Shown: piece by piece, positions 1-64,000 of the stretch
Position numbering within the stretch: position 1 is the stretch's first letter
How the letters are laid out: every line of letters begins with the position of its first letter
From: Raillietiella orientalis
Lineage: Eukaryota
Assembly: GCA_036172245.1 (NCBI GenBank)
Contig: JAYWIR010000103.1
Coordinates: 1-64,000, forward strand
Reading direction: 5' to 3'
Length of the DNA: 64,000 bases
Translations under genes and position numbers: made by a program
Notes under the pieces: model-generated
Seen by the model: the letters and a program-made list of their open reading frames with translations, nothing else
The model's database searches: none
Told to the model about the DNA's origin: nothing

Positions 1-2029
1 TCAGAAGCCGGCACGTGTACGGCGTGCCGGTTCGTCGCGGCATCGGGCAGGGTGGCAGCCTGAGCCCCCTGCTCTTCAGCATCTACTTTGAGTTGGTGCT
101 GAGATCATACAGGGAGATTTTGGCAATCCTACCGAGCTCATGTCCCGGCACGCCGTCCGTGTCGGCCTATTCCTACGAACTTCTGCTTCTGCTTCCCGGG
201 TATACCACAGCATCGGCGTTCGAAGATTTATTTGAGTTGCTGAACCGTATGACGGACATCGAGGTAAACAGCTCGAAGTCGTCAATCATTATTCCGGACT
301 CCTTGCGGGTAGGACGGTCGGACTGGATCCGCTCTGGGATCCCCACGGGCGGGTAATTGAAGTACCTGGGCGTTCCGTTGGGGGACTTCTCGGTTGCAGA
401 AGCCAGGTCCGACCGTCTCCAAAAGGTGGAGCTGGCGATCGGTTCGTTCCGGGACGGCAAGTTTTACTTGCAGGAACGGGCCGCAGTGTGGAACGCTTTT
501 GCGTCCCCCGTCCTCCGCCATCTACTTTTTGTATGCACCATACCTTCCCAAATTCGTGAAAGAACAAGCGGCTTTATTAGAAAAGCCCTTTGGGGCAATC
601 GGAGGCTCCTTGTCCTTCTTAAAGACCTGTGCGCTTCACGCAGGGACGGTGGACTTGGTCTCTTGACGCTGGAGCGCATGAAGCGACAGCTCCAATTCCT
701 TAAACTTGCTTTTGTGGCAAAGTACTGGACCGCACCGTGGTGTGCGCCTTCAAGATTTGTTGCTCACAGGGGAACCGACTGCCATGGATTGACCTCCATC
801 CTAGTAGCGAATGACCTTAGCCTTTACCACTGTGGTTTTCAGCTGCGGGACTCGGTTGCCCTGTTTTGTGACAATCCGTGGATCTCCTATATCCTTGCGG
901 ACTGGACTACCTGGCACCAGGAATCCGTTTCCGCATGGGCTAAAAGCAACCGCTCCAGCCAGGAGGACTTCTCCTGCCTCCGTAGAGGCAGATGCGCTGG
1001 TCAGCCACTGCAGGAGACCGTCAGCAACCCAGGGAAGCTTCTGTTTGCCTGCTTTACCCCCCTTGCCACAGTGCTGCCCTCCTTCAGGGAAGTTTGGGAC
1101 AGCCAGCAGGAGGCATCGTGGGAGGTGTCCTGTCTCATTGGAGGCAGGAAAAAAGTAGTGAAGGCGTAAACGTCCCGGGAATTAGCGGACGCTAGTACCC
1201 TGAATGTCTTGTCGAATGGAATTTAACGATGGGGCGCGCTGCTCGAAGTTCCTCCGGAGGAGGTGAAGTGGCCCCCGGCGTTGTGGGATAACGGCATTGT
1301 TCCCCTGCAGTGGCAGGAGACGGCGTTGCTTCTGCTCCGCTGGGGACTGTTACGCAGAGCGCGGTTGTATCACTGGACACCGGGGAGTTAGGATGCTAAT
1401 TGCCCGGTCTGTGGGGAAAAAGAAACCTTTCCTCACTTGATCATTGAGTGCGTTGCCCTTCACGATGTGTGGGACCGACTCTCGTCGAACTTGAACATTC
1501 CGCGGGGCGACCCGAAGAACGTTTTACGACTGCTGATGCGGGACACCTTGCCAGCTTCCTGGTGTGTAGCAGTGCTCTGTTGCATACGCGGAATACTGGA
1601 CAAGTGGACCGCATCAAGGGAAGGACATGCCAGTAGGAATGCCATCCACTGGGCAACCACCTCCTTGGAGAAGGCCTGCCGTGTGCGCCGACTTGGAAAA
1701 CATTTACAGGCACGCGTCCGCATCCGTGACCGGATGCAGAGGCCTCCTCACGGCGTACCGTGATTCCTTCCCTTCCCTCCCCCTCCCGAAGAACATTACC
1801 CTCCCAGGCGTTTTCTTTTTTTTTTGTTTATTTTTCTTTTTCCCCGCCCCTTCGCCAGTGTGGAGGACCTTATTGGCCTTCAAGTCGGTAAGGACAAGTG
1901 CTTCAGGATAGTCGGGCAACGTTTCTAGACTAAAGAAAACTTTATTGAAGAAATATGGCTTTATTATGAAATTTTTGTTGTTATTGAAAAATTTTAATAA
2001 TAACAGCCCCGAGTCATTTAGGTGAAAAA
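1..2029 (+). mobile_element. LINE family A copy 1, 3' half (degenerate ORF2 RT/C-terminus + 3' UTR)
   Basis: Motifs GIGQGGSLSPLLF, KYLGVPLG, GGLGL and CPVCGE..H...C; 3' end aataataacagccccgagtcatttaggtgaaaa; homologous to 56227-57886. Confidence 0.9.
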
Positions 2030-2702
2030 CCCACTGTTGAAATTGTCAACAGCGTGGGGAGAGAACCGACGGAAGAGTCCGTCATCCAGACCTTTTTCGA
2101 TGACGACGCCTACGAGCGTGCGGCGGAGGAGCTGGCTGCATCGTTACAGCCAGACGCCTCCAAGGCTGGCAAAAAGGCAGTGAGGCGTCCGCCTTCCACC
2201 CAGGAGTCGGTAACTTCCTACCCCGAGGCGCAGGCCGGAAACGAAGTTTCCATTTCCGCGGATCCCCGTCGGAAGGCTGCGAGGAAGTCCAGCAAACCCC
2301 GGAAAGCGCTTCTGCCAGCCGAAGGCGTGGAAATGACTTCCGACTGCGAGGGTGCCATGAGCCTGGGAGAATCCCGGCAATCGTCACCCGAGAGACTACC
2401 ACGCACAGACACGGAAGAGATGGAGGGGGTGGAATTAGGAAAGGTACCCCAGCTGCCTGAGGAGACCGAAACCCTAATGGTCATCTCAGCCGCCTCCGAA
2501 GAGCCGAGTTCCCCCACACCGTCATCTTCCCGGCAGTAATGCCGGGAATCTCCTTTCGCCGTCGTCTGCGCATCGCCGTATGGAACGTAAACGGCATGAC
2601 AGACGCCGGTAGGAGAGGAGATATGACCGCCAATCTGGGATCGTTCGCCCTTGCGCTGCTGCAGGAGATCCATGATATCTCTACAGAAAAAGCGCAAGAG
2701 AT
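2030..2702 (+). mobile_element. LINE family C fragment: ORF1 C-terminus + start of ORF2 endonuclease
   Basis: AAEELAASLQP..KAGKKAVRRP, TAATG at 2537-2541, then IAVWNVNG..LLQEIH; cut at AQEI by family E. Confidence 0.88.
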
Positions 2703-5700
2703 TTCTCATCCGCTCACGCGAAGGCGTTTATTTCATATAAATTCAACAGAAACAATTATATAAAATAAACCAGTTGGGGACCATGCCCCCATCCTACGAC
2801 GGCACAAGTATCAAGAGTACATTGCTAATGCGCAGGCCAGAAAAACACAGCAAGATTTGTGCGAACTGGGAAAACAAACAAACAAAAACAAAAGAAATAG
2901 AAATCAACGGGGGACGCCGGGACAAGGGTCTTTAGGCTCGCTCTGGTTCGCTCCAGGATAATCGTAATGGCACCGGTATTTTAGCAGAGCGAGCGGGGAA
3001 GGGGTATAGGTGGGCTTCAGGACGTAGTGGTCACCGGATTAAGCCGTTCCTAAATGTCTGTAAATAGGCGGTGGATGCCGGCGATGTCCTCTTTGACCTC
3101 GTTACGAAGACGAGACCACCTACCAGCGTTTTCCATGGATTCTGCTGCAAATCGGTGAGCCTTCCTTCGCTGCGCAGACAACTCCAGGGTGTAGCGGGCC
3201 TACACGATGGCGCGAATGCAACACATGGTTGCGACAATCGCGCCTACCGAAAGTCCATTTCTGCTGAAGAAGCGCCGCAGCACATCAATGGCAGTGCCTC
3301 CTTGTGGCATGATGGCCGAAGTGAGCCTTCGCCACAGTTCCCGGAGGTCACCGCAGTCCAGCAAAAGGTGCGGAAAAGACTCGATCTCTCCGCACCTTAA
3401 ACAGTTTGGCAAAGCAGCTCCCCAGGAAACGATGCTTCGCTGCCTATTACAGTGTAATGCACAATGTAAAAAGAGCAGCACATCTTGTTTCCACTTAAGG
3501 GGGAACACGGAGCTGTCCAAACAAACGGGGGGAACCACTACCTCTCCGGGGGGCACACTTAAATGTTCGCTCCACCGAAGCAGGCCCTTCGCCCGATTCC
3601 GAGGTGTGGCGGCTTGCACCAGCTCCTTTGTCGTCGAGCAGCCGAGGAGCTTACTGACCCCCGCTATTTTGCAGGAGAACTCTCATAACGCCGGTATGCA
3701 ACCGTCGTTGCTTGCCCTGAGGGCAGAGCTGCGGCGAGTGGTGTCGCGGCCAGACGATCCGACATCTTCTTGTCCAGCATGACTTCGTCCATTTGATGAC
3801 TGAGGAGAAGCCGCAGGCGTCGAAGATCTTCATGACGCGTTCCTTTAAAGCTGCTTACGATGAAAAAGATTCCTGCCGCCATGCATTAATGTTCATAGGG
3901 CTGCCGGAGATCCAACATTGGGCTTCCAGCAGTGAGGACAGCTGCCTCAGCAGGAAGACAAACCCCATCATGGTGTGCCGAAAGTGGGGTAGCAACGAAA
4001 CCAGTCCCTCGCTTCCCGTTCAGCGCCTTAGTAAAAGTCTTGCGGGTAAGATCCACGGTGTACTCCACAGCTTGGCACAGAGCTGCAGCATTCGAAACTG
4101 CAGATGCAGCTCGATGCTTTTTAAGTCTAGGATGCCCAAGCCTGCATCCTAACGCGGCGTCACCAAGTCTTTAAGTCTTCCTCGAGATCGTGCAGCGGAC
4201 CACAACCTTTTGCGTAGAAGGTGCTGCGCCCAGACTTGGACTTCCTGGGAAAGTAGACAAAGAAAAAACAAAAGGCGGAGGGGGGGAGCAACGAAGGTGT
4301 TCCAGAAGCTGCCTTGTTCCGCAAGACGAACTCGCCTCCTCAGAACGGGCTATGTGCACGCTCTGCCTTCCGAAGGCAGTCCAACCACGCTTCTGAGATA
4401 CAGAAGTCGCCCAACGGCACGCCAAAGTACCTTAGGTACCTGCCCGTGGGGATCCCCAGAAGGATCCATTCGAACTCCTTCTCGCACGTCGCTCCAACCG
4501 GAACAACCATGCACTTTCTCTTGTTGACGCTCACGCCCGCACCGCGACGGACCAACTCAAAGAAATCTTCAAGCGACGCCGACAGGGTGGACATGGGAAA
4601 CAGGAGAAGTAGGTCGACGGCATACGCTGCCAGGACCGGCGTACCTGGACAGGAGCTCGGCAGGTTGGCTAGCGTCAGCATGGAAGCCTCCAGCACCATT
4701 ACAAAATAGATGCTAAAGAGCTGCGGGCTTGAGCTATCGCCCTGCCTATTTCCTCTCTTAATCGGCGCGCCGTACACGCGACAGCCACTGAAAACAATAG
4801 TTGTAATCGCGTGGCGCCAGCAGGAGCGCTAGTACGCCAACAGGGATGCCGGGAGACCCAGACGTTCCAAAAGCTCAAGAAGAAGCTTTTCGTTCACGCA
4901 ATCGAAAGCTTTGGGCAAATCGACTGCCACCGCCAAGGTTCCCAGGGTTTTTACTTTGCGACCCGCGCCCCTGTCGGTGAGAGATCGAAGGCATCGCGTA
5001 CTTACGACGATCCATCGCCACACGATGCTGAAATTGCAGCCGGATGCGGATGAATAAGAGGTTCGCGTCCATTGACCGGCCAGGAACAGCGTAGATCTGC
5101 TCCGGGCTTAATAAAGACTTCGCGATCCTTCCCATCCGCGCCAAACAAAGTTTCAAAAACAACTTGACGTCCGAATTCAGTAATGCGAACGGACGTCAAT
5201 TGTTCAGTTGGCGAAAATCTCCGCCTTCAGGCAGGTGACGCACCTTTGCTGAGCGAAACGAGGCGGGGACATCGTCCGCATCTCGCATCAGCGACGAGAG
5301 TTGGAGCAACAGAACGATGAGCTCCGCCGCAAACCACTGGAAGAATTCTGCGGGAACTCCATCCTCGCCTGGAGCTTTTCGTCTCTTGAGCCGCAAGAAG
5401 GCCTAAGAAATTTCCTGTGCCGTGAAGGGTTCATCCAGACGCGCGCGTTCCTCCTCGTCTACAACAGGTGCATTAATCGGCAGATGCAGCTCGGAGAGAC
5501 TACTTTCCGTTGATGCCTCGGCATACAGAGAAGAGTAATGGCGACTGACTATCCGCCGATGTCGGCTGGAGCCGAGCATTACCGGTCCTGGTCGTCGAAC
5601 AGAACTGTCGCTTCTGACTGACAGACCTGGCGCTCAGCCTTGCCCTTGTACTCGGATAATCGATCAACGACCGCGCGCCCTGAGTAGAAGCGGGCCTGCA

Positions 5701-7283
5701 GAAAATCTCTGCTATTGACTACACTCTCTCCGAAGCCGCGCGGAAGCTAATGCAAGGGAAACCAGCAGCAAAACTCGCGGACCGATCTTTTTAGATCGCC
5801 CTAGTCAGCGAGCTCACTTATGGCAGAGCCGCGGAGGTACTGACGAAGATTCTCCGCCGCCTTCGGGTGACTTAGCCAGTCTGTCTGCATCCTCCAAACA
5901 CAGTTAGGAGGCCCCATGCCTGGCGGGAGCAACTCGAACTCGAGCCTGTTGTGGTCTCAAATTACGGACGGCATGGGACCTTTCCGACCCACTCGAGAGA
6001 GCAAGTGTTAATCGAGGAGTACATGGTCCGGTGATGTCGCCATAACAGGGTCGACAGCGAACAAGTTGCACGCGTGCACGGACGCGTAGATCTCTTCCAC
6101 TAGTAACTTTTACCTTTTGTGTGCGCTATTCTCGGTCAGCAGGTGTGCGTTAAAGTCCCTCGCAATGAGATGGGACACAGTAGAATGAGAACGAGTAAGC
6201 CACTGGCTCTGAACGGTACGAAAGAACTCAATCCTTTCGTCCCATCGTCGAGCACCGCTCGGCGCTAACACGTTCGTTAAGAAAAGGTCATTCGAGTCGG
6301 ACCACTTGAGTACAGTCTGTCCAACTCGGCCTTCCGTGTCGAAGCGAACGCCACGCACCGCACCCACCAAAGTTCCTCGTACGAGAAAAGCGACGCCGAA
6401 CGTACGTGGGACGCCGCACCTATGATGTAGCGTTCCGTCCGCACGCCGTTCGATTTCGGCAGCCTGGTATTCGGAGATGCTGTGAATCTCCTGCAGGAAC
6501 GTCAAGTCGAAGGCTCTCTGAGCGTTAGCTACTAGTCGCCTCTTCTCGTCGTGTTGGAGACCTTTGACGTTCCAGCACGCCACGGCAACACGACGAGAAG
6601 ACGCAATTGCCCTCATCAAAGCTCTGAAAGCGAGGTCGTGGTGCTCGACTCACCCGACGAGCGGGCAGTAAGCAGCACGACGGACTGGAAGGCGCGGTCA
6701 GACCGGCATCCAGCGTGCTGCGCGTAATCGAGTGCTTCTCCCCTGGTGCAGAAACTGTGGGTTCTGGGGTGAGCACTTGCCGTTTCTCGGCGAGTGTGTC
6801 ACGCCTCAGGGCTTCATCCCTGCGGGCGCTCGCTCCCGCGCAAGTAACGCGTCGTTCAGCGGCGCTATCGAACTCCTTTGCGGAGTCTGATGCTCGCACG
6901 ATCGACGTGCGTTTGCATCCTTCCGATCGCAGAAGAATCGTCTTCTCAGTGGTCACAGAGGCGGACTTGCACGCGTTGACGGCGCTGGCTTTTTCATGGG
7001 CAGAAGAACCCTCCGCAAGTGTTTTCTTATTCACGCGGCTGTTCTTTGCTTTCAAAGAGCTCGCAGATGGAGGTTGCAAAGCCTTATTGGAAGATTTTTA
7101 TTTTCCTCTACCCACATCGTTTTATTCTCCGTCACGATTTACGGACGCTTTCGCGACTTTCATCTCGGAAACCTCCAGAGTTTTTGCTGCAGCCTCTAGG
7201 GGCGTCGCTTTCGACATGTCTTTAAAACGAGACAGCAAGTCACCTTCTTGGCAGTCGGGAGATTGCTCCTTTCTTGCCAAGTC
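2703..7283 (-). mobile_element. LINE family E copy 1 (ORF1 3' part, degenerate ORF2, 3' UTR)
   Basis: WNVKG/LQEIH endonuclease (6110-6619), KAPGEDG, DLPKAFD, CLRCGEIESFPHLLLDC; colinear with 33275-37867. Confidence 0.92.
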
Positions 7284-7931
7284 GGCCTTCCGGAACACTT
7301 CAGCAACTTCGTGAGAGTGGTAATCAAAAACCAGTACTGCCGAAAAAACATCAACAGAAAGGAGACGGCAGCAATCCGGATGGAACGGGGAGTCCGACAG
7401 GGCGATTCGCTAAGTCCGATGCTGTTCGTCATCTACATGGAGGCGTTGTCGTCCTTTATCGAGAACAGCGGACGACTGCAAGGCATAACAATCGATGGCC
7501 AGCGGCTTAACCATCTGGCATACGCTGATGATCTACTCTTCTTTATCAAGGGAGAAAGAAATCAACGAGCGTTTCCGGATGTGGTAGACCTGATGGATCA
7601 AGGTCTGGGTGTAAAGATCAACGCTCAGAAAACCCAGCTCTTGCCCGTTGTAATCCTCGATCTCTCCGCTCTAGCGGGGAGAGGATTCGGAACGGTGGAC
7701 AAGGCCAAGTACCTGGGTGTCTACATTGGTGACGTCTCCGCGTCGAAGCTACTGTGGACCGAGATCCTAGGGAAAACGGCCAAGGAAGCAGCCAAGTACA
7801 CCCGAACGGACCTTGGAATGAAGCGAAAGGCCAACATATGGAACGGAGTACTCCTTTCAAAAGTGCTCTTCGGGCGGCCTTTGCGAGGATGAACAAGAAC
7901 ACCACGAGAGAGTTCGACAAGCTGCAGAGAA
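7284..7931 (+). mobile_element. LINE family B copy 1, RT-only fragment (5'-truncated, 3' part lost)
   Basis: GVRQGDSLSPMLF, LAYADD, KYLGV; near-identical to 45441-46090. Confidence 0.9.
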
Positions 7932-10056
7932 GCAGCACACTATGTCTTGTTGTGCGATGGTCCGCACAATCAATTTTGTTTTTTCCTGGTCGACCACACC
8001 GTTTACATTCCAGGATGCGACGTTCAGCCTCCTGGCGATCGATAGGAAAGAGGCCATAAAAGGGGATGTCCTATTTGTTGGCCTTCCTGAGCTTCTTCCG
8101 TCTGAGAGAGCGTGCTCTTCCAGACAATGAAGAAGCATCGGGCTCACCGCTGCCAGCGTCACTCTCTGTTCCGGTGAGGTCGATTACTTCCGCCTCCTCC
8201 GTAGAGTGTTCGGCTCGCGGGACCAATTTGCGAGATATCGCTTCTATCTCGTCCTTGGTGCAGAACTTCGCCATTACGTCGAGAAGCTATTCTTCTTTGT
8301 CTCGCGTTAGGTGACCTCCACAACGTGGTTCAGCTTTTCGTGTGCATTGCAGATGTTCTGCAAGATTTTCTCTTTCTGATGCCCGCTTTGCAAATCGATA
8401 ACTTCCTCCGCTAGTGTTGCCAACTCCTCGGTGGACTACAGGGCCTCCTGCGACAATGGAGTTGCTTCCTGATTTCCTTCTTTCACGCCTTTCTGCGCTA
8501 CGTCTATCTTTTCGCCTTCCTGCGCTGCTCCTACTAGGATAAAAGGGGTTTCTTGCTCCTTGACGAGCATCCTCCTCTTTCCTTTCTTTCCTACCTTAAT
8601 GAAGCCGTCCGTCGATACCTGGACCGCTTCCTTCACCTTCTTCGGCCTTCATGCCAACTTCTGAGGCTGTTCCGCCTCCTCGATCTTTCTCTTTCTCAAG
8701 GGAGAGAGTCCTAGAATCCTTCTGCAATTCGCGAATTCCGGACAGCTCCATTTAGCATGTCCGTGCTTCTTGCAGAAGGTGCACACCTCCGGTTGCGGGC
8801 AGTTCCAACCTTGATGTCCTACTTTGACGCAGCGGAAACAACGGCATGTTGGGTAAGTGCCAACCCTGTGGCCGAACTGCTTGCACCCTGTGCAGAATAC
8901 GGGTTGTTGCCGGTAGCGCACGTTCACTCCCTGGGATTGTTCGTCAATGAACGCCAACCCAGGTAAAACCGCTCCCTCCTTTATCTTGATCTTGGCGATA
9001 ATGTAGCCAGAAAATATATTTCCAGAGAAGTTCTGCAATTCAAGGTCCAGAACCTCCCCAAACTGCTCCAAAAAGTTCCAAACCGTCAGCTGCGGTGTGA
9101 GGATGGAAATGCCGTTTAAGAAGACGGTCGTGTATTGCATCTCGCCAATACCACAAACCATCCTTCCTTGAATATTGATTTCCTTCTGGATCAATCTCTC
9201 TCTGATGTTTTCACAGTCTGAAAATACTGTAAAACCGTTGCTACTTGGTATAATCGCACGTATGCGATCAAAATCGATATCTGCTTTATCGAGGGACAGA
9301 TACATCTTCCTGATATTGTTAAATTTTATTAGTCCATTCTTGAAAATAATGGGCCTTACATTCGGCCCTAGCTCGACTATCGGACTATCTACCTTTTGAA
9401 CTTTTCCACATAGCGGCTTTCCAAATTTCCGTATCCGGTGGACATACGCTTGTCCAGCCGCCACCGAGGCATACGAAAAGGGCTGCGCCGCCGCAGCCGA
9501 ACATGATGGAGTCACGTCCTGTACCGCGTGGACGCCCCCGGATCCCGCCTGGGACGCCGCCGCCGCGGGCGCAGCCTTCGACGTTGCCACCGTTGCCGCC
9601 GCCGGCGGCACCCTCGGAATCGCCGCCGCAGGCGCGACCTTACCGCCGCGGGAACGATCCCTGGCGTCGCCGCAGCGGGAACGACCTCCACCGTCGTCGC
9701 CGCCTGCCCGTCCCTTGGCATGCCCGCCGCGGGCGCGATCCTCGGCATGCCTAACACTGCCCCGCCTTTACCGTACGTTACCTCCATGGCTTCCATGGGG
9801 GACGACGGTCTCTCCACTCCTCCTCCAGGTGCCTGCATCCGGGCAGCTGGTCTTGCTGCACGGGACGACTGCAGGTCTTCCGCCGTGATCTCCTCGGCGC
9901 TTCTTTTCTAGCTGTATGAGGAGATTCTATGCAGCACACTTTAGTCCACACTCATTTCCTTCTGGATACTTTTTCTATCCGGGCACAAACGATCACAATC
10001 AACTGAATAATCGTCGTCGTGCGAGCAATACTTTGAGCCACGGAGGAAGGTCAACG
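7932..10056 (-). mobile_element. LINE family B copy 2, 5' part (5' UTR, ORF1, start of endonuclease)
   Basis: ORF1 8649-9611 with CTGCKQFGH/CFRCVKVGH/CTFCKKHGHAKWSC knuckles; ASWNVNGVVD. Confidence 0.92.
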
Positions 10057-10065
10057 ACTCGGCAG

Positions 10066-13000
10066 TTTTCCCCAAGTTCCACGAGGGGTAAGGTAAATTA
10101 ATTTTTCTAAAATTTTTCTATAAAAACGTCTACACTACAGAATCCTTCATACCATTAGCACTTTTTTTTACCACTATGAAGTCCTTGGGTTCTCACAAGT
10201 TCTGCACTCATGGTGGGTTTCCTGCTGTTTGGTCCCGGGCGTCGTCTTCTATCCTCTTCAGGATGAATCGGTACGTCCAGGCTTGGATTTTCCCACAGTT
10301 TGTAATGCCGATTTCCCTCTTCAGAAGCCCTTGTAGGATCTCCAACGGTGGTGCGGCTCTTCTGGCTTTCCTCATTAAACATCACCTCACAAGTTTGGCG
10401 GTGATGAAGAGAGCGATGGTCGTCCTCACCATGTGAATGTAACAGGGAACATTACCATCTCCCTGGAACATCCAGGCGAGGATCTCCATTACGGACCTGG
10501 TGGTGAGTATGATGAGCCTTTTCAGGATCAGCCAGTCATGCAGCGATGTGGAACACGTCAAGACGTGAAGTCTCGTGTCGATATCTCCACATGCTGTGCA
10601 GTCTCGATCTTCTCTTCTTCCGGTGTAGTGCTGCAATCGGGACCCACTCTGGATTCCTCCATGATAAAACATCAGGAGGTCATCCTGGGTGCCCGGCGGA
10701 AGGACACACCTCCAGAGCGTCGTGCCAGTCGCTAACAGGTTGATCCGGTCACTCCCGTAAGGATCGGCGGCTTCCTGGAGGGCGCTTATATTACTGTCTT
10801 CTTCTTGAATTAGTCTTTGGAGGTTTGTTTTGGTTACCCTGGACCACGCAAAGTCGTTGTGGTTGAGCCACACTTCGCGAGTCATGTAGGTAAACCTTCC
10901 TAACATCATCTCTGTATACCGAAGTATACGAGTTTGATGTAGGTACCCTCCTCGTTTCCACTCCTGGATTCGTTGAAGGGTGACCTTGGACCGCTGGTGG
11001 ATCCAGCTTCTCGTGTCCGGCGGGACAGGAAGCATCCTAGGGATCACCAGGATAGACTAGTCCTCCCAGGATTCCCTACTTCTCGGCACGATCTTGATTT
11101 TGTGCTTTCGCACCAGCCGTGGCTTCCTCGTCCAGATTGGTTCAATTTATTTCCATTCTCCTGCTCGGCCTAGCAGAGCAGTCGTCAGGCCTTTCGAGTT
11201 GTTCAAGAACAACGCGTAGGCCCTGTGCGCCGCATACGGCCAGTCATCCCAGTGAGTGGCAATGTCCAGGATGTGTCGCGTATACATGATTTCTATGGAG
11301 TGTGCAAGCAACTTCATCCCGGAACCGCCTTCTTCCCTGGGACGACACAGGGGTTTTAGTCGGATTCTTGGGCGATAGTGGCCAAATAGTGTTTTTCTCT
11401 GCAGCTTATCGGACTCTCTCGTGATGTTTTTGTTCATCCTCGCGAAGGCCGCCCCGAAGAACACTTTTGGGAGGAGTACTCCGTTCCATATGTTGGCCTT
11501 TCGCTTCATTCCAAGGTCCGTTCGGGTGTACTTGGCTGCTTCCTTGGCCCTTTTCTCGAGGTTCTCGGTGCACAATAGCTTCGACGCGGAGACGTCGCCA
11601 ATGTAGACACCCAGGTACTTGGCCTTGACCACGGTTCGCAATCCTCTTCCCGCTAGAGTGGAGAGATCGAGGATTCCAACGGGCAAAAGCTGGCTTTTCT
11701 GGGAGTTGATCTTTAGACCCCGGCCTTGATCCATCAGGTCTACCACATCCAGGAACGCTCGTTGATTTCTCTCTCCCTTGATAAAAAAGAGTAGATCATC
11801 AGCGTATGCCATATGGGTAAGACGCTGGCATTCGATTGTTATGCTTTGCAGTCGTCCGCTCTTCTCGATAAAGGACGACAACGCCTCCATGTAGATGACG
11901 AACAGCATCGGACATAGCGAATCGCCCTGTCGGACTCCCCGTTCCATCCGGATTGCTGCCGTCTCCTTTCTGTTGATGTTTTCTCGGCAGTACTGGTTCT
12001 GCAGTACCACTCTCACGAAGTTGCTAAAATTTTCAGGAAGGCCTAGCTTCTCCAGAACCTTCAGCAGCATCCCGTGGCCCATGGAGTCGAAAGCCTTCTC
12101 CATGTCAGTGAACGCCAGCACCAGGTTCTCGCCTTCGTTTCGGCTGAGTCCTACGGTGGCATGGGCACAATTGACATTGTCCGACATGTGACGTCCAGGG
12201 ACTGCATACGTTTGGACCGGAGAGATGCGCCTCGACTTGAGCTTGCCTAAGCGGTTTGGCCAGATCTTCGCCAACCACTTGGCATCCGAGTTCAGGATCG
12301 AGATTGGCCTCCATTGAGCGACCTGCGTGAGGTCCCCTCTTTTTGGCAACAATGTCATCCGACTCTCGTAGAAGGACTGTGGCATCTTCCTTCTTCGCGG
12401 ATGCAGAGGGTTAACTGGTGGAACAAACGCAGGTAGGCATGCAGGTACCGCTGATAGTGAGTGATGGTTACGCTGTCAGAGCCCGCTGCCACGTCCTTGG
12501 GTAGTTGACCAAACGCAGTCTTCACCTCATCTTCGGAGAACTCCTCCTTCAGTCTGTTTCGCCGACATCGTCGGTCCTCTTCTCGAGGTAGCTCAGAAAG
12601 GCCTGTTGACTAGAGCGACAGAGATGTTGTCGCCTGAAGTGTTTCGTGTAATGCCTGTGAAAGGCATCCACGATGTCCTCAGACGACTGTCGCAATTGAC
12701 CGTCGTACAGGATGCAGAAGATATCTGTCGCCAGATTTCAGTTTTCCAGCACGTCGAACTCCCCTTTTATGTTCTTGAAGACGTACCGACTCTCGTACTG
12801 ATCCAAGTACTTTGAGAGTGAGCGCTCTTGAATGTTCAGCTCCCGGTACGTCTCCTGCCTCAAACGCCTATGCCCGAACTGCATGTTTGCAAACAGGTGT
12901 ATCCTGTGTTTCAAGCTGTCCCATTCGGCGACTCTTCGGATTGTTGTTCCCTTCAGAATCGTCTCCAGGACAGCCTGATGACCGGGATGGGTTTCGAATC

Positions 13001-15694
13001 AGGCGGGCATGCTGATGAGCACCGCCCTGGTGCCTTGCCTCCGCCGAGGATTCTCCGTTCTTAGGGAAAACCGCACCAGAGGATGATCGGACACCGTGGT
13101 CATAATGTCTCGAAAACCCTGGATGCGATTCCCAAGTTCGGTGCTGTGCAGGACGTGATCGATCGGCTTGTGACTTGCAGTTCGCCACACCACTCCGAAC
13201 TCTTCGGATAGCTGCCGTACGCCTTCCTTCCTCTGGCGTCTTGGGAGTGAATGATCTCATCCCATATGTTGAGATCGCCAGCAACAATCACGACGTCCTT
13301 GGAAGCTACGTTTTTACGAAGTGCTGCATGCAGCGCCTCCGCACAACGATGTTTTAGCCTGTACCGCCTATACACGTTCACCAGGATGAGGTGAAGAGTA
13401 GCGGACCAGGCCAGTCGCACGCCGATGATTCGTCCGGGTTGGGGACAGTACACTTCCAGAATAGTGAAGGCCCAGTTGTTCTTGATTATGACCGCCACAA
13501 AATGCGTGTTCCGTTCTCCCTCGCTCACGAACATCTGCCCGTTGAATCGCCGTTTCATTTGCTGAGTATTCTCGAGACCCATCTTGTGGGTCTCCTGCCG
13601 GCACACTATGTCTTTTTGTGCGATAATCCGCACAATCCTATTTCTTTTTTCCTAGTCGACCACACCGTTTACATTCCAGGAGGCGATGTTCAGCCCCCTG
13701 GCGGTCGATAGGGAAGAGGCCATAAAAAGGGAAGTCCTATTTCTTGGCCTTCCTGAGCTTCTTCTGTCTGAGAGAGCGTGCTCTTCCAGACAATGAAGAA
13801 GCAGCGGAATTCCCGCTGCCGGCGTCACTCTCTGTTCTAATGAGGTCGGTTACTTCCGCCTCCTCCGTCGAGTGTTCGGCCCGCGCGATCAATTTTCGAG
13901 ATAGCGCCTCTATATCGACCTTGTCGCAGAAGTTCGCCTCTACGTCGAGAAGCTGTTCCTCTAGCTTCTCGCGCTCGGTGACCTCCCCATCCTGGTTGAC
14001 CTTCTCCTGTGCATTGCAGATCTTCTGCAAGATTTTCACTTGCTGCGGACCGCTCTGCACCTCTAGGACTTCATTAGCCAGTGATGCCAGCACCTCCGTA
14101 CATTGCAGGGCCTCTTGCGACATCGGTGTGGCTTCGTCTATTTCTTCTTCCGCGCTTCTTTGCGCTACCTCCATCTTTTTGCCTTCTTGCTCTTCACCTT
14201 CCAGGATAAGAGGAGCTTCTTGCTCCTTGACGAGCATCCTCCTCTTTTCTTTCTTCCCTACCTGTATGTAGCCGTCTTCCGATACCGGGACGGATTTTTT
14301 CACCTTCTTCGTCCTTCTTGCATTCGGGGCTGTTCCGCCTTCTTGGTGTTTCTCTCTCTCACAAGAGAGAGACCTCGAACCCTTCTGCAGTCTGCAAACT
14401 CCGGACAACTCCATTAGGCATGTCCGTGTTTCTTGCAGAAGGAGCACACCTCAGGCTACGGGCAGTTTCGTACTTGATGTCCTACTTTGCCGCAACGGAA
14501 ACAGCGACACGTTGGGCAAGCGCCTTCCCTGTGGCCGAGCTGCTTTCACCCGGTGCAGAATATCGGTTGTTGCCTGTAACGCACGTTCAGTCCTTGGGAT
14601 TGTTTGTCAAGAACGGCTAATCCAGGGATGACAGCTCCCTCTTTCAACTTCATTTTGGCGATCATGTCGCCAGAAAATATATCTTCAGAGAAGTTCTGGA
14701 ATTCAAGGTCCAGAACTTCCCCATATTGCTCCCAAAAGTTCCACACCGTTAGTTGCGGTGTGAGGATGGAGATGCCGTTCAGAAAGACGGTTGTGTATGG
14801 CATTTCGCCAATACCACAAACCATCTTTCCTTGTATATTGATCCCCTTCTGGATCAATCGCTCTCTATTATTTTCACAGTCTGTGAAGACTGTGAACTTG
14901 TTATTTGCCGGTATGATCGCCTGTATGCGATCAAAATTCATATCCGTTCTATCGAGGGACAGATACACCTCCCTGATATTATTGAATTTGATCAGCCTAG
15001 TCTTGAAATTGATGGGCTTCACATTCGGCACTAATTCCACGATTGGCCGTTCCACCTTTTGGACTTTGCCGCATAGCGGCTTCCCGAAATTTCTTGGTGG
15101 GTGGACACTCGCTTGTCCAGATGCCACCGACGAATAGGACAAGGGCTGCGCCGTCGCAGCCGAACAAGATGGCATCTCGCCCTGCACCGCGTGGCCGCCC
15201 GCGGGTCCTGCCATGGACGCCGCTGCCGCGAGTGCAACCCTCGACGTCGCTACCGTTGCCGCCGCGGGCGGCACCCTCGCCATCGCCGCCGCAGGCGCGT
15301 CCTTCCCCGCCGCGGGCACGATCCTCGGCGCCGCCGCCCCGGGCACGACCTCCGCCGTCGTCGCCGCGGGCACGAGCCTTGGCATCGCCGCCGCCGTCGC
15401 AGCATAGCCCGCCTTTGGCGCGATCCTCGGCATGCCTACCACCGCCTCGCCGTTGCCGCACGTTACCTCCATGGCTTCCATGGGGGACGACGGTGTCTCC
15501 ACTCCTCCTCCAGGTGCCTGCATCCTGGCAGCTGGTCTTGCTGCACGGGACCACTGCAGGTCTTCCGCCACGATCTTCTCGGCGCTTCTTTTGTAGTTTC
15601 GTTTGGAAACTTCCCTTTTCCGGGCACACTCGAGCAGAATTAACTGATTAAGTTGTCGAGCGCACAATACTTTGAGCCGCGATGCAAGTACACC
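10066..15694 (-). mobile_element. LINE family B copy 3, full length (~5.6 kb), degenerate
   Basis: 5' UTR, ORF1 (~15523-13737), ORF2 (~13723-10180) with EN, RT (DMEKAFD, MAYADD), CTACGD..H...C, and family 3' end. Confidence 0.93.
11147..12385 (-). pseudogene. ORF2 reverse transcriptase core of family B copy 3 (open segment of a broken ORF)
   Basis: WRPISILNSDAK, DMEKAFD, GVRQGDSL, YADD, KYLGV. Confidence 0.92.
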
Positions 15695-16306
15695 CTCGGC
15701 AGGAGAGGAGCAATCTCCTCCCTGCCGCTGAGGCTCGACTTCATCGCGTTTTAAGTGTGCTGGGAAATTTGCGCCCCATGCGATTGAAGTGGAAAGCCCG
15801 CAGGGGTCCTTCACGGAAGTCGAGCAGCAAGCAGGCAAGTAGAGAATTCTACCTTGCCCTCGGACGCGATTGGCCTACTGAAGCAGCTGTTCGCAGAGCG
15901 CTTTTGATCGCAGGTGACTTCACCCTGTGCCTGCTTTGAGGTGCGCCGGATACACTGAACGACTGTGTCAACGAGTTGTGCGTAGAAATGCACACGTGCA
16001 ACTATTTGACCGGAGTTATAGCCATGGAACGCGGCATCGATCACGTGTTTATTGACCAGCACGTTTGCTCTTGCGTGGCCAGGCGCGGCAAGGTACTGTT
16101 AGAGGTTTCGGACCATGACCGGATCGTGTTCGAAGTCCATCCGCGCGACATGGGCACCCCGCGTAAGCGTGGCGTCTGCCAGAGGACTGGTTGAAGCTCC
16201 CGGACGCGGCATAACATCTCCGCGCAACATTCGGTTCTTCAGGCTGCGGACGCTTCAGGACTGAGACCGCTTCAAGGGGATCGAGAGGATCGGAGGGGGC
16301 GGCTTG
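15695..16306 (+). mobile_element. Composite LINE remnant: E-like ORF1 piece fused to an endonuclease fragment
   Basis: RQERSNLLP (as at 33275), then LIAGDF..IDHVFID..SDH. Confidence 0.75.
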
Positions 16307-18389
16307 TTATCACCCGGGTGCGCCGGGGCGTTTATTATAAACTATCCGAGAACAGGGTTGTTGTACAAAGAGGAAAACAGGAGACGAAGGGGGTGGGATC
16401 CCCGACACGCAGGTCGGTATGCCGAAAGTCCGGAAGGGTAGGGAAGGGACCACAAATACACTACTATACAATATGAAAGAAAAATATGAAAGGCAGGGGA
16501 CAGGGGTCTTTAATGAGTCCGTTCCTTCCTTTCAAAACTGGCGATGAATGCCAGCGATCTCTCTCCTTACGCCCTTTAACAGATGGGCCCACTCGGCAGC
16601 GAACGACATATTGGTGCAGGCTAATCCGGTGCGCTGAGGAAAAATGGCCGGTTTCTCCAACTCTCGGTGGGCCTTGTCGATGGCGCGGGTGCAACACACC
16701 GTTGAAACGACAGCACCTCAAGACAGGACGCCTGGCGTAAAGAAGCGGCGCATCAAGTCCCTTGCGGTGTCCCCCTGGTGCAGGAGAGCTGAGGCCAGCC
16801 TCCGTTAAAGTCCTAGAAGGGCACAGCAGTTCAGGAGCAGGTGCGGAAGGGTTTCCACTTTCCCGCACCGCTTCCAGTTTGGGGAGACAACTCCCTCGGA
16901 AAAACGGTTCGTCCGCTGGTTGGAGTGAAAATCCCAATGGACCAGCATGATGACGTCCTGCTTCCACCAAAGGGGGAACACAAAATTGTTCTAACAGGAG
17001 TGAGGGACCACAAGTTCTTCGGAGGGCACACTCAAGTGTTCGCTCCACCGAAGGAGTCCCTTCGGGATGTGGCGAGGCGTGGCGGCGTCTGCCACCTCGC
17101 TAGTCCTCCAGCCGCCAATAGTTCGCGTTGTTCCTGCAATGGTGCAGGCGACCCCCCATCTCGCCGGTTCGCGGCTTTCATCTCTTGCCCTGAGGGCTGA
17201 CAGTGCGTCGGCGAGCAGCGTGACGGCCAGGCGGGTCGACTACTCCTGGCTGTTGCACACCTCGTCCACCGTGCAATACGGGGACAGGTGATCGCAACGA
17301 AGTGCCAAAGGAAAACATCCTGGTGCTTTGCCCAGCCATGCAACGGTTCCTGCCTTCAGGCTTGAAAGTTCGTTGGGTGGCCAGAGATCAATTCCTGGGC
17401 TTCCAGGAGCCGGTACAGCGGTTTCAAAGGGCAACCGAAGCTTCTCGTGGCGCGCTCCGTGTGCGGCCCCAGCGACAGAAGCCCATCGCTGCCTGTGCAG
17501 AGCCGCAAAAGCAGGCGAGCGGGATCGCACAACGAAGTGGACCAAAGGTTAAGCACAGGGCAACATCCGGAGCTGCACCTGTAGTTTGATTCTCTCCAGC
17601 GTCAGGATGTCTAATCCAGCATCCCGAAGCGGAGCCGCCAAGTCTTTGAGGCGGATCCTGGATCTCGCAGGACCCCACAGAGCGTTCCTCAACAGGCTGT
17701 GCGCCTGGAGCTTCGCCGAGTTGGGGAGCAAGCAGACAAAAAGTAGGCGGCCCAAGAGGGGGGTAACTAAGTTGTTCCATATCGTAACCTGCTCCGGCAG
17801 GACGAACCTGCCATGGTGAAACGGGCTTAGTGAATTCGAAACCTTCCGAAGGCAGTGCGACCACACTTCCACTGGGCTGATGTTCCCCAGCGGATCGCCC
17901 AGATATTGCATGGATTAAGCGTTCGGAATCCCCAGACGGATCCAGTCGGACTGCTCCTCCCACGCCGCATCAACAGGTACGACCACGCTCTTGCTTAGGT
18001 TAACGCTCATGCCCGCATCCGAAAGAATCAGCTCGAAGAAATCCTCGAGACTGGACGTCGAGGTGGTCATGGGTAAGAAAAGAAGCAGGTCGTCAGCATA
18101 GGCCGCCACGGACGGCATTCCTGTACAAGAGCTTGGCAGGTAGGCCAGCGTCAGATTGTACGCCCTGAGCACCAACTCAAAGAAGATGCTGAAAAGCAAC
18201 TTGGTTAAGCTGTCGCCCTGCTTGATGCCCTGCCGCACCCAAACGCCGTACACGTGGCAGCCGCTAAAAGAGATGCAAATCACCGCGTGGCGCCAGCAAG
18301 CGCGCAAATACGCCACGAGGTGCTCCGCAAGACCGAGGCGTTTCAGAAGCTGCAGCACAAGATCCTGATTTACGCAGTCGAACGCTTTG
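16307..18389 (-). mobile_element. LINE family F copy 1, from RT KAFD to 3' end
   Basis: KAFDCVNQ, GIKQGDSL, AYADD; 3' end aataaaacgccccggcgcacccgggtgataa. Confidence 0.88.
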
Positions 18390-18402
18390 TTCGCTCTAGG
18401 GC

Positions 18403-18409
18403 GGACGTG
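18403..18409 (+). promoter_or_regulatory. DPE-like core promoter element GGACGTG in the family C 5' UTR
   Basis: Recurs at five element 5' ends: 18403, 23979, 39765(-), 48764(-, AGACGTG), 55965(-, GGACGGG); matches the RGWCGTG DPE known from Drosophila LINE promoters. Confidence 0.6.
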
Positions 18410-18485
18410 TTTTCTCGGTGCTCCTCGTGCCAGGAAGTCTCCCCCAGTGCAAACGTCGTGTGGTTCGGAGGTCGATCAGGCAGCG

Positions 18486-20146
18486 ATGCCTGACGCGACC
18501 ACCAGGGATGGCAAGGGGGCAGCGGCAACGCCGGCCCCAGAGGCGATGGAAAGCCAGGGGGCGGCAACAACGTCGCCCCCGGAGGTGATGGAGGTGCAGC
18601 CATCCGCTTCCACAGAATCGGTCCCCGCTGCAGCGCGGGCGTCGAGCGCCATTGTATCCGCGCTATCGCCTGCAGCCGCGGCGGAATTGTCGGCCTATGT
18701 AGAGGAGGGGTACAACCCCTCATTCTTCTACAAGGTAGGCAATTTATATTCTTTAGAGAGCGCGCGCGCCTTCTTGAAGAGCATGCGCGCTCTCGATGTG
18801 AAAGAGGAGGAGCTAAGCGCTATTACCATCCGCAGCGGGGGTCAGTACGTTGAGGTCATCTGCAAACATGCAGAGATGGCACAACGACTGCTTAAAACCC
18901 CCGTTTTGATAGGGACGCGCAGGCTCCTCCCCACTACGGCAGACAACAGCATGGTGGTTCGCCTCTTAGGCGTAACCGCGAGAATGCGCAAAGAACAGGT
19001 TCGCGCCGATTTGGAACAGTTCGGAACGGTCCACGCGCAGGGACAAAAGTGAGTCCTTTCGAGGACTACACGGGGCTGGAACACGGCCTCACTGCTTCGC
19101 GCGTGACCGTTCGGGAGGGATGCACTCTTCCCCACAAACTGGTGGTCGAAGGCGAAACCGTCGACCTCTGGTATGTGGGGAAGCCGAAATACCGTTGCTT
19201 CTGCGATACGTAGGGCCACCTCAGAAAGAGGTGTCCGAATGTGCAGTGCCAACTATGCGGAACCATGGGACACACGAGGGAGGTGTACACAAAAGCAGCA
19301 CTGCGGGTGGTTTCCAAGAGAAACCTTAAAATACGCGCCCGGCTTCTGCAGAGAAGGCTGGCGGCGAAAGCTGCCGCGAAGGCTGTGCCACCCGCGCCCA
19401 AGACCCAGGCCGCACCCGAGATTCCGGATACCAACGCCGAAAAAGTTGGAAGAGCAGGCCAGGAGACTAAGTGGTAAATGGCAACGGCCAGAAAATCAAA
19501 GAAGGAGAGGAGGATGGAAAAGAAAATCGCCTACCAACAGAAGAAGAAAGAGCAGGGTAGCGCGATAATTAAAGAGTGCAGCGTCGTTGTCGAACGCGTT
19601 CTGGATGTTGCCGAACGCTGCCGGAAAGAACTCGCCGCTACCGACGACCTCCCCTCTGTTGACTCTGTCCATTGCAAGGGGAGCGAGCCGGCGGCGGCGT
19701 CCGTCATCGACAACACCATCGATGACGTAGCCTTCGCGCGTGCCGCGGAGGAGCTGGCAGCCTCGTTGCAGCCAGAACCCTCCAAGGCAGGCAGGAAGGC
19801 CGTAAGGCGTCCGGCCTCCTCTCAGGAGTCCCCCACTTCCGACCCCGAGGTTTAAACCGGAAGCGCAGCCTCCATTTCCACGGCACCGCGCAAGAAGGCT
19901 GTACGTAAGTCCACAAAGCCAAGGAAGCTCGTCTCCCCCGTCGAAGGGGAAGAAATGGCTTCCGCAAGCGAGGGTGCCATGAGCGTGGGAAACTCTCGGG
20001 ACCCGTCGCCCGAGAGACTCCCACGCGCGGACACGGAGGGGATCGAGGGGGTGAAGGCCGAACAGGTGCCTCAGGTGCCTGAGAAGGCCGAAACCCCTAT
20101 GAACATCCCGCCCGCATCGCAAGAGGACGGCTCCCCCACACCTTAA
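18486..20146 (+). pseudogene. ORF1 (RRM-like + CCHC zinc knuckles) of family C copy 1, with stops
   Basis: LEQFGTVH, C.FCDT*GHLRKRC, CQLCGTMGH; in-frame stops at ~19050, 19210, 19475, 19853. Confidence 0.85.
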
Positions 20147-20160
20147 TCCTCCCAGCAGTA

Positions 20161-23100
20161 ATGCAGGGAATCTCCTCCCGCCGTCGTCTGCTCATCGCCG
20201 TTTGGAACGTGAACGGCATGACAGACGCCGGCAGGAGACGAGACATTGCCGCCCTTCTGGAATCCTACGACCTTGCGCTGCTGCAGGAGATCCACATGAT
20301 CTCCGCAGAACAAGCGCAAGAGATCGAACGGATCTCCGGAGGGCGGCTGTGGTACAGGTGTGGGAGAACGAAAAGTTGCGCTGTCGCCTACCTGCTTCGT
20401 ACAGCCGTCGAGGCCGCGGCTCGGGGCGTGCGGTTCGACGATCACGGTCGTGTCGGCCAGCTGACTCTCAGATGTTCCGACTCGATTGATCTGATCGTCA
20501 CGAACGTGTACGCACCGAGCGGCAAGGACCTGATGAACAGGAGGGCGAGGAAAGAGTTTTTCCTTGCCCTTCGGCGAGACTGGCTGACCGAAGCAGGCGT
20601 GCGGAATGCCCATCTGGTTGCAGGCGATTTCAACGTTCGCCTGAAACCAGATGGGCAGAATCCCGAGTGTGACCTGGGCAACGAGGTGTGCATGGCGGTG
20701 CACACCTGTAATTTGTTGGTCAGTGCACCGATGATGGAAGACAGCATTGACCACGTGTTTCTTGACGAGCACCTGTGCCCTCGCGTGGGCAGGCGCGGCA
20801 AGTTACCGTGCGAGCTGTCCGACCATCTCCCGCTAGTCCTCGAGATTCAACCGCGCGACAGGGGCCCCCCCTCTTCAGCGTGGCGTCTCCCAGAGGACTG
20901 GCTGAAGCCCTCGGACGCGGCGGAACATCTCCACAGGTTCATGCGGAGCTTCAGGCTGCGGACACTCCAGCATTGAGACCGCTTTTAGCGGTCGGTCCAG
21001 GAGTTTTGCGACCAGTTCCCTCTGCACCGCCTACCTACGGATTTTGGGACCGGGGTCCGTAACGAACGAGCCTACCTCCAGGCCCGTCGTTACGCAAGAA
21101 CCCATGACATCCGCATACTGGCGGAATACAAAGCGGGAGCCGAGAGGCAAGCCTGGCAGTCAGGATCGGCCAGCTTACTTGACGATCAGGACCAGGAGCA
21201 CTAGGCACGTGCTCAAATCCGCGGCCTGCTGCGGAGTTACTACTCCTCCCTGTATGCCAGGGCACCTCCGGAGAAGGACGTTTCACGACTCCTGCTTCCG
21301 GAAGGCGCTCTAGCGATCGGGGAGGAGCAGAGAAAGACCCTGGACGAGCCTTTCACGATGGACGAGATCCTCTCCGCCATCGGAAAGCTCAAGAGGCGAA
21401 AGGCTCCAGGGGAGGACGGCCTGCCCGCGGAGTTTTATCAAACTTTCGCGGCTGAGCTTACCCCTCTGGTACAGCAACTCACCTTGCTAATACGCGAAAC
21501 AGGTGATGTTCCCGCTTCGTTTCGTTAGGCAAAGGTGCGGCCCCTCCCTAAGGTAGGAAATCTGAGGTGCATGAACAACTGGCGTCCCATCACAATAGTG
21601 AATGCGGACGCCAAGTTGCTGGCTAAGGTTTGGGCAGAGCGTCTGAGACGGGTTGCCAACATCTTCATCAGCCCGGAACAGACATATGCTGTTCCCGGGC
21701 GAAGCATGGAGGCGAACCTGTTCCACGCTTCCACCTGGCTAGAGCGCCAGCATGAAAGGAGCTTGGTGCGCAGCTGGAATTCCGGTGCGTACGCCGGCAA
21801 GTGGTTGGATGGTCGGGTGGGGGAGGGAGCCCCTGCGGTCGCAATCAACTGGCGAAAAGCATTCGATTGCGTCGACCAGAATCTCCTTCTGGAGCTTCTG
21901 GAACGCTTGGGCTTCCCGGCATTATTAGTGGCCTATCTGCGCTCTTGCTGGCGCGACGCACTCATCAATGTTACTTTCAGCGGGCAGACCGTGCACGGCG
22001 TGCCGGTGCGGCGTGGGAACCGGCAGGGAGACAGCCTGAGCCCCTTGCTCTTCAGTACCTACTTTGAGTTGATACTGAGAGCGTACAGGGGAACTCTGGC
22101 GCACCTGCCGCACGACTGTGCCGGTACGCCGGCCGTTTCAGCATACGCGGAAGACCTTCTGCTACTGCTCCCTATGTCCACCCCGGCTGCGGCGGTCGAG
22201 TAGTTCTTCGACCTGCTGCATCGGGGAAGCGTACTTACGGTGAAAAGGGCGAAGACGTCCGTGATGCCAGTTGGTGCGTCGTGGGAAGAGCACAAGGACT
22301 GGGTCCGTTTGGGGATCCCCACGGTGAAGCACTTCAAGTACCTTGGTGTGCCGTTGGGGAACTACTCCCCTGCGGAAGCGTGATCCGGTGGCCTTCAAAA
22401 TGTAGAGACGGCGCTCGGCTTGTACCGAGGAGGCAGGTTTTTGCTGCCTGAACGGCCCGCGGTTTGGAACACGTTCGCGGCACCTCTTCTCCCTGCATTT
22501 TGTGTGTTCCCACAGGGAGAGAATTAGAAAGCGGACAAAGGACCTCCTCCGTATCGCCCTTAGGGGCAACAGGAGGGCCCGATTCCGCTTAAAGGACCTG
22601 TGCGCTCCTCTTTGGGACGTTGGTATGGGCCTCCTGACGCTGGAGCGGCTAAAGCTTCAGCTTCAGTTCCGATTGTCGACACTGGTCCCAGAGTTCTGTT
22701 GACGCTGTTGGTCGTCCCTGCACGTCTTCTTCTCCAGCAAGCCACCGGCAAGACGGGATTGAGGTCGTTTCTTGCACTTCGTCGCCGCATCAACCGATGG
22801 GGACTCCAGCTACGGAGGGTGGCTGCGCTGTACCGGAGAAACCCAGGATTCCTCACCTGTCGCCCTTAGGACGGTAGTGCCTGGTTGCAGGATACCGTTC
22901 GAACGTGGAGACAGTTCGGCATGCAACGCTCTTAACAGTAACGAAGGTTCCTCTTTGGGGGTTACAGAAGTTGCACGCTCCGCGAGATCCTTGAGGATCC
23001 AAAGAAGACAGCGTGGGCAGTAAGAAGCCCCGCGTTGCTGCGCTGCCCTCCCTGATACAAGATCTGAACAGCGATGATGCGGCGAAGTGGGAGGTTACAG

Positions 23101-23730
23101 TAACAATCTCCGGAAAGGAGAAGAAGATACCAGAGTGGAAGACGGGCCAGTTAACAGACGCTGAGTCCCCGAGGACGCCTCCCAATGGACTTCTACGCTG
23201 AGGCGCGCAGCTCGACGTTCCCATTGAACGTTTGAAGTGGCCCCAGGTACCAATGAACACCTTTACCCTCCCCTTTAAATGGAATGAGTCGGAATTCCTT
23301 TTGCAGCACTGGTGACTCCCCTGCAACTTCCGCCGTCACCACTGGACCTGGCGAGCGGTGGACCCCAATTGCGTCAGGTGTGGGGAACGGAAGTCCTTCC
23401 CCCACCTGCTAGTAAATTGTGTTGCCCTTTGGCCCCTTTGGTTTCGCTTTGCCGCGGCCATCAGTATCCTCTGCGGCAACCTCAGGGACGCACTGAAAGC
23501 CCTCTTCGTTGCCGACGCCCTTCGGCCAGCTGCCTCGTTAGCAGCTTTGTGCTGCCTACGCGGGATCCTCACCGCTTGGAGTAAATCAACGGGAGGTGAA
23601 AGCGTCCAGGGTGCCATCCAGCAAGCCTACCAGTTCCTGAGGAGAGCGTCGCGATGGCTCCACCTGGATCCAAGCATGCAGCAAGATCTTGTCGGCATCC
23701 TGCAAAGGATGCAACGGCCCCACCAGCTAC
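20161..23730 (+). pseudogene. ORF2 (APE endonuclease-RT-C-terminal Zn motif) of family C copy 1, broken; 3' end approximate
   Basis: WNVNG, LQEIH, NVYAP, GDFN, IDH, SDH; WRPITIVN, KAFD, YAED; CVRCGE..H...C. Confidence 0.9.
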
Positions 23731-23965
23731 AGGGAACCCTTCCCGTACCCTCCCAGTTTTTTCTTTTTCTTTTGTTTTGTTTTTACTTTTTTCTCCTTCC
23801 CCCTGCCGCCGTGGTTGACCGTGCCGGTCTGCGAACCAGTGACCCGGCACGCTCTGTGTTTCTTCGTGCGTGGCTGGAGCAATGGTCCAGCCACCGCACG
23901 TCTTTGCAAATGTTTCTTTTACAATGAACGCCCGGGCGAAATCCGGGTGAAAATCGAACGCCTTG

Positions 23966-25162
23966 CGTGCTCAAGGGTGGACGTGTTTTCTGGGTGCTCT
24001 TCGTGCCAGGAAGTCTGTCTCAGTGCAAGCGTCGTGTGGTTCGGTGGTCGATCAGGCAGCGATGCCTGAAGCGACCACCAGGGATGGCCAGGGGGCAGCG
24101 GAAACAACGCCCCCAGAGGCGATGGAGAGCAAGGGGGCGGCGGCAACGTCGCCCCCAGAGGCGATGGAGGTGGATGCATCCGCCCCCACAGAATCGGTTC
24201 CGGCTGCAGCGGGGGCGTGGAATGCCGTTGTGTCGGCAACATCGCCTGCAGCCGCGGCGGAATTGTCGGCCTATGTAGAGAAGGGGTAAAACCACTCACT
24301 GTTCTCCAAGGTAGGCAACCTTTACTCTTTAGAGAGCGCGCGCGCCTTCTCTAAGGGACTCCGCGCTCTCGATGTGAAAGAGGAGGACCTCAGCGCTATG
24401 AACTTTCGCAGCGGGGAACAGTACTTTGAGGTCATCTGCAAACAAGCAGAGCTGGCATAACGACTGCTTGAATCTCCCGTTGTGATATGGACGCGCCGGC
24501 TTCTCCCTACTACGGCGGACCGTAGAATGGTGGTTTACCTGTTAGGCGGAACCGCGCAAATGCGCAAAGAACAGATTCGCATTGCTCTAGAGCAATTTGC
24601 AACGGTCCACGCGCAGTGGACAAAAGTTAGTCTTTTCGGGGACTACACAGGAATGCAACACGGTTTCACGGCTGCGCGCGTGACCGTTCGGGAAGGCTGC
24701 ACTCTTCACCACAAAATGGTGGTCGAAGGCGAAACCGTCGACCTCTAGTATGTAGAGAAGCCGAAATACTGCGGCTTCTGCAATACGTCGTGCCACCTTG
24801 AAAAGTGGTGTCCCAACGTCCAGTGCCAAGTATGGGGCACATTGGGTCACACGAGGGAGGTGTGCGCAAAAGCAGCAGCGCAGGTTGTTTCCAAGAGAAT
24901 CCTTAAAAAACCAGCCCGGCTTCTGAAGATAAGGCTTGCGGCGAAAGCTGCCGCGAAGGCTGTGTTTTCCGCGCCCAAGACCCAGGGCACACCCGAGACT
25001 CCGGCGACCAGCACCGAAAAAGTTGAAGTAGCCGTCCAGGAGAATGGGTTGCAATTGGCAACAGCAAAAAATTAAAGAAGGTGAGGAGTTCAGAAAAAAA
25101 GCTTGCGAACCGCCAGAAAAAACAGGAGGCAAGCAAGAAGATAGAAGAATGCAGCCTTGTCG
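23966..25162 (+). mobile_element. LINE family C copy 2, 5' UTR + ORF1 N-terminal part, tandem to copy 1
   Basis: Colinear with 18390-19580 (MPEATTRDGQGAAE). Confidence 0.9.
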
Positions 25163-27612
25163 TTCATTAACTGGTTGCGCCGGGACGTTTATTCTTAATA
25201 TTCACTGAGAACTGTGTTTCCAGGCAAGGGGAACCGAAAATGGGGATAAGATTTCCCAAAACGCAGGCCGGGTACACTGAGATTTCGGAACGGAAGAGAG
25301 TGGGACAATAAATAAATAAATTTGGTGGGAGGATGGGGATAGGGGTATACAGTCTAAACGTTCCTATTCTCAGAACCGGCGGTGAATCCCGCCGATCTCC
25401 GTCCTCACTTCTGCTCCAAGGAGTGGCCACCCGGCGGCCATTTGCAGGTTGCCGGCTGCGGTGTCGGAAATCGATGTTGGGACTGCTCGCATCTGCAATA
25501 CGTGGCGGGCCTTTACAATGGCGCGGACGCAGCAGAGGATGGCCACGTCTGCTTCAAGAGAAAGGCGGCCACGCGTGTAGAAGCGGCGCATCCAATCGAG
25601 TGCGGTGTGTCCAAGGTGCAGGAGCGCTGAATACAACCGCCGCCACAGATCCTGGAGGGCACCGCACTCAAACAGCAAATGAGGAAGCGATTCCACCGCT
25701 TTGCATTGGTCACAGTTCGGGGAAGCAACTTATTCGGAAATCAGGTTCGCCCGCTGGTTGCAGTACAGCCCCCAATGCACCAGCATAAAAGCGTCCTATT
25801 TCCACCGAAGGAGGAAGAGAGTCGCGTCCAAACACGCAGAAGGGACCACAAGTTCATCTGTGGGCACCCCGAGGAGCTCACTCCACCGGAGAAGCCCCTT
25901 TGGAAGAATGCGAGGTGTGGCAGAGTCTGCCACTTCGCAAGTCCGCCAGCCGCCCAGCAGTTGGGTTTCGCCTGCGATTTCGCAAGTGATCACCCACCTC
26001 GCCGGCCGGTCACTGTCATCTCGCAACTTGAGTGCACACAGTGCTTCGGCGAGTGGCGAAGTGGCTAGGCGTGTCCACAGGTCCTGGTGCTCCAGCACCT
26101 ACCCCACTGGACAGTATGGGGAAAGTTTCACTCAACGGAGTTCCAAACGAGACACATCCAGTTGCGCTGCCCAGGACGATAAGGCTTCCTGCCTCCAGGC
26201 GTTAAAGTTCGTCGGCCGGCAGGAGATCCACTCATGCTTTCCCAGAAGCGTGGCGAGGCGCTTCAAAGGGAAGCCGAATCCACTGTGGGCGCGCTCCGTT
26301 CGCAGATGCAACGAAACTTCTCCGTCGCCACCCGTGCAGCGCTGCAGCAGCAGCCTCGCTGGAGCACACCAGCGAGTAGTGCAGAACTGCGCAAAAAGTG
26401 CCAGCATGCGGAACTTCACTAGCAGTTTGATCCGCTCCAGCGTCAGGATGCCCAATTCTGCATCCCGCCGAGGAGCCGCCAAGTCCTTCATGAGTATTCT
26501 GGACCTAGCCGGTTTCCACAGGGCGTTCCGAAACAGGCGTTGCACCCGGCGCTTAGCCAAGTAGGGAAGGGGACAAACAAAAAAGGAAGGACGGAGGAGG
26601 GGAACAAAGAAAATGTTCCACACGAAGGCCCGTTCCGACAGGGGAAACCTGCCGCCTTGGAACGGGCTCAGAGCAGTCTCGGCCTTGAGAAGGCAGTTCG
26701 ACCACGCTTCTACTGGACAGAAGGCGCCCAAGGGAACGCCGAGGTTCTTCATGCACCTGCCCTTGGGGACACCTGGCGGATCCAATGGGACTGCCCCTTT
26801 CACGTAGAGCCAACCGGTACAACGGTTGATTTCGTCCTGTTGACGCTCAGGCCCTTTATCCGACGAATGAGCTCGAAGAAGAACCTCGAGTCTGGACGCC
26901 GGGGTGGACATGGACAACAGCAGGAGAAGGTCGTCAGCATAGGCAGCCACCGCTGGTGTTCCCGGGCATGAGCTCAACAGGTTGGCCAGCGTCAGCTTGT
27001 ACGCCCTAAACACCAACTCGAAGAAGATGCTGAAAAGTAGGGGGCTTAAGCTGTCTCCCTGCCTGATACCCCGCCGTATAATAATGCCGTACATGTGGGG
27101 CCCGCTAAAAGAGATACAGCATAACGCGTAGCGCCAGCAGGAGCGCAAGTATGCGATGAGCTGCGTCGGGAGGCTAAGGCGTCCCAGAATCTTCAGAAAG
27201 AGGTCCTGGTTTACGCTGTCGAACGCTTTGCATAGATTGACTGCGACCGCTAAGGCTCCCTGCGTTCCATCGTGCCTTGAACCCCGCCGCTTACCTTTGG
27301 CAGCGGCGATTTTAGCTGCCTGGCACTACTGCGCCACGCGCTGCTGCAAATCGAACCATTTTAAAGGAAAGAAGAGATTCGCGTCCATGGACTGCCCCGG
27401 AACAGCATACGTCTGCTCCGGACTTACCAAGAACTCCGCGATTCTCCCCAGGCGAGCGACCCATAGCTTAGAGCACAACTTGACGTCCCAATTCACCAAG
27501 GTGATCGGACGCCAGTTGCTGAGGTGGCGCAAATCATCGTCTTTCTTCAGGAGCCGCACCTTTGCTGAGCGGAAAGAAGCGGGAAGATCTCCCGTCTCAA
27601 GCATCAGCGATC
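25163..27612 (-). mobile_element. LINE family F copy 2, RT to 3' end
   Basis: WRPITLVN, GIRQGDSLSPLLF, AYADD; 3' end aataaacgtcccggcgcaaccagttaatgaa. Confidence 0.88.
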
Positions 27613-27779
27613 GCAAGAGGCAGCGCCCCTCGCAATCGCTAGGTTTTTCCAAGTCCCACAAGGGGTGGGGTAAGTTTATTTTTCTATAAAAATACAATAA
27701 ATTTACATTCGCACTCTCATTCACTCAATACAAACATTTTGCACTTGGGGGTCCTTGGGTTCCACTAGAGTTCTGCTTT

Positions 27780-30700
27780 TCAGGGGGGAATTCCAGCTTG
27801 ATGTTCCCGGGCGTCGTCCTGGATCCTCTTCAGGATGAATTGGTACGTCCAGGCGTGGATCTTCCCGCAGTTCCTGATTGTGATTTGCCTCTTCAAGAGC
27901 CCTTGTAGAATCTCCATCGGTGTTGCACCTCTCCTGGCTTTCCTCATTTTCCACCACCGCACAAGTATGGCGGTGATGAAGAGGGCTCTGTCCGTCCTCA
28001 CCATGGGATTGTAACAGGGAACATTACCATCCCCATGAAACACCCGGCAAGGATCTCCATAACGGACTTGTGGCTAAGTCCTATGATCCTTTTCAGGATC
28101 AGCCAGTCATGCAGCAGTGTGGGACACGACAAGACGTGAAGTCTCGTGTCGTCGTCTCCACATGCTGCGCAGTCTCGGTCTTCCCGTCTTCCTGTGAAGT
28201 GCTGCAATTGGGACCCACTCTGGGTTCCTCCGTGATAAAACATCAGGAGGTCATCCTGGGTGCCCGGCGCAAGATCACTCCTCCAGAGCGTCGTCCCGAT
28301 CGCTACCAGGTTGAACCGTTTACTCCGGTAGCGTTCGGTGGCTTCCTGGAGGGCACTGGTGTCACGGTCGTTTTCTTAGATAAGCCTTCGGAGGTTTGTT
28401 CTGGTTACCCTCGACCATGCGAAGTCGTTGTGGTTGAAACACACTTCGCGGGTCCTGTGGGTAAACCTTCCTAACATCATCTCTGTATACCGAAGTATAC
28501 GAGTTTGATGTAGGTAGCCTCCTCGCCTCCACTACTGGATTTGCAGTAGGGTAACTCTGGAGGGCTGGTAGATCCAGCTTCTCGTATCCGGCGGGACAGG
28601 AAGCATCCAACGGATCACCAGGATAGACTCGTCCTGCCAGAGTTCCCTGCTTCGCGGCACGATCTTGATTTGGTGCTTCCGCACCAGCCGTTGCTTCCTC
28701 CTCCAGGTCGGGTCGATTGTTATCCATTCCCCTACTTTGCCTAGCAGCGCAGGCATCAGGCCTTTCGAGTTGTTAAGCAACAACGCGTAGGCCCTGTGCG
28801 CCGCATACGGCCAGTCATCCCAGAGAGTGGCAAAGTCCAGGATGTGTCGCGTATTCATGATTTCCATGGAATGTACAAGCGACTTCATCCCGGAACCGCC
28901 TTCTTCCCTGAGACAACACAGGGGTTTCGGTCTTACTCTTGGGCGATAGTGGCCCCAGAGTGTTTGTCTTTGAAGCTTCTCGAACTCCCTAGTAGTGTCC
29001 TTGCTCATCCTCGCGAAGGCCGCCCCGAAGAGCACTTCCGGAAGGAGTACTCCGTTCCATATGTTGGCCTTTCGCTTCATCCCAAGGTCCGTTCGGGTGT
29101 ACCTGGCTGCTTGCTTGGCCGTTTTCCCCAGGATTTCCTTCCACAGCAGCTTCGACGCAGAGCCGTCGCCGATGTAGACTCCCAGGTACTTGGCTGTGTC
29201 CACCGTACGGAATCCACTACCCGTTAGAGTGGAGAGGTTCAGGATTCCGACGGGCAAAAGCTGACTCTTCTGGGAATTGCATTTCAAGCCCAAGCCCTGT
29301 TCCATCAAGTCCACCACATCCAGAAACGCACACTGAGTTTTCTCTCCCTTGATAAAGGAGAGTAGATCATCAGAGTATGCCAGATGGGTAAGACGCTGGC
29401 CATCGATGGTAATCCCGCTCAGTCGACCGCTCTTCTGGATAAAGGACGACAACGCCTCCATATAGATGACGAACAGCATCGGACATAGCGAGTCGACCTG
29501 TGGGAGTCCTGGTTCCATCCTAATTGCTACTGTCTCCTGGCCGTTGATCTTGATCCTGCAGTACTGGTTCTAAAGTACCGCCCTCACGAGGTTGCTGAAG
29601 TGTTCTGGAAGCCTTAGGTTCTCCAGAAGCTTCAGCAGCATTTCGTGGTCGATGGAGTCGAAAGCCTTCTCCATGTCAGTGAACACCAGCACCAGGTTCT
29701 CGCCGACGTATCGACTGAGTGCAACAGTGGCCTGGGCACAGTTGACATTGTCCGACATGTGTCGTCCTGGGACTGCACATGTCTGGACCGGAGAGATCAG
29801 CCTCGACATGACCTTGCCTAAGCGGTTGGACCAGATCTTCGCCAACCACTTGGCATCGTAGTTTAGAATCGAGATTGGCCTCCATTGGGCGATCTGGGTA
29901 GAGTCGCCTCCTTTCGGCAGCAATCTCATCCGACTCTCGTAGAAGGACTGAGGTAGTCTGCCTTCTTCCCGGCTGCAGAGGGTCAACTGGTGGAACAAGC
30001 GCAGGTAGGCGTGCAGGTACCGCTGATAGTGCGTGATGGGTACACTGTCAGGGCCCGCTGCCACGTCCTTGCGAAGTTGCCCAAACGCAGTCTTCACCTC
30101 TTCTTCGGAGAACTCCTCCTCCAGTCTGTTCCGCTGGAGGTCGTCGATCCTCTTCTCGAGATAGCTCAAGAAGGCCTGTTGACTAGAGCGACACAGCTGT
30201 TGTCGCCTGAAGTGTTTCGTGTAATGCCTGTGAAAGGCATCCACGATGTCCTCAGACGACTGTCGCTTTTGGCCGTCGTACTGGATGAAGAAGATATCTG
30301 TTGCCAGATTTCTCTTCTCCAGCACGCCGACTTCCCCTTTTATGTTATTGAGGACGTACCGACTCTCGTACTGATCGAAGTACTTTGAGAGGGAGCGATC
30401 TGGGATGTTCAGCTCCCGGTACGCCTCTTGCCTCAAGCGCCTATCCCCGAACTGCATGTTCGCAAACAGGTGTATCCTGTGTTTCAGGCTGTCCCAGTCG
30501 GCGACTCTTCGGATTGTTGTTGCCCTCAGAATCGCCTCCAGGACAGCCTGATGTCCGGGATGGGTTTCGAACCAGGCGGGCATGCTGATGAGCGCTGCCC
30601 TGGTGCCTTGCCTGCGCCGAGGATTCTCCGTTCTTAGGGAAAACCGCACCAGGGGGTGATCGGACACCGTAGTCATAGTGTCGCGAAACCCCTGGATGCG

Positions 30701-31297
30701 GTTCCCAAGTTCGGTGCTGTGCAGGACGTGATCGATTGGATTGTGGCTTGCTGTTCGCCAGACCAGTCCGAACTCCTCGGATAGCCGTCGATACGCCGTC
30801 CTTCCTCTGGCGTCTTCCGAATGAATGACCTCATCCAAGATGTTGAGATCGCCAGCAACAATCACGACGTCCTTCGGGGCGACCATTTGCCGAAGTGTTG
30901 CATGCAGCGCCTCCGCACTACGATGTTTTAGCCTGTACGGCCCGTACACGTTCACCAGGATAAGGTGAACAGTTGCGGTCCAGGCCAGTCGCACGCCGAT
31001 GATTCGTCCGGGTTGGGGACAGAACACTCCCAGAATAGTGGGGGCTAAGTGGTTCTTTATTAGCACCGCCACACCCTTCGTATTCCGTTCTCCTTCGTTG
31101 ACGAACATCTGCCCGTTGAATCGCCGTTCCATTCGCTGGCTTATCTCCAGACCCATCCTGTGGGTCTCCTGCAGGCACACGATGTCTTGTTGTGCGATGG
31201 TTCGCACAATCCTTCTTCTTTTTCCCTGGTCGACCACACCGTTTACGTTCCAGGAGGCGATGTTCATCCTCCCGGCGGTCGATAGGGAAGAGGCCAT
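27780..31297 (-). pseudogene. ORF2 (APE-RT) of family B copy 4
   Basis: Open 31297-29570 (WNVNG, LQETH, GDLN, IDH, SDH, DMEKAFD), then stops/indels; YSDD. Confidence 0.92.
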
Positions 31298-31310
31298 AAA
31301 AGGGGAAGAC

Positions 31311-33020
31311 CTATTTTTTGGCCTTCCTGAGCTTCTTCTGTCTGAGAGAGCGTGCTCTTCCAGACAATGAAGAAGCAGAGGGCTTCTCGCTGCCGGCGTC
31401 ACTCTCCGTACCTGTGAGGTCGGTAATTTCCGCCTCCTCCGTAGAGCGTTCCGCCTGCGCGATCAATTTTCGAGATAGCGCCTCTATTTCGACCTTGGCG
31501 CAGAAGTTCGCCTTCACGTCGAGAAGCTGTTCCTCTAACTTCTCGCGTTCAGCGACCTCCACCACCTGGTTGATGTTCTCTTGTGGAGTGCAGATCTTCT
31601 GCAAGATTTTCTCTTGCTGAGGACCGCTCTGCACCTCCATGATCTCCTCCGCCAGTGTTGTCAACTCCTCCGTAGTCTGCAGAGCCTCCTGCGACACTTT
31701 AGTGGCTTCCTGTCTCTCTTCCTTCGCGCCTTCCTGCGCTACCTCCATCTTCTCGCCTTCCTGCTCTGCTGCTTCCAGGATTTGAGGAGTTCCTTGCTCC
31801 TTGACGAGCATCCTCCTCTTTCCCTTCTTTCCCACTCCTATGAAGCCGTCCGCCGACACCGGGACACCTTCTTTTACTTTTTTTTGTTTTCCTGCCTTCT
31901 GAGGCGGTTCGGCCTCCTTGATGTTTCTCTCTCTCACGGGAGAGAGACCTCGAATCCTTCTGCAGTTTTCAAACTCCGGACAGCTCCATTTCGCATGTCC
32001 GTGTTTCTTGCAGAAGGAGCACACCTCCGGATGCGGGCAGTTTCGGACTTGATGTCCTACTTTGCCGCAGCGGAAACCACGACTCGTTGGGCAAGAGCCG
32101 GCCCTGTGGCCGAACTGCTTGCACCCGGTGCAGAATACCGGTTGTTGCCGGTAACGCACATTCACTCCCTGGGGTTGTTCGTCAATAACGGCCAATCCAG
32201 GGATCACCGCTCCCTCCCTCAACTTCATCTTGGCGATCATGTCGCCAGAAAATATGTTTCCAGAGAAGTTCTGGAAATCAAGGTCCAGAACTTCCCCAAA
32301 CTGCTCCAAGTGATTCCACACCGCTAGTTGCGGGGTGAGGATGGAGATGCCGTTTAAAAAGACGGTTGTGTATGGCATCTCGCCAATACCACAAACCATC
32401 CGTCCTTGTATATTGATCCCCTTCTGGATCAATCGTTCTCTAATGTTTTCACAGTCTGTAAAGACTGTGAACCCGTTGTTCGATGGAATGATCGCCTGAA
32501 TGCGATCAAAGTCTATGTCCGTCTTGTCGAGGGACAAATAGACCTCCCTGATGTTATTAAATTTTATTAGCCCCGTCTTGAAGATAATAAGCTTCACGTT
32601 GGGGTCTATTTCGACTATTGGTCGGTCCACTTTTAGAACTTTTCCGCTAAGCGGCTTACCGAATTTCCGAGGAGGGTGGACACTTGCCTGTCCAGCCGTC
32701 ACCGACGCATAAGAAAAGGGCTGCGACGCCGCAGCCGAACAAGATGGCGTCGCTTCCTGCACCGTGTGGACGCCCGCGGGTCCCGCCTGGGACGCCACCG
32801 CCGCGGGCGCAAACCTCGACGTTGCAGCCGTTACCGCCGCGGGCGGCACCCTCAGCATCGCCGCCGCAGGCGCGACCTTCCCCGCCGCTGGCACGATCCT
32901 CGGCGTCGCCGCCGCGGGCACGACCTCCGCCGTCGTCGCTGCGGGCACGACCCTTGGCATCGGCGCCGCCGGCGCGGCAAAGCCCGCCGCGGGCGCGATC
33001 CTCGGCATGCCTGCCGCCAC
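31311..33020 (-). CDS. ORF1 protein of family B copy 4 (Ala-rich repeats, RRM-like region, three CCHC-type knuckles, acidic/basic tail)
   Basis: 569 open codons; CTGCKQFGHRAGSC, FRCGKVGHQVRNC, CSFCKKHGHAKWSC; the natural start is probably further upstream, beyond a TGA. Confidence 0.85.
   Translation of the reverse strand: MAAGMPRIAPAAGFAAPAAPMPRVVPAATTAEVVPAAATPRIVPAAGKVAPAAAMLRVPPAAVTAATSRFAPAAVASQAGPAGVHTVQEATPSCSAAASQPFSYASVTAGQASVHPPRKFGKPLSGKVLKVDRPIVEIDPNVKLIIFKTGLIKFNNIREVYLSLDKTDIDFDRIQAIIPSNNGFTVFTDCENIRERLIQKGINIQGRMVCGIGEMPYTTVFLNGISILTPQLAVWNHLEQFGEVLDLDFQNFSGNIFSGDMIAKMKLREGAVIPGLAVIDEQPQGVNVRYRQQPVFCTGCKQFGHRAGSCPTSRGFRCGKVGHQVRNCPHPEVCSFCKKHGHAKWSCPEFENCRRIRGLSPVRERNIKEAEPPQKAGKQKKVKEGVPVSADGFIGVGKKGKRRMLVKEQGTPQILEAAEQEGEKMEVAQEGAKEERQEATKVSQEALQTTEELTTLAEEIMEVQSGPQQEKILQKICTPQENINQVVEVAEREKLEEQLLDVKANFCAKVEIEALSRKLIAQAERSTEEAEITDLTGTESDAGSEKPSASSLSGRARSLRQKKLRKAKK
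32790..33020 (-). repeat. Degenerate ~21-30 bp coding tandem repeat in family B ORF1 (MPRIAPAAG/MPRVVPAAT/TPRIVPAAG)
   Basis: Recurring gccgcgggcacgacc/gccgcgggcgcgatc units; also ~15230-15440 and ~9550-9750. Confidence 0.75.
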
Positions 33021-33942
33021 CTCGCCGTTGCCTCACGTTACCTGCATGGCTTCCATGGGGGACGACGGTCTCTCCACTCCTCCTCTATGTGTCTGCATCC
33101 TGGCAGCTGGTCTTGCTGCACGGGACCACTGCAGGTCTTTTGCCGCGATCTCCTCGCCGCTTCTTTTTTTTTAGTTTCGTCTGGAAAACTTCCCCTCTCC
33201 GGGAACACACGAGCACAATTAACTGATTACTTTGTCAAGCGCACAATACTTTGAGCCGCGGAGCAAGTTCACCCACTCGGCAAGAGAGGAGCAATCTCCC
33301 GACTGTCAAGAAGGTGACTCTGTTGCCGCCTTTGAAAGGCGTAGCAAAAGCAACGCCCCCAGAGAACGCAGCGGAAATCCCGGAGGTTTCCGCAATTACT
33401 GTCGCGGAAGCCTCCGAAAAACGCGAAGGCGAATGGAAGGTTGTGGAGAGGAGGAAAGAAAAATCTCCAAAAAAAGCTCCGCAACATCCATCCCTGAGCT
33501 CTTTCAAAGGAAAAAGCAGTCGCTGGAATACGAAAACACGCGCGGCTTGTGCCTCTTCCCAGGAAAAAGCCAGCGCCTTCAACGCGTACAGGTCCGCTTC
33601 TGTGACCGCCGAGAAGTCCATTCCTGTGCAATCGAACGGATGCAAGCGCACGTCGATCGTGCGAGCATCAGACTCCTCAAAGGAGTCCGATAGCGCCGCT
33701 GAACGACGCGTTACTCGCGCGGGAGCGAGCGCCCGCAGGGCTGAAGCCATGAGGCGTGACACACTCGCCGCGGAACAGCGAGTGCTTACCCCGGAACCCA
33801 CAGGTTCTGCACCCGGGGAGGAGCACCCGATTACGTGCAGCACAGTTGAGGCCGGTGGCGTCTGCGCCCTCCAGCCCGTCGTGCTGCTTACTGCCAGCTC
33901 GCCGGGTGAGGCGAGCACCACGGCCTTGCTTTCCCAGCCGTG

Positions 33943-36900
33943 ATGAGGGCAATCGCGTCTTCTCGTCGTGTTGCCGTAACGTCTTGGAACGTCAACGGGC
34001 TCCAACACGAGGAGGAGAGGCGACTAGTGGCTGACACTCTGCGCGCCTTCGACTTGACGCTCCTGCAGGAGATTCACAGCATCTCCGGAGAGCAGGCTGC
34101 CGAAATCGTACGGCGCGCGGGCGGAACGGTACTTCATAGGTGCGGCCTTGCACGTACGTGCGGCGTCGCTTTCCTCGGGCGAGGAACATTGGCGGGAGCG
34201 GTGCACAGCGTTCGTTTCGACACGGAAGGCCGAGTGGAACAGCTTTTACTTGAGTGCTCCGACTCGATCGACCTTGTCGTAACCAACGTGTACGCGCCGA
34301 GCGATGCTGGACGATGGGCCGAAAGGATTGAGTTCTTCGGTACCCTTCAAAGCCAGTGGCTCACTCGATCTCACCCTACTGTGGCCCATCTCATTGCGGG
34401 GGACTTTAACGTCCACCTGCTTTCCGAGAATAGATCCCACAAAAGGGAAAAGTTGCTAGCGGAAGAGATGTGCTCGTCCGTGCACGCGTGCAACTTGTTC
34501 GCTAGCGACCCTGTTATGGCAGCAACGCCGGACCACGTATACCTTGATGAACAGTTGCTCTGTTGAGTGGGTCGGAGAGGTCCCGTGCCGTCCGTGCATT
34601 CAGACCACAACAGGCTCGAGTTCGAGTTGCTCCCGCCAGGCAAGGGGCCTCCGAACTGTTTTTGGAGGATGCCGGCAGACTGGTTAAGCCACCCGGAGGC
34701 GGCTGAGCATCTTCGCCAGTACCTCCTTGGCTGTGCCATAAGTGAGCTCGAGGACTGGGACGATCTGAAAAGATCGGTCCGCGAGTTCTGCTGCCGGTTT
34801 CCCTTGCACCAGCTTCCGCGCGGCTTCGGAGAGGGCGTAGCCAACAGCAGAGATTTTCCACAGGCCCGCTCCGTTTCCAGGCGCGCGGACGTTGGTCGAT
34901 TATCCGAGTACAAGGCCAAGGCCGAGCGCAAGGTCTGGCAGTCAGGGGCGACAGTTCTGCTCGACGACCAGGACCGGGAATGCTCGGCTCCAGCCGACGT
35001 GCGACGGATAGTCAGGCGCAATAACTCTTCTCTGTATGCAGAGGCACCGACGGAGCGCAGCCTCTCCCGGCTGCTTCTGCCGATTGATGCACCTGTTGTA
35101 GACGACAAGGAACGCGGGCGTCTTGATGAGCCCTTCACAGCAGAGGAAATTTCCTCGGCCATCTCGGGGCTCAAGAGACGAAAAGCGCCAGGCGAAGATG
35201 GGCTCCCCGCGGAATTCTTTCAGTGTTTTGCGGCGGAGCTCATCCCTCTGGTGCTCCAGCTCTCGTCGCTGATGCGAGACTCGGGCGATGTCCCCGCCTC
35301 GTTTCGCTCAGCGAAGGTGCGTCTACTGCCGAAAGGCGGAGATTTGCGCCAACTGAACAACTGGCGTCCGATCACATTAGTGAATTCGGACGTCAAGTTG
35401 TTCTCGAAACTTTGGGTGGAGCGGATGGGTAGGATCGCGGAATCCTTGGTAAGTCCGGAGCAGACGTCCGGTGTTCCTGGGCGGTCCATGGACGCGAATC
35501 TCTTGTTCATCCGCACATGGCTGCAATTGCAGCATCGTGTGGCGGTGGATCGTCGTGCGGAAGCAACGCCTTCGATCTCTCACCGACGGAGGCACGGGAC
35601 GCAAAGGGAGACACCGGGAGCCTTGGCAGTTGCAGTCGATCTGCACAAAGCTTTCGATTGCGTGAACCAAAAGCTTCTTCTTTAGCTTATGGAACGTCTT
35701 GGTCTTCCGGCATCCCTGTTGGCGTACTTGCGCTCCTGCTGGCGCCACGCGATTACATCCATTGTTTTCAGTGGCTGTCGCGTGTACGGCGTGCCGGTAC
35801 GACGAGGATTTAGGCAGGGTGACAGCTTAAGCCCACTGCTCTTCAGCATTCATTTTGAATTGGTGCTGGAGGCTTACAGGCTGACGCTAGCCAACCTGCC
35901 GAGCTCCTGTCCAGGTACGCCGGCCGTGGCAGCCTATGCCGACGACCTGCTTCTCCTGTTGCCAATGTCCACCCCGGCGACATCGCTTGAAGACTTCTTT
36001 GAGTTGATTCGTGCGGTGCGGGCGTGAGCGTTAATAGGAGTAAGTGTATGGTTGTTCCGGTGGGTGCGACGTGGGAGGGGCAGTCCGACTGGATCGATCC
36101 GGGGATCCCCACGGGCAGGTACCTCAGGTACCTTGGCGTGCCGTTGGGCGACTTCTGCATCTCAGAAGCGTGGTCGGACTGCCTTCGGAAGGCAGAGCGT
36201 GCACTTAGCCCGTTTTCAGGAGGCGAGTTCGTCTTGCCGGAACGGGCCTGCATCTGGAACACCTTCGTTGCCCCCCTCCTCCGCCCCCTGTTTTTTGTTT
36301 GTCCACCCCCCCAGGAAGTCAAAGTCTGGGCGCAGCGCCTTCTACGCAAAGCGGTGTGGGGCGCTGCAAGATCCCGTGTTAGACTTAAAGACTTGGTGGC
36401 GCCGCGTCAGGATGCAGGCTTGGGCATCCTCGACTTAAACAGCATCGAACTGCAGGTGCAGTTTCGCATGCTGCGGCTCTGTGCCAAGCTGTGGTGTACG
36501 CCGTGGTGCTTACCCGCACGCCTCATACTGAGGCGCTGCACGGGAAGCGAGGGACTGCTTTCGTTGCTACCCCACTTTCGGCACACCAGAATAGGGTTTG
36601 GCTTCCCGCTGAGGCAGCTGTCCTCACTGCTGGAAGCACAAAGCTGGATCTCCTGCCGCCCCATGAACATTAATGCATGGCGGCAGGAATCTTTTTCATC
36701 GTGGGCAGCTTCCGAAGGAACGCGCCCGGAAGATCTTCGACGCCTGCGACTTCTCCTCAGTCATCAAATGGACGAAGTCATGCAGGACAAGAAGTTGTCG
36801 GATCGTCTGGCCGCCACACCACTCGCCGTAGCGCTGTCTGCCCTCATGGCAAGCAACGACGGTTGCCTACCGGCGGAATGGGAGTTCTCCTGCAAAATAG

Positions 36901-37514
36901 CGGGAGTCAGTAAGCTCCTCGGCAGCTGGACGACAAAGGAGCTGGTGCAAGCCGCCACACCTCGGAATCGGGCGAAGGGACTGCTTCGGTGGAGCGAACA
37001 TTTGAGTGTGCCCCCCGGAGAGATAGTGGTTCCCCCCGTTTGTTTGGACAGCTCCGTGTTCCCCCTTAAGTGGAAACAAGATGTGCTGCTCTTTTTACAT
37101 TGTGCATTTCACTGTAATAGGCAGCGAAGCATCGTTTCAGGGGGAGCTGCTTTGCCAAACTGTTTAAGGTGCGGAGAGATCGAGTCTTTTCCGCACCTTT
37201 TGTTGGACTGCGGTGACCTCCGGGAACTGTGGCGAAGGCTCACTTCGGCCATCATGCCACAAGGAGGCACTGCCATTGATGTGCTGCGGGGCTTCTTCAG
37301 CAGAAATGGACTTTCGGTTGGCGCGATTGTCGCAACCATGTGTTGCGTTCGCGCCATCGTGAAGGCCCGCTACGCCCTGGAGTTGTCATCGCAGCGAAGG
37401 GAGGCTCACCTGCTTGCAGCTCAATTCATGGAGAAGGCTTCAAGGTGGTCTCATCTTCGTGACAAGGTGAATGAGGACATCACCGGCATACATCGCCGGT
37501 TTACACACCTTTGA
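33943..37514 (+). pseudogene. ORF2 of family E copy 2 (~1190 codons; 2 stops and 1 frameshift)
   Basis: ORF pieces 33940-34566, 34567-35685, 35689-36027 and 36024-37514 join into APE-RT(YADD)-CLRCGE..H...C. Confidence 0.93.
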
Positions 37515-37837
37515 GAACGGCGTAATCCGGTGACCCCTGCGACCCCTCGCCCACCCATACCCCGTCCCCGTTCGCTCGGTAAAATTTCCGGTGCCCATGC
37601 TTTTATCCCCGTGTCTTCCAGAGCGATCCCAAAGACCCTTATCCCGTCCTCCTTATTCATTGTTTTTATTTTATTTTGGTTTCTTTGTGTTCCCTGCCCC
37701 CCCACACCGTTCACAAAACTGTTACTCTGGCCTGCGTGCCAGCAATATTCTCTTCATTCTTGTTCAGTCGTCGGTTGGGAGTTTGGTTCCCAACTGGTTT
37801 ATTTTGTATAATTGCTTTTTTTGGTTATGTTATATGG

Positions 37838-37867
37838 AATAAACGCCCCGGCGTGACCGGGTGAGAA
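37838..37867 (+). terminator. 3'-end module: AATAAA poly(A) signal + CCCGG-CGTGA-CCGGG hairpin + short A
   Basis: Same module at 42733-42762, 60738-60767, 23923-23953, 16307-16337(-), 50087-50118(-), 56227-56256(-), 61313-61343(-). Confidence 0.7.
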
Positions 37868-39790
37868 ATCTCCCGGGCTTGATCTGCGGAGATCACGTGG
37901 ATCTCCTGCAGCAGCACCAGGTCGAAGGATGCCAGGGTGGCGGCCACGTCACGCCTCTTGCCGTCGTCGCTTAGCCCGGTCACGTTCCAACAGGCGATCA
38001 GAAGACGACGGCGAGAGGCGATTCCCGGCATTATGGCTGGGAAAGTGGCGTCGCGGCACCTGCCGCGGGGCAGGTGTAGGAAAGGTCCATCGGTACGAGG
38101 ACCATCGGAACGAGGACGGAGGCCTCTTCAGGCGCCTGGGGTACCTGTTCGGCCTCCATCCTCACCATCCCCTCCGTGTCCGAGCGTGGAATTCTCTCGG
38201 GCGACGGGTCCCGGGAGTTTCCCACGCTCATGGCACCCTCGCTACCGGAAGCCATCTCCTCCCCTTCGTCGGGGGAGACGATCTTCCGGGGCATTGTGGA
38301 CTTTCGTCCTGCCTTTTTGCGGGGTGCCGCGGAGATGGATGCTGTGTTTCCGGCCTTCACCTCGGGGTCGGAAGTGGCCTACTCCTGAGGGGAAGCCGGA
38401 CGCCTGACGGCCTTCTTGCCAGCCTTGGGGGCAACCGGCTGCAGCGAGGCAGCCAGCTCCTCCGCGGCGCGCTCGAAGGCGACGTCATCGAGCGTGGGCT
38501 CGATGACGGACGCCGCCGCCTCGCTCCCCTCCTTGTTGACTTTGTCAACGGAGTGTTGATCAGGGGCAGCAGCGAGTTCTTTAGCGCCGCATTCGTCGAT
38601 GGCGGGAATCCGCTCTACAACGACGCAGCAGCTTTTAATTTTTTCGCTGCGCAAAGCGGTTTGGCTCCGTTTCGCCACGTTCTTTCCCTTCTTATGGGAG
38701 TTTTTCTTGGGATCGACCTTCTGCCACCCTGGCTCTTGACCCTCGCCCTCGATCTTTTCGGCGTTTTTCGCCGGGGTCTCGGGGCTGACCTTCGCCTTGG
38801 TGGCGGATGTGATCTTCTTAGCAGCAGCACGAGCTGCCAGCTACTTACTCTTTTTTGCCGCTCGCTTTCTCGCGTTTTTCGCGGACACGACGCGGAAGGT
38901 GTTATGGGGGCACACCAGACGGGTGTGCCCGCTTGTTTGCAATGCTGGCACTGCACGCTCGGACACCTCATTTTAAGGTGACCGAAGCTGCTGCAGCAGC
39001 CGCAAAACTTGGGTTTCCCCACGTACCACACGTCAACGGATTCAACGTTGACGGTGAGTTTGTGGGGAAACTCACATCCCTCGCGAACCGTCACTCGCGC
39101 TGCACCCAAGCCGCCAAGCACCCCGTCGTAATCGACAAAAGGAGTGGGCTTTCCACACAGCGCGTTGACAGTTGCAAATTTTTCTAATTCGTTCCGTGCG
39201 GCCTTCTTCGTCATCCGGAACGTGATACCGGTCAGGTGAATGATCACCGACCGGTCTTCAGTAATGGGGAGAAGCCTCCGGCTGCCCATAATTACGGGGG
39301 TTCGCAGAAGTCTCTGCGCAAGAGTTGCCTCCTTGCAGATAACTTCCACGAATTGACCCCCGCTTCCGACGGACATAGCCAGAAGCTCCTCTTTTTGTAC
39401 ACCGAGAACGCGCATCGCCTGCGGAAAGCCGCGCGCGTTCTCGGGAGAATATAAACCGCCTACCTTATATAGAAGGGGTGAATTATACCCCTCCTCCAGG
39501 TAAGCGCTCATTTCCGCCATAGCCGCTGGCGTAGGTGCCGCAGCCACGGCGTTCCAAGCCCTGGGTAGGGCCGGGGGCGCATCTGTGCTGGCGGGAGCCT
39601 CCACTGATGCGGGAGCTCCCACCTCCATCTGCTCCGGGGGCAATGAGGTCATCGCCCCCGGATCCTCACCGGTGGTGGTATCAGGCATTGCTGCCTAATC
39701 CTCCACCCACACCAAGCACAAGCACCAACGGAAATGAAACTCAGGAGCAACGAAAAGACACGTCCGCTCGACGCTCTGCAATCACGCTGA
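37868..39790 (-). mobile_element. 5' part of a C/D-related LINE (5' UTR, ORF1 39688-38031, start of endonuclease); tentatively family D
   Basis: MPDTTTGEDPG.., CGCCSSFGHLKMRC, CQHCKQAG; TAATG; IACWNVTG..LLQEIH; cut at AREI by E. Confidence 0.88.
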
Positions 39791-39794
39791 CTGG

Positions 39795-42762
39795 GGCCTC
39801 GGTCCGCGAGTTTTGCGAGGAGTTCCCCTTGCACCTCCTGCCCCGGGGATTTGGAGATGGGATCCGTAATTAACGAGCGTACTTGTATGCCCGTCGTTAC
39901 GCGAGGACCCCCAATGTCCGTCGCCTGGCAGAGTACCGAGCCGGGGCCAAACGTCAAGCCTGGCAATCCGGATCGGCCAGCTTGCTGGACGATAGGGCCG
40001 GGAGCACTCGGCCTTGGCTAGAATACGGAACCTCCTGCGGCGTTATTATTCCTCCCTTTACGCCAGGGCGCCCCCGGACCAAGATGCCTCTCGGCGGTTG
40101 CTTCCGAACGGTGCCCCGGCAATAGGAGGAGGAGAAAGAAAGCCTCGACGAGCCTTTTACCACCGGCGAAATTCTCGCCGGTATCAGTAGGCTCAAGAGG
40201 CGGAAAGCATTAGGGGAGGACGGCCTGCCTGCGGAGTTTTTTCAATGCTTCGCGGCAGAGTTGGCACCCCTGGTGCTTGAGTTGACAAGGCTGATCCGAG
40301 ATGAAGGCAATGTACCCGCCTCGTTTCGGTCAGCCAGAGTGAGGCTCCTTCCGAAAGGAGGAGACCTCAGGAAACTCAGCAACTGCCGTCCGATCACAAT
40401 TGTGAACACGGACGCCAAGTTGATCGACGGACTGTGGGCTTCGCGTCTGGGACAGGTAGCCAATTCCATAATTAGCCCGGAGCAGACTTACGCTGTTCCC
40501 GGGCGAAGTATGGAGGCCAACCTGTTCTTCGCGAGCACATGGTTTCATGTGCAGAGTAATGAAGAAAAGGAAGAGAGAAGGATTGGCAGCCCCGCTTTGG
40601 GGGCGTCAGCCGGGCAGGGACAGGACTCCCAGGTGGGTAAGGGAGCCCTAGCGATCGCAGTCGATCTGCATAAAGCGTTTGACTGCGTGGACCAGGATCT
40701 CCTGCTTGATCTCCTGGGACGCATGGGCTTCCCTCCCTTCCTACTGACCCACCTGCGCTCTTGCTGGCGCAGCGCGCTGATCAATATCTCAATCAGAGGT
40801 CAAATGGCGTACGGCGTGCCGGTACGGCGGGGCATACGGCAGGGCGACAGCCTCAGTCCCCTGCTCTTTAGCACCTACTTTGAGTTGGTGCTGAGAGCGT
40901 ACAGGGTGACTTTGGCCCCCTTGCCGAGCTCGTGCCCCGGCACGCCAGCCGTAGCGGCGTATGCCGACGATCTTCTGCTCCTCTTACCTATGTTCACCCC
41001 GGCGAAGACGGTCGGAGATTTGTTCCACCTGCTTAACCGTGGGGTTGGATTACAGGTTAACAGGGCGAAGTCGTCAGTGTTGCCAGTTGGAGCGACGTGG
41101 ACAGGGCAGCAGGACTGGGTCCGCTTGGGGATCCGCACGGCGAGGTGCTTGAAGTACCTTGCTGTGCCGTTGGGGGACTACTCCCCTGCGGAAGCGTGGT
41201 CCGGCTGCCTCCAAAAAGTGGAAACGGCGATCGGCCCGTTCATGGAAGACAAGTTTCTCCTTCCGGAACGGGCCGCGGTATGGAACGCGTTCGCGGCTTC
41301 TATCCTCCGCCCCCAGCTTTTGTTTGTTCGGTCCCCAGAGAGTTGAAAAAACGGACGAAGGACCTCCTGAGAATTGCCCTTTGGGGAAGAGGGAGGCCCC
41401 GAGTCCCGTTGAAGGACTTGTGTGCTCCACGTCGGGATGGCGGTCTCGGCCTCTTCACGATGGAGCGAGTAAAGATTCAGCTGCGCTTCCGAACCCTCGC
41501 CATCGCAGCGAAGTTATGGAGCACCCCTTGGTGCGTTCCGGCCCGACTCCTTGCCAGCCGTGTATCCGGGACGGAGGGTCTCGCGTCCTATCTTCTGTGC
41601 CGTCGCAGGAAGATCAAGAGATGCGGACTTCTCCTGGGACGAATGGCAACTCTGGCTAAGAAATACGGCTGGATGGTATGCAGCCCCGCCAACTCCTCCG
41701 CATGGCTGGAGGAAACAGCTGGCACGTGGGCGAAGATAAACCAGAAGAACGGGGAGATGTGGAACTGCCTGGGACGCGGCGCCTATTTTCGCTGCACTCT
41801 GCGGAAGATACTCCAGTGTCCCGCGAGAAGCACGTGGGCAGAGAAACCCCCGTAGCTACGGCGAGGCCCTTCCTGAGGAGGGCGCTCTCCAGCACCCGCA
41901 AGAGTAGGTGGCAAGTCTCCTGCCGCATCGCAGGCAAGGAGAAGTTGATCAGCGTCTTGTCCACGGGTGAACTGGCGGACGCCAGTACCCCTAGTGTCCA
42001 GCCGAGAGGACTTCAGAGATGGGGTGAGCTACTCGGCATCCAGCCGGATGACCTAAAGTGGCCCCCGGTATTAATTGGTTCTAGGATCCTACCCCTGAAG
42101 TGGCAGGAGTCGGCGCTTCTGTTGTTGCATTGGGGCCTACCATGCAACGCACGCCGCCACCACTGGACCAGGGGTCGAGTAGATCCTACCTGCATCAGGT
42201 TTGGGGAACGGGAAACGCTCCCCCACCTCCTTGTTGATCGTGCTGCCCTCCGACCCCTGTGGGAACTTCTTCGTGCCTCCATACGGATCCAGGAGGGCAG
42301 CCAGCCCAGAGACGTTTTACGGGTTCTGTTCGTGCATGATGCCCTGCGTCCAGCCGCTACTCTGGCTGCACTTAGCTGCGTACGCGGGATTCTTACGTGC
42401 TGGAGCAACGTCAGAAGACCGAGCCACGACAGGGATGCCGTTGTACTTTCAGTCCGCTACCTGCGGATTGTGACCAGATGGCCCCACCTGGGAATTATAC
42501 GGACGGACCTCGAGGGCATCCTGCGAAGGATGGACCCTCCTCCGAGTGGTCAGTGATCCCTCCCCAACCCTCCAGAATCTTTTTGTTTTTATGTTTTATT
42601 TTTCTTTTTTTTTTTTCTCCCACCCCCTTCCGCTGCCGAGGAGAGTCGCGCCGGTCAGCGTACCGGCGACCAGGCAGGTCCAGCTGAGTTGGCCGTAGTG
42701 GGGCTTCGTACCACGAATCATAGAGAATTTTTAATAAACGCCCCGGCGTTACCGGGTGGCAA
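39795..42762 (+). mobile_element. LINE family D copy 1 (ORF2 linker to 3' end)
   Basis: DLHKAFD, GIRQGDSLSPLLF, AYADD; 3' end aataaacgccccggcgttaccgggtggcaa. Confidence 0.9.
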
Positions 42763-44888
42763 CCAGCAACTTGGCGTCCGCATTCACTATTGTCATGGGA
42801 CGCCAGTTGTTCATGCTCCTCAGGTCTCCTCCCTGAGGGAGGAGTCGCACCTTTGCCGAAGGAAACGAGGCGGGAACGTCACCTGTTTCGCGTATCAGCA
42901 AGCTGATTTGCTGTACCAGGGGGGTAAGTTTAGACGCAAAAGTTTGGTAAAACTCCGCGGGCAGGCCGTCCTCCCCTGGAGCCTGGAGACTCTTCAACTT
43001 TCCGATGGCCGAGAGGATCTCGTCCATCGTGAAAGGCTCGTCGAGGGTCTTTCTCTGCTCCTCCCCGATCGCTGGAGAGCCTTCCGCAAGCAGGAGACGT
43101 GAGACGTTCCTCTCTGGAGGTGCCCTGGCATACAGGGAGAAGTAGTAACTCCGCAGCAGGCCGCGGATTTGGGCGGGTGCCGAGTGCTCTTGGTCCTGAT
43201 CGTCCCGCAAACTGGCCAGTCCGGACTGCCAGGCTTGCCTCTAGGCTCCCGCTTTGTAATCCGCCAGCCTACGGATGTCGGAGGTCCTGGCGTAACGACG
43301 GGCCTACAGGTAGGCTCGTTCGTTACGGACCCCAGTCCCAAAACCCGTAGGTAGGCGGTGCAGAGGAAACTGGTCGCAGAACTCCTGGACCGAACGCTTG
43401 AAGCGGTCCCAATCCTGGAGTGTCCGCAGCCTGAAGCTCCGTATGAACGTGCGGAGATGTTCCGCCGCGTCCGGGAGCTTCAGCCAGTTCCCTGGGAGAC
43501 GACACGCTGACGAGGGGGGCCCCTGTTGCGCGGATGGATCTCGATGACTAGCGGGCGATGGTCGGACAGCTCGCACGGTAACTTGCCGCGCCTGCCCTCG
43601 CGAGGGCACAGGTGCTGGTCAAGAAACACGTGCTCAATGCTGTCTTCCATCCCCAGTGCACTGGCCAACAAATTCCAGGTGTGCACCGCCATGCACATTT
43701 CGTTGACCAGGTCACGCTCGGGATTCTACCCTTCTGGTTTCAGGCGAACTTTGAAATCGCCTGCAACCAGGTAGGCATTCCGCACGCCTGCTTCGGTCAG
43801 CCAGTCTCGCCGAAGGGCAACGAAAAACTCTTTCCTCGCACTCCTGGTCATCAGGTTCGCGCCGCTCGGAGCGTACACGTTCGTGACGATCAGATCGATC
43901 GAGTCGGACCACCTGAGAGTCAGCTGGCCGACACGACCGTGATCGTCGAACCGCACGCCCCGAGCCGCGGCTTTGAAGGCTGGCCGAAGCAGGTAGGCGA
44001 CACCGCAACTTTTCGCTCTCCCACACCTGTACCATAGCCGCCCTCCGGAGATCCGTTCGATCTCTTGCGCTTGTACTCCAGAGATCACGTGGATCTCCTG
44101 CAGCAGCGCAAGGTCGTAGGACTCCAGAAGGGCGGCCATGTCTCGTCTCCTGCCGGTGTCTGTCATGCCGTTCACGTTCCAAACGGCGATGGGCAGACGA
44201 CGGCAGGAGGAGATTCCCGGCATTACTGCTGGGAAGATTAAGGTGTGGGGGAGCCCGTCTCTTGCGAGGCGGGCGGGATGTCCATGGGGGTTTCGGCCTT
44301 CTCAGGCACCTGAGGCACCTGTTCGTCCTCCACCCCCTCCATCCCCTCCGTGCCCGTGCGTGGGAGTCTCTCGGGCGACGGGTCCCGAGAGTTTCCCACG
44401 CTCATGGCACCTTCGCTTGCGGAAGCCATCTCTTCCCCTTCGTCGGGGGAGACGAGCTTCCTTGGCTTTGTGGACTTACGTCCAGCCTTCTTGCGCGGTG
44501 CTGTGGAAACGGAGGCTGCGCTTCCGGCCTCCATCTCGGGGTCGGAAGTGGGTGACTCCTGAGGGGAGGCCGGACGCTTTACGGCCTTCTTGCCAGCCTT
44601 AGAGGGTTCTGGCTGCAACGAGGCTGCCAGCTCCTCCCCGGCTCGCGCGAAGGCTACGCCATCGATGGTGGTGTCGATGACGGACGCCGCCGCCGGCTCG
44701 CTCCCCTCGCTCTTGACAGAGTCAACAGAGGGGTTGTCGTCGGTCGCGGCGAGTTCTTTTTCGCAGCGATCGGGAGTACGCTTGACGACAACGCTGCATT
44801 CTTTTATATGCTCTCTTGCCTGCTGTTTTTTCTGGCGGTACGCGGGCTTTTTCTCCATCCTCCTCTCCTTCTTTGATTTTTTGGCCGT
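42763..44888 (-). mobile_element. LINE family C copy 3 (ORF1 tail, endonuclease, up to RT NADAKLL)
   Basis: Colinear with 19480-21622. Confidence 0.9.
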
Positions 44889-44892
44889 AACT

Positions 44893-47414
44893 CCTCGAGG
44901 TAGAGGACCGACGATCTCCAGCGGAACAGACTGGAGGAGGAATTCTCCGAAGACGAGGTGAAGACTGCGTTTGGTCAACTACGCAAGGACGTGCCAGCGG
45001 GCCCTGACAGCGTACCCATCACTCACTATCAGCGGTACTTGCATGCCTACCTGCGTTTGTTCCACCAGTTGACCCTCTGCATCCGAGAAGAAGGAAGACT
45101 CCCGGAATCCTTCTACGAGAGAAGGATGAGATTGCTGCCAAAAGGAGGCGATCTCACGCAGGTCGCTCAATGGAGGCCGATCTCGATCGTGAACTCAGAT
45201 GCCAAGTGGTTGGCGAAGATCTGGTCCAACCGCTTAGGCAAGGTTATGTCGAGGCTAATCTCTCCGGTCCAAACGTGTGCAGTCCCTGGACGTCACATGT
45301 CGGACAATGTCAAGTGTGCCCAGGCCACCGTCGGACTAAGCCGATACGTCGGCGAGAATCTGGCGCTGGTGTTCACTGACATGGAGAAGGCTTTCGACTC
45401 CATCGACCATGGGATGCTGCTGAAGGTTCTGGAGAAGCTAGGCCTTCCGGAACACTTCAGCAACTTCGTGAGGGTGGTTTCCCAGAACCAGTACTGCCAA
45501 ATCAAAATCAACGGCCAGGAGACGGCAGCAATCCGGATGGAACGGGGAGTCCGGCAGGGCGATTCGCTAAGTCCGATGCTGTTCGTCATCTACATGGAGG
45601 CGTTGTCGTTCTTTATCGAGAAGAGCGGACGACTGCAAGGCATAACAATCGATGGCCAGCGTCTTACCCATCTGGCATACGCTGATGATCTACTCTTCTT
45701 TATCAAGGGAGAGAGAAATCAACGAGCGTTTCTGGATGTGGTAGACCTGATGGATCAAGGCCTCGGTCTAAAGATCAACGCCCAGAAAAGCCAGCTCTTG
45801 CCCGTTGGAATTCTCGATCTCTCCACTCTAGCGGGGAGAGGATTCCGAACGGTGGACAAGGCCAAGTACCTGGGTGTCTACATTGGCGACGTCTCCGCGT
45901 CGAAGCTATTGTGGACCGAGATCCTAGGGAAAACGGCCAAGGAAGCAGCCAAGTACACCCGAACGGACCTTGGAATGAAGCGAAAGGCCAACATATGGAA
46001 CGGAGTACTCCTTCCTAAAGTGCTCTTCGGGGCGTCCTTCGCGAGGATGAACAAGGAAACCACGAGGGAGTTCGACAAGCTGCAGAGAAAAACACTGTGG
46101 GGCCACTATCGCCCAAGAGTCCGACTAAAACCCCTGTGTCGTCCCAGGGAAGAAGGCGGTTCCGGGATGAAGTCGTTTGCACACTCCATAGAAATCATGG
46201 ATACGCGACACATCCTGGACATTGCCACTCACTGGGATGACTGGCCGTATGCCGCGCACAGGGCCTACGCGTTGTTGTTGAACAACTCGAAAGGCCTGAT
46301 GACTGCGCTGCTAGGCCGAGCAGGCGAATGGAAAAAAATCGACCCAACCTGGACGAGGAAGCAACGGCTGGTGCGAAAGCACAAAATCAAGATCGTGCCG
46401 AGAAGTAGGGAACTCTGGCAGGACGACTCCATCCTGGTGATCCCTTGGATGCTTCCTGTCCCGCCGGACACGAGATGCTGGATCCACCAGCGGTCCAGAG
46501 TTACCCTTCAACGAATCCAGGAGTGGAAACGAGGAGGGTACCTACATCACACTCGTATACTTAGGTATATAGAGATGATGTTAGGAAGGTTTACCCACAT
46601 GACTCGCGAAGTGTGGTTCAATCACAACGACTTTGTGTGGTCCAGGGTAACCAAAACAAACCTCCGAAGACTAATTCAAGAAGGACACAATGATATTAGT
46701 GCCCTCCAGGAAGCCGCCGATCGCTACGGGAGTGACCGGATCAACCTGTTAGCGATTGGCACGACGCTCTGGAGGAGTGACCTTTTGCCGGGCACCCAGG
46801 ATGACCTCCTGATGTTTTATCATGGAAGAATCCAGAGTGGGTCCCGATTGCAGCACTACACCGGAAGAAGGGAAGATCGAGAATGCACGGCATGTGATGA
46901 CAACGACACGAGTCTTCGCGTCTTGACCTGTCTTACATTGCTGCATGACTGGCTGATCCTAAAAAGGATCATCGGACTCACGAACAGATCCGTAATGGAG
47001 AGCATCGCCGTGATGTTTCAGGGGGATGGTAATGTTCCCTGTTACATTCCCATGGTGAGGACGACCAGCGCCCTCTTCATCACCGGCATACTTGTGCGGT
47101 AGTGGAAAATGAGGAAAGCCAGAAGAGCCGCACCACCGATTGAGATCCTACAAGGGCTTCTGTAGAGGGAAATCCGCATTAGAAACTGTGGGAAATTCCA
47201 AGCCTGGACGTATTGATTTATCCTGAAGATGATAGAAGACGACGCCCAGGACCAAACATCAGGAAACGCACCATGAGTGGAGAACTTGTGAACCCATGGA
47301 CCTCAGAGTTGTAAAGACACTGCAAATGGTATGAATGAGACTGCAGTGTGAATGTTTTTGTAGAAAAATTTTTGAAAAATAAATTTACTCCACCTTTTGT
47401 GGGAGTTGGGGGAA
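44893..47414 (+). mobile_element. LINE family B copy 5, 5'-truncated
   Basis: 714-codon open RT/C-terminal frame; family 3' end followed by the E target cctgccgagt. Confidence 0.93.
44958..47102 (+). pseudogene. ORF2 RT + C-terminal region of family B copy 5 (no endonuclease; premature TAG)
   Basis: WRPISIVN, DMEKAFD, GVRQGDSLSP, LAYADD, CTACDD. Confidence 0.92.
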
Positions 47415-48774
47415 CCTGCCGAGTTGGCGAAGGGGCGACTGCATGCAGCGTGCTTTTGCTTGCTGCGACGCTGCTTTTACGGCTTTCGTAGCCTCTGAAG
47501 AAAGGCCTACGCTGCAGTGGGGCTGTCCGGAACTCGGAAGGGACAAAGGAACGGGGCTAAAACTCTTCGTACTGTTGCGATCTTTTTGTTTTTCTACCTT
47601 TCCCTTTAGGGTGTTACGGAGATTTCCTGGTTCCTGGCTCGGAGAGTTGCCTGCGAGTTCGGCAGAGAGGAAAGGCACGGCACGCGTCAAACCCTCGCGC
47701 CCCTTTTATTGTCTTCTCCGCCGTGACTTTCCAGTTTAGGGGCGTTGCGGGCGGGGATGCTTTCTTTTCATCCGTGGATCGCTCGTTGTTTTTTCCGAGT
47801 TTTTGCCGACGACTTTTTTTATTTGCCGCTGCGGCTTTTCGTGCAGTGGTCTCTTCAACCCGACGAATTTCCGATGCGGCTCTTTTTCGTGCAAGTACCG
47901 AGCATTTTTTGATTTCGTGCCCGGAATCTTTGCAATAACGGCATCTAGGAGAGGGGCACTCTTTAATTCGGAGCCCATTCTTGCCTCACTGCTTGCACGC
48001 GCGAGTTTGGTCTATAAATCACAGATGAACGACCGTGCCGTTCAACTGCAGCTGCTCAGGCACAACACGCCTGTTCGCGACGGTGATCCGAGCGGAGGCT
48101 TGTCCGATGTGGACAAAGGAGGAATCCTTCAAAGGGTTCGGCGTCCTCTACAGGGCGTGCACTGTGGCGAACTTCGCCAGCACGCTTACAACATCGCGGT
48201 CGGAGATTTCCGGTTCGATGTCGCACAATTGAACGACAAAAGAGTCGTCCATCGCGGTAGGTAGGACTTCCTTGCCATTGATGGTCAACGGCGTACGGAG
48301 AAGGCGCTGCACAAGTGCTGCGTTCTTGCACCGAATCTTCGTATATTCCATCCTGCCAGCAGGCATTATGGCAACGAGTTCCTCCTCGCGAACGCCGATC
48401 CGGACGAGCTCATCATTGAGCTCACGACCGATTCTCCCGTTAAGGGGCCCACTGACCTTATAACGGAGTGCAGGCATGTATCCTGATGACACATATGCCT
48501 GGAACTCCGCATCGCAGGGTCCTGGTCCTTGGGAGGTAACGGCGGCGTAACTCCTCACCGGGGGCGAGGAAACCATTACGGAGGATGCGGCCACTTCAAG
48601 TGCAGCTCAAGTGCATCCAGTGGCTTGCTCCTCCACACTATCCTGTGTACTGGCCATGTTGCACTATGCTACTTGGCAGATTGCACAGGAACACACAAGT
48701 GCGAGCGAAAACCCAGGCACAAAGTTGCCGGATCGTTGGCGCGGATAGACGCGGAAACACGTCTGCACTGTACG
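47415..48774 (-). mobile_element. LINE family E copy 3, 5' UTR + ORF1 N-terminal half
   Basis: ORF1-like VQRLLRTPL..LAKFATVHAL; ends in tcgccaactcggcagg, which overlaps the start of the E 3' half at 33275 (actcggcaag). Confidence 0.82.
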
Positions 48775-50086
48775 AGCGCAAGAGATCGAACGGATCTCCG
48801 GAGGGCGGCTTTGGTACAGGCGTGGGAGACCGAAAAGTTGCGGTGTCGCCTACCTGCTTCGGCCAGCCGTCGACGCCGCGGCTCCGGGCGTGTGGTTCGA
48901 CTATCACGGTCGTGTCGGCCAGCTGACTCTCAGGTGGTCCGACTCGATCGATCCGATCGTCACGAACGTGTACGCACCGAGCGGCAAGGACCTGATGAAC
49001 AGGACGGCGAGGAAAAAGGTTTTTTCCTTTCCCTCCGGCGATACTGGCTGACCGAACCAGGCGTGCGGAATGCGCATCTGGTTGCAAGCGATTTCAACGT
49101 TCGCCTGAAACCAGATGGGCAGAATCTTGAGCGTGACCTGGTCAACGAGGTGTGCATGGCGGTGCACACCTGTAATTTGTTGTTCAGTGCACCGGGGATG
49201 GAAGACAGCATTGACCACGTGTTTCCTGACGAGCACCTGTGCCCTCGCGTGGGCAGGCGCGGCAAGTTACCGTGCGAGCTGTCCGACCATCGCCCGCTAG
49301 TCCTCGAGATTCATCCGCGCGACAAGGGCCCCCTCTCGTCAGCGTGGCGTCTCCCAGGGGACTGCTTGAAGCTCCCGGACGCGGCGGAACATCTCCGTAC
49401 GATCATATGGAGCTTCACGCTGCAGACACTCCAGGATTGGGACCTCTTCAAGCGGTCGGTACAAGAGTTCTGCGACCAGATCCCTCTGCACCGCCTACCT
49501 ACGGGTTTCGGGACCGGGGTCCATAACGAACGAGCCTACCTTGAGGCCCGTCGTTACGCCAGGACCTCCGACATCCGCAGGCTGGCGGAATACAAAGCGG
49601 GAGCCGAGAAGCAAGCCTGGCAGTCCGGATCGGACAGCTTGCTGGACGATCAGGGCAAGGAGCACTCGGTACCCGCCCAAATCCGCGGCCTGCTGCGGAG
49701 TTACTACTCCTCCCTGTATGCCGGGGCACCTCCGGAGAGGAACGTCTCAGGACTCCTGCTTCCGGAAGGCGCTCCAGCGATCGGGGAGGAGGAGAGAAAG
49801 ACCCTCGACGAGCCTTTGACGATGAACGAGATCCTCTCGGCCATCGGAAAGCTCAAGAAGCGCAAGGCTCCAGGGGAGGACGGCCTGCCCGCGGAGTTTT
49901 ACCAAACTTTCGCGGCTGAGCTTACCCCCCTGGTACAGCAACTCACCTTGCTGATACGCGAAACAGGTGACGTTCCCGCCTCGTTTCCTTCGGCAAAGGT
50001 GCGACTCCTCCCTCAGGGAGGAGACCTGAGGAGCATGAACAACTGGCGTCCCATCACAATAGTGAATGCGGACTCCAAGTTGCTAG
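48775..50086 (+). mobile_element. LINE family C copy 4 fragment (from EN AQEI to RT NADSKLL)
   Basis: Colinear with 20313-21622; both ends coincide with insertion sites of other families. Confidence 0.9.
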
Positions 50087-52180
50087 TTGCCACCCGGTCA
50101 CGCCGGGGCGTTTTTTTCAAATTCTCTATGATTCGTGGTAGGAGGCCCCACTACGGCCAACTCAACTGGACTTTCCGGGTCGCCGGTATGCAGACCGGCG
50201 CGACTCTCCTCGGCAGAGGAAGGGGGTGGGAGAAAACAAAAAAAAAATAAAACATAAAAACAAGAACATTTGGGAGGGTTGGGGAGGGATCACTGACTAC
50301 TGGGAGGAGGGTCCATTCTTCGCAGGATGCCCTCGAGGTCCGTCCGTATGGTTCCCAGGTGGGGCCATCTGGTCGCAATCCGCAGGTAGCGGACTGCAAG
50401 TACGACGGCATCCCTGTTGTGGCTCGGTCTTCAAACGTCCCTCCAGCACGTCACAATCCCGCGTACGCAGCAAAGTGCAGCCAGGGCAGCGGCTGGACCC
50501 AAAGCATTCTGCACGAACAGAAGCCGAAAAACGTCTCTGGGCTGGCTGCCCTCCTGGATTCGTAGGGAGGCACGAAGACGTTCCCACAGGGGTCGCAGGG
50601 CAGCACAATCAACAAGGAGGTGGGGGAGGGTTTCCCGTTCCCCACACCTGATGCAGGTAGGATCTCCTCGACCCCTGGTCCAGTGGTGGCGGCGTGCGTT
50701 GCAGGTAGACCCCAATGCAACAACAGAAGCGCCGAATCCTGCCACCTCAGGGGGAGGATCCTAGATCCAATTAATACCGGGGGCCACTTCAGGTCATCCG
50801 GCTGGATGCCGAGTAGCTCGCCCCATCTCTGCACTCCTCTCGGCTGGACACTAGGGGTACTGGCGTCCGCCAGTTCACCCGTGGACCAGCCTCTGATCAA
50901 CTTCTCCTTGCCTGCGATGCGGCAGGCGACTTGCCACCTGGGCTTGCGGCTGCTGGAGAGCGCCCTCCTCAGAAGGGCATCGACGTAGCTAGGGGGGTTG
51001 TCTCTGCCCACGTGCTTCTCGCGGGACACTGTAGTATCTTCCGCAGAGTGCAGCGGGAATAGACGCGGCGTCGCAGGCAGTTCCACATCTCTCCGTTCTT
51101 CTGCTTTATCTTCGCCCACGTGCCAGCTGTCTCCTCCAGCCATGCGGAGGAGTTGGTGGGGCTGCATTCCATCCAGCCGTTTTCCTTTGCCAGGGTTGCC
51201 ATGCGTCCCAGGAGGAGTCCGCATCTCTTGATCTTCGAGCCGCGGCACAGAAGATGAGACGCGAGACCCTCCGTTCCGGATACACGGCTGGCAAGGAGTC
51301 GGGCCGGAACGCACTAAGGGGTGCTCCATAACTTCGCTGCGATGGCGAGGGTTCGCCACTGCAGCTGAATCTCTACTCGCTCCATCGTCAAGAGACAGAG
51401 ACCGCCATCCCGACCCTGAGCACACAAGTCCTTCAACGGGACTCGGGGCCTCCCTCTTCCCCAAAGGGCAATTCTCAGGAGGTCCTTCGTCCGTTTTTTC
51501 AACTCTCTGGGGACTAGGCAAACAAAAAGAAGGAGGAGGAGAATAGGAGCCGCGAACGCGTTCCATACCGCGGCCCATTCCGGAAGGAGAAACTTGTCTT
51601 CCAGGAACGGGCCGATCGCCATTTCCACTTTTTGGAGGCAGCCGGACCACGCTTCCGCAGGGGAGGAGTCCCCCAACGGCACACCAAGGTACTTCAAGCA
51701 CCTCGCCGTGGGGATCCCCAAGCGGACGCAGTCCTGCTGCCCAGCCCACGCCGCACCGACTGGAACCACCGTTGACTTCGCCCTGTTCACCGTAAGTCCG
51801 GTCCCGCGGCTAAGCAGAACGAAGAAATCCCCGACCGCCTTCGCCGGGGTGGACATCAGCAACAGAAGCAAAAGATCGTCGGCGTACGCTGCTACGGCGG
51901 ACGTGCCGGGGCACGAGCTCGACAAGGGGGCCAAACTCACCCTGTACGCTCTCAGCACCAACTCAAAGTAGGTGCTAAAGAGCAAGGGAATGAGAATGTC
52001 GCCCTGCCGTATGCCCCGCCGTACCGGCACGCCGTACGCCTTTTGACCTCTGAAAGAGATATTGATCAGCGCGCTGCGCCAGCAAGAGCGCAGGTAGGTC
52101 AGTAGGGAGGGAGGGAAGCCCATGCGTCCCAGGAGCTTCAGTAGGCGATCCTGGTCCACGCAGTCAAACGCTTTATGCAG
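50087..52180 (-). mobile_element. LINE family D copy 2 (RT LHKAFD to 3' end)
   Basis: Inverted homologue of 40666-42762; AYADD; hairpin end. Confidence 0.9.
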
Positions 52181-55100
52181 TTCCTCGACTTGGCAGGTCG
52201 AAGAACTCCTCTACCGCCGATGCCGGGTTGGACATGGGGAGCAGTAGCAGTAGGTCGTCCGCTTATGCTGACACCGCGGGCGTACCGGGATAGTCGCGCG
52301 GCAGGTGCGCTAGAGTTTCCCTGTACGCTCTCAGTACCAACTCGAAGTAGGTACTGAAGAGCAAGGGACTTAGGCTGTCTCCCAGACGTATGCCGCGTCG
52401 CACCGGTACGCCGTGCACGGAGTGTCCACTGAAAAAGATCTGAATGAGCGCGTCTCGCCAGCAGGATTGCAGGTAGTTCAGCAAAGAGACCGGGAAGCCC
52501 AAGCGTTCCAGGAGCTCCAAGAGGAGCCTCTGGTCGACACAGTCGAATGCTTTATGCAAATCGACTGCGACTGCGAGGGCTCCCTCCCCTCCTCAACCAT
52601 CCCGTTTCCTAGCGGCGGACATTCCGGAAGTCAGGTTGCCCATCCTGACCCTTTCCTGTTGGAGCCGGAAAAAGGTGCAGGCGAGGAACAGGTTAGTATC
52701 CATGCTCCGCCCGGGAACAGCATATGTCTGCTCCGGGCTAATGAAGCTTTCCGCTAACCGCCCCAGGCGTTCAGCTCACAATTTCACCAGCAACTCTGGG
52801 TCCGCGTTTATCACGGTAATCGGCCGCCAGTTGCTCATGCTCCGAAGGTCTCCTCCCTTAGGGAGGAGCCGCACCTTTGTCGAACGAAACGAGGCGGGGA
52901 CGTCGCCCGTTTCGCGGATCAGGAAGGTGAGTTTCTTCACCAGAGGAGTGAGTTCTGCCGCAAAACATTGGAGAAATCCCGCTGGCAGGCCATCGTCCCC
53001 TGGAGCCTACCGCCTCTTGAGCTTTCCGATGGCCGAGATGATCTCGCCCATCGTGAAAGGCTCGAAGCGGGTCTTTCTATCTTCCTCCCCGATCGCCGGA
53101 GCGCCTTCCGGAAGAAGTCGCGAGACATCCCGTTCCGGTAAAGTGAGCGCGTACAGAAAGGAGTAGAATTTTTTTATAAGCCTTTTACCTGGGAGGGGGC
53201 CGAGTGCTCCGAACCCTGGTCGTCCAGTTAGCTGGCCAACTCGGATTGCTACGCCTGCCTCTCGGCTCCCGCACGGTATTCGGCTAGCCTGCGTACGTCT
53301 GGTGTTCGCGCGTAACATGGAGATTGTAAATACCATCTCTCGTTACGCACGCTTTCACCAAACTCGGCATGCAGAAGGTTCATAGGGAACTCGTCGCAAA
53401 AATTCCGGACCGAGCGCTTGAAGCGGTCCCAGTCCTGAAGCGTCTTCAAGCTGAAATCTCGTATGAATCCGCGGAGATGCTCCGCGGCTTCCGGAAGTTT
53501 CAGATAGTCTCCCGGTAAGCGCCACGCAGATGACGGCGGACCCCTATCGCGTGGGCGCACCTCGAGTACTATCCGGTCATGGTCCGACAGTTCCGAGGGT
53601 AACTTGCCGCGCCTGCCCACGCGTGAGCATAGGTGCTGGTCAAGAAACACGTGATCTATGCTGTCGACATTTCCGGATCTCCCTCGAACAAGTTTCGCGT
53701 GTGCATCGCTGCGCACAGCTCGTTCACGAGGTCCCGAAGTGTGTCGGACGCACCTGACAGCAGGCGCAGGTTAAAGTCACCTGCGATTAGATGCGCTTTG
53801 CGCACTCCCGCTTCGACCAGATATTCGTGCCTCAGGGTAAGGAAGAAATCTCTTCTTGCCTTTGCCCTTAGCGCGTCGCTGCCGCTTGGGGCGAACACGT
53901 TGGTAATGACCAGATCGATGGCGTCGGACCACCTGATGGTCAACTGCCGACGCGACCGGCACTATCGAACCGTACACCTTTTGCCGCAGCCTCGACAGCT
54001 GGACGAAGCAGGAACGCGACACCGCAAGATTCAACGGTGCCGCAACGCCACAGCAGCCGTCTACCGGTGATGCGCTCGATCTTCGTTGCTTGATCTGCGG
54101 TGATCACGTGGATCTCTTGCAGCAGCACCAGGTCGAACTATGTCAGGGTGGAGGCCACGTCTCGTCTCTTGCCGTCGTCGCATAGCCCGTTGACGTTCAA
54201 CCAGGCAATTCGCAGACGGCGGCAAGAGGCGATTCCCGGCATTAAGGCTGGGAACTTGGCGTTGCAGCATTTGTCAAAGGATAGGTGGGAGGGACGAGTA
54301 AGGGGACCGCGGCCATCTCAGGCACTTGAAGCACCTGGGGCTCAGACTCTACACTTTCTCTCCCTCCGAGGTCGCAGCTTGGGGTTCCCTCTCGAGGAGA
54401 GTCCCCGGAGTTTCCCACTTTATTCGCACGCTCGCTTCCCTCAATTATCTCTTTCTTTTCCACGGACGGAATAATTTTGCGGGTCGCTTTCTTCGTGCGA
54501 TTGGCCTTCAGGCGGGAGGTCGCGATACCGCAGGCTGTGTTTTCCGCCTCTGCGTCAGAGTTTGGAATCTCCGACTTCTTGATCGAGGTCGGACGCCTTA
54601 AGGCCTTTTTCGCGGATTTAAGGGGATGCTGCACGGACTCAGCGAGCTCCTCCGCCGCTCGCACAAAGGCGACGTCGTCGAGCATGCGTTCGACGACGGA
54701 CGTTACCGCCGGGTCGATAGCCTCCGGCATTAGTTCGCCGGAGGGCTGAAAGTCGGCAGCGACGAGTGCAATTTTGCCGCTCTTTTCGACCGCAGGAATG
54801 CGCTTGATGACGACAGAGCAGCGTTTGATATTTTCGCGACGCGGCAAATTCTCGCTGCGTTTCGCGACATTTTTTTTTGCTTTCTCGAGGCTTTTCTGCC
54901 TCTTGGATTTTACTACCTGCCATCCAGGTTTCTGGCTGTTCTCCTCCACCCTGTCCGAGTTTTCCAAGATCTCGGAGATGACCTTCATCTGGGACACGAT
55001 AGTTGTTTTTCGAGCGGCGGCTCTCTCTCGGTCTGCCTGAGCTCGTCTTTTTCTCGCCGCGCGCTTCTTCGCATTACGTGCGGACGCGACGCGGACTTTA

Positions 55101-55971
55101 TTTTGCGGGCACACTGGAAGAGTGTGCTTGGGTTGCTTGCATTGCTTGCACTGCAAGTGAGGGCACCTTTTTTTCAGGGGACCTGAAGTGCTGCAATGCC
55201 CGCAGAAATATGGCTTACCGACATACCAGATGTCAACGGGTTCGCCGTTGACCTCCAGCTTGTTAGGTAGGGAGCAACCCTCGCGGACCGTGATTCGCGC
55301 AGAAGCCATACCGCAAGTCAGGAGATCGTACTCCCAAAACGGAGTCGGCCTTTTCCACAACGCGTGGACAGTTCCAAATTTAACTAGTTCATTTCGGACA
55401 GCCTCTTCGGCCATCCGGAATGTGATTCCGAGGAGGTGGATCACGATAGATCTATCCTCCGTGATGGGGAGGAGCCGGCGATTCCCTAAAGGAACAGGTG
55501 TACGGAGCAGACTCTGGGCAAGACTTTCTTCTTAGCAAATCACCTCAACGTACTGTCCACCACTCCCGATGGTCATCGCCAAGAGCTCCTCCTGTGGTAC
55601 TTTGAGGGAGTGCATCGCTTTCGAGAAAGCGCGTGCACTCTCGAAGGAGTAAAGGTTGCCTACCTTGTAGAGTAGAGGGGGATTGTACCCCTCCTATAGG
55701 TAGGCTTTTAACTCAGCCGCAGCCGCTTGCGTTGGCGCCGCAGCCACGGAACTCCAGCTTCTCCCTAGCGAGCGAGTCGCTTCTGTGGGGGCGGTTGCCT
55801 CCACATCCATTGATTCAGTAGGCAACATAGACGTCGCCCCCTTCTTAACATTCGTGGTGGTCCCAGGCATTGCTGCCTAGCCACCACCGAATCCACTGGC
55901 ACACCAAGAAAAAAAAGAAAAACAATAAAACCACAAACGCTCAAGAGCGAAACAAAAACCCGTCCGCTCTC
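52181..55971 (-). mobile_element. LINE family G (C-related): 5' UTR, ORF1 (55870-54242), ORF2 to just past YADD
   Basis: CGHCSTSG..C, CKQCKQPKHTLPVC; TAATG; GDFN, IDH, SDH; HKAFDCVD. Confidence 0.88.
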
Positions 55972-58900
55972 GCTCGAGGACTGGGACGATCTGAAAAGAT
56001 CGGTCCGCGAGTTCTGCTGCCGGTTTCCCTTGCACCACCTTCCGCGCGGCTCCGGAGAGGGCGTAGCCAACAGCAGAGATTTTCTGCAGGCCCGCTCCTT
56101 TTCCAAGCGCGCGGACGTTGGTTGATTATCCGAGTACAAGGCCAAGGCCAAGCGCCAGGTCTGGCAGTCAGGGGCGACAGTTCTGCTCGACGACCAGCAC
56201 CGGGAATGCTCGGCTCCAGCCGACGTTTTCCACCCGGATATTCCGGGGCATTTATTATTCTAATTTTTTACAAAAATTAGATAATAAAGTCTTAAAAAAG
56301 ATGTTTTTTGTGGGAAAACACTGGGTTCTCCTACCTTGCTCGACGTGTCGGTTGCCGGTGCATAGACCGGTTAGGTCCATTACCGAGGCGCATGGGAAGA
56401 AAAAACTAGAACAAAAACAAACAAAAAGAAAGATAACGGGGAGGGAAACAGTTATATGGGGAGAGGGGAGGGGCAGGGAAGGGATCACTGGGCGCCTGGG
56501 TCGGTCCTCCGCATCCTGTTGAAAAAGCAGTCAAGTTCGGTTTTTATTGTGGAAGGTAGACGCCACCTTGTCGCCGTCTCTAAAGAGATCGTGGTCCAGT
56601 GGATGGCGTCCCTGCATCTTGAGCCTCTTCTTCTGGCGTGCCACCTTTGCACAATGCCCCGCACGCAGCAGAGGACTGCTAGAGACGCAGCGGGGCGCAG
56701 GCCGTCACGCAGAAAGAGGCGACGGTAAATTTTCTTAGGGTCGCCTACTGGAAGATGGAGGATTGGGGCGATTCGACTCCAGAGTCCATCCAGGGCGACA
56801 CACTCGAGGGTGAGATGCGGGAAGGTTTCTCTTTCTCCGCACTCGACACAGCGGGCATCCACATTCCCCAGTGTCCAGTGAGACAGGCGTGCTCTGCTTA
56901 ACAGTCCCCAGTGCAGAAATAGCAATGCCGTCTCCTGCCACTTCAACCGAAGTGTGCCGCAATCCCAACACGCTGGGGGCCACTTCACCTCCTCCGGAGG
57001 TATTGCGAGCAGCTCTCCCCAGCGCGCAAGTCCGTGAGGCGGAACGCTCGGGGTGGCAGCGTACGTGAGCTCCCGAGTCGTCCACGCCTTTAAAGGTTCT
57101 TTCCTGCCTCGGATGAGGCAGAACACTTCCCACGATGCCCGCTCGTTGCTGCTCCTAGTGTTTTTTAGGGAGGACAGAACGGGGGCAAGGGGACTGAAAG
57201 AAGCCCACAGAAACTTCCGGGGCGTGTTGATAATCTCCTGCAGCGGCTGTCGAGCGTACGGTCCTCGTCGTAGGCAGTTGTATTCCGCCTCGCTCGTGCT
57301 GTTGATCTTAGCCCACGCGAAAGCTGACTCCTGAAGCCAGGCAGTACAGTTCGCGGGGAGGCAGGAGATCCAGGTATTCTCCCTCATCAGGGCGACCATC
57401 TGGCGCAAATCAGGGCCACAGTTGGAGAGGCTGCGCTGGTAGGCCACGAGGATCGAGGACAATCCTTCGAAGCCGGTCGCTCTTCTGGCGAGGAGCCGTG
57501 CCGCATCGCGCCATGGCGTCATCCATAAGCTAGCCGCAAGAACTAACTTTCGAATTGTTGTTTGAAGTTGGATGCGCTCTAACGTAAGGAGGCCCAAGCC
57601 ACCATCCCTGCGTGGAGCGCAAAAGTCTTTCAATAGGACTCGCGACCTCGCTGTGCCCCAAAGGGCAGTCCTTAAGAGGGCTTTGGTCCGTTTCTGTATG
57701 ATGGGAGTGGCGGGGCAAACAAAAAGTAAGGGGCGAAGGAGGACGGCCGCGAACACGTTTCACACAGCGGCCCGCTCCTCCAAGTAAAACTTGCCGTTTC
57801 GGAACGGGCCGATCGCCAACTCCACCTTTTGGAGACGGTCGGACAAGACTTCTGCAACGCAAAAGTCCCCCAACGGAACGCCAAGGTCCAGCCGACGTGC
57901 GACGGATAGTCAGGCGCAATCACTCTTCTCTGTATGCAGAGGCACCGACGGAGCGCTGCCTCTCCCGGCTGCTTCTGCCGATTGATGCACCTGTTGTAGA
58001 CGACAAGGAACGCGGGCGTCTTGATGAGCCCTTCACAGCAGAGGAAATTTCCTCGGCCATCTCGGGGCTCAAGAGACGAAAACCGCCAGGCGAAGATGAG
58101 CTCCCCGCGGAATTCTTTCAGTGTTTTGCGGCGGACCTCATCCCCCTGGTGCTCCAACTCTCGTCGCTGATGCTAGACTCGGGCGATGTCCCCGCCTCGT
58201 TTCGCTCAGCGAAGGTGCGTCTACTGCCGAAAGGCGGAGATTTGCGCCAACTGAACAACTGGCGTCCAATCATATTAGTGAATTCGGACGTCAAGTTGTT
58301 CTCGAAACTTTCGGTGGCGCGAATGGGTAGGATCGCAGAATCCTTGGTAAGTCCGGAGCAGACGAAAGCTGTTCCAAGGCGGTCCTTGGACGCGAATCTC
58401 TTGTTCATCCGCACATAGCTGCAATTGCAGCATCGTGTGGCGGTGGATCGTCGTGCGGAAGCAACGCCTTCGATCTCTCACCGAGGGAGGCGCGGGACGC
58501 AAAGGGAGACATTGGAAGCTTTGGCGGTTGCAGTCGATTTGCACAAAGCTTTCGATTGCATGAAGCAAACGCTTCTTCTTGAGCTTATGGAACGTCTGGG
58601 TCTTCCGGCATCCCTGTCGGCCTACTTGCGCTCCTGCTGGCGCCACGCGAATACATCCATTGTTATCAGTGGCTGTCGCGTGTATGGCGTGCCGGTACGA
58701 CGAGGAATTAGGCAGGGTGATAGCTTAAGCCCGCTGCTCTTCAGCATCTATTTTGAATTGGTGCTGGAGGCTTACAGGCTGACGCTAGCCAACCTGCCGA
58801 GCTCCTGTCCAGGTACGCCGGCCGTGGCAGCCTATGCCGACGACCTGCTTCTCCTGTTGCCCATGTCCACCCCGGCGACATCGCTTGAAGACTTCTTTGA

Positions 58901-60767
58901 GTTGATTCGTCGCGCTGCGGGCGTGAGCGTTAACAGGAGTGAGTGTATGGTTGTTCCGCAGGGTTCGACGTGGAAGGGGCAGTCCGACTGGATTGGCTTG
59001 GGGATCCCCACGGGCAGGTACCTCAGGTACCTTGGCGTGCCGTTGGGCGACTTCTGCATCTCAGACGCGTGGTCGGACTGCCTTCGGAAGGCAGAGCGTG
59101 CACTTAACCCGTTTTCAGGAGGCGAGTTCGTCTTGCCGGAACGGGCCTGCATCTGGAACACCTTCGTTGCCCCTTCTCCTCCGCCCCCTGTTTTTTGTTT
59201 GTCCACCCCCCCAGAAAGTCAAAGTCTGAGCGCAGCGCCTTCTACGCAAAGCGTTGTGGGGCGCTGCAAGATCCCGTGTTAGACTTGAAGTCTTGGTGGC
59301 GCCGCGTCAGGATGCAGGCTTGGGCATCCTCGACTTCAACAGTATCGAACTGCAGGTGCAGTTTCGCATGCTGCGGCTCTGTGCGAAGCTGTGGTGTACG
59401 CCGTGGTGCTTACCCGCACGCCTTATACTAAGGCGCTGCACGGGAAGCGAGGGACTGCTTTCGTTGCTACCCCACTTTCGGCACGCCAGAATTGGGTTTG
59501 GCTTCCCGCTGAGGCAGCTGTCCTCACTGCTGGAAGCCCAAAGCTGAATCATCTGCCGCCCCATGAACATTAATGCATGGCGGCAGGAATCTTTTTCATC
59601 GTGGGCAGCTTCCGAAGGAACGCGCCCGGAAGATCTTCGACGCCTGCGACTTCTCCTCAGTCATCAAATGGACGAAGTCATGCAGGACAAGAACATGTCG
59701 GATCGTCGTGCCGCCACACCACTCGCCGCAGCTCTGTCTGCCGTCAAGGCAAGCAACGACGGTTGCCTACCGGCGGAATGGAAGTTCTCCTGCGAAATAG
59801 CGGGAGTCAGTAAGCTCCTCGGCAGCTGGACGACAAAGGAGCTGGTGCAAGCCGCCAATCCTCGGAATCGGGCGAAGGGCCTGCTTCGGTGGAGCGAACA
59901 TTTAAGTGTGCCCCCCAAAGAGATAGTGGTTCCCCCCGTTTGTTTGGACAGCTCTGTGTTCCCCCTAAAGTGAAAACAAGATGTGCTGCTCTTTTCACAT
60001 TGTGCATTACACTGTAATAGGCAGCGAAGCATCGTTTCCGGGGGAGCTGCTTTGCCAAACTGTTTAAGGTGCTCAGAGATCGAGTCTTTTTCGCACCTTT
60101 TGCTGGGCTGCGGTGACCTCCGGGAACTGTGGCGAAGGCTCACTTCGGCCATCATGCCACAAGGAGGCACTGCCATTGATGTGCTGCGGCGCTTCTTCAG
60201 CAGAAATGGACTTTCGGTTCGCGCGATTGTCGCAACCATGTGTTGCGTTCGCGCCATCGTGAAGGCCCGCTACGCCCTGGAGTTGTCAGCGCAGCGAAGG
60301 GAGGCTCACCTGCTTGCAGCTCAATTCATGGAGAAGGCTACAAGGTAGTCTCATCTTTGTAACAAGGTGAAAGAGGACATCACCGGCATACATCGCCGGT
60401 TTCCAGACCTTTGAGAACGACGTAATCCGGTGACCCCTGCGACCTCTTGCCCACCAATACCCCGTCCCCGTTCGCTTGGTGAAATTTCCAGTGTTCATGC
60501 TTTTATCCCCGTATCTTCCAGAGCGATCCCAAAGACCCTTATCCCGTCCTCCTTATTCATTGTTTTTATTTTATTTTAATTTCTTTGTGTTCCCCGCCCC
60601 CTCACACCGTTCGCAAAGCTTTTACTCTGCCCTGCGTGCCAGCAATATTCTCTTTATTCTTGTTCAGTCGTCGGTTGGGAGTTTGGTTCCCAACTGGTTT
60701 ATTTTCTATAATTGCTTTTTTTGGTTATGTTATATGGAATAAACGCCCCGGCGTGACCGGGTGAGAA
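55972..60767 (+). mobile_element. LINE family E copy 4 (ORF2 linker to 3' end), interrupted by family A copy 2
   Basis: Colinear with 34746-37867 apart from the 56227-57886 insert. Confidence 0.93.
56227..57886 (-). mobile_element. LINE family A copy 2, 5'-truncated, perfect 12-bp TSD
   Basis: TSD tccagccgacgt at 56215-56226 and 57887-57898; ORF2 C-terminus 57756-56485; 3' end aataaatgccccggaatatccgggtggaaa. Confidence 0.95.
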
Positions 60768-61312
60768 ATCTCTTGCGCTTCTTCTGCAGAGATCACGTGG
60801 ATCTCCTGCAGCGGCGCATGGTCGTAGGACTCCAGAAGGGTGGCCATGGCTCGTCTCCTGCCGGCGTCTGTCATGCCGTTCACGTTCCAAACGGCGATGC
60901 GCAGACGACGGCGGGAGGAGATTCCCGGCATTACTGTTGGGAAGATTAAGGTGTAGGGGAGCCCGCCTCTTCCGAGGCGGGCGGGATGTCCATGGGGGTT
61001 TCGGCCTTCTCAGGCACCTGAGGCACCTGTTGGGTCTCCACCCCCTCCATCCCCTCCGTGTCCGTGCGTGGGAGCCTCTCGGGCGACGGGTCCCGACAGT
61101 TTCTCACGCTCATGGCACCCTCCCTTGCGGAAGCTATGTCTTCCCTTCGACGGGGGAGACCAGCTTCCTTGGCTTTGTGGAATTACGTCCAGCCTTCTTG
61201 CTCGGTGCCGTGGAAACGGAGGCTGCGCTTCCGGCCTCCACCTCGGGGTCGGAAGTGGGGGACTCCTGAGGGGAGGCAGGACGCTTTACGGCCTTCTTGC
61301 CAGCTTTGGAGG
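60768..61312 (-). mobile_element. LINE family C copy 5 fragment (ORF1 tail to EN AQEI)
   Basis: SKAGKKAV.., TAATG, MPGISSRRRLRIAVWNVNG. Confidence 0.9.
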
Positions 61313-64000
61313 TTTACACCCGGGTACGCCCGGGGCGTTTATTTTTAAAAAAACTCTACATCCGCGGTACAAGGCCCCGCTCGCGGCTATATGCACTGGA
61401 CCTGACGGGACGCTGGGACGCAGCCCAGCGTAGCGTTCCTCAGCAGCGAAGGGGGATGGGGATAAAACAAAAAGAAAAATAAAAAACATAAACAGACAAA
61501 AAGAAGTTGGAGGGCAGGGAAGGGATCACTGAACGCTGTGAGGAGGGCCCATCCGTTGAAGGAAGCCCTTGAGGTCCGTCCGTATATTCCCCAGTTGGGG
61601 CCATCCGGCAGCTCTCCGCATGAAGCGTTGGGCGTATGGGACGACATCCCTCGCGTGTGGACCCACTCCTTCGTTATTGGCGTCGCTCCATGCCGCCACG
61701 ATGCCACGGACACAGCACAAGGCTGCGATGGCTGCGAATGGCTGCAGTGCGTCCTTCACGAAGAGGGGCCGAAGAACGTCTCTGGGGGTGCTGCCCGTAG
61801 GGAGCCCTAGGGTCGCCCCGAACCGTTCCCAGAGGGGTCGGATGGCAGCACAATCCACAATAAGGTGGGGAAGCGACTCCCGCTCCCCGCACCTAGCACA
61901 CGCAGGATCCACAGCTCCCCTCGTCCAGTGGAAGCGGCGCGCGTTGCAGTGTAGACCCCAGTGCAACAAAAGCAACGCCGACTCTTGCCACTTAAGGAGC
62001 AGGATCCTGGATTCCTTTAATACCGGGGGCCACTTCAGCACATCTTTAGGGATGGCGAGCAGCTCGCACCATCTCATTAGTCCACGCGGCTGGACGCTCG
62101 GGGTCGTGGCGTCCGCCAGTTCTCCTGTGGTCCAGCCGCTTAACATCTCCCTGCCTGCGATCTGGCAGGTGACTTGCCACCTCGGCTTCTGGCAATCCTG
62201 AAGCGCCCTTAAGAGGTAGGGCATCGCCGTAGCAAGAGGGGTCGTCAACGCCCACCTGCGACTCCGAGGAAATTCCAGTATTTCCCGCAGGGTGCGGTTG
62301 GCGTATGGGCCGATTCGCAGGCAGTTCATGTGGTTTTCGCTCCTCCGGTCCAGCTTAGCCCATGTGCCAGCAGACTCCTCTAACCAGGCGGAGGAGTTGG
62401 CGAAGCCACAAACCATCCAACCGTTCGTCTTCGCCAAGGTTGCTATGCGTCCGAGCATAAGGCCGCATCTTCGGATCTTCCGGCCAGGGCACAGAAGACA
62501 CGACGCGAGTCCTTCGCATCGGGACACACGCCTGGCGAGGTGGCGGGCCGGAACGCACCAAGGGGTGCTCCACATCTTCGCTGCGATGGCGAGGGTTCGC
62601 CACCGCAGCTGGATTTCCACGCGTTCCAGCGTCAGAAGGCCAAGACCGCCGTCCGGACGCGGAGCGCACAAGTCCTGCAGAGGGACTCGGGGCCTCCCCT
62701 TGCCCCAAAGGGCGATGCGGAGGAGGTCCTTCGTCCTCTTTTTGCATTCTCTGGTGGCGGGGCAAACAAAAAGCAAGGGGCGGAGGATGGGGGCCGCGAA
62801 GGCGTTCCAAACCGCGGCCCGTTCCGGCAAGTAAAACTTGCCTTCCAGGAACGGGCCGATCGCCGTCTCGACTTTTTGAAGACAGCTGGGCCACGCCTCC
62901 GCAGGGGAGTAGTCACCCAACGGCACACCAAGGTACTTGATGCACCTCGCCGTGGGGATCCCCAGACGGACCCAGTCCTGCTGCCCTGCCCACGCCGCAC
63001 CTACTGGCACCACCGACGACTTCGCCCTGTTGACCTGCAGTCCGGTCCCACGGCTGAGCAGATCGAAGAAGTCTCCGACCGCCTTCGCCGGGGTGGACAT
63101 AGGTAACAGGAGCAGAAGTTCGTCGGCATAGGCTGCTACGGCGGGCGTGCCGGGACAGGAGCTAGGCAAGGAGGCCAAAGTCACCCTGTAGGCTCTCAGC
63201 ACCGACTCAAATTAGGTGCAGAAGAGCAGGGGACTCAGGCTATCTCCCTGCCTGATGCCCCGCCGCACCGGCACGCAATGCACCTTCTGACCGCTGAAAG
63301 AGACGGAAATTATCGCATGGCGCCAGCAGGAGCGCAGGTAATTGATCAAGGAGGGTGGGAAGCCCATGCGACCCAGGAGCTCCAACAAAAGCCTCTAATC
63401 AACACAGTCGAACGCCTTATGGAGATCGACTGCGAGCGCTAAGGCCCCCTTCCCCGCCCGGGAGTCCATTCCCTGCCCTGCTGGCGGCCCCAAAGTGGGG
63501 TTGCCGATTTTTCCTTTCCCTTCCTTTTGACACCTCTGCGCGTGCATCCACGTGCTCGCGAAGAAGAGTTTGGCATCCATACTTCGCCCGGGAACAGCAT
63601 ATGTCTGCTCCGGGCTAATAATGGATTCTGCCACCTGCCCCAGACGCGAAGCCCATAGCCCGGCAACCAACTTGGCGTCCGTATTCACAATCGTGATCGG
63701 ACGCCAGTTGTTCAAATTCCTAAGGTCTCGCCCTTTCGGAAAGAGCCTCACTCTGGCTGACCGAAACGAGGCGGGAACATCGCCTTCGTCTCGGATCAGC
63801 CTTGTCAGCTGAAGCAGCAGGGGTGCCAGCTCTTCCGCGAAGCTCTGATAGAACTCCGCGGGCAAGCCGTCTTCCCCTGGAGCTTTCCGCCTCTTGAGCC
63901 TTTTGATACCGGCGAGAATTTCGCCGGAGGTAAAAGGCTCATCGAGGCTTAACGACTCCTCCTCCCCTATTGCCGGGGCAACATCCGGAAGCAAGAGCCG
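61313..64000 (-). mobile_element. D-like LINE (divergent subfamily), RT to 3' end; continues beyond the window
   Basis: KAPGEDG, DLHKAFD, AYADE, CARCGERESLPHLIVDC; 3' end aataaacgccccgggcgtacccgggtgtaa. Confidence 0.9.

Follow-up and report, generated by a model that had tools for sequence, protein, structure and literature searches.

The targets known for site-specific LINEs are multicopy genes of the host and telomeres; a single case with a DNA transposon as the target is also known. In the stretch of Raillietiella orientalis DNA analyzed here (64,000 nucleotides, the whole of which we call the window), LINE families, labeled A to H, sit at exact sites within each other, an observation that our analysis confirmed. 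Among described systems, L1-type LINE clusters of this kind are formed by Zepp in Chlorella/Coccomyxa and ZeppL in Chlamydomonas, and they are thought to mark centromeres (PMC8226300, PMC3446292). As portrayed in these accounts, they resemble the window in having LINEs nested into existing copies, tandem arrays, 5′ truncation and little else; however, a single family nests into itself there, whereas the window has at least eight families nested across families. The window further differs from Zepp/ZeppL, as described, in its insertion at single nucleotides in coding motifs, antisense orientation, fixed target-site duplications (TSDs) and short tails that are not poly(A).

The Xenopus elements Tx1L and Tx2L, as presented in PMC6719617, are likewise APE-type LINEs with sequence-specific insertion into another transposon, but their targets are the DNA transposons Tx1D and Tx2D in a single pairing, whereas the window holds layered, related LINEs entering each other's coding motifs. 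In R1Bm and TRAS/SART, the APE endonuclease is described as cutting both strands of a defined target, and these elements share with the window a precise insertion, a multicopy target and reuse of the site (PMC1919474, PMC7265360); they enter host rDNA or telomeric repeats, whereas the elements in the window enter other retrotransposons. Transposons also pile up inside transposons in the accounts of the Tourist-in-Tourist MITEs (PMC6719617) and of nested centromeric LTR retrotransposons such as Athila (bioRxiv 10.64898/2026.09.17.752431), which portray a preference for a region or element with varying TSDs, in contrast to the single nucleotide used in the window. Our literature search found no description of a layered LINE-on-LINE arrangement with one parasite on another at a single nucleotide.

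Composition of the window and class of the elements

Bases 1-64,000 are completely tiled by 29 LINE pieces with 27 junctions, every one of which joins LINE to LINE. This bears out an earlier note on this DNA, which had described a LINE-only mosaic and whose coordinates proved right to within 2 nt on re-mapping; as in Zepp-type clusters, LINEs lie within LINEs, here at 27 of 27 junctions. Nineteen RT-matching stretches lie on both strands of the 64-kb window. With Pfam, RVT_1 was found above the cut-off in 5 and Exo_endo_phos in 1 of 16 long ORFs in a first set, and each was found in 2 of 29 ORFs in a second. Rfam families and tRNAs, looked for across the window, gave no match, leaving it without RNA genes or satellites, and a tandem-repeat scan returned only eight short rows. 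All junction counts, identities and TSDs reported below refer to this one 64-kb window.

An intact terminus or a TSD was found at 22 of the 27 junctions, the other five (7931/7935, ~15810, 27610/27620, 44888/44893 and 52180) being internal-to-internal rearrangements. Recurrent sites take 14 of these 22 (six for B, four for E and two each for C and D); the remaining 8 junctions, from 7 insertions (A1, F1, F2, G, H, C′b and D2), are at positions seen once. All copies are degraded, with identities of 84-95%, and the window holds no intact ORF2. That the mosaic is an artefact of assembling a repeat-rich region is extremely improbable: the only run with the region (X1) has just 28% of the sampled words, in short contigs only, but chimeric joining gives no reason why copies that are 5-27% different should have termini flanked by TSDs at one shared nucleotide. 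Moreover, one X1 contig ends at 48773, adjoining an E 5′ terminus, and three continue past the truncated end of B3 into sequence matching B1/B2.

The elements are APE-type non-LTR retrotransposons (L1/Tx1-like), as judged from their endonuclease and RT domains, TSDs and 5′ truncation. One ORF of B2 combines Exo_endo_phos (65.9 bits) with RVT_1 (51.4 bits), that is, an APE endonuclease upstream of the RT, and endonuclease domains were also found in E2 (33910-34563) and C1. Hallmarks of target-primed reverse transcription are present in the form of TSDs of 12 bp (E, C, G) or 7 bp (B) and of 5′ truncation (B3, B5, G). The zf-RVT match, sought as a C-terminal domain, and the zf-CCHC match, sought as a knuckle in ORF1, reach 23.7 and 18.9 bits against cut-offs of 27.5 and 20.8. 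Poly(A) or simple-repeat tails are absent from the elements; their tails are of 4-5 nt (AGAA, GCAA, AAAA, TAAA) and come after a conserved ..CCGGGTG motif, and a 3′ terminal motif common to them has 5 matches versus 0 expected by chance. In a tree with 22 database L1-like proteins, the window families were monophyletic (support 1.0), and the best database protein is 33% or less identical to them.

Recurrent insertion sites of E, B and C

The E elements lie within the AQEI codons of the endonuclease of C-type elements, and the following pieces take part:

2030-2702, plus strand: C′a, a C-type fragment between the 3′ ends of A1 and E1, 77-78% identical to C1 and C3
2703-7281, minus strand: E1, from the B target site to the 3′ end, which lies at AQEI of C′a
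33276-37867, plus strand: E2, from the B site to the 3′ end, which adjoins AQEI of C′b
37868-39776, minus strand: C′b, C-type, from the AQEI site back to the 5′ end (5′ boundary approximate)
47424-48774, minus strand: E4, 5′ part of E, from the B site to the intact 5′ end at 48774
48775-50086, plus strand: C4, a C piece beginning with the 12-bp TSD ATCTCTTGCGCT (E-strand reading), with D1′ at its DAKLL codons
57887-60767, plus strand: E3b, the remainder of E3 to its 3′ end, at AQEI of C5
60768-61312, minus strand: C5, a C piece with 91.5-93.7% identity to C1 and C3, whose E sites are empty

The E-C junctions are at 2702/2703, 37867/37868, 48774/48775 and 60767/60768. All three 3′ junctions fall at the same nucleotide of C-type elements (..GGGTGAGAA adjoining ATCTCTTGCGCT..), and the one 5′ junction (E4/C4) ends in ATCTCTTGCGCT, giving a matching 12-bp TSD. 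Elements and flanks are 95.3% and 79.8% identical, respectively, between E2 and E3, whose flanks come from different C subfamilies, 87.5% and 73.4% between E1 and E2, and 85.8% and 77.7% between E1 and E3; the E3 flank is 91.5-93.7% identical to empty-site C copies. Since the elements are far more alike than their flanks, which lie in different C subfamilies, the E insertions are independent. E3 and E4 could be the halves of one insertion split by rearrangement, and the proven events thus number three rather than four: independent copies at the same target nucleotide, as in a sequence-specific LINE. The AQEI site is uninterrupted in two C copies, C1 (20312-20329) and C3 (44055-44072), and E's own homologous site (AAEI) and that of H (ATKI), both with several mismatches to the target, are unoccupied. 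The E site in C claimed earlier is upheld by the shared nucleotide, the TSD and the independent flanks.

Two alternatives bear on these data. First, a few ancestral junctions might have been copied by segmental duplication in the array, so that recurrence would reflect duplication and not targeting. We consider this quite improbable as a general account: although the window does contain a duplication (described below with the D elements), divergence between the E flanks is 2-4 times that between the elements, and the flanks come from different C subfamilies. The earlier note had named such duplication as a possible refutation, and for E it fails on this sharp difference. Second, the elements might be composites (3′ transduction or chimeric masters) whose junctions are inherited with the element. 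The identical 3′ junction sequence in all copies of a family agrees with this, but the 12-bp TSD at the E 5′ junction in C4, the far more diverged flanks matching different subfamilies and the existence of empty-site C-type copies make it barely credible.

The B elements lie within the ORF1 codons SPTRQ of E-type elements:

7282-7931, plus strand: B5, a 5′-truncated B starting from the exact E1 target nucleotide, broken at 7931, 92-94% identical to B1 and B3
7935-10057, minus strand: B4, the 5′ part of a B, its intact 5′ end (10057) coming next after the B1 TSD
10058-15694, minus strand: B1, a full-length B (10065-15694) plus a 7-bp TSD copy, TGCCGAG (10058-10064)
15695-15810, plus strand: E′, a divergent E-type fragment with the B target motif (right boundary approximate)
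27611-27641, plus strand: E2 remnant, short, upstream of the B site and head-to-head with the truncated F2 end
27642-33275, minus strand: B2, a full-length B nested in E2
44893-47423, plus strand: B3, a 5′-truncated B with its 3′ end at 47416, then TGCCGAG (47417-47423)

As claimed for the SPTRQ codons, the junctions at 7281/7282, 15694/15695, 27641/27642, 33275/33276 and 47416-47424 place B at the same nucleotide of four E-type copies; the TSD is 7 bp long. These four target copies rank B with the sequence-specific LINEs. Only the junction at 10057 had been wrongly listed as B in E; there, two B elements join head to tail through the 7-bp TSD, B1-B4 forming a tandem with TGCCGAG between the copies. 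The 21-nt target motif, searched with up to 4 mismatches, has three matches, all occupied at the same nucleotide, with E4 being the other half of a site. For recurrence in general, our own arithmetic gives a chance of about (1/11,000)^3 that three further hits on a target 5.6 kb long would share one nucleotide and one strand.

The B copies are full length (B1, B2), 5′-truncated (B3) or 5′-truncated at the same target nucleotide (B5). Over 5620 nt, B1 and B2 share 85.9% identity; in their flanks, identity is 92% within the 25-nt motif and falls to 60% in the 90 nt beyond it, as seen in the comparison of E′ with E2. B2 retains an ORF1 of 573 aa, its ORF2 being split into a 630-aa and a 345-aa piece, and the ORF2 part of B3 is open over 732 codons. 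The dN/dS of B ORF2 is 0.24-0.45 in frame versus 0.98-1.53 out of frame, and its differences are distributed by codon position as, for example, 66/59/147; the B copies diverged under purifying selection. The flanks at 60%, the differing 5′ ends at one target nucleotide and this selection refute segmental duplication for B, as the flanks do for E, within the window.

In another possible account, insertion is directed to a genomic region or a type of chromatin (a centromere, for instance); sequence specificity plays no part and LINEs are simply all there is to join. The window being 100% LINE, the 8 junctions from 7 insertions at once-seen positions and the description of Zepp and ZeppL clusters as region-restricted (PMC8226300, PMC3446292) fit this account. 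Nevertheless, we regard it as unlikely, for it fails to explain why the four E junctions, and likewise the six B junctions, fall on one nucleotide with their TSDs fixed, or why a regenerated TSD is entered again.

The C elements lie in F1, at the KAFD codons of its RT:

15811-16306, plus strand: C-like fragment that includes the last part of the endonuclease domain plus the linker, flanking the F1 3′ end
16307-18389, minus strand: F1, from the 3′ end to the RT KAFD codons, with the target/TSD TCGAACGCTTTG at 18378-18389 and an RT match
18390-23953, plus strand: C1, a full-length C (5564 bp) in which the ORFs are degraded and the E and D sites empty
23954-25163, plus strand: TSD copy TCGAACGCCTTG (23954-23965), then C2, the 5′ part of a second, tandem C

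The KAFD codons are followed by C1, a 12-bp TSD copy with 1 mismatch, and C2, which is 83.6% identical to C1: C inserted twice, in tandem, into the same single F copy. The proposed entry of C into F at KAFD thus stands at 18378, as a tandem double insertion with a TSD between but in only one F copy, while at 23954, also listed for it, one C joins the next head to tail through the 12-bp TSD. The KAFD site of F2 (27216-27230, 1 mismatch in the 15-mer) is empty, as are those in seven other elements with 2 mismatches. The unoccupied D site of C1 is at 21606-21627.

Proposed nesting process and its wider reading

We consider it probable that related APE-type LINE families nested by target-primed reverse transcription, some of them sequence-specifically, and that the array was later rearranged. 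E would enter C-type elements within the AQEI codons, with the first nick at ..GAGAT^CGAAC.. on the sense strand of C and a TSD of 12 bp; B would enter E-type elements within SPTRQ of ORF1 with a 7-bp TSD; and C would enter an F-type element, using the KAFD motif of its RT and leaving a TSD of 12 bp—each antisense to its own target. Each insertion renews the target in the TSD, so that the site can be reused, yielding head-to-tail tandems (B1-B4, C1-C2). A, D, D2, F1, F2, G, H and C′ likewise lie within LINEs with intact termini, but each at a position seen a single time or, within a duplication, twice. The inverted duplication and several deletions and inversions would have remodeled the array afterwards. 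How the junctions are built, their TSDs, the sites that are empty and the independence of the E and B insertions are matters of observation. At least two families, and probably three, are specific for a motif in another family's coding sequence, and this specificity is presumably set by each family's own endonuclease. Of the mutual targeting proposed earlier, the entry of each such family at its own single nucleotide within a coding motif of another family is supported, whereas the parts on D in C and F in C are not; the families may form a cyclic targeting network, and the nesting habit may offer them a safe haven or harm rival families.

A wider reading, which we hold only tentatively and as somewhat more doubtful than not, combines mutual partitioning of motifs, a LINE-only domain, layered hyperparasitism and the disabling of rivals. 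Sister LINE families would share out conserved coding motifs as private landing sites through their own endonucleases, with B entering E, E entering C, C entering F and an F-type element returning to C. An insertion would at once knock out a rival copy and supply the next family with a fresh target, and a LINE-only chromosomal domain, possibly a centromere, would be built and renewed. Because the sequences that they enter are conserved coding motifs in sister LINE families, the elements supply their own targets. If true, mutual targeting would explain how Zepp-type LINE-only domains remain compact and keep genes out. With several APE endonucleases that are close relatives but differ in their 12-25-nt targets, the window offers a natural series for learning how specificity is encoded, and it is a concrete case of transposon-against-transposon competition.

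The D elements and junctions seen once

D elements adjoin C at 42762/42763 and 50086/50087:

39777-42762, plus strand: D1, from the endonuclease-RT linker to the 3′ end (..GGGTGGCAA), with an RT match
42763-44888, minus strand: C3, a C piece with D1 at its DAKLL codons and an empty E site
50087-52180, minus strand: D1′, from the 3′ end to 5 nt past the KAFD 15-mer, inverted-repeat partner of D1

Both coordinates of the earlier claim, that D recurs at the DAKLL codons of the C RT, are correct, but the pair lies within an inverted duplication of 3.4 kb (40663-44076 versus 52183-48770, 91.5% identical) with the D-C junction in both arms, and nothing marks its two insertions as independent. D1 and D1′ are 91.7% identical and their flanks 92.0%; a four-taxon count of 12:5:4, with C3 grouped with C4, slightly favors shared ancestry; and neither the D1-D1′ nor the C3-C4 differences show a clear codon-position bias. 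Given the duplication, the equal identities and the four-taxon count, the D pair may be one event, and it is here that segmental duplication finds its support.

The junctions of A, F, G, H, D2 and C′ occur once each:

1-2029, plus strand: A1, 3′ part of an A-type LINE running off the window start, with its 3′ end (..AGGTGAAAAA) at 2029 and an RT match
25164-27610, minus strand: F2, F-type, ~70% identical to F1, with its 3′ end in the ORF1 region of C2, 5′-truncated in the RT
52181-55971, minus strand: H, C-like (67-73% to C), from mid-RT to the intact 5′ end at 55971
55972-56226, plus strand: E3a, a piece of E3, 96% identical to E2 at 34746-35000, ending with the TSD TCCAGCCGACGT
56227-57886, minus strand: G, a 5′-truncated LINE nested in E3, with a 12-bp TSD
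61313-64000, minus strand: D2, D-like, ~78% to D1, running off the window end

The 5′ end of H is at 55971/55972 and G is at 56215-56227; the positions 56215 and 55972, earlier assigned to A and G in the E linker, are right, but they lie ~240 bp apart in E and are used once each. For F in C, the junction at ~25163 stands, whereas the two F-type elements (~70% identical) are at different C positions, once each. The H homologue of the E target site is empty. D2 is 77.5% identical to D1 and takes another C position and orientation, its 3′ end at 61313 joining C5 in the sense orientation. The positions of D2 and C′ differ from those of D1 and C1, so that specificity is either labile between subfamilies or absent in these.

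Composition and relatedness of the LINEs

Self-comparison and junction look-ups showed that the whole window is tiled by 29 LINE pieces, with a G+C content of 51–61% across the 64 kb (2-kb windows) and numerous broken ORFs on both strands. The pieces are named A1, B1–B5, C1–C5, C'a, C'b, one C-like piece, D1, D1', D2, E1–E4, E', F1, F2, G and H, where letters denote families, and numbers or primes denote individual copies or subfamily pieces; E' is a divergent E-type fragment and H is a C-like element. Pfam searches recovered RVT_1 above the cut-off in 5 of 16 long ORFs, with Exo_endo_phos and RVT_1 occurring together in one of them, and a second set of ORFs (Exo_endo_phos in 2 of 29) added the endonuclease domains of one E and one C element. 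Further, the L1-like database ORF2 P0003 matched 19 stretches of the window (tblastn). No RNA genes were found in the window with Rfam or ARAGORN, and no satellites with TRF, which returned just 8 short rows; several of these are a 27/48-nt tandem coding repeat in the B ORF1, whose copy number varies among B4, B1 and B2 (9643–9703, 15307–15394 and 32834–33017, respectively).

In an RT tree with 22 database L1-like proteins, the families of the window form a single clade (support 1.0), within which B is the deep sister to all the others. Protein searches with part of the B3 ORF2 and with the D1 RT retrieved only distant L1-like proteins (identity ≤33%), and a close relative is thus absent from the protein collection searched. 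One DNA sequencing run, X1, contains the region (28% of sampled words), whereas no RNA run containing it was listed. The X1 contigs over 33000–52999 are short pieces; their summed depth, a poor measure when taken from contigs, was 83–92 over B (45006–47006) against 7–38 over E, C and D, suggesting that B is the most abundant family in this run. High depth at 50222–50260 in two other runs, X2 and X3, was judged spurious, as it comes from ~40-nt records with G-rich tails.

Recurrent insertion at fixed nucleotides

Three E elements have 3' ends that read, on the E strand, ..AATAAACGCCCCGGCGTGACCGGGTGAGAA directly followed by ATCTCTTGCGCTT.., with a few substitutions in E1.

Joints at the 3' ends of E elements within C-type elements
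2703/2702, E1
37867/37868, E2
60767/60768, E3

The uninterrupted site, ..GTTCG ATCTCTTGCGCTT.., is present in two C copies (20312–20329 and 44055–44072), and the C copy at 48775–48786 ends in ATCTCTTGCGCT before an intact E 5' end, defining a 12-bp target-site duplication (TSD). On the sense strand of C, the duplicated 12 nt span the AQEI codons of the endonuclease, with the LLQEIH motif 11 residues upstream. The homologous sites in E itself (AAEI) and in H (ATKI) show several mismatches to the target, and both are unoccupied.

Identity between E copies and between their flanks
E2–E3: elements (last 2.8 kb) 95.3%; 540-nt flanks 79.8%
E1–E2: elements (last 2.8 kb) 87.5%; 540-nt flanks 73.4%
E1–E3: elements (last 2.8 kb) 85.8%; 540-nt flanks 77.7%

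Since a duplicated junction would have left flank and element equally diverged, these sequence comparisons show that the E insertions into C-type elements are independent. The flank of E3 is 91.5–93.7% identical to both empty-site C copies. The same inequality between flank and element, together with the TSD, rules out 3' transduction for E. As E3 and E4 could be the two halves of a single insertion split by rearrangement, we count three independent E events.

The B elements occupy a different target, in E-type elements, which on the B strand reads ..GATTGCTCCTCTCTTGCCGAG up to the junction. Allowing ≤4 mismatches, this motif has three matches in the window, and in each of them B sits at the identical nucleotide (7281, 15695 and 33276). 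At their 3' ends, the B copies read ..GGGGAAAAC TGCCGAG and pass into the 5' part of E at 47424 and 27641; TGCCGAG is thus a 7-bp TSD, which lies in the ORF1-region codons SPTRQ. Full-length copies are represented by B1 (5630 nt) and B2 (5634 nt), which are 85.9% identical, while B5, although 5'-truncated, begins at this target nucleotide too. B3 is likewise 5'-truncated, and three X1 contigs extend past its end into sequence matching B1 and B2. In the head-to-tail tandem of B1 and B4, TGCCGAG separates B1 from the intact B4 5' end. The E-type flanks of B1 (E') and B2 are 92% identical over the first 25 nt as against 60% over the next 90 nt, indicating that E-type elements which otherwise differ greatly have kept the target motif. 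Within the B ORF2, substitutions cluster at third codon positions (e.g., 66/59/147), and dN/dS is 0.24–0.45 in frame versus 0.98–1.53 out of frame; hence, the copies descend from lineages that were still active between insertions. The dN/dS values of the E, D and C pairs did not differ clearly from the out-of-frame controls and so are not discriminating.

A third target is found in F1, which is interrupted at the RT codons KAFD (..CAG TCGAACGCTTTG) by the 5' end of C1. This 5564-nt element ends in ..GGGTGAAAA, followed by TCGAACGCCTTG and then the 5' end of C2, with which it shares 83.6% identity. The TSD copy between C1 and C2 fits re-insertion into a regenerated site, as for B1–B4. F1 is the only F copy occupied by C; F2 is empty, with one mismatch in the 15-mer around KAFD, and the 15-mer recurs with two mismatches in seven elements of other families, all empty.

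Thus, the recurrent LINE-in-LINE junctions at fixed nucleotides reported in the earlier note are confirmed by the joints, TSDs and empty sites in the window. Its further claim, that the families insert into one another independently and with nucleotide specificity, is established for two edges (E into C and B into E) and probable for a third (C into F). What is observed is a TSD-forming insertion process that hits fixed nucleotides, runs antisense relative to the target, and recurs among independent copies. A study of R1Bm describes an endonuclease that cuts both target strands specifically (PMC1919474); by extension from this and related elements, the APE endonuclease of each family would make two staggered nicks. 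TSDs of constant length (12, 7 and 12 bp) and the lack of poly(A) would be expected if the two nicks are defined and initiation is precise. Alternatively, specificity might be determined by base-pairing between the RNA 3' end and the target or by a separate DNA-binding domain.

Other junctions and the proposed network

Within the C RT, D1 and D1' terminate at one and the same nucleotide (codons DAKLL), a position that is empty in C1. Each of these junctions belongs to one arm of a 3.4-kb inverted duplication (40663–44076 versus 52183–48770; 91.5% identical) that carries D and C in each arm and whose layout resembles a former palindrome with a lost centre; the region between the arms contains a truncated B together with an E 5' part. 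D1 and D1' are 91.7% identical, against 92.0% for their flanks. A four-taxon count with H as the outgroup gave 12:5:4 for grouping C3 with C4, and codon-position counts for D1–D1' and C3–C4 were flat. A single insertion of D into C followed by duplication is therefore as likely as two insertions. D2 (77.5% identity with D1) stops at another C position, in sense orientation, and A1 likewise ends in sense orientation in a C' copy, 120 nt from the position of D2.

Among the positions seen once, that of G in E3 represents a clean insertion, 5'-truncated and with a 12-bp TSD, TCCAGCCGACGT. The intact H 5' end adjoins E3 at 55971/55972, and the 5' end of C'b adjoins D1 (~39776) in the homologous endonuclease–RT linker region, near the DWD codons. 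These two junctions fall within roughly 10–20 nt of the equivalent linker position, which may be a further recurrent site.

At five of the 27 junctions, two elements meet at positions internal to both (7931/7935, ~15810, 27610/27620, 44888/44893 and 52180), several of them placing truncated 5' ends head-to-head. We attribute them either to deletion or inversion at a later stage or to insertions that were aberrantly resolved. At 27610–27620, ~39776, 44888–44893 and 52180, truncated or intact 5' ends lie head-to-head or against unrelated internal positions; such abutting ends could stem from later deletion or from joined insertion intermediates. D1' (52161–52180) breaks 5 nt beyond its KAFD 15-mer, near the equivalent of the C interruption in F1, and there joins H in the same orientation with no C 5' end.

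The mutual nesting of F and C holds insofar as F-type elements lie in C-type elements and C lies in F. The specificity of F, and with it the proposed cycle, is not supported by the junctions: F1 and F2 (~70% identical) end at different positions of C-type elements, and comparison of their flanks revealed no convincing common motif. We treat the complete network with its partial cycle, and any adaptive meaning it might have, as a hypothesis.

In the full-text literature searched, we found no account of multiple LINE families that target one another at coding motifs. Related phenomena appear in passages of several sources: Zepp nests into existing Zepp copies, with one cluster per chromosome (PMC8226300, PMC3446292); a review includes Tx1 into Tx1D and Tourist in Tourist among transposon-targeting transposons (PMC6719617); and a 2026 centromere atlas preprint reports nested Athila with non-shared TSDs. 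Clusters of ZeppL or L1 are covered in the Chlamydomonas v6, CENH3/ZeppL and Chlorella T2T preprints, the relevant passages of which describe no nucleotide-specific sites. The original Zepp papers (Higashiyama 1997, Yamamoto 2003) may already have mapped its nesting sites precisely.

Shared termini

The 3' end AATAAACGCCCCGG-loop-CCGGGTG-NAAA is common to families A, C, D, E, F and G, with 4–5 nt after CCGGGTG.

Ends carrying the shared motifs
3' ends: 2703, 16307, 23953, 37867, 42762, 50087, 56227, 60767, 61313
5' ends: 18390, 23966, 48774, 55971, ~39776

The 3' 22-mer has five matches versus none expected by chance. The motif is conserved at the sequence level, and a hairpin is predicted over eleven 3' ends, with a compensatory change in only one of its seven predicted pairs. 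It might serve as a common RT recognition signal allowing cross-mobilisation. A metagenome scan returned no loci with the exact 22-nt motif; the 115 loci matching a relaxed hairpin pattern were dismissed as chance matches, none resembling the window or an RT (blastn, tblastn). At the other terminus, a motif around GGACGTGTTT / GCGGACGTGTTTT is common to the full-length elements of C, C', H and E and lies 6–13 nt from the end. The termini of B differ from those of the other families.

Follow-up and report, generated by a model that had tools for sequence, protein, structure and literature searches.

How does one family of LINE retrotransposons come to lie repeatedly, and in a single orientation, at the same nucleotide within the coding sequence of another LINE? 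Known site-specific LINEs mostly occupy rRNA genes, small-RNA genes, telomeres and microsatellites; in one classic case the target is a DNA transposon. The DNA that raises this question is the 64-kb stretch at positions 1 to 64,000 of contig JAYWIR010000103.1 from Raillietiella orientalis, here called the window, in which self-comparison and Pfam searches reveal only APE-type non-LTR retrotransposons nested in one another, belonging to at least seven LINE families with an APE-type endonuclease and a reverse transcriptase. The GC content of the window is 51-61%, and across its 64 kb we found neither tRNA genes nor any Rfam family at gathering score. The 3' end is built alike in all of its families, from a conserved AATAAAC, a hairpin and a short A run, with long poly(A) absent. 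A preliminary description of this DNA had proposed that the family designated B always lands antisense at one short motif in ORF1 of the family designated E.

Five pieces of family B are present (Table 1), and blastn searches with a full copy as well as tblastn searches with B proteins found nothing further that is B-like in the window. The family is approximately 5.6 kb long, and none of the five pieces in the window is an intact copy. B_2 has an ORF1 with three CCHC knuckles and an ORF2 with APE and RT domains that carries several in-frame stops, and in B_3 the C-terminal part of ORF2 is open over 732 codons. The 3' terminus of B consists of a hairpin followed by merely 2-5 A's, and the long poly(A) tail that is a trait of the L1 group is absent from B 3' ends. 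B_a, B_c and B_3 are mutually 92-94% alike (94.1% identity for B_a and B_3, 92.2% for B_a and B_c), and B_b is 83-84% identical to B_c and B_2.

Table 1. Family B pieces, their junctions and the family E sequences that host them, in window coordinates. A caret marks the point where B and flanking sequence meet; rc, reverse complement.
Feature	Position	Strand or reading	Description
B_a	7283..7931	+	begins inside RT, B reference 3664-4308; RVT_1 profile positions 82-204
B_b	7935..10056	-	5' part only, ~2.1 kb, B reference 1-2100; 5' end at motif
B_c	10066..15693	-	full-length, ~5.6 kb; 85.6% identical to B_2 over 5.6 kb
B_2	27644..33274	-	full-length B copy
B_3	44893..47414	+	3' 2.5 kb, B reference 3115-5634
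B_a 5' junction	7283^7282	minus strand	RT-truncated copy; ..GGAAGGCCG^ACTTGGCAAGAAAGGAGCAATCTCC, rc of 7282
B_b 5' junction	10056^10057	E-sense reading	..GTCAACG^ACTCGGCAG
B_c 5' junction	15693/4^15695	E-sense reading	full-length; ..TACACC^CTCGGCAGGAGAGGAGCAATCTCC
B_2 5' junction	33274^33275	E-sense reading	full-length; ..TTCACCC^ACTCGGCAAGAGAGGAGCAATCTCC
B_c 3' junction	10057-10065	+	ACTCGGCAG^TTTTCCCC; single motif between B_b 5' end and B_c 3' end, tandem
B_2 3' junction	27634-27643	+	decayed motif AATCGCTAGG, 7/10 kept; ..CGCAATCGCTAGG^TTTTTCC; ~20-30 nt of E-ORF1-like sequence precedes motif
B_3 3' junction motif	47415-47424	rc	ACTCGGCAGG; 1.35 kb of E ORF1 adjoins
B_3 3' junction, longer reading	47415-47429	rc	..CGCCAACTCGGCAGG^TTCCCCC
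E_a	2702..7282	-	target site to E 3' end, APE + RT; 84% identical to 33272-38557 over 5.3 kb
E_a motif copy	7273-7282	rc	ACTTGGCAAG
E_c	15694..15833	+	divergent E-like ORF1 tail; opens with (C)CTCGGCAGG and conserved block
E_2	33275..37868	+	motif ACTCGGCAAG (33275-33284) through 3' end ..GGGTGAGAAA
E_3-up	47415..48769	-	E 5' UTR + ORF1 (CCHC knuckle), ends in ACTCGGCAGG (47415-47424)

The proteins closest to its ORF2 place family B, an APE-type LINE, in the L1 group. This ORF2 matches the Pfam families Exo_endo_phos (5.5e-18) and RVT_1 (1.5e-13 / 1.9e-32), and it carries an L1-type endonuclease with catalytic motifs, the N-terminal WNVNG and QETH and the C-terminal IDH and SDH motifs aligning with those of L1-EN. 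The closest PDB entry is human L1 ORF2p (E 1.4e-44), with L1-EN also matched and R2 following at 6.8e-27. The best database proteins share ~31% identity with B ORF2 and carry RVT_1, Exo_endo_phos and zf-RVT, some of them under the name LINE-1 ORF2; protein and metagenome collections held no relative closer than ~31% identity, and a search for related loci returned relatives only 25-29% alike (L001-L005). Within the window, B ORF2 shares just 26-37% amino-acid identity with the other families, rising to 44% over short stretches, which makes B the outlier among them and bears out the earlier view of it as the most divergent family. Nothing credible in Rfam matches the 5' end of B, and hence there is no HDV-like ribozyme there.

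All preserved ends of B meet the same short sequence. The motif ACTCGGCAG(G) or a variant of it adjoins all four preserved 5' junctions, including that of the RT-truncated copy, as well as all three preserved 3' ends, and the junctions of the truncated B_a and the full-length B_2 fall on the same nucleotide. The motif flanks B on both sides and thus constitutes a 9-10 bp target site duplication (TSD), which can be seen on single copies in B_c, with ACTCGGCAG(G) at both ends, and in B_2, with one of the two motif copies decayed, and which is seen across copies for B_a, B_b and B_3. The six B junctions of the preliminary description all lie where it had placed them. It had treated 10057-10065 solely as a 3' junction, which is correct for B_c but incomplete, since the 5' end of B_b also meets ACTCGGCAG there, and the span 7262-7300 to which it had attached the observation holds the truncated-copy junction but not the other junctions, which lie outside it.

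Three of the ten B boundaries are off the motif. Two are the sides of the B_a/B_b join, where the pieces meet tail to tail and non-homologously at internal positions (7931/7935), and the third is the break of B_3 at 44893, which abuts a 5'-truncated copy of family A; we read all three as later rearrangements rather than insertion junctions. In none of the five pieces is B interrupted by B.

What recurs at these junctions is longer than the motif itself. The bare 9-mer is not enriched in the window, with 30 matches at up to one mismatch against 20.45 expected. The 21-mer GGCAGGAGAGGAGCAATCTCC has three matches at up to three mismatches against 0.01 expected, a number that 0 of 100 shuffles reach, and all three are at B 5' junctions; a 30-nt probe for the 'down' half-site finds only the same three places. 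A degenerate 21-mer of this E block had no matches in metagenome contigs.

The motif belongs to E and not to B. Even B_a, a copy missing the initial 3.6 kb of B, has it at its junction; on the 3' side of B_3 it runs on into 1.35 kb of E ORF1; and on either side of the insertion, in E_3-up as in E_2, the ORF1 frame of E meets the motif in phase 0. The first two of these observations rule out that the motif is B's own terminus. The 1.35 kb is the sole copy of that part of E in the window and reads as a LINE ORF1, and in E_2 the frame is open from the motif for ~240 codons, ending just inside the APE region. Within ORF1 the motif follows the CCHC knuckle and precedes the stop by ~240 codons, in the ORF1 tail of E where it had been placed before, and B splits this tail. 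A frame that continues across the motif is indirect support for a target that exists without B. Four E or E-like copies retain the target region; each is occupied by B, which in every one of these hosts runs antisense to E. A fifth E copy, E_4, lacks the region, being truncated at its 5' end, and the 64-kb window holds no uninterrupted E copy with an empty B site. The word 'always' in the original proposal holds for seven of seven preserved ends and four of four hosts, within a sample of five copies from one window.

The host of B_c, E_c, indicates what within E is being targeted. A block of ~24 nt is highly conserved between E_c and E, while the other ~115-130 nt are only ~60-64% identical, and the peptide across the target (..RQERSNL..) is retained together with the block even in this copy. 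We considered whether E_c could be a 5' transduction by B_c and rejected this, given that E_c is ~60% like E past the block and B_c is 86-92% like other B. Because a relative as distant as E_c keeps the 24-nt block, the specificity is for the block and not for E as such. The earlier assignment of the specificity to family E itself is right in that the extended block occurs only in E and E-like sequences, but too narrow in that E_c is merely a distant relative of E.

We consider it probable that B, an APE-type L1-group LINE, is target-specific and inserts by target-primed reverse transcription (TPRT), with a ~24-nt block in the C-terminal part of E ORF1, ACTYGGCARGARAGGAGCAATCTCC, as its target. 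The B endonuclease itself would read this block. If the E-sense strand is nicked directly after ..ACTCGGCAG(G), then that 3' end would prime B cDNA, and a T-run, the complement of the short A tail, would directly follow the motif. The second strand would be cut 9-10 nt upstream, right before ACTCGG, and this second cut would produce the 9-10 bp duplication together with a 5' junction that is fixed for full-length and truncated copies alike. Since the target site is asymmetric, B would always come to lie antisense to E, splitting ORF1. Insertion would also regenerate the motif, and re-insertion there would yield B-B tandems.

The most serious competitor to a sequence-reading endonuclease is that homology of RNA or cDNA sets the precision of B. 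Read-through B transcripts carrying E sequence at their 3' side would anneal to nicked E, a fairly unspecific nick near the site would suffice, and ectopic gene conversion between E copies could spread B further. This draws its strength from the B 3' end, since the 2-5 A's of B cannot pair with the primer end ..GGCAGG, which keeps a contribution of read-through RNA annealing to E in play; a read-through transcript, by construction, would be complementary to the primer strand, and the lack of long poly(A) is common to all families of the window. The 5' junctions, however, are difficult to obtain in this way. That a truncated copy begins at the same nucleotide as a full-length one is better explained by a second-strand cut at a fixed position than by annealing on the 3' side, and conversion is unable to create a junction between E and B reference position 3664. 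Moreover, the host of B_c shares only the 24-nt block with E, which leaves little homology for annealing. We therefore regard homology as an unlikely source of the precision and prefer recognition of the block by the B endonuclease.

A second alternative, which we consider less probable still, is that a short motif, or the chromatin of this LINE island, is all that B favours and that it lies outside E elsewhere in the genome, so that the window exaggerates the pattern. The sample is indeed five copies in one window that drew notice in the first place. Within that window, however, the one other exact ACTCGGCAG, at 16591, where the block is absent, carries no insertion, and all seven preserved B ends are at the block even though most of the window sequence belongs to other LINE families. 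Evidence from outside comes from run X1 (share of words 0.12, short contigs, 85% identity cut-off). One 595-nt contig of this run bridges the junction of the B 3' end and E ORF1 (47374-47707) at ~90% likeness, and it is the only outside contig to do so. Summed contig depth in X1 reaches 46-73 for B, compared with 12.5-26.5 for E and 9-12.5 for the E ORF1 flanks (E-up), so that B is covered 4-6x as deeply as the flanks; the 85% cut-off undercounts old copies of E, which in the window are 84% alike. This ratio is ambiguous: it fits B outside E, but it also fits tandems and eroded flanks of the kind present in the window, which itself has ~3-4 B copies per preserved E-up flank as a result of the tandem and later breaks, much like the X1 depth ratio. 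Among the X1 joints listed, 15 of 20, there was no E-up/E-down joint, as an empty E site would give.

The B insertions are independent, in agreement with the earlier proposal of separate TPRT events and a TSD of 9-10 bp. They are so because truncated and full-length copies share one junction nucleotide, because B copies are 92-94% alike while their hosts are only ~60-84% alike (82-84% for E_a and E_2, ~60-64% for E_c and E), and because B_b and B_c, a head-to-tail tandem of copies ~83% alike, have a single motif between them. There have been at least four separate insertions of B and probably five. That a single ancestral B-in-E insertion was copied by segmental duplication or by composite retrotransposition of E plus B is very improbable and largely refuted by these junctions and by the tandem pair, by the presence of both TSD copies, and by B_c being 92% like B_a, yet inserted in a host ~60% like E_a, even though B_a and B_2 (83.7%) are as diverged as E_a and E_2, which taken alone is compatible with co-duplication, and composite blocks have been duplicated elsewhere in the window (40663-44076 vs 52183-48770, 91.5% identity).

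Family E in turn has a fixed position of its own. The three E 3' ends (2702, 37868 and 60768) read ..GGGTGAGAAA^TCTCTTGCGCTT..., and before the single E 5' end (48769) stands ..GTTCGATCTCTTGCGCTCGTAC. From these 3' and 5' junctions, E lies antisense in family A at one site at the start of A ORF2, with a TSD of ~16 bp, and three A-type copies have empty E target sites (44061-44076, 20308-20323 and ~54090). Between E_2 and E_4 the likeness is 94.8%, but between their flanks it is only 77.8%, and the flank of E_4 is 93.7% like the empty copy A_x; these insertions of E are independent. A third tier is suggested by the two family A 5' ends at 18390 and 23966, both preceded by TCGAACGCYTTG. At one of them this sequence is the KAFD motif in the RT gene of a different LINE, read antisense; at the other it lies between two tandem A copies. 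On these two instances, A may land antisense at this RT motif. Whether the three tiers form one hierarchy, with B in E ORF1, E in A ORF2 and A perhaps in another RT gene, as site-specific LINEs using each other's coding sequence, we judge to be evenly balanced. Families C, D and F were considered as site-specific and dropped, since their 3' junctions vary from copy to copy with no recurrent site. For the D-family ORF one relative was found, a 64% match, and a longer search returned none.

B-in-E appears to be a cross-family variant of known site-specific LINEs. Sequence-specific endonucleases are described in APE-type LINEs such as Tx1L, which inserts in Tx1D, R1, TRAS1 and SART1 (PMC1919474), and the targets listed for non-LTR elements with target specificity, members of the Tx1 and R1 clades, include 'transposons' (PMC4640811). 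The closest functional likeness is to Tx1L of Xenopus laevis, also an APE-type element of the L1/Tx1 group with a defined target in another mobile element (PMC1919474) and, in that account, with fixed orientation and junctions. The target of Tx1L is described as the DNA transposon Tx1D, whereas that of B is the ORF1 coding sequence of a LINE of the same broad lineage, and, unlike in the Tx1L case as described there, the host LINE E is itself site-specific in a third LINE. R1, TRAS1 and SART1 resemble B in their APE endonuclease, with precise cuts on both strands and a fixed TSD (PMC1919474). Their copies are reported only in the target, as are those of B within one window, but the reported targets are host multicopy rDNA and telomeric repeats rather than a transposon. 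For these elements the specificity is reported to reside in the endonuclease, as we infer for B, whose own endonuclease matches L1-EN; the 51 PDB sequences that match it at E up to 1 include no endonuclease chain of R1Bm or TRAS1.

Insertion of LINEs into LINEs is also described for Zepp and ZeppL of green algae, L1-type elements that form LINE-only nested and tandem islands (PMC8226300, PMC3446292), and for Cnl1 of Cryptococcus, which prefers LINE sequence and builds nested arrays (PMC9942834). In these accounts, Zepp targets its own copies, giving tandem arrays of 3' ends, and Cnl1 inserts within itself, in tandem and near telomeres, whereas B, never found inside B, is cross-family, antisense and nucleotide-exact, and its island brings at least seven families together, unlike the self-targeting clusters described for Zepp. 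The self-nesting tandem habit of the Zepp/ZeppL and Cnl1 type is not that of B, and the sole B-B tandem has the E-derived motif between its members. Full-text searches of open-access papers turned up no account in which a LINE targets the coding sequence of a different LINE family, antisense and exact to the nucleotide, and none of LINE targets linked in a chain.

If this reading of B is correct, the safe haven of a LINE would here be the coding sequence of another LINE, whose own family targets a third, and this would constitute a new niche. Such a niche would explain how a LINE-only island can grow without harm to genes, and it would make one retrotransposon family the specific disruptor of another. 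Two or three new natural pairs of L1-type endonuclease and target would then be at hand, which would help to understand, and possibly to redirect, how LINEs choose their targets. If the hierarchy holds as well, the chain alone would build and maintain a gene-free, LINE-only island, with each tier disabling copies of the tier below, a hyperparasitism among retrotransposons.

Like B, family E is site-specific. Each of the four E ends in the window adjoins a single position at the start of family A ORF2, with E lying antisense to A and an about 16-bp target site duplication (TSD), TCTCTTGCGCTYGTAC, and the same site is unoccupied in three A-type copies within the window. The E copy at 33275-37868 (+), which extends from the B target motif to the E 3' end, and the 5'-truncated copy with its 3' end at 60768 are 94.8% identical, but their flanks are only 77.8% identical to each other, so these E insertions were independent. 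In a contig from an outside sequencing run (X1), which has a loose end at 37869, the E 3' end is followed by TTCAATCTCCGCCTGCT, which resembles the A site with its start about 5 nt further upstream; this may represent another insertion of E into A with a shifted cut. The truncated E copy was itself split by a family F element, and the 12 nt of E found on either side of F form a 12-bp TSD, equivalent to 34989-35000 in the copy at 33275-37868.

Coordinates of element ends, target sites and interrupted copies in the window
Feature	Coordinates (strand)	Context
E 3' ends	2702, 37868, 60768	At A target site
E 5' end plus TSD	48769-48785	At A target site
Empty E target sites	44061-44076, 20308-20323, about 54090	Three A-type copies
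3' ends, families other than B	2702(-), 16307(-), 23953(+), 25163(-), 37868(+), 42762(+), 50091(-), 56226(-), 60768(+), 61313(-)	
3' ends, B	10066(-), 27644(-), 47414(+)	
5' ends with (G)GACGTGTYTTYC	48750-48769(-), 18390-18420(+), 23966-23996(+), about 39750-39790(-)	
Two parts of truncated E copy	55972-56226, 57887-61312	Split by F, 56226-57887(-)

A B copy beginning inside RT (7283-7931, +) meets the 5' part of another (7935-10056, -) at 7931-7935, at positions internal to B, with a few ambiguous bases. The arrangement suggests that two B copies once faced each other and that the sequence between these positions was deleted; such a deletion would have removed both B 3' ends and two E ORF1 5' parts. 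The divergent E-like ORF1 tail at 15694-15833 (+) is followed directly by a similarly oriented APE fragment resembling that of A (15834-16279), at a spacing about 900 bp shorter than in the normal layout. Either a divergent element has suffered an internal deletion here, or the unit is chimeric.

A two-family composite, in which a D 3' end is joined antisense to the start of an A RT (junction 42762/42763), occurs twice in inverted orientation (40663-44076 and 52183-48770), with 91.5% identity across the junction. Either segmental duplication produced the two copies, or the junction marks a fourth recurrent site. Family A itself may form a third tier, targeting TCGAACGCYTTG (n = 2), which directly precedes both A 5' ends: at 18378-18389 it is the antisense of the KAFD motif in the RT encoded by a LINE on the minus strand (16307-18390), and at 23954-23965 it lies between two tandem A copies. 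An exact copy at 27219 is empty.

E and A-type elements share the 5' start motif (G)GACGTGTYTTYC, unlike B, which starts with GGGTGAACTTGC. The 3' terminus is alike in all families, with AATAAAC followed by a GC hairpin (CCCGG..CCGGG; CCCAC..GTGGG in B) and 2-5 A's, and no long poly(A) tail is present at the tabulated 3' ends of any family in the window. This terminus is probably the element recognized by the RT.

Follow-up and report, generated by a model that had tools for sequence, protein, structure and literature searches.

At positions 18374-18409 of the 64-kb window (the whole stretch of DNA analyzed here), a DPE-like motif near the 5′ end of one LINE lies just downstream of an Inr-like hexamer that falls within the coding sequence of another. 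The question raised by this locus is whether the two motifs could together form a core promoter, with one half brought by the element and the other half supplied by its target. A sequence-only reading had proposed this arrangement, having counted 27 nt upstream from the DPE-like motif to the purine of an Inr-like hexamer in four cases. Upon re-reading, the motif letters and coordinates behind that proposal were all correct (18374-18409, 48764/48791, 55965/55992 and 39765/39792).

A nest of related LINEs

Based on the open reading frame listing, Pfam and tblastn, the window consists almost entirely of nested non-LTR retrotransposons (LINEs), among which we distinguished two families, A and B. 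The ORF1 of family A begins with MP(D/E/G)xTT and its ORF2 has APE (Exo_endo_phos) and RT (RVT_1) domains detected by Pfam; the ORF1 of family B carries several zinc knuckles. The database proteins closest to the ORF2 pieces, about 30% identical, are ORF2s of the L1 type that contain zf-RVT, and for family-A ORF1 no database relative was found at E <= 0.001 among 5620 candidates. A search of Atlas for relatives returned generic RVT_1 clusters only, while exact-pattern scans of metagenome contigs, using the start-codon context and the 3′ stem-loop, yielded 0 loci. As far as sequence can place them, the elements of the window are L1/Tx1-like LINEs. A ZeppL-type algal centromere cluster was also considered and set aside; the account of such clusters (PMC8226300, excerpt) is silent on target sites.

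The 3′ ends of family A were compared by reading. Ten of the 11 have (A/T)AA(A/T)(C/G), a G/C-rich stem-loop and GTG nnAA, with no poly(A) run, and the eleventh (25165, minus strand) has a degraded version of the stem-loop pattern; the poly(A) or simple-repeat tail expected of an L1/Tx1-like LINE is absent from these ten ends. A loose pattern search found nine true ends along with unrelated matches, and left the ends near 2029 (plus strand), 2704 (minus) and 25165 (minus) unlisted. Family-A copies are degraded throughout the window, and since this holds for every copy observed, none of them need be active.

The 5′ junction of copy c1

The element that begins at this locus, c1 (Table 1), is 5.6 kb long with many frame breaks, and retains a 5′ UTR, an ORF1 (ATG at 18486), an APE-RT ORF2 and the 3′ stem-loop. 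Pfam identified Exo_endo_phos, and by tblastn its RT region matches the A_RT query at 66% over 394 aa. The sequence on its left is a second LINE in the opposite orientation, with tblastn matches to A_RT 182-401 and A_Cterm 1-550. Read in this way, positions 18374-18409 are the 5′ junction of c1, which has entered an older sibling LINE in antisense at KAFDC, the codons of RT motif A. On its opposite strand, GCAGTC at the junction encodes the Asp-Cys of that motif.

The target site duplication (TSD) of c1 has AGTCGAACGCTTTG as its left copy and AATCGAACGCCTTG as its right copy (23952-23965), identical at 12 of 14 positions, with edges that are uncertain by 1-2 nt owing to an A run. With a length of 12-14 nt, it begins no more than 2 nt from the predicted +1. 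Directly after the right TSD copy starts another, older family-A copy, c23979. The simplest reading is that KAFDC was hit twice, and that the second hit, by c1, separated c23979 from the host Inr. The absence of an Inr from this tandem copy, pointed out in the sequence-only reading, was borne out: at offset 27 it has AAAATC, matching TCAKTY at 3 of 6 positions. Position 52174, a candidate for a further KAFDC breakpoint, was ruled out by alignment, in which homology continues about 10 nt beyond the site.

Table 1. Coordinates of the elements, junctions and motifs discussed (positions in the window)
Feature	Position	Strand	Evidence
c1, family-A LINE, full-length but degraded	18390-23953	+	structure and 3′ end analysis
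Host LINE (RT motif A through 3′ end), broken at KAFDC	16306-18389	-	tblastn, homology
Inr-like hexamer GCAGTC, predicted A+1 at 18376	18374-18379	+	host homology continues to 18388-18390
Putative target-derived leader, equal to left TSD copy AGTCGAACGCTTTG	18376-18389	+	alignment with host
DPE-like GGACGTG, matching RGWYV(T) at +28 to +33	18403-18409	+	alignment, consensus
c23979, older tandem copy at KAFDC; motif at 23979-23985	23954-25164	+	junction comparison
c39765 junction: host-derived CCAGTC (A at 39792), own leader 17 nt, GGACGTG at 39765-39759	39759-39794	-	alignment
c55965 junction: host TCAGAT (A at 55992), own leader 6 nt, GGACGGG from 55965	55959-55994	-	homology
c48764 junction: host CCGTTC (G at 48791), own leader 10 nt, AGACGTG from 48764	48758-48793	-	homology
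Subfamily A2 3′ junctions at EIER	37864-37880 (+); near 60763-60780 (+); 2690-2704 (-)		3′-end comparison

A conserved DPE-like block in the 5′ UTRs

Promoters of the Inr-DPE type have strict spacing, with RGWYV at +28 (PMC5580651, excerpt). In the window, five family-A 5′ ends carry RGACG(T/G)G, at 18403 and 23979 on the plus strand and at 39765, 48764 and 55965 on the minus strand. The block occurs as GGACGT in three copies and as AGACGT and GGACGG in one copy each, and all five fit RGWYV(T), this and the Inr consensus TCAKTY (PMC1636488, excerpt) being Drosophila-type sequences that may or may not be used in the source organism. When the five 5′ regions were aligned, RGACG(T/G)G was the sole conserved stretch upstream of the start codon; the ORF1 proteins of these copies have 31-63% identity to that of the reference copy c1, and the start-codon context GGCAGCRATGCCTG is common to four of the five. 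A 12-mer around RGACGTG has 62 matches in the window, among which the five 5′ ends are the only ones with at most one mismatch. The bare 7-mer RGWCGTG occurs 31 times in the window, about the level of chance; the block is distinguished by its constant position in the 5′ UTRs and not by being rare.

Source of the Inr-like hexamers

The boundary between host and element was located by BLAST of each junction against uninterrupted host copies in the window. Host homology stops 13-15 nt before the DPE-like motif at 18403 and 6-8 nt before it at 55965; at 48764 the boundary lies 6-8 nt before the motif by BLAST and 10 nt by alignment. Across all three of these hexamers, homology to the uninterrupted copies is continuous, which agrees with the claim of the sequence-only reading that they lie outside the element.

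The junction at 39765 had been left ambiguous in that reading, and here BLAST homology to the host stops 33 nt before the motif. In a multiple alignment, 16 nt past this break align to the host LEDWD codons, antisense, with a shift caused by an 11-nt gap. A sliding test with this 16-mer gave the best match at the same offset in six of seven host stretches, reaching 13 of 16 positions in one of them; random 16-mers reached 13/16 in 65 of 5000 trials. Judged by alignment, all four Inr-like hexamers, including that at 39792, are target-derived. We had considered that CCAGTC at 39792 might be the element's own Inr, with the other copies truncated at their 5′ ends, and rejected this since both the alignment and the 16-mer test identify the hexamer as host sequence. 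The 11-nt gap itself, at 39799, could be either a propagated junction variant or a plain host deletion.

Spacing between the two motifs

Hexamers were scored against TCAKTY at every offset in the range of 8-69 nt ahead of the DPE-like motif. The offset of interest, 27, was set beforehand by the rule that the DPE begins at +28 from A+1 with zero tolerance (PMC5580651, excerpt). At this offset, the four independent junctions have GCAGTC (5/6), CCAGTC (5/6), TCAGAT (5/6) and CCGTTC (4/6), so that the distance from the Inr purine to the first base of the DPE corresponds exactly to +1/+28 in four of four. The +1 purine is A at three junctions and G at one (48791), and none of the four is a perfect match to TCAKTY. 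At each of the other offsets, at most one copy scores 5/6 or better. The exact spacing on which the sequence-only reading depended survives a systematic count over the four independent junctions in the window, in which offset 27 stands alone.

The distance of 27 nt is composed differently each time. Counted from the Inr purine, the stretch of target and the leader belonging to the element contribute 14+13 nt at 18403, 10+17 at 39765, 21+6 at 55965 and 17+10 at 48764, thus ranging over 10-21 nt and 6-17 nt, respectively, with a sum of 27 in every case. Copies c55965 and c39765 both occupy the LEDWD site, within 1 nt of each other, in two host copies 76% alike, and reach the 27-nt spacing with different hexamers and compensating leaders.

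A candidate promoter across the junction

We put at roughly one in two the probability that Inr and DPE form a core promoter across the junction and that its RNA begins with a target-identical leader, a possible guide for 5′ joining. According to this reading, the 5′ UTR of the element would give the DPE (RGACGTG) and the target DNA would give the Inr, with its A 27 nt upstream. Such a TATA-less Inr+DPE promoter would have predicted starts at 18376, 39792, 55992 and 48791, and the first 10-21 nt of the RNA would be identical to the target. This leader could then anneal to the target and prime second-strand synthesis, leaving a seamless 5′ junction as has been proposed for R2. Because the elements return to the same sites, the leader would equal or overlap the TSD; the 14-21 nt of target at the 5′ end of the transcript, suggested earlier, would fit the 12-14-nt TSD at KAFDC.

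The term "split" may be partly semantic for such a promoter, as RNA starting from +1 would make the leader element-borne too. If the promoter does span the junction, a target that supplies the Inr and an element that carries a target-like leader with the Inr would be two descriptions of one cycle. Transcription start, factor usage, leader-guided joining and a selective link to specificity are all put forward here as proposed steps.

A more ambitious version, which we regard as tentative and rather doubtful, extends this to the whole nest. Related LINE subfamilies would home antisense to conserved ORF2 codons (RT motif A, APE and a linker), and lineages would persist only where the antisense codons of the target put an Inr 27 nt upstream of the DPE. 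The promoter would be rebuilt at each insertion, the leader would serve as the homology for 5′ joining, and promoter completion would fix both the site and the orientation.

Target sites, orientation and possible endonuclease recognition

Four target sites are used recurrently in the window: KAFDC, EIER, LEDWD and ADAKLL. Independent insertions fall at one nucleotide of diverged targets, as is characteristic of site-specific LINEs. The EIER site, which lies in the APE domain of the host, is the target of c48764 and also of subfamily A2, three copies of which end at the identical EIER nucleotide in diverged hosts. Past these A2 3′ junctions host sequence picks up again as ATCTCTTGCGCT or a closely similar sequence, and the 5′ junction of c48764 lies 12 nt beyond them; combining the 5′ and 3′ junctions of different inserts in this way implies a 12-nt TSD at EIER, ATCTCTTGCGCT. 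The A2 inserts at 33919 and 57876 have 3′ UTRs about 95% alike by eye and flanks about 70% alike. At ADAKLL, in the RT, there are two 3′ junctions, which may represent a single event because a 942-nt inverted repeat spans both insert and host.

We counted 15 insertion events, of which 13 run antisense to the host coding strand (P=0.004), the two sense-oriented insertions being at 2029 and 61317. The sequence-only reading had inferred that a copy would be transcribed only when inserted at the right site and in the right orientation, and that this would select for specificity and antisense bias. Both specificity and bias are observed, but the proposed causal role of promoter completion is weakened by A2, which has made at least three antisense insertions at EIER, yet has a different 5′ end without the RGACGTG block. 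Since this subfamily homes to EIER in the absence of the DPE-like block, promoter completion cannot be the only reason for specificity.

Specificity of this kind could also explain the hexamers themselves. If CRKTC were part of the recognition or nick motif of the endonuclease, RGACGTG would be an unrelated conserved 5′ UTR element, for example a signal in the RNA or cDNA that serves 5′ joining, or a factor-binding site built around ACGT, and the fit to a promoter would be coincidental. The site specificity on which this depends is well supported, the targets GCAGTCGAAC, CCGTTCGATC and CCAGTCCTCGAG all have CRKTC and TCGA within a few nucleotides, and on its left side the TSD begins 0-2 nt past the hexamer purine at KAFDC and 5 nt past it at EIER. 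However, the nick-to-hexamer distance varies, and at 55965 it is TCAGAT that occupies offset 27, with the shared CCAGTC at offset 17. Recognition by the endonuclease also leaves unexplained why the target distance and the leader compensate to 27 at four junctions, and we consider it an unlikely account of the pattern.

Possible other transcription starts, and chance

Transcription might instead start elsewhere: at the first bases of the element, at an antisense promoter in the upstream host, or by read-through from a neighbor in the manner of HeT-A, with RGACGTG then being an ordinary regulatory site or inert. The elements' own 5′ ends lie 6-17 nt from the motif and differ between subfamilies, and c1, within the tandem pair, has its 3′ end directly against c23979, both of which are in keeping with such starts. 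On the other hand, a start elsewhere would not account for the concentration of Inr-like hexamers at offset 27 alone, and Rfam found no ribozyme for the processing of read-through RNA. Rfam, which may miss divergent ribozymes, gave 0 matches at the gathering score over the whole window, and at E <= 5 it brought up nothing relevant in 18300-18700. Folding of the five putative leaders gave z-scores of -0.4 to -1.8 with no shared long-range fold, so neither Rfam nor folding points to an R2-like HDV-type 5′ ribozyme. All told, a start outside the predicted positions seems improbable to us.

Whether chance could explain the pattern depends on the background frequency of Inr-like hexamers. On the antisense strand of family-A ORF2, 1.1% of hexamers score at least 5/6 and 8.1% at least 4/6 against TCAKTY. 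The probability of at least three of four junctions scoring 5/6 or better is 5.5e-6 (~3e-4 corrected for 62 offsets) and the joint probability of the observed scores is 4e-7 (2.5e-5 after multiplying by 62 offsets), naive figures that assume independence of the four junctions and come from n=4 in one window. That the copies are 5′-truncated by a few variable bases, with loosely defined Inr-like hexamers at 27 by accident, is very improbable even though 4/6 matches are common (8%), one junction reaches only 4/6 and is without A+1, and the pattern was spotted after the fact in a small sample, given that three of the four score at least 5/6 at the offset predicted beforehand.

Comparison with known systems

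Internal Inr+DPE promoters are known from the Drosophila LINEs jockey, Doc, I, F and G. The proposed promoter resembles theirs in being TATA-less, in its position at the very 5′ terminus of a LINE, and in having RGWYV(T), here RGACGTG, at +28. In the Drosophila elements, however, the entire promoter belongs to the element, Inr included, with unrelated flanks, whereas here the Inr is collinear with the target, and the clade is also different (L1/Tx1-like in the window, jockey/I in Drosophila). The DPE is described as frequent in Drosophila and seemingly rare in humans (PMC5580651, excerpt). There is precedent from outside animals in Trypanosoma cruzi, where a CGTG downstream element is functional in L1Tc; other trypanosomatid elements conserve the motif, and it has been aligned with insect LINEs, for which a CGTG downstream element is likewise reported (PMC4748587, excerpt). 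The Pr77 promoter of trypanosomatid L1Tc/ingi elements is likewise a short LINE promoter with a downstream CGTG about 25-28 nt from the start (PMC4748587, excerpt). It differs in lying entirely inside the element and in also being an HDV-like ribozyme (PMC3383444, excerpt), of which none was detected here by Rfam.

For a target-derived leader, the closest parallel is R2, whose RNA retains 28S sequence from upstream, as much as 36 nt of it, giving target-derived leaders and uniform 5′ junctions, and in which small junction deletions can be propagated (PMC3774820, excerpt). The elements in the window share site specificity with R2 and, as proposed, target sequence at the 5′ end of the template RNA; the deletions of R2 may be compared with the 11-nt gap at 39799. 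The R2 leader arises by co-transcription with rRNA and ribozyme cleavage, in the sense orientation, whereas the leader here would arise by initiation at a target-borne Inr, in antisense.

Sequence-specific LINEs include Tx1L in Tx1D, Keno, Kibi and R1, and Utopia and R1Bm are further examples of target specificity. Like these, the elements described here are of the APE type, return to one nucleotide of a multicopy target and make short TSDs. Unlike them, they have as targets the conserved ORF2 codons of sibling LINEs, entered nearly always in antisense; a limited literature search found no comparable paper on antisense homing of LINEs into LINEs. Such homing to the conserved coding motifs of siblings would amount to a "safe haven" strategy of an uncommon sort, and one that would build nests of this kind.

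Promoter activity from DNA outside the copy is also a feature of HeT-A, in which "promoting in tandem" locates the promoter at the 3′ terminus of the element lying upstream (PMC1636488, excerpt). There the whole promoter lies in the upstream copy, whereas here target and element would each hold part of a single core promoter. The parts are thus familiar, namely Inr+DPE promoters of LINEs, site-specific LINEs and target-derived leaders; to our knowledge, their combination into a core promoter divided between element and target, with antisense homing to the codons of sibling LINEs, has no precedent. LINE promoters are usually viewed as wholly internal, such that full-length copies can be expressed wherever they are inserted. 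A divided promoter, if true, would instead tie expression to the site of insertion, thereby providing a selective reason for specificity in both target and orientation, and would couple initiation to 5′ joining through the target-identical leader.

Termini of family-A and family-B elements

We read the printed family-A (L1/Tx1-like LINE) ends by eye and found that 10 of the 11 3′ ends in the window have the form (A/T)AA(A/T)(C/G), G/C-rich stem-loop, GTG, nnAA, and that these ten carry no poly(A) tail. The pattern spans diverged subfamilies and may be a recognition signal for the reverse transcriptase (RT); the six 3′ ends tabulated are part of a larger set.

At the 5′ side, the DPE-like RGACGTG block was absent from the three listed 5′ ends of A2, a subfamily that inserts at the EIER site, and from three starts of family B, the other LINE family. 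At two loci a family-B copy meets the A2 5′ terminus head to head, its own 5′ end abutting an identical stretch of 16-28 nt there. A family-B RT fragment surrounds the third A2 5′ end, which is in antisense orientation to it. By-eye comparison of the printed sequences suggests a defined start for family B, since three copies begin at the same nucleotide and share the first nucleotides YTGCCGAG.

Coordinates of element termini, predicted folds and possibly rearranged segments
Feature	Position	Strand	Remark
Family-A 3′ end	23920-23953	+	stem-loop pattern
Family-A 3′ end	37840-37866	+	stem-loop pattern
Family-A 3′ end	60740-60766	+	stem-loop pattern
Family-A 3′ end	42735-42762	+	stem-loop pattern
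Family-A 3′ end	50085-50116	-	stem-loop pattern
Family-A 3′ end	16306-16335	-	stem-loop pattern
A2 5′ end	33272-33299	+	
A2 5′ end	7258-7285	-	
A2 5′ end	15691-15718	+	
Family-B 5′ start	10055-10064	-	
Family-B 5′ start	15691-15700	-	
Family-B 5′ start	33281-33290	-	
Start-codon hairpin	18477-18492	+	
Start-codon hairpin	24053-24068	+	
Start-codon hairpin	39682-39697	-	
Start-codon hairpin	55864-55879	-	
Leader pairing, A1 copy	18378-18385 with 18461-18469	+	predicted fold
Leader pairing, second A1 copy	within 23954-24045		predicted fold
c48764 segments	47911-48654 and 42763-44888	both -	
Host gap at c39765 junction	39792-39805	-	11 nt missing
Inverted repeat	42583-43524 and 49325-50266		

Folding of family-A 5′ regions

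Four family-A copies share a conserved 6-7-bp hairpin (CAGGCA GCRA UGCCUG) whose 3′ arm contains the ORF1 start codon. For two A1 copies, the target-derived leader sequence UCGAAC is predicted to pair with GUUCGG approximately 85 nt downstream, with weak z-scores of only -1.4 and -1.7; this pairing was absent from the predicted folds of the other subfamilies.

Possibly rearranged copies

In the family-A copy c48764, ORF1 shares just 31% identity with the other family-A ORF1s, and past an inserted family-B fragment this copy has 90% DNA identity to the reference copy c1; its 5′ part may have been acquired by modular exchange. Exactly where another family-A copy, c39765, joins its host LINE, 11 nt are missing from the host relative to 6 other host stretches; the gap is either a deletion in the host or a junction variant that has been propagated. 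Finally, a 942-nt inverted repeat (91%) takes in a family-A 3′ end together with host sequence at ADAKLL, the RT codons serving as insertion site, and an inverted duplication, instead of two separate insertions, may account for this locus.
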